Made by a program: the position numbers and the translations under genes
Virus record (IMG/VR): IMGVR_UViG_3300043620_000029
Span: 1-33,026 of that record
DNA from: a virus
Lineage: Duplodnaviria > Caudoviricetes
Reading direction: 5' to 3' (one strand)
Length of the DNA stretch: 33,026 bases
Notes under the pieces: model-generated
What the model saw: the letters and a program-made list of their open reading frames with translations, nothing else
What the model was told of the DNA's origin: nothing
The model's database searches: none
In this document: one piece after another, positions 1 to 33,026 of the stretch
Layout: the number at the start of each line of letters is the position of its first letter
Position numbering within the stretch: position 1 is the first letter of the stretch

Positions 1-372
1 CTTTTCAGGTAATTTCGGGGGGGTCCCTCCCCGTTCTTCGGGGGTCCCCGAAATTCGGGGGGGGTAGGGATTATTTGACTCATCCACATCCAATCCATAT
101 GTTGTTTTCTGTTTTCCTGGGTTTCCTGTAACTTCTTTCGTTATGAAGTTTTTTTCCAACAAGGAATCAATAGAAGCTGAAACAGTGGAGTCAGAAAGCC
201 CCGTATATTTTTGAAGTTGACTTAAACTGATTTCATCTTTTTTCTTATGCCAGCCAAAGGTTTTTCTAATTATTACTAATAATACTTTTAATTCACCTTC
301 TTTTAGACGTGGAAGCCATTCTTCGAAAAGATCGTTAGGTGTTTGTGTATGGTTTGGTGGTGGTATTTTCAT
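1..372 (-). CDS. Phage replication initiator, lambda O-like N-terminal winged HTH (partial, runs off left edge)
   Basis: Not in ORF track. My translation from ATG at 372 gives MKIPPPNHTQTPNDLFEEWLPRLKEGELKVLLVIIRKTFGWHKKKDEISLSQLQKYTGLSDSTVSASIDSLLEKNFI..., open to base 1. The T-x-x-PN and IIRKTFGW..K.D.IS.SQ motifs are typical of Phage_rep_O proteins. RBS-like AAGGA upstream. Confidence 0.8.
   Translation of the reverse strand, partial: MKIPPPNHTQTPNDLFEEWLPRLKEGELKVLLVIIRKTFGWHKKKDEISLSQLQKYTGLSDSTVSASIDSLLEKNFITKEVTGNPGKQKTTYGLDVDESNNPYPPRISGTPEERGGTPPKLPEK
13..65. repeat. Three TTC(G5-8)T repeats inside the rep gene, candidate iterons/origin
   Basis: TTCG7T at 14-24, TTCG5T at 37-45, TTCG8T at 54-65. 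CCCCGAA-A-TTCGGGG palindrome at 46-60. GC-rich patch in an AT-rich genome, located just after the HTH-coding region. Confidence 0.45.
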
Positions 373-421
373 GTGTTCCTTTCCCCGGTAAGAGAAAGAT
401 GAGCGGCGAAGAACATTGTTG

Positions 422-450
422 TTGTTCTAAAATCGGATGACTGGTATAAA
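422..450 (+). promoter_or_regulatory. Sigma70/sigma66-type promoter, antisense to rep leader
   Basis: TTGTTC (422-427), 17 nt, TATAAA (445-450), with extended -10 TG at 442-443. Confidence 0.55.
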
Positions 451-456
451 CTCAGT

Positions 457-560
457 CATGATCTGCACGATCATCTTTCATTTAGTCCTTTGGCTCGGGG
501 GAGCAAAAGAACGTAATTCTTAAAGACCCCTAGACTCTCGTGGTCTAGGGGTTTTGTTTT
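457..560 (+). ncRNA. Putative ~100-nt counter-transcribed antisense RNA with three stem-loops
   Basis: Lies between the promoter at 422-450 and the terminator at 526-560. Hairpins ATGATC/GATCAT (458-474) and CTTTgGCTC-GGGG-GAGCaAAAG (488-509). No convincing ORF. Confidence 0.45.
526..560 (+). terminator. Intrinsic terminator
   Basis: Perfect 10-bp stem ACCCCTAGAC/GTCTAGGGGT (526-552), 7-nt loop, followed by TTTGTTTT. Confidence 0.7.
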
Positions 561-580
561 GTGTGCACAAATTATCAAAT

Positions 581-868
581 CTACACATTTATGTCACTGA
601 GATGCTTGTTTAAACAAATGACTTGACTATCATTGTTGCACCCTAAAAGCATAATTCCTAGAGAGGTTTTCCCAACTTCTGTAGTCATTAAGAATCCTTC
701 TTCTTCAAGCATACTAAATCGAGCATCGAACTGAGATGATGGCTTGTTCGGCTTCATTTTATTCGTCTGAAGCGTGCATAAATAGCACCAAAACGAGGCT
801 ACAGTTGTGTTTTTCTTAGCCAAGTAGTGAAAACAGTCATCGCAAATGAGCATTTTCCCCTTTATCAT
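581..868 (-). CDS. Hypothetical Cys-containing protein (95 aa)
   Basis: ORF track. Co-oriented with cro-like and rep genes. AAGGCGG RBS-like sequence upstream. CxxC near N-terminus. Confidence 0.6.
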   Translation of the reverse strand: MIKGKMLICDDCFHYLAKKNTTVASFWCYLCTLQTNKMKPNKPSSQFDARFSMLEEEGFLMTTEVGKTSLGIMLLGCNNDSQVICLNKHLSDINV

Positions 869-946
869 AGAAACCGCCTTTTAAAATAATATTACTATTT
901 TTATAACACTTTTTTAGAGAAACCTTTTTTTGGTTCCTTAAAATTC

Positions 947-975
947 AAATTAGTATTATTAATGTATTATTTCAA
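947..975 (-). promoter_or_regulatory. Putative leftward promoter containing two GTATTATT direct repeats
   Basis: Minus strand TTGAAA-N17-TAATTT. GTATTATT at 953-960 and 964-971 (11 bp apart). Confidence 0.35.
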
Positions 976-1065
976 CAGGTGGTTTTTATGTATGATGTCT
1001 TGAAAGAAATCTTTGCGGATAAGAATGTTAGACGCTCGGTTTACAGTTTTCTCTTTTTCTTCTCA

Positions 1066-1305
1066 TCATTGCTCATTATGCTCCTTGTCTTCTCCTTCTG
1101 ATTTCTTCCAGTCGATTTTAGGAATTGTTTGTTTTGAAGATTTGCTTACAGATTTGATGTATTTGTCGACAGCTTTGATAAACTGTTTGCTTGGTTTTCT
1201 ACGACCTTTGAGAATCATATTTAGGTAGTTGTGACAATAATTTATCTTTGAGGCAAAGAATATTTGAGAAATTCCGTTTTCGGCTAGGTACTCAGAAAGT
1301 TTCAT
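1066..1305 (-). CDS. Cro/XRE-like HTH transcriptional regulator
   Basis: MKLSEYLAENGISQIFFASKINYCHNYLNMILKGRRKPS is a typical Cro-like HTH pattern. First gene of the leftward early operon. Confidence 0.8.
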   Translation of the reverse strand: MKLSEYLAENGISQIFFASKINYCHNYLNMILKGRRKPSKQFIKAVDKYIKSVSKSSKQTIPKIDWKKSEGEDKEHNEQ

Positions 1306-1323
1306 TTTTATCTCACTTTTTTC

Positions 1324-1391
1324 TTGCTTAAAATATTCACTTTTTTTAATATAGTGCTATAAAAATACAACAACATACGTGTTTTTGTCAA
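1324..1391. promoter_or_regulatory. Early control region with two opposed promoters
   Basis: Plus strand TTGCTT(1324-1329)-N17-TAATAT(1347-1352). Minus strand TTGACA(1391-1386)-N18-TATTTT(1367-1362). Confidence 0.45.
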
Positions 1392-1419
1392 GAAAATGTC
1401 GAGACTTAGGAGTAAGAAA

Positions 1420-1569
1420 ATGATACCTAGCCCTTTAGATTTACACTGGGAAGAAACAGATGAGTTCATGAAGGTAAAAGAGGAACAAGATTACATCTGC
1501 GACTATATGCATCGTCTGTTAAATTTATCTCTGTTTCCAAACAGCTCTATTTACGCGGATTTTGAATGA
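1420..1569 (+). CDS. Small acidic hypothetical protein (49 aa)
   Basis: My translation MIPSPLDLHWEETDEFMKVKEEQDYICDYMHRLLNLSLFPNSSIYADFE. AGGAG RBS. Stop overlaps next ATG (ATGA). Confidence 0.6.
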   Translation: MIPSPLDLHWEETDEFMKVKEEQDYICDYMHRLLNLSLFPNSSIYADFE

Positions 1570-2123
1570 AAGAAGGTTACACAAGAATTACGAAAGTGTT
1601 GTCTCCTTTCACGGGATACAAGTCAATTCCTCAAGAAATCTTAAGAGCTAAGGCTGATATAGGCACAAGAGCTCACGAAGTTATTCGTGGTTTTTTGCTA
1701 ACTGGCGGCCTCTGGGATGTCGATGAAGACGTTAAAGGGTATGTTGAGTCAATGAAGAGGTTTTGGGGGCAAGGATACCCCATTAAAGATGTCGAAAATA
1801 GATTGTATTGTGAAGAGCATCTTTTGACGGGAGAGCCAGACCTTCTGTTTGAAGGCCCAAAAGGCCTCACGCTCTTGGATTGGAAGACATCGGTGAAGGA
1901 AAATGCTACATGGAAGTTACAAGCTTCAGGATATGCGCATCTTTGCAAGCAGAATGGACACGAAATTAAGGATATTTGGTTTATCAAACTAGATAAGCTC
2001 GGGAAGGAGCCCGAAATTTTTAAATACAAAAAAGATATTCCGCTTTTTATGAAATGTCTTGAAATTTATAAGATGTTTTTTAATAAAGAGGAGAATCTAG
2101 TTATTGAAGAGTTGATAGAATAA
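1566..2123 (+). CDS. PD-(D/E)XK exonuclease (phage recombination nuclease)
   Basis: RIT.VL, GT.AH, E, G..D, LLDWKTS and LQ.SGY motifs. Adjacent to ERF gene. Confidence 0.85.
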   Translation: MKEGYTRITKVLSPFTGYKSIPQEILRAKADIGTRAHEVIRGFLLTGGLWDVDEDVKGYVESMKRFWGQGYPIKDVENRLYCEEHLLTGEPDLLFEGPKGLTLLDWKTSVKENATWKLQASGYAHLCKQNGHEIKDIWFIKLDKLGKEPEIFKYKKDIPLFMKCLEIYKMFFNKEENLVIEELIE

Positions 2124-2156
2124 AAAAGACCAATAACTTTTTTAAGGTTATCGGTC
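2122..2156 (-). terminator. Intrinsic terminator on minus strand
   Basis: Minus strand GACCGATAAC-loop-GTTATTGGTC (one G-U pair, formed only on this strand) followed by TTTTTT. Confidence 0.6.
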
Positions 2157-2184
2157 GGGTGTCGTAGGGAAATACAACATCCTC

Positions 2185-2213
2185 ATTATAAGAAATAAAT
2201 TAAATAAAGACAA
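2185..2213 (-). promoter_or_regulatory. Near-consensus promoter, antisense to the nuclease-ERF operon
   Basis: Minus strand TTGTCT(2213-2208)-N17-TATAAT(2190-2185). Confidence 0.6.
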
Positions 2214-2221
2214 GAGGATTT

Positions 2222-2980
2222 ATGGAATCAGAAGGATTATTAGATTGTATTAAAAATGAAAAGATAACCACCAGCAAAGAGTTAGGTGAGTTATTTGGAG
2301 CACTAGCCAAGGCACAAGGTGCTATGTCTGCTGCTGCAAAGGATAGTACTAATCCATTCTTTAATAGCAAATACGCGGATTTAAGTAGCGTGTGGAATGC
2401 ATGCCGAGAAGCGACTAGCCAAAACGGGTTATGTGTTGTTCAGACGACAGGAACAGAAAATAACGAGCTATGCTTAATCACAACACTTGGTCATTCTAGC
2501 GGCCAATGGGTGCGTTCTAGTATCCCAATCAAAGTAAAGATACCTGAACCCCCAGAAGTGGATAAATATGGAAAAACAAAGAAGGTTAATGAACTTCAAT
2601 TGCTTGGTTCTTATTTCACATATTTGAGACGATACACTCTTTCTGCAATTGTTGGTGTTGCTCCTGATGAAGATGATGATGGAAATAAAGGACAGAAAAA
2701 AGAGATTTCTAATCCTATTCCTGAAGCTGGAATAGCTTATGCAGAGCCATGGAAATTAGAGGCTAAGCTTTTAAGTAAAGGTAAGATAGAAGAAGCATTA
2801 AGTGCATATCCAGATAAGCAATTGGTAGAAGAATACCTAACATTTTTGGTTAAAAACTACGAATTGACGTATAAAGAATGGATATATAAGATGATAGATA
2901 AGCCGAAAGACTTTTCTAAGAATATGCTAGAGTGGGAATTAAAAAACAGATCCGCTTTAAACTTGGAGAAAAGTGCTTAA
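2222..2980 (+). CDS. erf: ERF-family ssDNA annealing protein
   Basis: ALAKAQ, KDSTNPFFNSKYADL, TTLGHSSGQW, GSYFTYLRRY.L.AIVGVA.DEDDDGN match the ERF signature. Confidence 0.9.
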   Translation: MESEGLLDCIKNEKITTSKELGELFGALAKAQGAMSAAAKDSTNPFFNSKYADLSSVWNACREATSQNGLCVVQTTGTENNELCLITTLGHSSGQWVRSSIPIKVKIPEPPEVDKYGKTKKVNELQLLGSYFTYLRRYTLSAIVGVAPDEDDDGNKGQKKEISNPIPEAGIAYAEPWKLEAKLLSKGKIEEALSAYPDKQLVEEYLTFLVKNYELTYKEWIYKMIDKPKDFSKNMLEWELKNRSALNLEKSA

Positions 2981-3209
2981 TATGGAACAACAATCTATGG
3001 ATATCTCAGCTTTAGTAACAATACTTGGTGTATTTATTGCGAACGCCAGCATGATTATACCTCTTTTTCTCTGGGTTCGTTCAGAATCCAGAGCTGATGA
3101 GAGACATACAGATGCTAAATTAGAGTCGACAAGAGAACTTGTTAGAGCAATTTACCAAGAAAGTAAAGACTTTCATGCTCAATTGATAGAACTTAAGAAA
3201 AAACAATAA
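2973..3209 (+). CDS. Small membrane-anchored coiled-coil protein
   Basis: One N-terminal hydrophobic segment (ISALVTILGVFIANASMIIPLFLW) then a charged helical tail. Start could be 2973, 2982 or 2997. Confidence 0.7.
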   Translation: MLNMEQQSMDISALVTILGVFIANASMIIPLFLWVRSESRADERHTDAKLESTRELVRAIYQESKDFHAQLIELKKKQ

Positions 3210-3221
3210 GAAGAAAAAATC

Positions 3222-3458
3222 ATGGATTGGGCACAAGTAGGTACGATAGTCGGAATAAATATAGCGCTCATTGGAGCGCTAGCAACTTTAATAATTTGGG
3301 TTGTAAGTAAGCTTGATATCGATCTGAAGAGATTAGATACCGATTTAAAAGGATTATCAAATCGGATGGATTCGATCAATAATCGAATGGATGGACATGC
3401 ACAAAGAATAGATCAAGTTTATGGAATTATTTTAGAAATGCTTAGAGATAAAAAATAA
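3222..3458 (+). CDS. Small membrane-anchored coiled-coil protein
   Basis: MDWAQV-TM followed by heptad-like LD.DLK / NRMD repeats. Confidence 0.75.
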   Translation: MDWAQVGTIVGINIALIGALATLIIWVVSKLDIDLKRLDTDLKGLSNRMDSINNRMDGHAQRIDQVYGIILEMLRDKK

Positions 3459-3605
3459 CTATTTCTTTTTAGGAATTTTAGCTCCGGATTTTCTGGCTTG
3501 ATTCAAAGAGGCTGCTATAGCTTGTTTTTTTGGATAGCCAGAAGATTCCATTTCAGCTATATTTTTACCGATCGTTTTTTTGCTTTTTCCTTTCGCTAGT
3601 GGCAT
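3459..3605 (-). CDS. Small basic phage protein (48 aa)
   Basis: My translation MPLAKGKSKKTIGKNIAEMESSGYPKKQAIAASLNQARKSGAKIPKKK. Resembles the common phage MPLKKGKS..I..NI...QA.A family. AGGT RBS. Confidence 0.7.
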   Translation of the reverse strand: MPLAKGKSKKTIGKNIAEMESSGYPKKQAIAASLNQARKSGAKIPKKK

Positions 3606-3612
3606 AAATTAC

Positions 3613-3771
3613 CTATAAAAGTTTTGCTGGGATTGAGAGAACTGGATCGACCTTTGCATCTGCTGATTGTTGTTCATCTACTACATCGGAAGAATGACCT
3701 TCTGTCGCGATGTTGTTAAAACTCAATGAACAACCAGAAAATAAAATACAAAATATCAAACATTTGTACAT
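3613..3771 (-). CDS. Small putative lipoprotein (52 aa)
   Basis: My translation MYKCLIFCILFSGC-SLSFNNIATEGHSSDVVDEQQSADAKVDPVLSIPAKLL. Lipobox-like FSGC. Start overlaps upstream stop (TAATG). Confidence 0.6.
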   Translation of the reverse strand: MYKCLIFCILFSGCSLSFNNIATEGHSSDVVDEQQSADAKVDPVLSIPAKLL

Positions 3772-3902
3772 TAGCATTTTCCTTTCATTTTTTTAGCTTT
3801 ATCGATAATTTTATCGTTTTTCTTATCAGCCTTTAGTAAGCTTTTTGTGTCTTTCACTATAGATTTCTCTTTTTTTTCTAGAGCTTTGATTTTTTTATCC
3901 AT
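3771..3902 (-). CDS. Small Lys-rich protein (43 aa)
   Basis: My translation MDKKIKALEKKEKSIVKDTKSLLKADKKNDKIIDKAKKMKGKC. Fills the gap in a tightly packed operon. Confidence 0.55.
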   Translation of the reverse strand: MDKKIKALEKKEKSIVKDTKSLLKADKKNDKIIDKAKKMKGKC

Positions 3903-3922
3903 ATTCTTTCACCATTTAATCA

Positions 3923-5026
3923 TTAAAAATATTCTATAATAATAGCTCTTCCTGATTGACCGTTACCACCAGCGCCAGAATTGGCTACAGCATCAATACC
4001 GCCGCCTCCACCGCCACCACCACTAGAAAGTCCCCCACCATCGCCACCTCTACCACCAGCAGTTGCGCCGTTAGCTCCAACAGAATATCCGCCGCCTCCA
4101 CCGCCACCAGTGCCTCCAGATATATAGCCACCAGAAGATAAACCAGCATTTCCATTACTGCCTGCTATACCAGTTGATTCTAAACCGCCAGCGCCACCAG
4201 CAATTAATGTTGCTTGTGCCCCATTTAAATTAGCACCCCCATTTCCACCAACTCGCTGAGTAACAGAATTTGAACCACCACCACCACCGCCACCAGCTCC
4301 ACCAAAAGGAGGAATCGTAGGGCTAGTGTTTAAACCACCAGCTGAACTACCAACTGTTCCAACAGTAAGTGATCCATTACCTCCTTGGACAACAGAGTTA
4401 AAGTATGAAAAACCCCCAGAAACACCTGTAACAGTTGCTGTATTAGAGGTAGATCCACCAAGACCACCTGGAGCTGTTCCTGTTGAAATACTTGAAAAAG
4501 TTGTAGCTCCTCCGGGATTTCCAGGATTTCCATCAGTAGCATTTGTTGTTTGAGCAGCACCACCAGTTCCAGCTGCTCCAATGACTATATTTTCTGTAGC
4601 ACCAAAATAAATAGATGGGCTTTTAAAATATAAAAATCCACCACCTGCACCACCACCACCACCACTTGCTGCAGCTGATGTTCCTTTCCTTCCAGAACCA
4701 CCGCCTCCACCGCCTCCCCAGAGATAGCATTCGACAATTTGAGATCGTGGATCTTTTGTCCAAACGGCTGGACTGTCAGCTAATAAATATGTTGTAATTT
4801 TAATCGTAGAAGAAGTAGATAAGTTAATAGTGCCACTTCCATTTGTAATTGTAATGCTATTATTTGAAGAAGTTAAAAAACCTTTCTTTATATGCGGCAA
4901 TGCGTTACTTCCAATCAATAACTGTCCATCTAATGTAATCGTACCATTACGTTGAGTTCCATCAAAACTTACATTGTCTGCGAAAACAACAGATTCCTGT
5001 CCACCAACACTGCTAAAACCAGGCAT
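3923..5026 (-). CDS. Glycine-rich tail fibre/receptor-binding protein, paralogue 2
   Basis: WGGGGGGGSG, GGGGGAGG and terminal G.G..G..II.EYF pattern of phage Gly-rich domains. Same N-terminus as 5049-6149. Confidence 0.75.
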   Translation of the reverse strand: MPGFSSVGGQESVVFADNVSFDGTQRNGTITLDGQLLIGSNALPHIKKGFLTSSNNSITITNGSGTINLSTSSTIKITTYLLADSPAVWTKDPRSQIVECYLWGGGGGGGSGRKGTSAAASGGGGGAGGGFLYFKSPSIYFGATENIVIGAAGTGGAAQTTNATDGNPGNPGGATTFSSISTGTAPGGLGGSTSNTATVTGVSGGFSYFNSVVQGGNGSLTVGTVGSSAGGLNTSPTIPPFGGAGGGGGGGSNSVTQRVGGNGGANLNGAQATLIAGGAGGLESTGIAGSNGNAGLSSGGYISGGTGGGGGGGYSVGANGATAGGRGGDGGGLSSGGGGGGGGIDAVANSGAGGNGQSGRAIIIEYF

Positions 5027-5048
5027 ATTTAAAACCTAAATTTATCAT

Positions 5049-6149
5049 TTAAAAATATTCAACAACTATAATCATTCCATTTGCACCATTACCACCGGCG
5101 CCAGAATTGGCTACAGCATCAATACCGCCACCGCCACCGCCGCCACCGCCGCCAGGAACAATTCCATTACCGCCATTTCCTCCTGTTGTGGCACCATTAG
5201 CTCCAACAGAATATCCGCCGCCTCCACCGCCACCAGTGCCTCCAGAAAACAACCCTCCAGCTGAAAGGGGTGGATTACCATTACCACCATTAATCCCTGT
5301 GGATTCTAAACCTCCAAGGCCACCAGCAATTATTGTTGTATTACCCAAATCTGTATTGTTACCAGCATTACCACCAGCTCGTTGAGTAACAGAATTTGCG
5401 CCTCCACCGGCTCCTCCAGGAGTAGCTCCGATTTGTGCCCTTCCTGACGAACCGCCAATAGAATCTCCAACTGCACCAGCCACAATTTGTCCATTACCAC
5501 CCGTTCCACCACTAACCGCTGCAGTAATATAAGCACTCGACAAAACACCAGCACCACCAACTACAGCAGAAGTAGAACCAGCAGGACCGCCATTTCCTCC
5601 TAAAGCTTTAATAAATCCAAATGTAGTATTATTTCCTGGATTTCCTACATTACCATTAGTCGCATTGGTTGTTTGTGAAAGTCCACCAGAATTGCCAGTA
5701 CCGACAGTAAAGTTTTCCGTATTATTAAAATAAGAAGAGGGTCCTTTATAATATGCCCATCCACCACAAGCTCCACCACTTCCTCCTCCAGCTGCAGCTG
5801 ATGTTCCTTTCCTTCCAGAACCACCGCCTCCACCGCCTCCCCACGCAAAAACTTCAACAACTTTTGTTCTAGGATCTTTTGTCCATGTTCCTGGACTGTC
5901 AACTACATTGTATGTTGTAGTTTTAATTGTAGAGTTTGTAGCTATATTAATAGTTCCGCTACCATTTGTAACTGTTACACTATTATCAGAAGAAGTTAAA
6001 AATCCTTTCTTAATATGAGGAGATGCACCACTTCCGATTAACAACTGACCATCTGCTGAAACTGCACCATTACGTTGAGTTCCATCAAAGCTTACATTGT
6101 CTGCAAAAACGATAGATTCTTGTCCACCAACACTGCTAAAACCAGGCAT
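5049..6149 (-). CDS. Glycine-rich tail fibre/receptor-binding protein, paralogue 1
   Basis: Same architecture as 3923-5026 and aligned with it end to end. Confidence 0.75.
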   Translation of the reverse strand: MPGFSSVGGQESIVFADNVSFDGTQRNGAVSADGQLLIGSGASPHIKKGFLTSSDNSVTVTNGSGTINIATNSTIKTTTYNVVDSPGTWTKDPRTKVVEVFAWGGGGGGGSGRKGTSAAAGGGSGGACGGWAYYKGPSSYFNNTENFTVGTGNSGGLSQTTNATNGNVGNPGNNTTFGFIKALGGNGGPAGSTSAVVGGAGVLSSAYITAAVSGGTGGNGQIVAGAVGDSIGGSSGRAQIGATPGGAGGGANSVTQRAGGNAGNNTDLGNTTIIAGGLGGLESTGINGGNGNPPLSAGGLFSGGTGGGGGGGYSVGANGATTGGNGGNGIVPGGGGGGGGGGIDAVANSGAGGNGANGMIIVVEYF

Positions 6150-6150
6150 C

Positions 6151-6669
6151 CTATGTTACCTTTGTAAATAGAGTTTGTTCATGCCAATTAATTGTTGTGC
6201 CTGCTAATCCAGTCACTGTAACAATGATATTATTTCCAGAGACTCCAAGTACAGCATCAGCTGGTGCAAATGCAGCATCTTCAAAAGGATCTAATTCAGC
6301 TATACTAATTAAAGTTGCGGTAACTCCATCAGTTCTTGCAGCTGTAGAAGTCGTATAGCCGGCTCCTTTTCCTAAAGCAGGAGCAAAAGCTGCAATTCTC
6401 ATTGAAAAAGTAAAAACAGCAGGTGTTGATCCAAGATTAAAACAAGTAATAACTGTAGGAGTTGCATCAGTTGTAGTAATAGATTGGTTACAATCATATG
6501 AAAAGTTAATTGTAACGGTATTTCCTGATCCCGTAGTTCCAATATTACTTCCACCAAAGATATTGAGAACATCAGCGACTGGAACAGCAACACCACTATC
6601 TGTTTGAAAGCTAGTAGGAACTGTTGGCGGTAAACCGCCTGCTGAAAGACCTGCCCAAAATTGACTCAT
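6151..6669 (-). CDS. Putative virion/tail accessory protein
   Basis: T/G/A/V-rich beta-type composition. Position among fibre genes. Confidence 0.6.
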   Translation of the reverse strand: MSQFWAGLSAGGLPPTVPTSFQTDSGVAVPVADVLNIFGGSNIGTTGSGNTVTINFSYDCNQSITTTDATPTVITCFNLGSTPAVFTFSMRIAAFAPALGKGAGYTTSTAARTDGVTATLISIAELDPFEDAAFAPADAVLGVSGNNIIVTVTGLAGTTINWHEQTLFTKVT

Positions 6670-6690
6670 GATTTAAACCTTTTTTTATTA

Positions 6691-7032
6691 TTATCTATAG
6701 CCGATCATTTGAAGAAAGGTTGGAGCTTCCGCAGTCTTACCCCACAAAACTTGTCCCTTTCTAACATATAATGTTCCTGCACCATTCGAAGAATTATCGG
6801 CATGACCTGCTTGAAAATCCACAATCAATGTACCTAATGGAGGTATAAAATCATGATTGTTCACGCCATCTAGACTGATATCAATTGAAATAGTTGTGCT
6901 TCCATTATAGAGCTTAAAAATCTTCACATCATCTGAAAAACCAGATCCATTCATTGCCTGATAAGTGCCTGTTAATGATGCTGGATTGAAAACAGATTTT
7001 ATAACACATTGAACTGAGCTTAATTCAGCCAT
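6691..7032 (-). CDS. Putative virion protein (beta-sandwich-like, 113 aa)
   Basis: Start re-called at MAELSS (7032), after a GGAG RBS and just downstream of the stop of 7037-7225. Confidence 0.65.
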   Translation of the reverse strand: MAELSSVQCVIKSVFNPASLTGTYQAMNGSGFSDDVKIFKLYNGSTTISIDISLDGVNNHDFIPPLGTLIVDFQAGHADNSSNGAGTLYVRKGQVLWGKTAEAPTFLQMIGYR

Positions 7033-7036
7033 TTTT

Positions 7037-7225
7037 TTACTCCTGAGGGACTTCCTCTTCTTGTTTTTTTTCTGCTTCTTCATGTTCTTTGATGCGATTC
7101 AAAACAAAAGTTCTCAAAGCGCAGCTATAGTCATAAATTTCACCCAATGGGCAATCTACATCGCAAACGATGTGACATTTATCATAATCTTTTAATGTTA
7201 AGTGTATTTTGTTTGATATTTCCAT
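7037..7225 (-). CDS. Hypothetical protein (62 aa)
   Basis: ORF track. In operon context with GGGA RBS. Confidence 0.6.
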   Translation of the reverse strand: MEISNKIHLTLKDYDKCHIVCDVDCPLGEIYDYSCALRTFVLNRIKEHEEAEKKQEEEVPQE

Positions 7226-7245
7226 AATAATCCCGTGTTTTGATT

Positions 7246-7277
7246 AACCTTATGGTATTTTTACGTACCACAAGGTT
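7246..7277 (-). other. Intergenic stem-loop after the 778-aa fibre gene
   Basis: Minus strand AACCTTGTGGTA-N8-TACCATAAGGTT, 12-bp stem with one G-U pair. No U tract, so it may be a stabiliser or processing site. Confidence 0.5.
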
Positions 7278-7292
7278 GTTATGAGTTAACTA

Positions 7293-9629
7293 TTAAAGAG
7301 GACGTACAATCATATATGTGAAGCTTGATACGTCCGTGTTTGCTGTAGCTCCTAAAGCTGTTATAGAAGTAACAGTGAAGCTTGTAGCATTACTGATTGT
7401 GTAAGATAGAGAACCAATTGCTGGTGTTCCATTTAAAGCAGATCTGCTTAAGAGGATCATGTCACCTGTTGCAATATTAGTATTTGCAACGGTTACTGTA
7501 CCAGCGACTAATGTTGCAGTTCCTGAAAAGTCTGTAGCAGCACCTGCTTTAATTTGCAGACCTTTACCAGTCGTAGCAATCTTAAGCGCAGCTCCTGTAA
7601 CAGAAACGTTTCCAGAACCAGCTTGTAGGTTCAAGGAAGCTGTTGTATTCGTTGTACCAATCGTAATAACGTTTGCCGCAGCACCAGTTGCAATATTAAG
7701 AGTTTTTACACCTGTGCTATTTGCTACGTTGATTGTCTGAGCACCTGTACCACCAGCAATGGTCATTGTACCTGTGTTAGCACCAGTACCACCAAAGTTG
7801 ATTGTTCCAGAAGTTACAGAAGGCGCGAATGTAAAGTTTGAGGTAGCAGCTCCATCCAAACTATAGTTACCAGTACCTACAAGTAATGACATACTAGAAG
7901 CACCATTTGTAGAGCCGATAGTAACAAGGTTAGCTCCAGCACCGTTAGCGATGTTAACAGTCTTACCACCTGTTGAACTTGCTATGTTTAATGTTTGAGC
8001 ACCAGTACCACCAGCAATGGTCATTGTACCTGTATTAGCGCCAGTACCACCGATATTAATCGTACCGGATGTTACAGAAGGTGCAAATGTATAGTTTGCA
8101 GTAGCTGCGCCATCTAAGCTAAAGTTACCTGTACCTACTAATAGGGACAAACTTGCTGCACCTGTAACAGTACCAATTGTAACTACGTTACCAATTGCAC
8201 CAGTTGCAATATTAACAGTTTTAATACCAGTACCGCCAGTAGCAACGTTAACAGTTTGAGCGCCTGTTCCTGGGGCGATTGCTACTGTACCTGTCTGTAA
8301 GCCTGTACCACCAACAGTAACCGTACCGGTAGTCATTGCAGTACCTACGTTGACAGCACCTGCTACTTGAATAGCTGCAATATTTACAGTAGTCGCACCT
8401 GATCCGTTTGCAATGGCTAAAGTATTAGTTCCAGAAGAAGAACCAATAATCATGTTACCAGTTTGTGCAGTACCACCAATTGTGATAGTACCTGTAGTTG
8501 TTGCAGCTCCAATCGTATAAAGAGATCCTGCAACACCATTTAAAGCAAAGTTACCTGTGCCTACGTTAATATTAACAGCAGTAGCACCAGTTACGTTACC
8601 AATGGTCACAGTCTTAGCAATCGCAGTACCTACGTTAATCGCTCCAGTACCTGAATCTATTACAACAGCAGTCGCACCAGTTTGGTTACCAATCGTGATG
8701 TTTTTAGCTGCGGCATCAGCACCAATATTGATCGCACCAGTACCTGAGACTAAGGCTAAAGTAGCATTTGTTGTCGTCCAAGTTGATCCACCAGAACCAG
8801 CATTGATGTTGACGGCTGTTGCTCCAGTAATATTACCAATCGTGATCGTTTTGGCAATTGCTGTACCAACGTTAATCGCTCCAGTACCTGAATCGATCGT
8901 TACGGCTGAAGCACCAGTTTGGTTACCTATAGTCACCGTATGGGCAATAGCATTAGTACCGATATTGATAGCACCTGTACCAGCATTTATAACTACTGAG
9001 GTTGCACCAGTAGAGTTACCAACTGTGATTGTACGCGCTGCAGCTCCTGTACCTATGTTTACAGCTGCAGTATCAGCATCAGAGGCTAGATTAAGAGCTG
9101 TACCTGCTGTTAGAATAGTAGCAGAACCACTTAAAGAAGAAAGACCGCTAGCTGCAAGAGTTGTAAATGATCCTGCTGCTGGAGCACTTGATCCAATAGC
9201 TGGAGGAGAAGCTAAAACGTTAGCTACTTGAAGAGGGGTCATTGCAGTATTATTATCAACACCGCCTGTTGCTAAAGCTGTTGTTGAAAGCTTACCAATA
9301 CCGGATACAGTTGTAGACCATGCTGGAGCTCCTGCAATTGCTAAAGCATCAGCATAAGCTTTTGTAGCTACCGGTGTACTATTATCCGTTAAAAGAACTG
9401 TTCCATATACAGTCGTAGATGCATGATTTACACCATCTGTACTCCAAACACCAGCACCGGTTGTTTCATAGATTATAGGTGAGGCGACAGAACTATCTTG
9501 CCATCTTGTTCCAGGCTGATAGATATCCTTTGATGTGGGTGCTCTTTTGGCATTAATGAATTGAGGCTCAGTATATAGATCAATACCGTTATAGCTTAAA
9601 GGATTGCTTGAACTGAATGGTGAAGACAT
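7293..9629 (-). CDS. Long repetitive beta-solenoid fibre/spike protein (778 aa)
   Basis: Many INIG/TIGN/GTGA repeats. Almost entirely G, T, A, N, I, V, S. Internal duplications. C-terminal G.ATLVAGTVTVANT motif seen in phage fibres. Confidence 0.75.
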   Translation of the reverse strand: MSSPFSSSNPLSYNGIDLYTEPQFINAKRAPTSKDIYQPGTRWQDSSVASPIIYETTGAGVWSTDGVNHASTTVYGTVLLTDNSTPVATKAYADALAIAGAPAWSTTVSGIGKLSTTALATGGVDNNTAMTPLQVANVLASPPAIGSSAPAAGSFTTLAASGLSSLSGSATILTAGTALNLASDADTAAVNIGTGAAARTITVGNSTGATSVVINAGTGAINIGTNAIAHTVTIGNQTGASAVTIDSGTGAINVGTAIAKTITIGNITGATAVNINAGSGGSTWTTTNATLALVSGTGAINIGADAAAKNITIGNQTGATAVVIDSGTGAINVGTAIAKTVTIGNVTGATAVNINVGTGNFALNGVAGSLYTIGAATTTGTITIGGTAQTGNMIIGSSSGTNTLAIANGSGATTVNIAAIQVAGAVNVGTAMTTGTVTVGGTGLQTGTVAIAPGTGAQTVNVATGGTGIKTVNIATGAIGNVVTIGTVTGAASLSLLVGTGNFSLDGAATANYTFAPSVTSGTINIGGTGANTGTMTIAGGTGAQTLNIASSTGGKTVNIANGAGANLVTIGSTNGASSMSLLVGTGNYSLDGAATSNFTFAPSVTSGTINFGGTGANTGTMTIAGGTGAQTINVANSTGVKTLNIATGAAANVITIGTTNTTASLNLQAGSGNVSVTGAALKIATTGKGLQIKAGAATDFSGTATLVAGTVTVANTNIATGDMILLSRSALNGTPAIGSLSYTISNATSFTVTSITALGATANTDVSSFTYMIVRPL

Positions 9630-9654
9630 ATTTTAAACTCCGTTTTAAAATTGT

Positions 9655-9683
9655 AAATTAAAATTTTCCTAATTAATGAGCAA
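9655..9683 (-). promoter_or_regulatory. Putative promoter for the fibre gene cluster
   Basis: Minus strand TTGCTC-N17-TAATTT, upstream of GGAG RBS and ATG at 9629. Confidence 0.4.
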
Positions 9684-9770
9684 TGATTATTTCACTTGAT
9701 CACTGTTTATTTTAAACACTGATAGGAACACCATCCATTTCTGCTCATTTCTCTACTTTTTTATCAAACC

Positions 9771-10256
9771 TTACGCCAGTTTCCTGTAGTTGTAGCCGCC
9801 GTTTTTAATCAATGTGTAAACTGAAGCACCAAAACTTGGCGTTTTTCCTTTCCACCATTTGCCCCATTTATTTTTTCCATCACTTCTGGCAGGTACGGCG
9901 CCTTGTCTAAGTAGATCAAATATTTGTGGAGGAACTTTGTCGTAAGAATAAATCGGACCGTTCTTATTTGGGTAATCACCTAAGAATCTAACCATCAATT
10001 TATTTGTTTTAGGATCATATGCAAATCCCTCTACATTTGAAGATGGTCCACTAGGTTCAATTTGTGAAGATGCTACAGCAGCTGTTGGAGGCGCTTCACC
10101 TTCTGCTCTTAACTCTTCGATCCTTGATGCAACATGCTGCATGACTTGAAAAAGCATATCCTTTAGCTCTGGAGTAAGAGGTTGTCCTCTTTGAACTATC
10201 ATTGCCATAATCTCTTTCAAGGCATCTTTAAGCTGTTGGATCTTTTCTTCGTTCAT
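9771..10256 (-). CDS. KTSC-domain protein with N-terminal helical extension
   Basis: SSNVEGFAYDP....L.VRF....G..Y.Y..VP...F..L...S.G matches the KTSC pattern, with an insertion. Confidence 0.7.
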   Translation of the reverse strand: MNEEKIQQLKDALKEIMAMIVQRGQPLTPELKDMLFQVMQHVASRIEELRAEGEAPPTAAVASSQIEPSGPSSNVEGFAYDPKTNKLMVRFLGDYPNKNGPIYSYDKVPPQIFDLLRQGAVPARSDGKNKWGKWWKGKTPSFGASVYTLIKNGGYNYRKLA

Positions 10257-10889
10257 TTACATCTTCAATATGTTTTGGAAAGCAGAAACTAATTGATCAT
10301 CAGAAATTCCACCCTGTTGTGGTTGTTGGGAGTCTTGTTGCATTGGTTGCTGTTGTTGAGATTTATCTCCAGCGCCAAACACAGTTTGTAAAATAGAGGA
10401 AAAGGGCGCCTTGTGATCTTCTGCCATTTTTTTAATTATGTTTTTAAAATTGTTTTGCAGCTCAGCAAGGGCCCCCGCCTCTATAGGTGATCGCCCTTTT
10501 TGGATTTGGTCGGTGAGATATTGAAATAACTCTGGCGAATATTTTTGAATGATGTTTTTATTTTCTTTAGGGTTTGCTTCTTTTTTTTCGTTGAGTAAAT
10601 TATCTTTGATATAATTAATTCCCTCTTTTGGGTCTAATCCCATAGATATTCCTTTTTTTAGGAATTCACCAAATTTAGGACTAATTTTACTAATGCCTTT
10701 TACAGCCAAATCTGTTGGTATAAGATCACTTAAAAAAGGTGTTATTTTTGTAGCAAGAGCAGCACTAGCTCCCCCTAATCCCAACATAGTTCCTTTTTTC
10801 AGAACATTCTTAAACATTTCATTTCTTTTTCCTGCTCTTTCTATTTCTGATTGGGCTGCGTTTTCGTCTGGACGTAAATAATTAGTCAT
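10257..10889 (-). CDS. Putative internal virion/ejection protein
   Basis: Helical, Q-rich tail. Third of three helical genes after the nozzle. Function inferred from position only. Confidence 0.5.
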   Translation of the reverse strand: MTNYLRPDENAAQSEIERAGKRNEMFKNVLKKGTMLGLGGASAALATKITPFLSDLIPTDLAVKGISKISPKFGEFLKKGISMGLDPKEGINYIKDNLLNEKKEANPKENKNIIQKYSPELFQYLTDQIQKGRSPIEAGALAELQNNFKNIIKKMAEDHKAPFSSILQTVFGAGDKSQQQQPMQQDSQQPQQGGISDDQLVSAFQNILKM

Positions 10890-12276
10890 TAGCTACCGAC
10901 CTTCCTATAGCAGGAAATAAAGCGATATCACCCCAATTTGGCGTCAAATCACTTACTCCCAAAGTTAATTCTTGTTTCATGTGAGGAGTTAGTCCTAATT
11001 CATCTTGATTTTCTCTGAAATAATCAAAAAAAGCAGTCTCATCAAAGAATCTGTTTTTTTGTTTCATCTCTCTAGCTACAGCTAAAATACTATCTTCTGA
11101 ACGCATTTCATTAGAGAAATCTTGAGCAAATTTTCTAGATTTAACATCTAATTTATTGCTTGGTGTATTTCCCCAGTCAGTATTAGATGAAATTAGTTTC
11201 TTAACAGGATCAGATCTTTTGTAAGCAATTAAAGCTGCTCCACCAGGACTTAGATCAAACCCCCATCCACCATCTTCAGTATTTTTACTTCTTAAAATAT
11301 CGAAGAATTCATTCCTATTACCTGTTTCTGAAAATATTTTTTCAGCTGACATCAGTCTTTTTAGTGTTTCTTCTTTTTGTTTAGGATTTATTCTGTCAGA
11401 AATATCTCGATAGGCTAGTGATTTTATATTGCTTTTTGTTTCACTAAGATTTTTTCCTTTTCTAATCCATTTCTCAGCAGCTGTTTTTTCTGTCAGGTTT
11501 GGATTAGTAGATAAATCTTCGTAAGCTTTTTTCTTTAATCTCAACAATGTATCCCCTGTTAGATCTGAATAAATTTCTTTACCTTCTTTCTGCAAAATTG
11601 TAGATAATTGTTTATCTACTTCTGAATCCAACTCAGCTTGAGTAGCCTTTTTTAATTCTCTTGCCTCTCTCTGAAATTCGGGCATAGACCTTTCTCTTGC
11701 TTCTTTTTCTGAAACAAGTTGCTTTGCTTCACCAAGACTTAAATTAGGATTACGATTGAGTTCGAAACCAATTTCATCTTCTACTCTTTGTTGTGACCAG
11801 GGAGCGATTGGTTGATATTGTTTCTCCAAAGGATTACCTGGAGAAACTCCTTGGTTAGCAATGGCCTGTTGTTCCTCATTTTGATAATTTGAAGGAATAT
11901 TTTCAGAACCTTGTCGACCAGGTTTTAGATTGGCAAATTGCACATCCTTGAAATTATTTTGTTGATTACTTTGAGGTGAAACTTCTTCTTTAGGATTTCC
12001 AGGTTGCTGGTTATTTCCATAAATATTCCTAATATTTTGCGCTTTCGCTAAATCACCAAATGTTTGTAGTAATTGAGGAGTAGATCCATATATAGAAGCC
12101 AATTCTGCAAAATTTTCAAGATTAGATCTTCCGCCCGATTCCGCAGCAAATTTTTTTAATCCTTGCGACAATCTTTTTTGATCCACCTCTTTTGGTATTT
12201 GCTCTGATAAACCCTCTCCAAAATTCTTTCCAATCCTTCCGAAGATGTCATTTCTTTCTATCGTCTGAATGGCCAT
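10882..12276 (-). CDS. Putative internal virion/ejection protein (464 aa)
   Basis: G.IG..FG.GL N-terminus and charged helical body. Podovirus synteny. Confidence 0.55.
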   Translation of the reverse strand: MAIQTIERNDIFGRIGKNFGEGLSEQIPKEVDQKRLSQGLKKFAAESGGRSNLENFAELASIYGSTPQLLQTFGDLAKAQNIRNIYGNNQQPGNPKEEVSPQSNQQNNFKDVQFANLKPGRQGSENIPSNYQNEEQQAIANQGVSPGNPLEKQYQPIAPWSQQRVEDEIGFELNRNPNLSLGEAKQLVSEKEARERSMPEFQREARELKKATQAELDSEVDKQLSTILQKEGKEIYSDLTGDTLLRLKKKAYEDLSTNPNLTEKTAAEKWIRKGKNLSETKSNIKSLAYRDISDRINPKQKEETLKRLMSAEKIFSETGNRNEFFDILRSKNTEDGGWGFDLSPGGAALIAYKRSDPVKKLISSNTDWGNTPSNKLDVKSRKFAQDFSNEMRSEDSILAVAREMKQKNRFFDETAFFDYFRENQDELGLTPHMKQELTLGVSDLTPNWGDIALFPAIGRSVAND

Positions 12277-12866
12277 TACATTCCCCCTCCGAAATAACTT
12301 CCAGCAGCCTGTCCTAATCCTCTGCCGGCTCCTTGAGCTAATCCACCTAGAAGACCGCTTGTTTCAGGGCGATAAATATTATTAGTGAAATCACCAAGAC
12401 CTGCTTGTCCGATACCAGCAAGACCTGCAGCACCTTGTGATCTTAATTGAGCACGTATTGCTCCAAGTCTTTCACTTAAATCAGTACCGGCATTTACAGC
12501 AGCGTTTCTAAAGCCGCTACTTGACAAACCACCAGCACCCATTCCTGCAAATTGCTCTGCGAGACCGGGAATAATCTCTTCATTAAAGTTACGTAACTCA
12601 GGAGCTGCCATCATTTGATTCGTTTGACTATCATTACTTAATAGATCGCGATAATAATCAGCTGATTGTCCAAAAGAACCGCCTGCGCCAGGTTGCTGTC
12701 CCGCTTGTAAGAGCTGCTGATAAAGAGGTTGTTGTTGTTGATCCAATCTTGATTTTTGTTGAAACTTTTCGTTTTGCCCAAAGAGCATATCTCTACCTTT
12801 TTTGGTAGTAAGTCCAAGAGTGCCTGCTCCGCCTGCTGCAGCTGCGATCCAAGGTAAAACTGCCAT
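12276..12866 (-). CDS. Putative DNA pilot/ejection protein (G/A/Q-rich)
   Basis: A/G-rich N-terminus, G.GGLSSSG motif and GLLGGLAQGAG tail, as in P22 gp7-like pilot proteins. Confidence 0.6.
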   Translation of the reverse strand: MAVLPWIAAAAGGAGTLGLTTKKGRDMLFGQNEKFQQKSRLDQQQQPLYQQLLQAGQQPGAGGSFGQSADYYRDLLSNDSQTNQMMAAPELRNFNEEIIPGLAEQFAGMGAGGLSSSGFRNAAVNAGTDLSERLGAIRAQLRSQGAAGLAGIGQAGLGDFTNNIYRPETSGLLGGLAQGAGRGLGQAAGSYFGGGM

Positions 12867-12868
12867 AA

Positions 12869-13345
12869 TTAAAGCTCCTGTATGTAACTAATAACAACAA
12901 AGCATCTGTCAAATGCCGCTGTTGCTGTGATATTAATGTTCGTTGCGTCCATGCTAATAGTGGTTGTCCCATCAGGTATTGGAATCGCGAGTAATCCAAC
13001 TGAATTTGTTGCTGCTCCATAGAGTTGAATCAGCGTAAAATTGACATCAAATTTAATCCCATGTGCAAAGGTGTTTAGCCCTATAACTAAAGGACTGCAA
13101 TTAACAACTTTCCTTAAAACTGTTCTAAACTGATTAGATCCTCCAGATATATTTATGCTTGGGATAAATTGTTGTCCGCTCAAAAATTCTTCATCTAAAA
13201 GCCAGCCAATCTCGCGGATATTGATGGCTGTAGAAATCTTCCTAAGTTGTTCGACTAAGAATTGACGTCCCTCTTCCCAAGTTTCAGGGACAGCATCATA
13301 TACTGGTATGAATGCTTCAAAATTTTCACTGGTTGGTGTTGTCAT
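12869..13345 (-). CDS. Putative tail structural protein
   Basis: Start re-called at MTTPTS (13345, TAATG coupling). F.HGI motif and beta-rich C-terminus. Confidence 0.6.
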   Translation of the reverse strand: MTTPTSENFEAFIPVYDAVPETWEEGRQFLVEQLRKISTAINIREIGWLLDEEFLSGQQFIPSINISGGSNQFRTVLRKVVNCSPLVIGLNTFAHGIKFDVNFTLIQLYGAATNSVGLLAIPIPDGTTTISMDATNINITATAAFDRCFVVISYIQEL

Positions 13346-13956
13346 TATTTTCCTATAGCATGCCAATACATGCCTGTTGGTAGACTCGAACCAGACATAA
13401 TTATTTGAAATTGACTAAGTGTTACTGAACCCGTTTTTACAGATATAGTTTTGTCATCCGTATTACTTCTTATTGCAGTTACAGTTGGCAAACAAAAATT
13501 GTTAAAAGCCACAGGAAATTTAATTGTGTCATTATTAACTGGTGAAGTTAGAATGCCATATTGCATAAGCAAACCACCTGGCAAAAATGTCCATCCCCCT
13601 GTCACTCGAGGTTGAGTGCCGTCGAAAACGGTAAAAGTCCCGAATGTACCAGAACTAGCAGTAATACAACGCGTTATCTGATATGTGTTACCAGTCGCAT
13701 CAGGAGTATAGAATAATTGACTCTCTCCACCATCTGTTCTTGTGTAAAGAGCACCGTCTCCAGCAGCAATTACTGGAGTTGATCCTTGTACCGGCATCTG
13801 CACAAATTTATGCTTTCCATTATTAATAGTAGCATCATCAAAAGGATAATGGTTTATGCCAAAGCTTGTATTAGAAGAACTAAAGTTTTGTAAAATGTCA
13901 ACTTGAGAATCTGATAGAAGATCATTTGGTTGAGGCACGTTGGGATTAAAAGTCAT
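13345..13956 (-). CDS. Tail fibre-type protein with gp53-like C-terminal domain
   Basis: GWTFLPGGLLMQYG, IKFPVAF and YWHAIGK are the hallmark of this fibre tip domain. Confidence 0.75.
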   Translation of the reverse strand: MTFNPNVPQPNDLLSDSQVDILQNFSSSNTSFGINHYPFDDATINNGKHKFVQMPVQGSTPVIAAGDGALYTRTDGGESQLFYTPDATGNTYQITRCITASSGTFGTFTVFDGTQPRVTGGWTFLPGGLLMQYGILTSPVNNDTIKFPVAFNNFCLPTVTAIRSNTDDKTISVKTGSVTLSQFQIIMSGSSLPTGMYWHAIGK

Positions 13957-13976
13957 ATATATCTCCTATATATATT

Positions 13977-16325
13977 TTATATACTCATACGTCCTGCTGG
14001 TCTCATCCATAATACCTGGGCATCAATCTGCACATCGGATTCTTGAGCATCAGTCGTCATTTGTAAATTCGAAAGCGTATACTCTAAAGTGATAAAATTA
14101 CCTTGTGTCGGGCAATAAACACGTTGCCAATTCTTCGAAACATTAGGCCACTCAAAAGAAGAGGTTATGGTTGGTATTGTTGTATTGAAAAATGTATCTG
14201 AACTTGAATTTTGGGGTGCTGTATTAGATGGAGTATTTTCATTATAATCTAGATATACATTCAGGGAAATTTCACCATCATCAGTCTTATTCATTAGAAT
14301 ATCGAGATAACCTATCTGAATACTCTGACCTTGATCCATAAAATTAAATTTTTTACTAACAATATTAAAATTATCTCTAACAGAAATTTCACCACTACCC
14401 ACATATAATGCGGGAGCATTCAATTGAGGAGTGTCAAATTGACCAGTAATAGGATTGTAAATCCACAACTGAAATTTATTGTCTGGATCTGACAAGTCTT
14501 TAATTATACTAAATATTCCATTATTACTATTATAGGGCAATCCTGTGCTAGGATCTAATCCCATATTTAGACTGTCAAACGGTGTATTATCAGGAATACT
14601 TGATATTTGAATGACCTGACCGTTTTGTAGGTTGTGATTAGGACTCTTAATGACTGTTGGTGTTGTCGTATTTCCTGTTATTCCAGTGATAGTTAAACTG
14701 ACACCATTTGTTGTTTCAGTATCTAGATATTCAACATAACCTTGCTGATTACCCCCAACGATCGATGGAAATAAAGCCGGTCTATTTATCCAAGAATAGT
14801 TTTGTCTTACCCATGGCTCTGGAGTACCAGCCCAAGTTCTACCTATCTGAGCTTGATATGTTCCAAGAGTCGTCAAGGAATCAGTAAAAATAGCCCAAGA
14901 ATCATTCTCGTAATTGTAGACAAGGCGTCTATCCGGATAAGTACTTCCATTTGGTTTATAGGGAAAAGTCCAATAGGCAAGACGCTGTTGGAAGTCTCGA
15001 ATTCCATGAACACGTTTTGGACCATTATTCTCATTGTTGAATTGAAATATAAGATCAGGAATCTTGATATCAATACGATTGCTCTTAAAGCTGTCACATT
15101 CAACAACACCTTTATCACCCATTCCAACTAAAGAAGTGTCAAATTGAACGGCACTGAATGTGCTTTCTGCACCAAGTTCACTGTTAACTCTTTCTATGTT
15201 AAAAGGAGCAATTGATCTTCCTGTGTATCGAAGCTGCCAAGTACTCCTTTCGCAATAGATCACGCAATCATCTCGTACAAATCCGACAGCAACGATAGCT
15301 TCTGATGTAGGGATATCTAAGAATCCCCCTTGACCACGGATATCATCTCTCCAAGCATTTGCATTAACTGTCGATACAATAGCACTGACATCCGAAAAAG
15401 GATTGCCAATTGCAGCCCATCGAATACGGTTAGTATGAGAAATAGAGGTTCCAAGAGTAGCTCCTTCAAGCGTATTAAACGCTACAAGTCTTCCTCTAAA
15501 AGGAAGCAATATTAAGCATTGTTGTAAACGAGTACCTACATTATCAATAGCTGGTGCAAAATTCACCCAAGCTGTGCCGTTTGTATAACGTATCGGATCG
15601 CCTGTTGTTCCTGAGAAATTAGTCACCCAGAAGATCTTCTGGTTACCATCGCCCACCCAGTAGTTAGTAGACCAGAAGAAATCTGAGTCGTTACCAGTCC
15701 ATGTTGTTCCCGCGATGAATTCTTGCCAACCAGTCGCTCCAAAAACATAAGCATAGACCTGATCAAAAGCTACGAGCTGTTCATTATTAATGTTGTTTAG
15801 CTCTCTAGAGCGCAATCCCATTACAGGGAGACCGGGATAATAGGATCCTGTGATTGTAGCGGCTGAAACGCCGGCAACCCCAGAAAACGTGATACTTAAA
15901 ACACCTGTTGCATAATTGATCTTAGCTGCAGTGATAGGACCCGCTCCAGTAACAACAAATACGCCCAATCCAGTTGTATCGGTTAGGGTTTGGCTAATTG
16001 GAGCTCCGATCGTGATTACTAAAGGACTAGAGACAGATCCTGGCTGTATTTCAGCATTAGGCTGAATAGCCAAGATTCCCATGCCTGTAAAAATATTGAA
16101 CGTGAAAGTTCCTGCGCCACCGGCTGATATATTTCCCATAGCAGTGGTAGTTAAAATACGGCGTAATCTACCTAGTAATTCATACCCATCTTTACGTAGA
16201 ATTCTTTCACGCCAGACATAAGCGTTTAGAAGTAAAGGATAGGCGTCATTAGGAAGCAAGAATTCTTCTCGACTCTGAACAAGACCTGTTTCCATGGCAG
16301 CGATTCTTAATGGGCTATAACTCAC
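13977..16325 (-). CDS. Tail nozzle/stabilisation protein (P22 gp10/T7 gp12-like beta-propeller) with FCCH-like insert
   Basis: FRGRLV, RIRWA, LVYNYENDSWA motifs. ITGIT...P.VI.SPNHNL..GQ.I insert. Follows the adaptor. Start probably GTG at 16325. Confidence 0.7.
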   Translation of the reverse strand: MSYSPLRIAAMETGLVQSREEFLLPNDAYPLLLNAYVWRERILRKDGYELLGRLRRILTTTAMGNISAGGAGTFTFNIFTGMGILAIQPNAEIQPGSVSSPLVITIGAPISQTLTDTTGLGVFVVTGAGPITAAKINYATGVLSITFSGVAGVSAATITGSYYPGLPVMGLRSRELNNINNEQLVAFDQVYAYVFGATGWQEFIAGTTWTGNDSDFFWSTNYWVGDGNQKIFWVTNFSGTTGDPIRYTNGTAWVNFAPAIDNVGTRLQQCLILLPFRGRLVAFNTLEGATLGTSISHTNRIRWAAIGNPFSDVSAIVSTVNANAWRDDIRGQGGFLDIPTSEAIVAVGFVRDDCVIYCERSTWQLRYTGRSIAPFNIERVNSELGAESTFSAVQFDTSLVGMGDKGVVECDSFKSNRIDIKIPDLIFQFNNENNGPKRVHGIRDFQQRLAYWTFPYKPNGSTYPDRRLVYNYENDSWAIFTDSLTTLGTYQAQIGRTWAGTPEPWVRQNYSWINRPALFPSIVGGNQQGYVEYLDTETTNGVSLTITGITGNTTTPTVIKSPNHNLQNGQVIQISSIPDNTPFDSLNMGLDPSTGLPYNSNNGIFSIIKDLSDPDNKFQLWIYNPITGQFDTPQLNAPALYVGSGEISVRDNFNIVSKKFNFMDQGQSIQIGYLDILMNKTDDGEISLNVYLDYNENTPSNTAPQNSSSDTFFNTTIPTITSSFEWPNVSKNWQRVYCPTQGNFITLEYTLSNLQMTTDAQESDVQIDAQVLWMRPAGRMSI

Positions 16326-17407
16326 TAATACCACCCTACCCCGTTATTCCCCCAGTTTTGATATGGCTGTGCATTATTACCATTGTAAATAGTGCTATTT
16401 CTTTGGCCTATTTCTTCAACACCTTGTCTTTCTAAAACAAGTGCTTCTTGTTCTTTAAACATAACACTTACGTTTGCTACTCCATCCATATCTTGACGAT
16501 CATTTAAGATATCACGAGCGGCACCCATTGCTATATATTTAGCCCATTGATTTAGGATTGGATTGTCCGTTGTTTGCATAAACTGAACAGGAGTTAGGTA
16601 AGTCTCCACTTCAATTTTATGAACGAATTTAGGTATTGGTCTAATAGTAAATTCATTATTCCAAAAAAGTAAGCTATACGGTCTACCTGTAGAATATTGA
16701 GACACAAAAACTTTTAATGTCTCCCCAGAAGCTGGAATAATTCCTGTGACTCCATTGGAAGTAAAATTTATAGAAAAAGCACCTGTCACATAATTCACTG
16801 TTCCAATATTTACTTTGGCGTTTAAGCCTGGATTCAATGTGTTAGTATTATGCATTCCTGGAACTGGTGGAATAGCTGCTGGATATGTTGTAACTGGCGC
16901 AGGAATTGTCACAATAGGATTTGGAAAATTTAATTGCAGATTACCATTACCATCATCACTGATCTGTATTGCAGCACCACCTGTGCTAACACATCCAATT
17001 GTCACCATTTGACTTAAAAAAGGAGCAGGTAAAGTAAAATTAAATAAAGTAGTTATACCATCGCCAGAAACTGGTTGAAAAAGAGTAGGCCATTTTGGCC
17101 ACATATTGAAGAACTGTTGTCTATCTTTAAAAAATGATGCTGGAATTCCATCAACAAAGGCAGGAGATCTTACCCCTTGATTGTAGTTTACATCCAAGGG
17201 ATATCGATCAATATTTGGAGCAGTATAAAAAGTGTACACATTACGCATTTGGTCAATTTTAATTGCGTAAGCAAAATCTTGCGTGTAAAAATTATTAATA
17301 TACTCATCAATTAAAGCAGTCGTCAAAGCCGATTCACTAGCAGAAGCTGTAAGTCTTCTGACTTTGTTTCTTATGTAAGCTAGAGTTGAATTGGCTGGCG
17401 ATACCAT
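16325..17407 (-). CDS. Head-to-tail adaptor protein
   Basis: L..IR.KVRRL...ID.YIN N-terminal helices, RP.P..V and YIA.GAA..I C-terminal helices. Synteny. Confidence 0.65.
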   Translation of the reverse strand: MVSPANSTLAYIRNKVRRLTASASESALTTALIDEYINNFYTQDFAYAIKIDQMRNVYTFYTAPNIDRYPLDVNYNQGVRSPAFVDGIPASFFKDRQQFFNMWPKWPTLFQPVSGDGITTLFNFTLPAPFLSQMVTIGCVSTGGAAIQISDDGNGNLQLNFPNPIVTIPAPVTTYPAAIPPVPGMHNTNTLNPGLNAKVNIGTVNYVTGAFSINFTSNGVTGIIPASGETLKVFVSQYSTGRPYSLLFWNNEFTIRPIPKFVHKIEVETYLTPVQFMQTTDNPILNQWAKYIAMGAARDILNDRQDMDGVANVSVMFKEQEALVLERQGVEEIGQRNSTIYNGNNAQPYQNWGNNGVGWY

Positions 17408-17419
17408 ATTTTACTCGGG

Positions 17420-17821
17420 TTAGAATGATACAGGAACAAGTTCGTGGATAGCTTCACCAACAGTATCTTTGGCAGCTATCTTTCCATTCTCGTCAACACG
17501 ATCAGAACGCAATACGTTCTTTTTGGAGTTTATTTCGTTAATGAATCCCATTGGAAGCTCGTACGTATAACCTGGAATAAGATGATACATCCTAATAGGC
17601 TCACCAGCCCAGCGCATGTACGGTTTATCGAGCCTTTCATGATTGCCTCTTTTATTGATATAACGAGCTTTAACCATTTTTTGATCTTCAGCCTTCATTT
17701 TTTCGGCTTCTTTTTTCCATTTTGGATCAAAATGTTTAAATCCATGATCAGATACGCTATTAGCGATAGTATTAATTAATCCGTGTTGTTCTCCGGATTC
17801 TGTCATTAACAATAAACTCAT
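17420..17821 (-). CDS. Hypothetical phage protein (133 aa)
   Basis: ORF track. L.PG..YELP motif. Lies between capsid-associated genes and the adaptor. Confidence 0.7.
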   Translation of the reverse strand: MSLLLMTESGEQHGLINTIANSVSDHGFKHFDPKWKKEAEKMKAEDQKMVKARYINKRGNHERLDKPYMRWAGEPIRMYHLIPGYTYELPMGFINEINSKKNVLRSDRVDENGKIAAKDTVGEAIHELVPVSF

Positions 17822-17846
17822 CTTTAATTACCTTGGTTTGTTATTG

Positions 17847-17877
17847 TAAAAACAGGAGACGGATCCTTCCGTCTCCT
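17847..17877 (-). terminator. Intrinsic terminator after capsid genes
   Basis: Perfect 10-bp stem AGGAGACGGA/TCCGTCTCCT (17854-17877), 4-nt loop, followed on the minus strand by GTTTTT. Confidence 0.8.
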
Positions 17878-17890
17878 CATTCGGAACTTT

Positions 17891-18907
17891 TTAGTTTTCC
17901 AATTTATAAGCCATCCAATTGATCTGATCCGCCGCTGATCCTGCAGGAGAATTGGTTCCCGCTGCTGCGAATAAATACGGTGTGAATTGTCCTGTATGGA
18001 AAGGAGTTTTTTGGAACTCATAACCAGTTTGAACTAATGACACTGGATCAAATGCTGTCTTAGATCCTGCAGGTGCCAATGTCGCAAATAATTGCGCTGT
18101 TGGAGACGCTGTAGAAGCTGGGAAAGCAAAAGCTGTGAAAGCAGAACTGTCAATATCTACAGTTAACGTGTAGTTAGTAGCTGAAATAGCTAAAATGGTA
18201 CCAGTAAGCTGATTCATTTGAGTCATTCCAAAAGAAGAAGGAATGCTAAAGTGAATTTTGTTACCAACAACATAATAAGGTGAAGGATCAACTGATGTTC
18301 TAACTACAGCTTGTACGGCTTGGGTGATCTCTGTGATGTAAAGCATCTCAGGATCAACAGCTGCAAATTTGGAAATACGTCTAGTATTACCAGCAGTAGC
18401 GGCCGCTGCAAAACCTGCAGCTCTCAAACCGATAAGAGTATATCCGGAACCGGATACGGTTGAGATTTGGAAAGGCATTCCAGCGATCTGCAACATACCT
18501 GTCGTGTTGTAAATTCTAACAATATCATTTTCAGAATATGTGTTAGTTTGAGATACAACAGCAGGAGAAGCAGCAGTGATAGCAGTAATTGCATTAGCCG
18601 CTTGTGCTTCAACATATGGGCTTACTGTTATATAAGTAAAACCATCTCCAGCAGTGGAGTTCGAGAATTTGTCAATCAGGATAGCTGAGCTACCTGCTTT
18701 TTTCCATCTCAAACCATCATTAAGTGGGGATGCACCTGCACCAAATTTTGGTCCAAACCATTCACCACCTACACAAGCAGTAGGAGATGCTGCGCTTAAT
18801 TGAGTCACGTTCCAAAATCTTACATAATCCGCAGAGCTTGGAAGTGGGATTCTTACTCCGACACCTGCCGAAGTAAAAGTATCACCTGTTAAAATTGTAA
18901 AAGGCAT
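17891..18907 (-). CDS. Capsid-associated/decoration protein with two FCCH-like beta domains
   Basis: Two IT.IT.A..AVV...GM.Q repeats. Directly after the MCP gene and before a terminator. Confidence 0.6.
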   Translation of the reverse strand: MPFTILTGDTFTSAGVGVRIPLPSSADYVRFWNVTQLSAASPTACVGGEWFGPKFGAGASPLNDGLRWKKAGSSAILIDKFSNSTAGDGFTYITVSPYVEAQAANAITAITAASPAVVSQTNTYSENDIVRIYNTTGMLQIAGMPFQISTVSGSGYTLIGLRAAGFAAAATAGNTRRISKFAAVDPEMLYITEITQAVQAVVRTSVDPSPYYVVGNKIHFSIPSSFGMTQMNQLTGTILAISATNYTLTVDIDSSAFTAFAFPASTASPTAQLFATLAPAGSKTAFDPVSLVQTGYEFQKTPFHTGQFTPYLFAAAGTNSPAGSAADQINWMAYKLEN

Positions 18908-18917
18908 TTGTTACTCC

Positions 18918-19874
18918 TTAAAGTCTTTGTGTTACGTTAAGTCCAGAAATCCAGTTTTGGTTTGTAATCGCACGAGCGATAGCAAACTTAGCGTACAACT
19001 GGCTGTTCTGTGCAACGCTAGATACAACATAAGGAGGTCTATATCCTAATATTGCGCTATAGTTGTTCTGATCAATTTTTGCAGCAGCTTCTAGACCAAA
19101 CATAGGAATGGTATAGACAGTATTTCCCTGCATTGAAGCGCCAGGAATTTTTGCAGCTTTGCTAGATACAAAGAAACGGAAACGGCTGACAGAGCAATAC
19201 TCTTCAGGACGTAAGCCATCTTGATGTGGATAAGCATTCTTCAATAGAACACCCTGTATGTTTTGAAGATCAGGTGTAATATCTGTAGAAGCCAAAGCAA
19301 TAAATGCATCACGAACAGGAGCTGTTCCAAACTTGTCCATAGCTTCATTCAATGCAAGCATTGTACGAGCATCGTTACCAAGTAAGATACGTTCGATGTT
19401 GTTCACATCAGCACGTGAAATATCACTTGGCTGGTCACCATTCAATCCACCAACTGCGTTGATGTAAGAAACGGAAGAAGAATAAAGATCTCTCATCAAT
19501 AAGTCTTCTTTTTCGCGGAGCCACTGTCCAAGAAGAGCTGTGAATTTCATTAAGACTTTATCGTTTTCGTAGAGAGTTACCTGCTCATTGATCACTACAG
19601 TCTTAGCATAGATTTCCATTGTTGCATCGATATCAGAACGAACTACAACTTCTGGAGCTGGATCAATACCAGAACCATCAAGTTGACCGCCATCTGTAGA
19701 TAGACGCTCATATCTACTCATACGAGTAGTTTTACCAATGTGTGCTTCAGCATAATGCTTATCGGCACCAAAGGAGTGAATTAAGTTGAACATTGGCGTA
19801 GACAGAAGATCTTCCGAGAATTGTAACGGAAGCTCTGGCGCCATATTATTGATATTTGTGATACCTGTTGCCAC
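18918..19874 (-). CDS. Major capsid protein, N4-gp56-like family
   Basis: G.T.RM.RY..L, DIDATM..Y, LGQW..E..D.L.RD, P.E.CSV..FRF..S, V..I..FG.EA motifs. Start re-called at GTG 19874 after GAAGGT RBS (318 aa). Confidence 0.85.
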   Translation of the reverse strand: MATGITNINNMAPELPLQFSEDLLSTPMFNLIHSFGADKHYAEAHIGKTTRMSRYERLSTDGGQLDGSGIDPAPEVVVRSDIDATMEIYAKTVVINEQVTLYENDKVLMKFTALLGQWLREKEDLLMRDLYSSSVSYINAVGGLNGDQPSDISRADVNNIERILLGNDARTMLALNEAMDKFGTAPVRDAFIALASTDITPDLQNIQGVLLKNAYPHQDGLRPEEYCSVSRFRFFVSSKAAKIPGASMQGNTVYTIPMFGLEAAAKIDQNNYSAILGYRPPYVVSSVAQNSQLYAKFAIARAITNQNWISGLNVTQRL

Positions 19875-19900
19875 GATATTACCTTCAGTAGAGTTGATAA

Positions 19901-19985
19901 TCTTACGTTTCTCGGCGAAAGAAACAAAAATCAGCCTACGTTGGCGAGTCGTGTACAGCCAGGGTTGCGACGCCCTAATACAGCT
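19901..19985 (-). promoter_or_regulatory. Triple GCTG-stem-TCGC-loop element in the capsid mRNA leader
   Basis: GCTG-tatt-AGGG-cgTCGCaa-CCCT; GCTG-tac-ACG-acTCGCcaa-CGT; GCTG-attttt-GTTTCT-tTCGCcg-AGAAAC. Confidence 0.55.
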
Positions 19986-20048
19986 AAATAACACATAACA
20001 AATAAATTATTTATTGTGAACAAATAACTATTTTTATTTCGATTTTTC

Positions 20049-20077
20049 TTCTGAATAAAGAGGTCCGTTTGTATACT
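20049..20077 (+). promoter_or_regulatory. Putative promoter of the ptsN-like gene
   Basis: TTCTGA-N17-TATACT upstream of ATG 20110. Confidence 0.4.
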
Positions 20078-20109
20078 CCCTAAAATCTAACATTTCACGA
20101 GATTTGGAC

Positions 20110-20784
20110 ATGGACTTAAAGCTAAAGGAAGTGGCTGAACTACTTAATGTATCAGAAATTACTATCAGAAGATGGTTGGCTGACGGAAAAATACCCGCTT
20201 ATCGAATCCATCATCAATACAGATTTAGTCGAACCGAAATCGAAAACTGGATCATCAGCCATAGAATAGCATCTTCTGCTCAAGAAGAGACAAAGCTTGT
20301 CAAAACTGAAAATATTAAGAAATTTGGGCTATTTAGAGCGATCAACAATGGCCTTATCTTGGAAAAGATCTATGGAAGTAATAAAGAAGAAATCCTGCAT
20401 TATGCTGCTGCTGAAATAGGAAATCACCTAGGGCAAGACCCTGCTATGTTAAAAGATCTCCTCCTTAAAAGAGAGGACTTACAAACGACCGCCCTAAACA
20501 ATGGTTTTGCTCTTCCTCACACAAGAAATTTTCTTCTCAATGCTAATCAAGACTGTGTTGTTGTTGCATTCCTAAAGAATCCAATCGAATACGATTCTTT
20601 CGATAGAATTCCTGTCAAAACACTATTCTTCCTCTTTGCGTGCGATGAAAGGCGCCATTTAAGTCTTTTGTCTAAAATAGCTAACCTTTGTAATGATGAA
20701 AAGAACCAGAAGTTCATTCACTCACATCCTTCTAAAAAGTTATTTTTAGACTATGTGAAGGATTGGGAAGATAAGATTTATTGA
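20110..20784 (+). CDS. ptsN: Excisionase-type HTH + PTS EIIA(Ntr/Fru-type) fusion, chlamydial PtsN-like
   Basis: EVAELLNVSEITIRRWL..GKIPAYRI..QYRF (HTH). RE.L.TT.L.NGFALPH with the phospho-His, and D..PV.TLFFLFA....HL.LLSKI (EIIA). Ends YVKDWE, as I recall for chlamydial homologues. Confidence 0.85.
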   Translation: MDLKLKEVAELLNVSEITIRRWLADGKIPAYRIHHQYRFSRTEIENWIISHRIASSAQEETKLVKTENIKKFGLFRAINNGLILEKIYGSNKEEILHYAAAEIGNHLGQDPAMLKDLLLKREDLQTTALNNGFALPHTRNFLLNANQDCVVVAFLKNPIEYDSFDRIPVKTLFFLFACDERRHLSLLSKIANLCNDEKNQKFIHSHPSKKLFLDYVKDWEDKIY

Positions 20785-20803
20785 ATATTTTGCAAATAAA
20801 TTC

Positions 20804-21604
20804 TTAGATGTTAACCGAAAGCATTTTTGGAGAAATCACACAACCTATTTTAGAGGACGCTTCATTGAAGTTACGAAAAATCGTCGCTGGGTTAATAGAT
20901 TTATTTTGCCTTCCTAAAAAAACCTTCCCTATCTTTCGTGCGCGTATCAGACTTTTAATATCTTCAAAGACATGTAATGGGTAAGTAATAAGAATAGAAT
21001 CATAAGAAATTAGGCGTTTCTCGAAATCTATATGACAAATATCTAAATTAAGAACTTCTTGCATCACACGACTACCACCAAAATATAAAAGCTTAGCGAC
21101 AAGCTGACAACGGTCATCCAACTTAGTAAGAAATTTAATAAACATATCATAATCTAGCCAACGATTAAGGGTGCGTTGTTTGTCAGGGTCTACAATATCA
21201 GATAGAGGATAGTGAGTGATATTTCTGTTCCAGCTAAAGAAACTCATGTATACCTTCACAAGTATTTCTCTTTCCCAAATTTCTAAATCCTTTCGACAAC
21301 GAATAGCTTCAATTCCATCTAAAATATCTTTATTTGTAATTTCATTAATGGTTATCAGGCGCTCATTGGGATAAGTAAACTTTATTATTTTTTTATCAAG
21401 TAGTAGTTTTGCATAATTTTGGTAATCAAAATCTGAACTTGTTTTTAAACAAACCAAGAATGCCACGAGAAGAGGTTGTTCTCTCATGATTTTAAGTGAA
21501 TTCTGTGTCTCTTTAAATAATCTATCCATTTCCGATTCAAATTCTACAATGGAATTCTCAATTTTTTTCTTTGGAATTGATTTATATAATTCATTAAAAT
21601 CCAT
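20804..21604 (-). CDS. Truncated tyrosine-recombinase-like protein (Pgp7/Pgp8-like C-terminal half, catalytic tail missing)
   Basis: R..LVAKLLYFGGSR..EVL.L....IDF, ITYP..V...I and G.VF..R motifs. Ends ISPKMLSVNI* where H-x-x-R...H...Y would be expected. Confidence 0.65.
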   Translation of the reverse strand: MDFNELYKSIPKKKIENSIVEFESEMDRLFKETQNSLKIMREQPLLVAFLVCLKTSSDFDYQNYAKLLLDKKIIKFTYPNERLITINEITNKDILDGIEAIRCRKDLEIWEREILVKVYMSFFSWNRNITHYPLSDIVDPDKQRTLNRWLDYDMFIKFLTKLDDRCQLVAKLLYFGGSRVMQEVLNLDICHIDFEKRLISYDSILITYPLHVFEDIKSLIRARKIGKVFLGRQNKSINPATIFRNFNEASSKIGCVISPKMLSVNI

Positions 21605-21633
21605 TATGTGCCTTTATAAGGTAGATGCGATAA

Positions 21634-21837
21634 TTATTTTTGTAATATAAGTTCGTATATTTCTTTATTTAATCGCTCTATCCTCTCTTCTTGATAGTTA
21701 TCCCACCGGATATGATTATCGGTGCGAACATCAATAACCCATATTAAAAATAAACATATAAAGAATAAAATAAAAGATATGATCGTGCGCGCACAATGCT
21801 TTTCGTAAAACTTGAATCCTCTCATATTACTTTCCAT
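21634..21837 (-). CDS. Small membrane-anchored coiled-coil protein (67 aa)
   Basis: Start re-called at MESNMR (21837) after a GGAGG RBS. TM segment IISFILFFICLFLIWVI then RIERL..EIYEL. Confidence 0.7.
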   Translation of the reverse strand: MESNMRGFKFYEKHCARTIISFILFFICLFLIWVIDVRTDNHIRWDNYQEERIERLNKEIYELILQK

Positions 21838-21859
21838 AAAACCTCCATGTTTTACGAAA

Positions 21860-21888
21860 AGTTTAATAAAAGTAGAACTTTTTAGCAA
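21860..21888 (-). promoter_or_regulatory. Promoter with palindromic spacer, copy 1
   Basis: TTGCTA-N17-TAAACT. AAAAGT-AGA-ACTTTT at 21868-21882. Confidence 0.6.
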
Positions 21889-21899
21889 GCGATTTTTCT

Positions 21900-22631
21900 T
21901 TATCTAGAGCCTTTCATCACTTTTTGCATGCGCGCCCAGTTGTCAGCCCTTCTCTTATCATCTAACATGATTGGCGCCGTATCTCCTGTCGGAGTTGCTC
22001 CTGGTACTGCCATCGATTGAGGCTTATTGAAGTTGGATTCTGCTTTTTTAGCTTCTTTTTTACTATCCAAATTTGGAACGAATCTCTTAACTGCTTTGTA
22101 GATATTTGCCCATTTGTCATAGCCATCTGGAACATGTTTAAAGGCATTTGCAACTTCAGGAAAATGATACTCGAGATAGTCTAGATTATCTGTAGAACAT
22201 ACTTGATTGAAGTCTTTGTATTCTGAATTTAGCTTCTGGGGATACTCTTGATACTCTTTTTGTCTTCTTGTCTCTTCATATTGCTTCTCTTTAACAGCAA
22301 TAGCAGCTTCTACCTTCTTCTGGATGCGATCATCTTCTGAAAGCTCTTCATCAGATGAATATTGATTTCCATATGATTGCTGTTGAACTGGGGTTTGTTT
22401 ATTTAAAATAGCTTCCATAGCAGCTTTTAGAGCTTGCGCTTCGGCCTCTTTTTCCTTAGCCCTTTTTTCTGCAGCTTCCCTTTCACGGCGATCGATTTCT
22501 CTTTGCTCACGAAATTTTTTCCAGTTTGTTTCCTGCTGATTTTCCTGTACTTCTACTTCATTTTTTTCTGTATTATTTATTTTAGTTTCTTCTACAGTGG
22601 ATTCTTGAGCAACTATTGTTTCCGTATCCAT
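21900..22631 (-). CDS. Putative capsid scaffolding protein
   Basis: Acidic N-terminus, long E/K/R coiled coil, NW..FRE motif and KPQS near C-terminus. Between portal and MCP. Confidence 0.65.
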   Translation of the reverse strand: MDTETIVAQESTVEETKINNTEKNEVEVQENQQETNWKKFREQREIDRREREAAEKRAKEKEAEAQALKAAMEAILNKQTPVQQQSYGNQYSSDEELSEDDRIQKKVEAAIAVKEKQYEETRRQKEYQEYPQKLNSEYKDFNQVCSTDNLDYLEYHFPEVANAFKHVPDGYDKWANIYKAVKRFVPNLDSKKEAKKAESNFNKPQSMAVPGATPTGDTAPIMLDDKRRADNWARMQKVMKGSR

Positions 22632-22644
22632 TTTAAGGACTCCT

Positions 22645-22911
22645 ATGAATAATATTGAGGTTAAAGATAATGAAGAAAATTATAAAAAAGATTTAGCTCA
22701 TTATCGAAAAACGATTTGTTATATGGAGGCTAACGTGCCTATTGAGGTATTATGCCTTCCCACAGTTATCGAGAATGCCCTCATCAATGACGGCCGTCTT
22801 CGTGTCTACGATCTTCTCAATCGTGATCTTGCTAAAATCAAAGGCCTCGGAAGGAATCGTCTCCGTATCCTTACATCCAGCCTTGATGAGTTCCTCACGG
22901 TGAGCATTTAA
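22645..22911 (+). CDS. RNA polymerase alpha-CTD-like (HhH) small protein
   Basis: PIEVL.LP..IENAL...G...V.DLL..DL.KIKGLG...L..L matches the alpha-CTD pattern. AAGGA RBS. Confidence 0.65.
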   Translation: MNNIEVKDNEENYKKDLAHYRKTICYMEANVPIEVLCLPTVIENALINDGRLRVYDLLNRDLAKIKGLGRNRLRILTSSLDEFLTVSI

Positions 22912-23433
22912 ATATTCCTTCTCAGATAGCATCGTGATACCATGTTGTTTTCTGATAAAATCGAAAAAGTAAGTTGGAGTGTTATTAATCCAGCCTTTAG
23001 CTTGTTCGTCAAAACTCCATGAATGAAAAAAGGCATCACTCCATGCTTTCATGGTGAGATACTGCTTATCAACAAAAGATCTTTCAGAAAGCATAGCCAT
23101 AACATCAGCTGGAGGAAGTACCCAAAGCCTTTTAGTGATCTGATCTTTTGATTTGTTATAAAGAAAGACAGCTTGATTAGGTCTTGGAGATGGAAGATAA
23201 AGCATCGCAAAAAACTTTCTGCGCATTACATTCTTAATGAGAGGATCACCGGCTATAACATAACCTACGCAATATTCGTCTTCATTGAATATGTTTCTAT
23301 GACGCTCTGCACATATCATCAATTGAGTACCGATATCATCTGTTAAAGCATGCCCAACTTCTAAATAGTCGTATTTCGTAATATCGCTGGAGGCTTGTAG
23401 GCTAAGCTCTCCAGCGGTTTTTCTTCGTGCCAT
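22750..23433 (-). CDS. Hypothetical phage protein (227 aa)
   Basis: RKTAGEL, RRKF, LPSPRP.Q.VF.Y and LWVLP segments. Translationally coupled to the upstream gene. Confidence 0.75.
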   Translation of the reverse strand: MARRKTAGELSLQASSDITKYDYLEVGHALTDDIGTQLMICAERHRNIFNEDEYCVGYVIAGDPLIKNVMRRKFFAMLYLPSPRPNQAVFLYNKSKDQITKRLWVLPPADVMAMLSERSFVDKQYLTMKAWSDAFFHSWSFDEQAKGWINNTPTYFFDFIRKQHGITMLSEKEYLNAHREELIKAGCKDTETIPSEAFDFSKITIEKIVDTKTAVIDEGILDNCGKA

Positions 23434-23714
23434 TAATGATCCGTTTCGTTTACCTTGTTATACATTTTAGGTCTGTCCCTAGCGCAAATAGGATCGAACT
23501 TAGCTTCTGGTCTATCTATTGGTTGTTGTGCACTGTAATGCATCTCCCAATGTTCACCAGGAATAGCTCTTTTTTCTCCCTTTGCGGGTACACTAGCATC
23601 AGGACCATGATCATCATGATGAATTTTAGGCTCTAATCCTTTTTTACTAAAAGGAGGCCTACCCAAAGGATTAATACCAGGACTACTTTCAGGAGGTCTT
23701 GGTCTACGTGACAT
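23433..23714 (-). CDS. Hypothetical Pro-rich protein (93 aa)
   Basis: ORF track. AAGGGG RBS. Operon packing. Confidence 0.6.
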   Translation of the reverse strand: MSRRPRPPESSPGINPLGRPPFSKKGLEPKIHHDDHGPDASVPAKGEKRAIPGEHWEMHYSAQQPIDRPEAKFDPICARDRPKMYNKVNETDH

Positions 23715-23723
23715 ACGAACCCC

Positions 23724-23906
23724 TTAATATTTCATTTGATGTGTTTTAACAAATTTAGCAAGACTATCAACAGATTTTTTCAAATCTTCTGGGTTTTCCA
23801 TTGTTGATTGACTTGCATATTTTAGATCGCAACATTCTACGTCATTAATGTTTCTTTCGAAGTGTGCCTTTGGCATAATTGCACTTCTCATTCCTTTTTC
23901 TTTCAT
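23724..23906 (-). CDS. Hypothetical protein (60 aa)
   Basis: ORF track. AAGGAGG RBS directly after the portal gene. Confidence 0.65.
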   Translation of the reverse strand: MKEKGMRSAIMPKAHFERNINDVECCDLKYASQSTMENPEDLKKSVDSLAKFVKTHQMKY

Positions 23907-23917
23907 AATAGCCTCCT

Positions 23918-25945
23918 TTAGGCTGATTGTGTTGTTAATTGATTATTTGATGCTTTAATCGCTTGAGCCATCTCCCAAGAACTTTTAAAGTTAGCAAAAT
24001 CCATGTCTTCAAGTTCAATCATCATTTTCACCAGGTTCAAGTCGGCTTCTGTGCGTTTATGTTCGGATTCTGAGTGGAGTTCATCTGTTTTAGCTAGTTT
24101 CTCTTGAGCACTTGCTAAAAGCTCTTTTTCACGAGCTAGATCGCTTCTAGACTTGGCTTGTTTAGCCATAATATCGGCTTGATCTTTCTGCTGTTGCTGT
24201 TCAGCTTGCGCTTGTTCGGCTTGTTGTTGCTGTTGTTGCATCTCTTCCATATCTTGCATTACTTGTTTCTTATTAGTAATGAAAGCAGCGCGAAGGATAG
24301 ATTTATCAGGGATTGCCATGCCAAGTTCTTTGAAGTGCAATAGCTGTTGTAACTCCATTTGCCTCTGTGTCGTTGAATAATTACCCTCTTCGACAGAGAC
24401 GGAATATTTGAGCGCATGGGATGTGAAGAATTTCTCTTCTGGTTCATGGCCGAGGATGTTGCGGATTTTACCTTTACTGAAGTTCTTGCGAATTGCTTGT
24501 AATCTAATCTTCCCGTAAAGGCGTTGAGTATAGTCAAGCTTATCGAATATCGTTTGAAGGGTCGTAAGTCCGGCCCCTTGGCGTAACATTGATAAAATTC
24601 CAGATTTATCGTCTGTCGCTGCTCCCAAAAGCTCTTCATTCACACCTGATATTTTAGTTATGTCTTCGGATAAACTAGCTGATAATTCCATCAATGACTG
24701 AGGGATTGGAGCCGCTTCTATACGTTGTATCTCTTGCGGTAAATGCCCGGATTTAAGAGGGATTAAAAATCCCTGACCGGATTGCCTAAATGCTTTTGGA
24801 TCTGTAACCGAATCAATTGGGTAGATCCATCCTGAATTGATTTGAGATTCCAAAATATCAAGCTCGATCACTTTACGACGATTATATAGATATTGAGCAT
24901 CTCTTAGGTTTCGTACAATCCCTTGCTGTCTCCATGCATAGGATTGAATATCCGGCTCATGGTAGCAAAGGGTGGGGACAAATGGATATGGATCTATCTT
25001 AAGAAGATTCTGACCGTCATAGAGAACTTTATCCCCTATTTTAATGGCAAGTTTAACGGTTGGCACTTGAACTTCTTTAACCATTAGCCAAGGCTGTTGT
25101 GCTAACACTCTTTGCATCATATCCGGTCCGTCTTCTTCATCGTCATCCCACTCAACAGCTTCACCAGATTTTGGATCCAATATGATCTTGGAAGTGCGTG
25201 TTGTTCTGTAATGGAACTCGTCATATGCAAATAGCTGATTGGTGTCTAGATTCAATAGCTCTGCTTGTAGAGGGAATCTACCATCTTTGAGACCAGATGG
25301 TCGCATCTTATCAATCTCTTTAGCATGGCCAGGTAAAAGAGCTTTAGCAGCAGTCTTCGTTACCCACCTTCTACGCCAAATAAAAGAGCAGTCAGTAAGA
25401 TCCTGCTTCCTGTAGTAAGGATCGATAAGATAGTTATTATAAGAAACTTGATCAGTGAAAAGATCGCCAGAAATAGGATCAAGAGTATAATCGGGATAAA
25501 GATGTAATAGATTGCTACCCACATCAACAGCCCCTTCAAAAGACTGGGATAAGTATTCTTGGAATCCATCTCTCTCTTCACTCCATTTTAATACTTTGTT
25601 GTAATCATCAGATAAGCTGTCATCTTGACCATTAGGTAAAGTGACAGTTGATTTTCTGTTCTTTCTTTGATAACCGCAGATCATGTTGACATGACGACGA
25701 ATCAGGTTAAAAAAGAACCGACGAGACTGTGTGTACTGTTGATCACCATAGATCATAGACCATAAGGTTTGATCACCAACCTTAAACCGCTTGTCAATAG
25801 CTCCTTGCTGCCAATATGCTGCATTTGCTGGGTAGCTAGATTGATAGTAATGATCCATCATCTGCTTGATATTCTTAGCGTTAACATCGCTAGCATCAAT
25901 GTAACCTAAGCCAGATCCAGATCCTTCCGAGTCGTATGAGCCCAT
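23918..25945 (-). CDS. Portal protein, P22-like
   Basis: 675 aa. FNLIRR.VN.I.GYQR.NR, YPFVP, GIVRNLRDAQ..YN.R, ISGVNEELLG...SG and a Q-rich C-terminal barrel helix. Confidence 0.9.
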   Translation of the reverse strand: MGSYDSEGSGSGLGYIDASDVNAKNIKQMMDHYYQSSYPANAAYWQQGAIDKRFKVGDQTLWSMIYGDQQYTQSRRFFFNLIRRHVNMICGYQRKNRKSTVTLPNGQDDSLSDDYNKVLKWSEERDGFQEYLSQSFEGAVDVGSNLLHLYPDYTLDPISGDLFTDQVSYNNYLIDPYYRKQDLTDCSFIWRRRWVTKTAAKALLPGHAKEIDKMRPSGLKDGRFPLQAELLNLDTNQLFAYDEFHYRTTRTSKIILDPKSGEAVEWDDDEEDGPDMMQRVLAQQPWLMVKEVQVPTVKLAIKIGDKVLYDGQNLLKIDPYPFVPTLCYHEPDIQSYAWRQQGIVRNLRDAQYLYNRRKVIELDILESQINSGWIYPIDSVTDPKAFRQSGQGFLIPLKSGHLPQEIQRIEAAPIPQSLMELSASLSEDITKISGVNEELLGAATDDKSGILSMLRQGAGLTTLQTIFDKLDYTQRLYGKIRLQAIRKNFSKGKIRNILGHEPEEKFFTSHALKYSVSVEEGNYSTTQRQMELQQLLHFKELGMAIPDKSILRAAFITNKKQVMQDMEEMQQQQQQAEQAQAEQQQQKDQADIMAKQAKSRSDLAREKELLASAQEKLAKTDELHSESEHKRTEADLNLVKMMIELEDMDFANFKSSWEMAQAIKASNNQLTTQSA

Positions 25946-26020
25946 TAAATTGACCTATTAAAATATTTAATCCCACCATGGAGGATCTTTATTTTAATTG
26001 CAATATTAGTTGTGCTGTTT

Positions 26021-26320
26021 TTATTTGTTTTTTTGTAGACAAAGTTGTTCGGCTAGTTCATATGATATTTTGAGCTTTCTCATGATCAAAGATGGACTGA
26101 GTTGACCATGGAGTTTTGTTAGATTTTCTAACATTTGATCCATTGGAGTCTCATTTTTCGTAAGATTTTCTAACATATCTCGCTTGATAGCTCTGGATTC
26201 AGCCATATTAACACGGTAACATTCTTGACAGAGGATAGGAAGACCGTATCTTTCTCGCCTATTTGCTTGGATAGATGATTCACTGAATCTGAATTTACAT
26301 TGCGTGCAAAGATCTTTCAT
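26021..26320 (-). CDS. Zn-ribbon protein with FtsK-gamma-like winged-helix tail (99 aa)
   Basis: Start re-called at MKDLCTQC. CxxC...CxxC. MLENLTK occurs twice. SPSLIMRKLKISYELAEQL resembles FtsK-gamma S.S.LQR.LRIGY.RA. Confidence 0.55.
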   Translation of the reverse strand: MKDLCTQCKFRFSESSIQANRRERYGLPILCQECYRVNMAESRAIKRDMLENLTKNETPMDQMLENLTKLHGQLSPSLIMRKLKISYELAEQLCLQKNK

Positions 26321-26351
26321 TCTGAATTTCCTTTTTAAGCAAATGAGGATG

Positions 26352-26379
26352 TATATATAATACATATATAACATATATA
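26352..26379. repeat. Three YATATA hexamers at 11-bp spacing
   Basis: TATATA 26352, CATATA 26363, TATATA 26374. Same motif and phase as the arrays around parA. Confidence 0.5.
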
Positions 26380-26389
26380 TCAACAGAAC

Positions 26390-26626
26390 TTAAGTAAATC
26401 TTTCCTTCCATATCGAGGTTAATGTAGACAAACCTTCGTCTAACGTGTCTGGAACGCGTGAAAGGGAATTCCTGGAAAGATTATAGGATACTAGAGATTG
26501 TCTATTATATTTAGTCGGACTTTGTCCGAACGCCCAAATCTCGAACGGGCCAATATCTTCCTGTCCGATTTCTTTGATTATTTCTTGTCTTATCTCGAAA
26601 GAGGTTTTGTTTGAGAGTGGGCTCAT
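26390..26626 (-). CDS. Hypothetical protein (78 aa)
   Basis: ORF track. ATGA overlap with the upstream gene. Confidence 0.55.
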   Translation of the reverse strand: MSPLSNKTSFEIRQEIIKEIGQEDIGPFEIWAFGQSPTKYNRQSLVSYNLSRNSLSRVPDTLDEGLSTLTSIWKERFT

Positions 26627-26910
26627 AAAATCACTCCAATATGATCTGCCATCCTAACTTCGTTACAACTTTTGCATCGGTGAACATCTTTATAAACTGG
26701 TGTTCCATCAGCACAATGACCTAAAATCATTGTGCTTTCTAACCATTCAGAAGCCCCACAGTCACATTTTTCCCTAGCTTTGTACATTGCTGAGTACTGG
26801 TCCCTTTCAGGAGTGTGAACACAAACTCCAGGAAGTATTCCGAAGTGGAAGAATTCGCTTTTATTTTTTAATTCTTCCATATTCTTCACCATTTTGTTAT
26901 CGATAATCAT
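26623..26910 (-). CDS. Hypothetical Zn-binding protein
   Basis: CxC and HRCxxC motifs. ATGA coupling. Confidence 0.6.
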   Translation of the reverse strand: MIIDNKMVKNMEELKNKSEFFHFGILPGVCVHTPERDQYSAMYKAREKCDCGASEWLESTMILGHCADGTPVYKDVHRCKSCNEVRMADHIGVIL

Positions 26911-27137
26911 TTAGAAAAATAATCCTTATAGTGATGTTTTACATTATCCCATTCATCAGTGAATTGATCATAAGAAATTCCAGATGCCACATATCCATCA
27001 ACTAAAATACTCCAAACAGCACCACTCCAAAGAGTAGACTCAATTTCAGGATGTTTAGACATCAAATCTTTTATTAAATTATACCCTTTCTCGACCTGGT
27101 CTTGGTCATCTATTTTAGCGTTTCTTTTTTCCATCAT
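26907..27137 (-). CDS. Small helical hypothetical protein
   Basis: ORF track. AGGGG RBS. Confidence 0.65.
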   Translation of the reverse strand: MMEKRNAKIDDQDQVEKGYNLIKDLMSKHPEIESTLWSGAVWSILVDGYVASGISYDQFTDEWDNVKHHYKDYFSK

Positions 27138-27179
27138 TCCCCCTGATTTTATCTTTATGTTAAGGTTATCATAATATTC

Positions 27180-27213
27180 TGAACCATTTTGTTAATGTCG
27201 CCGAAATGGTTCA
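27180..27213. repeat. Intergenic inverted repeat
   Basis: TGAACCATTT-N14-AAATGGTTCA with perfect 10-bp arms. Confidence 0.6.
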
Positions 27214-27246
27214 CACGCATTCAAGGCTCGGAAATTAAAGCGGTGA

Positions 27247-27468
27247 TCATCTAAAAACACCCTTTCTAAGATTATGCAAAGTTCCTTTAACCCAATATTC
27301 AAACTCATTGACTGTATGTCTGCCACTTATCTGTTCTTTATAGCTTCTCAATCTTCGTCTAAACCAAGCGCCACCAGGACCGCTGCATTTAGCATTAGGA
27401 CAATACCAAACTCCTTGTGCTTCGACTTTTGCATGTTTTAGGTGGCAATAGAAGCATGTTGATTCCAT
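27247..27468 (-). CDS. Small Cys-rich hypothetical protein
   Basis: CxxC...CPxxxC. Follows a GAAGGAG RBS. Confidence 0.6.
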   Translation of the reverse strand: MESTCFYCHLKHAKVEAQGVWYCPNAKCSGPGGAWFRRRLRSYKEQISGRHTVNEFEYWVKGTLHNLRKGVFR

Positions 27469-27670
27469 TCATTTCTTCTCCTTCTGCACCTCACTATTAT
27501 TATTTACAGGAGATCCCCACAGTTTCCGTAAATCATCCACAGAAAGCCCCGTGTAACATGCGGAACACATTTTAACACCCAGGTGATTTTTACGATCCTT
27601 GTAAAGTCGACCGCATTCGCACATCTCAGGTTGATTTATAGTAATTTCCTTCATTTCTTCTCCTTCTGCA
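27468..27670. repeat. 21-bp direct repeat flanking one gene
   Basis: TTCATTTCTTCTCCTTCTGCA at 27468-27488 and 27650-27670. Confidence 0.75.
27469..27654 (-). CDS. Small Zn-finger protein
   Basis: CECG...CSAC. ATGA coupling. Confidence 0.6.
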   Translation of the reverse strand: MKEITINQPEMCECGRLYKDRKNHLGVKMCSACYTGLSVDDLRKLWGSPVNNNSEVQKEKK

Positions 27671-27884
27671 ACTCATTAAAACAAGTTAAGGAACAAGCAA
27701 ACACACTCTTTATGCTTCTTTCTTGTCGGTAGTAAAACTCCGAAGTTTTGCTTTTATCGCAATTGTCACACTTACGGTTTATCACTTTGACTTGAAGAGC
27801 CGGGTAGATTTCGGCCCAAAGATCAAGTTTAGCATTTTGTCTAACTAGTGGGGGTATCATGTGTTCCTTTGATGAGCTTTTCAA
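27651..27884 (-). CDS. Small Zn-finger protein
   Basis: CDNC...CSLTC. True start probably the internal MIPP. Confidence 0.55.
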   Translation of the reverse strand: MKSSSKEHMIPPLVRQNAKLDLWAEIYPALQVKVINRKCDNCDKSKTSEFYYRQERSIKSVFACSLTCFNELQKEKK

Positions 27885-28167
27885 GCATTTCTACTTTAGA
27901 TTCTAATTGATCTAACCTAAATTTGATGTCGTTTCGATATTTTGAATAATTTTGATCCTTCTTTGCTCTAATTTCTTCTACATTAAGTTGAGCATCTTCT
28001 GCGTCATACTCACCTAAGCATCTTTTCCGTTCCCTTTTAATTGTAGAAATACTCACTCCAACTATCTCAGCAATCTCTTTTTTAGAAATCCCTTTAGAAA
28101 ACAGTTCCTGGATATCTACTCTGTCAGAAAATGTCAATTGGTAGTGATAATACTTACTTTGCGTCAT
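27841..28167 (-). CDS. HTH protein resembling the IS30-family N-terminal HTH, with coiled-coil tail
   Basis: QLTFSDR..I..L...G.S..EIAE.VGVS.STI.RE.KR...Y.A..AQ. No DDE domain. Confidence 0.7.
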   Translation of the reverse strand: MTQSKYYHYQLTFSDRVDIQELFSKGISKKEIAEIVGVSISTIKRERKRCLGEYDAEDAQLNVEEIRAKKDQNYSKYRNDIKFRLDQLESKVEMLEKLIKGTHDTPTS

Positions 28168-28275
28168 GTATATTCTTTCATTTAAAGAATTTTATTGTCA
28201 TACAAAAAACAAACGCATGGTGTATAGATTATATCTTTCTACAGCATTAACATGCACGGCTAAATAGAGAATGCA

Positions 28276-28542
28276 GTGCAAAAGCGCGTTGTAAAAAGGT
28301 CATCTATAAAAACAGCGTTTGGTAGAGCTGTTAGAAATTTGCGGATAGAACAAGATCTCTCGCAAGAGACGTTGGCCGAACGTGCAAATCTTCACACAAA
28401 CTATATTGGTTCAGTAGAACGAGGAGAACGAAATATCACTCTAGAAAATATATGTAAAATCGCCAGAGGTTTAAAATCGCATCCAAGTGACTTATTTAAC
28501 CGCATTAACAACTCGTTGTTCTTCCCCAAGAACAGGATTTAA
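28276..28542 (+). CDS. XRE-family regulator resembling R-M controller (C) proteins
   Basis: FG..VR.LR....LSQE.LAE.A.LH..YIG.VERGERNITL.NI.KIA..L. AGAT-TAT-ATCT palindrome at 28226-28236. Confidence 0.85.
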   Translation: MQKRVVKRSSIKTAFGRAVRNLRIEQDLSQETLAERANLHTNYIGSVERGERNITLENICKIARGLKSHPSDLFNRINNSLFFPKNRI

Positions 28543-28782
28543 CAATGATCTTGTTTCACGATCTAAATAGGCCCATTTCATGACCTTAAACCTATTGTCA
28601 GTACCGTATAAATCCCATCCGATGGCTTTATCAAACTTGCCTATATATATCCAAACATTATGCCCAGCAAAGGTTGGATCTATCCCTACTTTCCTTGTAA
28701 TATCATCTGTTTCGGCTAACACAAAAACCTCTTCCAGTGATGTTGGAAGCTTATTATCATTTATATCATTCCAATTAATCAT
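28492..28782 (-). CDS. DUF551-like phage protein
   Basis: W.....KLP....VFV...V.KWAYL pattern. Confidence 0.6.
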   Translation of the reverse strand: MINWNDINDNKLPTSLEEVFVLAETDDITRKVGIDPTFAGHNVWIYIGKFDKAIGWDLYGTDNRFKVMKWAYLDRETRSLLNPVLGEEQRVVNAVK

Positions 28783-29065
28783 TACTTTGCTCCATTCGTT
28801 TCCATAATTTTGGCCACTGCATCCTGACAGCAGCTATTTTACCAGAATGCGATTCTGCCATTTTCGAGATAAGATATACAGCTCTTATTAATCTAACAGT
28901 TGCCGCATCTTCTGCTGTTTCTTTTTTTTCAAATATTTCACTCTCTTTATCAATAGAGTAATAAAGCTCGAATATAGGAATAATGTCGCTTAAGAATTTT
29001 TCTTGTTGATTGAGATCCCAAATCTCCAAAACCTCATTTATTTCTAATTGGATATCCTTTGACAT
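28775..29065 (-). CDS. Hypothetical protein (96 aa)
   Basis: ORF track. TAATG coupling to the groES-like gene. Confidence 0.65.
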   Translation of the reverse strand: MSKDIQLEINEVLEIWDLNQQEKFLSDIIPIFELYYSIDKESEIFEKKETAEDAATVRLIRAVYLISKMAESHSGKIAAVRMQWPKLWKRMEQSND

Positions 29066-29352
29066 TACCCCTCTGTCACTATCGCTAAAATATCTTTTTC
29101 AACAATCAACCTATGCGGTTCATCTTCTGTACCACCTCTGATAGATATACCTGAATAAGGAGATATGAGAACAATCCCATTCACAGATATAGGAAATTCA
29201 CATTGATCACCAATAGCCAAGACAGTTGCATCCACAGGTTCATCAGGAGCGTTTTTATTGATTGGTATTATAAGGGCGCCAACTGTTTTCCCTTCTTCTT
29301 TTTCTTTTTTAAATTTAACGATTAAGTTTCTTCCAACTGGTTTAAGGGCCAT
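29065..29352 (-). CDS. groES: GroES/Cpn10-like co-chaperonin
   Basis: LKPVG..LIVK, KT.G.LIIP (mobile loop), TVLAIG, YSG and EKDILAIV. 95 aa. Confidence 0.85.
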   Translation of the reverse strand: MALKPVGRNLIVKFKKEKEEGKTVGALIIPINKNAPDEPVDATVLAIGDQCEFPISVNGIVLISPYSGISIRGGTEDEPHRLIVEKDILAIVTEG

Positions 29353-29355
29353 TTT

Positions 29356-29592
29356 TTAATTATCCTCATCTAAAATTGTTTGATATCTTATCAAGCATTC
29401 TTCTTTGAAAATCTTAATTCCCTGCAATAAATGTTTTTTTGATACAGCTGACGAGGCAAGATATGTAGAAAATGTCATCATCAATACATCTAAAGCGCAA
29501 TAAGTTTTAATATTTTCATCGTCTAATAAATCACATATTTTAATGGAAATTTCTTCGATTTCTTTCCTGTTTAAATCCCTCAATTTATTCAT
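29356..29592 (-). CDS. Small helical hypothetical protein (78 aa)
   Basis: Start re-called at MNKLRDL after AAGGA RBS. Aligns with 31090-31341. Confidence 0.65.
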   Translation of the reverse strand: MNKLRDLNRKEIEEISIKICDLLDDENIKTYCALDVLMMTFSTYLASSAVSKKHLLQGIKIFKEECLIRYQTILDEDN

Positions 29593-29764
29593 TTTTCCTT
29601 TCCTTTTTTTCTTTTTGCATATCTTTGTAAGCAAATATTATCCCTGCTCGATATTCATCAGGTAACATGCATATTTCGTAAATTAATAGCTGTTCGTCTT
29701 CTGATCTATCCTTCAACATCTCCATTGCTTGTTCTATTATAGATAAGTAAGATTCAGAGGACAT
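29585..29764 (-). CDS. Hypothetical protein (59 aa)
   Basis: My translation MSSESYLSIIEQAMEMLKDRSEDEQLLIYEICMLPDEYRAGIIFAYKDMQKEKKERKNE. Coupled to both neighbours. Confidence 0.6.
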   Translation of the reverse strand: MSSESYLSIIEQAMEMLKDRSEDEQLLIYEICMLPDEYRAGIIFAYKDMQKEKKERKNE

Positions 29765-29958
29765 TATCCAACGCTTTTATAATCTGTTTGATAAAACCCT
29801 GTTCCTTTGAAATGTAGGGCCGCATTTCCGCTAATCATCTTTTCCATATCCTTGTCTGAATTACACGCTAAACATGATACACAAGGCTTCTCACTCATCT
29901 TGTGAAAGACAGCTAAGGTAAACTTACAATTAGGACATCTATAGTCATATGTGGGCAT
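29764..29958 (-). CDS. FmdB-family zinc-ribbon protein
   Basis: MPTYDYRC..C...H.MS....C..C....K.IS....FKGTGFY.TDY signature. Confidence 0.9.
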   Translation of the reverse strand: MPTYDYRCPNCKFTLAVFHKMSEKPCVSCLACNSDKDMEKMISGNAALHFKGTGFYQTDYKSVG

Positions 29959-30044
29959 GGTAATCTCTCCTTAATACAATCCATAAACGGGTTATTGCTT
30001 TTCTTCTCTTCCTGATAAGGGAAGGGTCTAACTTCAGAGTTCTT

Positions 30045-30281
30045 CTAATTGTCTTCATCTAACTTTGCCTCGATTGCTTCCATTATCCATTGAGTTCTGT
30101 TCATCCATTCTTTTTTATTCAGTCTATCTTGTATCCTTTCCAGACAGCTATTTGGAACACGTAAGAGTATATTTGTAAAATCAGGTTTTTTCTTAATATC
30201 CTCTTTTACATGACCTCCCCCATCGATGAACGCTTCCTTTTTCCGCTCATCATCTCTCGGTATACTTCTCGATATCGGCAT
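30045..30281 (-). CDS. ParG/ParB-like ribbon-helix-helix centromere-binding protein
   Basis: AFIDGG N-terminal arm then ILLRVP..L..I.......NRTQWI.EAI. Directly downstream of parA. Confidence 0.7.
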   Translation of the reverse strand: MPISRSIPRDDERKKEAFIDGGGHVKEDIKKKPDFTNILLRVPNSCLERIQDRLNKKEWMNRTQWIMEAIEAKLDEDN

Positions 30282-30350
30282 ATGGAAAGCCTATGTTTAA
30301 TGTATAAGTGTTATATATAATGTATATGCTAAGTATATGTCAAACATATA
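30279..30350. repeat. Seven hexamers (consensus YATATR) at 11-bp period, candidate centromere/operator
   Basis: CATATG 30279, CCTATG 30290, TGTATA 30301, TATATA 30312, TATATG 30323, TATATG 30334, CATATA 30345. Confidence 0.7.
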
Positions 30351-30993
30351 TCGCATCGTAAAGGTCTTGTATTTCTTTGCATGCCTTTTCATCTTTAATC
30401 GCTATCTCATGAACACCCAAACCATCTGCACATGCATTTGCAAACGACTTTCTTGTCTTAATACAAATCGGAAGTGTGTGTAGAGAGTTTGTTTCTTTCA
30501 ATACTGTGAGAGCTTCTTCATTATCCTTACCCTGATGGTCAGCTTGGTTTAAGAATGCGTAGAAAGACGCATTGAAGGCAGAACATTCTTCAATGAGTCT
30601 CTTAACAGGTCCTAAAGTCCACATATCAATGGATCTGGGTTTGAATGGAAAGAGTATCTTATCCGAGCAACAGATGGCTGCTCGTTGTGATGTGGTATCT
30701 CTACCACCTGTGTCGATTATGATATCGTCATAATCATTCTTCATCTTAATGATATTTGAGTAGAGAGCCTTTCCTGTTAGACAGACCGTTACGAATACAG
30801 CATTATTAGATGTTGGTGATTTAAGACCAAGCCCCCGATGATCTCTTTGCAAAGACCATTCGTAAGAGCTTTGCTGTTCATCAGCATCAACTAGTAAGAC
30901 TTTCTTGCCGTTTGCCGATCTCATTTGGCAAAGGTTCGTAGCAATCGTAGTTTTTCCACTACCGCCTTTTATACCACCTATCGTTAGAATCAT
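30340..30993 (-). CDS. parA: Short Walker-type partition ATPase (type Ib ParA/ParF-like)
   Basis: KGGSGKTT, LLVDADEQ and IIIDT motifs. 217 aa with no N-terminal HTH. Confidence 0.92.
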   Translation of the reverse strand: MILTIGGIKGGSGKTTIATNLCQMRSANGKKVLLVDADEQQSSYEWSLQRDHRGLGLKSPTSNNAVFVTVCLTGKALYSNIIKMKNDYDDIIIDTGGRDTTSQRAAICCSDKILFPFKPRSIDMWTLGPVKRLIEECSAFNASFYAFLNQADHQGKDNEEALTVLKETNSLHTLPICIKTRKSFANACADGLGVHEIAIKDEKACKEIQDLYDAIYV

Positions 30994-31062
30994 ATATACC
31001 CCATATGTTTTGTATATGCGATGTACATGGATATCATATATGGGACATATGCGCTATATATA
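30991..31062. repeat. Seven hexamers (consensus YATATR) at 11-bp period upstream of parA
   Basis: CATATA 30991, CATATG 31002, TATATG 31013, TACATG 31024, CATATA 31035, CATATG 31046, TATATA 31057. Confidence 0.75.
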
Positions 31063-31089
31063 TATTAATCAGAGATATATGGATTGTTT

Positions 31090-31341
31090 TTAGAGGTTCT
31101 TTGCTGCAAGGATTTTTTGATGCTCATCATAGTAATGAATGCACATATACTTAAGCTCCTCCACGGCTACCATTAAATGGTCTTTGTCAATACAAGTACT
31201 TATCAAGAAAACGGAAAGGGAGTGTAGATAAACATGATACATGTCATTCACATTTCCCAGAGTTTTGTCTTCTATGACCTTTGTAATAGATAAAGAAATG
31301 TCGTTGATATCTTCATTGGTCAGATCGGATGTGCTGCTCAT
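31090..31341 (-). CDS. Small helical hypothetical protein (83 aa)
   Basis: ORF track. AGGGG RBS. Paralogue of 29356-29592. Confidence 0.65.
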   Translation of the reverse strand: MSSTSDLTNEDINDISLSITKVIEDKTLGNVNDMYHVYLHSLSVFLISTCIDKDHLMVAVEELKYMCIHYYDEHQKILAAKNL

Positions 31342-31362
31342 TTTTCCCCTATGTCTGGAGTC

Positions 31363-31395
31363 TATGTCCTAAGTCAGAATGTTTATGTCCTAAGT
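31363..31395. repeat. 12-bp intergenic direct repeat
   Basis: TATGTCCTAAGT at 31363-31374 and 31384-31395 (21 bp apart). Confidence 0.6.
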
Positions 31396-31402
31396 AAGTA
31401 AG

Positions 31403-31669
31403 TCACGGGATTAAATCATCGGGGGTTTCTGTAGGACGATCAGCTTTCAAATTCTTTAATCTTTCTTTTCGCTTTTCTATGAATTTTTCTTTCATTTTAT
31501 CTAAAGTGGAACAAAAAAAGCCTTCACTATATCCCTTCATTTCCATTGTTCCGGTCAAACAGGCTGTTAGAAACGACAAAATTTCATTTTCGGAATAACC
31601 ATTTTCAATACAACAACCATCAAGGGCTTTAAATAATTTGTATGCGGAATCAGTTCTTTCTTCACTCAT
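31403..31669 (-). CDS. Small helical hypothetical protein
   Basis: Start re-called at MSEERT, overlapping the upstream stop. Confidence 0.6.
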   Translation of the reverse strand: MSEERTDSAYKLFKALDGCCIENGYSENEILSFLTACLTGTMEMKGYSEGFFCSTLDKMKEKFIEKRKERLKNLKADRPTETPDDLIP

Positions 31670-31856
31670 TTTCACCAACGTCTGATAATGTCTCTAATGT
31701 TGTGTTGTTTCTTGGAAAAAGTTCCCTCATAAGCATGTTTAGGGCGTATTCGTCATTTTTCAAATTTTCATCCTGTTCTAGACTAGGTGTGAAGGCTTCT
31801 AAAGATTTGTCATTTAAACATGGCCAACATACCCATTCCATTAAGTCTTTCCCCAA
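31662..31856 (-). CDS. Hypothetical protein (64 aa)
   Basis: ORF track. Fills operon gap. CxxC. Confidence 0.45.
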   Translation of the reverse strand: MGKDLMEWVCWPCLNDKSLEAFTPSLEQDENLKNDEYALNMLMRELFPRNNTTLETLSDVGENE

Positions 31857-32107
31857 TAAACTACATCATCCAAAGGAACTTTTTCTATTCTATCCCACCA
31901 GTAAGATGGGTTCACTTTAATATATTGGCATAAAGGATAGCACTTGTCTTGACAAAAGTATGCCTTTTTCTCATTTCCATTTTCTAAACGGACTTTGTAG
32001 ATAGCCTGATCTTTTTCTGGTAATTCTTTCTTAGCATCACGCCATTCCTTTACATCAAGATTCTCTCCTTCATCAAAGAGATCCATCACTTGAAATCGTT
32101 TAAACAT
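31841..32107 (-). CDS. DUF551-like phage protein
   Basis: EW...K.ELP...V.YW pattern. Confidence 0.6.
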   Translation of the reverse strand: MFKRFQVMDLFDEGENLDVKEWRDAKKELPEKDQAIYKVRLENGNEKKAYFCQDKCYPLCQYIKVNPSYWWDRIEKVPLDDVVYWGKT

Positions 32108-32264
32108 TCAGTTCCTTAATCAATTGATCTTCCGACACCACACATTGATCTTGCCAGTCTTCTACTTTAGAAAAACAGGAAAAACAAATCTCTTGATTTT
32201 GATACAATTCTCTAGGTTCTTCTTTTATGATAGCGCTGCATTTTATACAAACAATTATAGACAT
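32100..32264 (-). CDS. Small Zn-finger protein (54 aa)
   Basis: My translation MSIIVCIKCSAIIKEEPRELYQNQEICFSCFSKVEDWQDQCVVSEDQLIKELNV. GGTG RBS. Confidence 0.55.
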   Translation of the reverse strand: MSIIVCIKCSAIIKEEPRELYQNQEICFSCFSKVEDWQDQCVVSEDQLIKELNV

Positions 32265-32367
32265 TATTCACCATGTATAAAAAGGATATGAGCAACTTTG
32301 ATTCCATGCATGCATATCATGCAATTACTCACATCCTCGACACGCTTACCCTATGTAAGATGCCTTA

Positions 32368-32547
32368 TTAATTTCCATGAATTTTTTTAAGAATGTTCTC
32401 TATTCTTTCAGCAGAAGTGCTTATACTAGAATTGAGGATTTCTATTTTAGAGATTAGCTTGTTGGCTTTCTGATTAATCGCCATGATTATCCAAAAAAAT
32501 AGTAGAAAATTCACAAGGCAGATTATATATAGTTGATTCCAGTCCAT
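32368..32547 (-). CDS. Small membrane-anchored coiled-coil protein (59 aa)
   Basis: My translation MDWNQLYIICLVNFLLFFWIIMAINQKANKLISKIEILNSSISTSAERIENILKKIHGN. AAGGA RBS. MDWxQ start shared with 3222-3458. Confidence 0.65.
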   Translation of the reverse strand: MDWNQLYIICLVNFLLFFWIIMAINQKANKLISKIEILNSSISTSAERIENILKKIHGN

Positions 32548-32630
32548 TTTTTTCCTTATTTTTTATTCCTAATCCCCAAAAAATATTGGAGGCCATTCGG
32601 TAATAATTACTATTGGTGGGATTTCATTCA

Positions 32631-32834
32631 TCATTTTTCTTTAACAGTAGCAAGTTCAGCTGGCATAATGTTTTTCATACATAAAACTGTTTTTATTACT
32701 TTAATCTCAGACTTAACTTCATTCAATTCTTTGCTGATTTCAGTGATGTTTCCATTTAAAAAATAAAAAGCAATTCCAACGACAATTATCGTGTGTAAGT
32801 CAAAACTGCGAATAAAATCATATATGTCTTTCAT
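32631..32834 (-). CDS. Small membrane-anchored coiled-coil protein (67 aa)
   Basis: TM segment TIIVVGIAFYFL then heptads ITEISKELNEVKSEIKVIKTVL. AAGGAG RBS. Confidence 0.7.
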   Translation of the reverse strand: MKDIYDFIRSFDLHTIIVVGIAFYFLNGNITEISKELNEVKSEIKVIKTVLCMKNIMPAELATVKEK

Positions 32835-32859
32835 TTTCTCTCCTTTTTCGTTTGAAGAA

Positions 32860-32888
32860 AGTTTAACAAAAGTAGAACTTTAAGTCAA
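32860..32888 (-). promoter_or_regulatory. Promoter with palindromic spacer, copy 2
   Basis: TTGACT-N17-TAAACT. AAAAGT-AGA-ACTTTA at 32868-32882. The -35 overlaps the upstream stop codon. Confidence 0.6.
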
Positions 32889-33025
32889 TAATATCCTCCT
32901 GATCCACCGCCTAAAAATCCTATACCATCATCCCCATATACTTTTCTTTTTAATTGGTCTATCGATAAGTTCTCATCTGGATGACTGAATTCTCCAGTGG
33001 GAAATGCAGAGTAAATAGCATAGCG
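32885..33025 (-). CDS. terL: Terminase large subunit, C-terminal end (partial)
   Basis: My translation RYAIYSAFPTGEFSHPDENLSIDQLKRKVYGDDGIGFLGGGSGGYY*. RYA fits the tail of the DH..DA.RYA nuclease motif, but only 46 aa are visible. Confidence 0.5.
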   Translation of the reverse strand, partial: RYAIYSAFPTGEFSHPDENLSIDQLKRKVYGDDGIGFLGGGSGGYY

Positions 33026-33026
33026 A

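Follow-up and report, generated by a model that had tools for sequence, protein, structure and literature searches.

Does the 33,026-bp stretch of DNA analysed here (the window) belong to a tailed phage of chlamydiae, and how would such a phage persist in its host? Passages of PMC5010888 describe chlamydial phages as small ssDNA Microviridae of Chlamydiaceae, in agreement with the earlier note on this DNA, and the phages of amoeba-resisting chlamydiae as little known. With moderate confidence, we favor the reading in which an environmental chlamydia is the host of this phage and carries its genome as a plasmid prophage.

A short-tailed phage genome on a 37.7-kb circle

Run contigs place the window's 33,026 bp on a 37,695-bp circle without host flanks. 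A 13,850-bp contig from run X1 spans window positions 27847-33026 and 1-4001 with 4,669 bp between them, which settles the check for circularity proposed earlier. A 37,736-bp contig encodes proteins identical to the window's, and a run X2 contig crosses the 1..372 end with a 24-base gap; both runs are possibly source samples of this DNA. Circular assembly fits plasmid, packaged DNA or replicating DNA alike. Within the part of the circle outside the window, ∼1.3 kb has no counterpart in the layout of the relative G409 and may hold a small integrase. Altogether, the 37.7-kb circle represents the intact genome of a short-tailed dsDNA phage, with the following virion and packaging region.

3923..9629, minus strand: Gly-rich tail proteins and a repeat fibre protein (PF21722, phrog_863; repeats)
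9771..12866, minus: four conserved genes in ejection/pilot position, one KTSC (PF13619); clade-conserved, function from position
12869..16334, minus: tail accessory genes and a nozzle-like 785-aa protein (PF21882, phrog_3287)
16325..17407, minus: head-tail adaptor of podoviral type, carrying a beta-domain insertion (model pLDDT 73.6; Foldseek)
17891..18907, minus: conserved virion protein, decoration-like, after the capsid gene (position; weak phrog_584 match)
18918..19874, minus: major capsid protein, N4-gp56 family (TIGR04387, 86.8 against a cut-off of 60 bits; phrog_1357)
21900..22631, minus: scaffold-like coiled-coil protein (label from position; 14/14 complete relatives)
22645..22911, plus: gene resembling the RNA polymerase alpha-CTD, lying antisense in the head module (48/80 loci, clade-conserved)
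23918..25945, minus: P22-like portal (PF16510, E 2.6e-67)
32885..33025, minus: C-terminus of a PBSX-type terminase large subunit (67% to that of G409)

The podovirus-like virion module described earlier is present, with ORF lengths near the medians of 14 complete relatives. Its labels differ in their basis: portal, capsid and adaptor stand by profile or fold, and scaffold, pilot and fibres by position or composition. The nozzle is named from its position and a phrog_3287 match (E 2.5e-22); a PDB sequence search gave no match. The top Foldseek matches of the adaptor model were podovirus portal-tail chains of VP1, SU10, KHP30 and GP4. The capsid protein is assigned to the HK97 lineage on a profile basis, with weak PDB capsid matches and a model pLDDT of just 38. 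The decoration-like protein occurs in 14/14 complete relatives (median 64%). The combination of adaptor and nozzle without tape measure, tube or sheath is a podovirus morphotype; tape-measure and tail-tube profiles gave weak partial matches only in the window. On sequence grounds, the capsid, portal and terminase large subunit make this a member of the Caudoviricetes. The G409 terminase passes TIGR01547; the window holds just the C-terminus, the remainder lying in the 4,669-bp part. On induction, the terminase would fill podovirus particles with DNA from concatemers.

The alpha-CTD-like gene gave an Atlas lead to PF03118 (0.86-0.89), and an Atlas look-up of 22750-23433 returned nothing informative. 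A tRNA-Asn call at 25835-25920 was rejected, since the call falls within the conserved portal ORF and has a fold z of -1.1, and an Rfam scan of the window gave 0 matches. Pfam scans of cluster representatives and close-clade singletons of at least 95 aa, confined to ORFs lying wholly within the fetched loci, found no endolysin families. With 146 IMG/VR relatives the phage belongs to a large uncultured family, and its capsid protein matched none of 50,697 phage records.

Partition, a dif-like site and persistence

We further investigated the features that could maintain the circle.

30045..30281, minus: small RHH-like ParA partner (NF041551, weak, E 0.003)
30312..30350: 11-bp-phased YATATR array, parS-like, between parA and partner
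30340..30993, minus: short Walker-type ParA of type Ib size (NF041546, E 2.7e-38, below cut-off; phrog_164)
30991..31062: 11-bp-phased YATATR array, parS/operator-like, upstream of parA
26352..26379 and 13956-13983: remote phased YATATR arrays
31678..31705, plus: chlamydial-type dif-like Xer site, ACGTCTGATAA TGTCTC TAATGTTGTGT (G289 junction as query)

The type Ib partition cassette with phased repeats reported earlier was confirmed: ParA, an RHH-like partner and 11-bp arrays flanking parA. The partner has weak profile matches only and comes after parA in many relatives. The repeats give 11 motif matches in 90 bp, whereas none of 200 shuffles exceeded 6, and phased arrays occur in 7/12 ParA-positive versus 0/25 ParA-negative sequences; remote arrays are also present in G586, G587 and G593. 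ATPase, partner and putative centromere-like sites would thereby make up the partition system of a phage-plasmid, in which the RHH-like protein binds the arrays and ParA segregates circles. Among the best 120 ParA homologs, 35 come from contigs of 34-41 kb, with no longer contig represented. ParA was found in 0/14 complete close relatives, and therefore plasmid life cannot be assumed family-wide. For the ParA-positive subclade, maintenance as a plasmid is the reading that fits best, and it is reasonably probable. The temperate phage-plasmid proposed earlier thus keeps its cassette, circle and arrays, but its plasmid state is a deduction and integration at dif is possible.

The terminase C-terminus and the dif-like site were both missing from the earlier note. 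The site, which overlaps putative short ORFs, has a left arm identical to the consensus and one change in the right arm; shuffles gave at most one mismatch in 0/40 cases and two mismatches in 4/40. The motif is single-copy in chlamydial genomes (182/201) and was found in 0/86 genomes in the phylum of a Burkholderiales MAG. By sequence comparison, then, the window carries a putative dif site matching that of chlamydial hosts, as IMEX do. Near family virion genes the motif recurs: 22/79 IMG/VR loci with it have them within 6 kb. A search of two Rhabdochlamydia plasmids gave no dif-like site. Host XerC/D would resolve dimers of the circle to monomers at the phage dif, and serine resolvases or Pgp7/8 may take that job in relatives without dif. 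Among the 14 complete close relatives, dif occurs in 6, a serine recombinase in 3 and Pgp7/8 in 1, never together, though this exclusivity is weak (p about 0.07, by hand arithmetic that ignores kinship).

The absence of an intact integrase holds within the window, where the recombinase homolog at 20804-21604 is catalytically dead. That this would mean no integration did not hold, given the phage's own dif site and a distant relative integrated at a chromosomal dif. In the chlamydial genome G289 this relative is flanked by dif-like 17-bp repeats spaced 35.7 kb apart. The left repeat is the only site in G289 with the consensus dif, and a search of the prophage found no integrase or recombinase. 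Absence of an integrase therefore leaves XerC/D integration possible. The leading alternative, although rather improbable, is a chlamydial phage whose lysogeny relies on host XerC/D for integration at the chromosomal dif, as in an IMEX, or which alternates between an integrated and a plasmid state; ParA would then serve the free phase only. In its favor are the G289 prophage, a member of the same superfamily, and the changed right arm beside a consensus left arm, shared with six relatives (G409, G418, G420, G591, G592 and G594). Parts of PMC5357621 describe divergent XerD arms in known IMEX sites such as the attP of TLC and the dif of GGI. However, the G289 phage is distant (portal 29%) and lacks ParA; none of the 150 listed chlamydial matches, beside which a further 49 fell outside the listing, has the window's 6-bp spacer; the G002 and G256 phage contigs stand alone, the G256 phage spacer differing from that genome's other dif; and integrated copies of intact size number just 1 in 400 chlamydial genomes. 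Integration at host dif was not seen for the window genome or its clade.

A lytic or chronic chlamydial phage, with the circle an assembly effect and parA, dif and arrays aiding concatemers or being recent passengers, is unlikely. It would account for the lack of a clear CI-type repressor common to the clade, for relatives falling in random bins as expected of free virions, and for the complete close relatives, of which 4/14 showed neither dif nor recombinase and all lacked ParA. It sits poorly with an intact ParA cassette, with matched arrays retained across distant lineages, with the RelE/RelB toxin-antitoxin pair adjoining the cassette in the closest relative, and with a dif arm kept in 16/36 phage sequences.

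Chlamydial markers and replication control

Several separate markers make it very probable that the host of this tailed dsDNA phage belongs to the Chlamydiota, as the earlier note had suggested: HTH-EIIA, a Pgp7/8 offshoot, Euo-like genes in relatives and the dif-like site. The first two are passenger genes that, by phylogeny, are of chlamydial ancestry.

20110..20784, plus: HTH_17-PTS EIIA fusion acquired by capture from a chlamydial host (phylogeny)
20804..21604, minus: catalytically dead Pgp7/8-derived tyrosine-recombinase homolog

HTH-EIIA matched 197/200 Chlamydiota (best 57%), against 16/151 in a control phylum (best 37%). In the phylogeny requested earlier, the window copy is nested inside chlamydial orthologs (support 100/100 and 96/96), not outside Chlamydiota. 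The gene occupies the same slot in phage L262, and single-protein scans of IMG/VR with it gave no match. The recombinase homolog belongs to the chlamydial Pgp7/Pgp8 lineage, as claimed, but is a dead offshoot rather than a working recombinase, without HxxR and without the C-terminal His/Tyr; 16 aligned database homologs also end before these residues. Its profile matched 79/300 Chlamydiota, the window copy branches within the chlamydial ones, and the complete relative G425 encodes an intact Pgp7/8 (38% to C. trachomatis plasmids). Five relatives carry Euo-like genes, which matched 119/120 Chlamydiota and 0/5 controls. The captured HTH-EIIA, and the Euo-like genes in relatives, may tune host transcription. 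One chlamydial genome (G010) was left out of protein-search scoring.

Searching chlamydial genomes for relatives, another earlier suggestion, gave a partial result: 6/400 matched, all distant clades, with no close relative in a chlamydial assembly. In GTDB, close relatives gave 8 matches, all short contigs in unrelated bins, and 31/32 matches were on contigs of at most 39 kb. Binning was not used as host evidence because these matches scatter over many phyla, including archaea. The long contig L091, with an Actinomycetota title, is likely a chimera, its GC falling from ∼70% to 35-42% at the junction, and was rejected as a host link. ParA was likewise rejected as a chlamydial marker, being found in 5/300 chlamydial genomes (at most 52%) with its closest homologs on phage-sized contigs.

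Another intracellular bacterium of protists as host, such as Babelota, with chlamydial genes acquired in a shared amoeba, is very unlikely: the dif motif does occur in 17/81 genomes of the phylum of a Babeliales MAG (Babelota), a distant relative was binned with Babeliales and ParA has no chlamydial preference, but three separate chlamydia-type genes (HTH-EIIA, Pgp7/8, Euo-like) recur across the close clade, an Euo-like query gave no match in the single Babeliales genome examined, and the Babeliales-binned phage is of another portal clade without a good dif-motif match.

The regulatory, replication and accessory genes are as follows.

1..372, minus: N-terminal portion of a lambda O-like replication initiator, truncated at the window edge (PF04492, E 2.8e-13; TIGR01610 at cut-off)
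373..580: structured rep leader, with a promoter-like pair at 422-450 (plus) and an intrinsic terminator at 523-565 (plus)
581..868, minus: 95-aa gene between the cro-like gene and rep, in lambda cII position (positional label only)
1066..1305, minus: Cro-like HTH regulator (PF01381), divergent from the recombination genes
1566..2980, plus: exonuclease and ERF-family ssDNA annealing protein (phrog_298, PF04404)
2973..3458, plus: two small N-terminally hydrophobic proteins, putative membrane/lysis role (sequence; family cluster)
28276..28542, plus: Xre-family HTH, repressor candidate (PF01381), limited to the ParA subclade
29065..29958, minus: GroES-like and FmdB-like zinc-ribbon accessory genes (PF00166, PF09723)
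32631-32834: third small N-terminally hydrophobic protein

Iteron-like TTCGGGGG units lie at 14, 37 and 54 within the O-like gene, whose product may fire an origin inside its own gene. The leader has a conserved TTGTTC-17-TATAAA and a folding z of -4.0, and a predicted antisense RNA of ∼110 nt might restrain the initiator by means of this switchable leader. G409, the sole relative carrying the element among fetched loci, shows a conserved leader with compensatory stem changes. Of the antisense-controlled rep gene proposed earlier, the conserved leader and terminator structure before an O-like rep stood, and transcription stays predicted. The 95-aa protein is 69% identical to that of G409, and family profile searches gave no match. 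The Cro-like cluster is common to many relatives; the Xre-family gene occurs in G409 and L324 and in 0/14 complete relatives.

Relation to known systems

We tentatively propose a widespread, undescribed podovirus family of Chlamydiota that persists through a ParA plasmid or through dif and XerC/D, holds its host replicating with HTH-EIIA and Euo-like regulators, and is the phage source of the chlamydial plasmid's pgp7/8 genes. Such a common tailed family may account for DNA movement among strictly intracellular bacteria, and its regulators suggest tampering with the chlamydial developmental cycle. The family also makes it possible to test how tailed particles get to bacteria that live within eukaryotic cells. 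The dif arm together with captured regulators would provide a simple host marker for many unassigned viral contigs.

P1 and N15 are phage-plasmids, and like the window they combine a tailed-phage module, ParA-type partition, dispersed centromere-like sites and a multimer-resolution site with no integrase. Unlike them, the window belongs to a 37.7-kb podovirus with a lambda O-like initiator and a short ParA with an RHH-like partner, has a host-type dif in place of Cre or protelomerase, and probably has an intracellular host. The IMEX (CTX, VGJ, TLC, gonococcal genetic island) share with it a dif-like site with an intact XerC-side and altered XerD-side arm and the lack of an own integrase, and one window relative is integrated at dif; the IMEX phages in the examined parts of PMC5357621 are filamentous or satellite, whereas the window comes from a tailed dsDNA phage that encodes a partition system.

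Chlamydiamicrovirus (Microviridae) has the host phylum in common with the window but, in passages of PMC5010888, comprises small lytic ssDNA phages of Chlamydiaceae; the window, with its portal, terminase and N4-gp56-type capsid on a 37.7-kb genome, lacks the small ssDNA genome and jelly-roll capsid of that group. Chlamydial plasmids (pgp5/parA, pgp7/8) share genes of the Pgp7/8 lineage, and on the chlamydial MAG contig L257 a ParA similar to the window's adjoins intact Pgp7/8. The window portal had no match in these plasmids, and their "phage group" genes as listed in part of PMC7846284 (terminase, tail tip L, Gp33) are not the window's podoviral set. The same source infers a phage donor for pgp7/8, for which the window family is a candidate. 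The podoviruses Ralstonia GP4, Erwinia PEp14 and Pseudomonas Skulduggery share the P22-like portal family and adaptor fold, with portal identities of at most 25% and genomes of 41-66 kb among the 30 matches listed.

Circularity, partition and rep control

Altogether, we favor, with moderate confidence, the reading that the window, a complete virus record of 33,026 bp, belongs to a chlamydial podovirus that would persist as a partitioned circle whose dimers are resolved by host XerC/D. A 13,850-bp contig of soil metagenome X1 aligns at bases 8671-13850 to window 27847-33026 and at bases 1-4001 to window 1-4001. It spans both window ends, and 4,669 unseen bases therefore close a circle of 37,695 bp, in agreement with the 37,736-bp contig recorded for the window's proteins. 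A contig of a second soil metagenome, X2, carries 4,674 bases preceding window position 11; both runs are possibly the window's own source samples. The circular form expected of the phage-plasmid proposed in the earlier note is thus recovered, although a circular assembly alone is not proof of a plasmid state. By analogy with the layout of relative G409 (portal 92% to that of the window), the gap would contain the remainder of rep, genes resembling RusA and ParB, terS and terL, leaving ∼1.3 kb of its 4,669 bp unexplained; the terminase C-terminus sits at the window's right edge. A contig of X2 also shows a 24-base gap over the iteron-like region at window 1-70, a possible repeat-number variant.

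The YATATR motif repeats at 11-bp intervals on either flank of parA and again at two sites farther away. Runs of at least three, mostly adjoining parA, were found in 7 of 12 ParA-positive sequences versus 0 of 25 ParA-negative ones; the partition cassette with phased repeats described previously is upheld. Among the best 120 ParA homologs, 35 lie on contigs of 34-41 kb and none on longer ones, and at 44 of 61 ParA loci in IMG/VR there is a virion gene or the terminase type of the window's superfamily (this survey also took in 16 of 80 metagenome loci). No ParA was found in the 14 complete close relatives. The earlier note had proposed a ParA phylogeny among its checks; since homologs occur in 5 of 300 chlamydial genomes and no chlamydial record is among the 30 listed of 797 plasmid matches, ParA is not a chlamydial marker.

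Two elements lie in the rep leader:
422-450, promoter-like pair TTGTTC-17-TATAAA, below the scan threshold and read from the sequence
523-565, + strand, hairpin with a T-run

Both are conserved in G409, with compensatory stem changes, yet its rep gene differs from that of the window; among the fetched loci, the element was seen in no other. The leader folds with a z of -4.0, and one segment has two alternative predicted pairings, one local and one with the ribosome-binding site. This predicted structure fits the antisense control suggested for rep. Its position also resembles that of lambda OOP, so the element is not specific for plasmids.

A dif-like site shared with chlamydial chromosomes

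The feature considered here is:
31678-31705, dif-like site

The chlamydial genome G289 contains a distantly related prophage (portal 29%) among housekeeping genes on a 137-kb chromosomal contig, between dif-like direct repeats of 17 bp at 41,995 and 77,706 (G289:C1:41995-77722; L121-L123). Homologs of the phage recombinases were not found in this prophage. Its terminase is in two pieces. Used as a query, its left junction retrieved the site at window 31678 and sites in many relatives. Of 201 chlamydial genomes, 182 contain a match to the pattern drawn from these sites, usually a single one (4 hits for the reversed control), and the pattern's sole match in G289 is the left prophage junction. 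From the two-arm design, 6-bp spacer and single copy, we infer that the site is dif; predicted dif sites are reported for 14 of 14 Chlamydiae in PMC3025954. With at most one mismatch, the motif occurs in 16 of 36 phage sequences, compared with 0 of 40 shuffles, and is also present in L324, which belongs with G409 to the window's ParA-positive subclade.

The G289 prophage illustrates a possible alternative, to which we give limited credence: integration at dif, or both integrated and free states. Among complete records, PF00589 was detected in 1 of 16 retrieved by the portal and in 2 of 17 retrieved by ParA. The 14 complete close relatives include six with dif (one at two mismatches), three with a serine recombinase and one with Pgp7/8, and in four none of these was seen. 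Purely lytic growth is unlikely given the partition cassette. We retain as the favored reading a partitioned circle with XerC/D resolution at dif. A 41-kb provirus record (L522, G774) with a dif motif, related exonuclease and annealing genes and no portal match is possibly another dif-associated phage type.

Host assignment

Two neighboring genes bear on the host:
20110-20784, HTH-EIIA fusion
20804-21604, catalytically dead Pgp7/8 homolog

Of 200 Chlamydiota genomes, 197 have an HTH-EIIA match, in nearly every case just one (best 57%); in a control phylum, a match was found for 16 of 151 genomes (best 37%). In a careful 30-row tree, drawn from 16 of 30 chlamydial and 7 of 15 control loci, the window copy is nested inside the chlamydial group (support 100/100), in a nine-row group with two chlamydial loci (96/96), as the chlamydial origin suggested in the earlier note would have it. 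The gene occupies the same slot in phage L262.

The product of 20804-21604 has 33 database matches, itself included. Its attribution to the Pgp7/8 recombinases stands as far as descent, the window copy nesting among dead chlamydial copies, but not as an enzyme: all 16 aligned homologs end before the catalytic C-terminus. Their profile, which also took in the intact enzyme of relative G425, matches 79 of 300 chlamydial genomes. This G425 enzyme has plasmid matches mostly in Chlamydia (112 of 156 records) and branches outside the chlamydial copies, weakly (support 85, one outgroup). The dead, truncated offshoot is widespread across environmental chlamydial genomes (L176-L198).

A double-HTH gene that we presume, from its sequence type, to be Euo-like occurs in relatives G407, G408, G419 and G421 and in distant G589. 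The gene matches 119 of 120 chlamydial genomes, where the regulator is single-copy, and 0 of 5 control genomes; phage-borne copies at L174:9290-9772 and L418:5166-5561 were also noted (43% to a chlamydial copy). Euo is given as phylum-specific in a preprint (10.64898/2026.08.22.746413).

In the portal search of chlamydial genomes that the earlier note envisaged, 6 of 400 hold homologs, each belonging to a distant clade: four lie on contigs of phage size, one is the integrated copy in G289, and one is a remnant, in G091, adjoining host genes. Close GTDB matches fall in non-chlamydial bins in 8 of 8 cases, which counts against a chlamydial host. One relative (L091:3000-21956) lies at the end of a high-GC contig titled Actinomycetota, with an abrupt GC drop; this relative carries secreted-type genes that look Babeliae-like, and the contig is likely a chimera. 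The dif motif narrows the host and does not fix it, being found in 0 of 86 genomes from the phylum to which a Burkholderiales MAG belongs and, in its chlamydial type, in 17 of 81 Babelota-group genomes (the phylum of Babeliales MAG G004). Overall, the host is very probably a member of Chlamydiota, and another intracellular host is improbable.

Phage family and virion genes

A portal search of IMG/VR yielded 146 relatives among 164 candidate stretches, of which 80 were retained. Complete ones measure 35-41 kb, and 7 of 25 complete records have direct terminal repeats. In a fast portal tree, the window falls in a 22-row clade (support 100), forming a ParA-positive subclade with G409 and L324. 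Known phages are distant (portal at most 25% among the matches listed), and the capsid matched none of them.

Profiles identified an O-like initiator, Cro-like HTH, exonuclease, ERF, P22-like portal, capsid (above the N4-gp56 cut-off), ParA, GroES and the HTH-EIIA fusion, and the predicted adaptor structure matches podovirus portal-tail chains. Because virion ORF lengths are near the medians of the 14 complete relatives, the module looks intact, in line with its first description.

Our literature search, mostly without subscription papers, returned no paper in which a family of tailed phages infecting Chlamydiota is described; others mention unclassified viruses predicted to infect Chlamydiales (PMC12644861) and phage genes on plasmids and islands (PMC7846284, PMC5010888). 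Phage-plasmids and IMEXs are already known kinds; new here are the captured regulators, the phylum of the host and the fact that a tailed phage shows this combination.

Pfam scans of cluster representatives and of close-clade singletons of at least 95 aa turned up no endolysin family, and small hydrophobic proteins recur clade-wide (window 2973-3458 and 32631-32834); this would be consistent with a host poor in peptidoglycan. An RNA polymerase alpha-CTD-like gene (22645-22911, strand opposite to the head module) is present in 14 of 14 complete close relatives. Insertions interrupt the capsid gene at several different positions in L018, L020, L037, L039, L042, L044, L046, L066, L069, L075 and L077 and in G004 and G005, which suggests that this MCP, though highly conserved, harbors mobile introns or homing endonucleases. 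Relatives also carry a Tad2-like anti-defence domain (L162:5574-5993 in G423; G002) and, in the complete close relative G413, a gene with a eukaryote-like U-box domain (L145:16193-17203).
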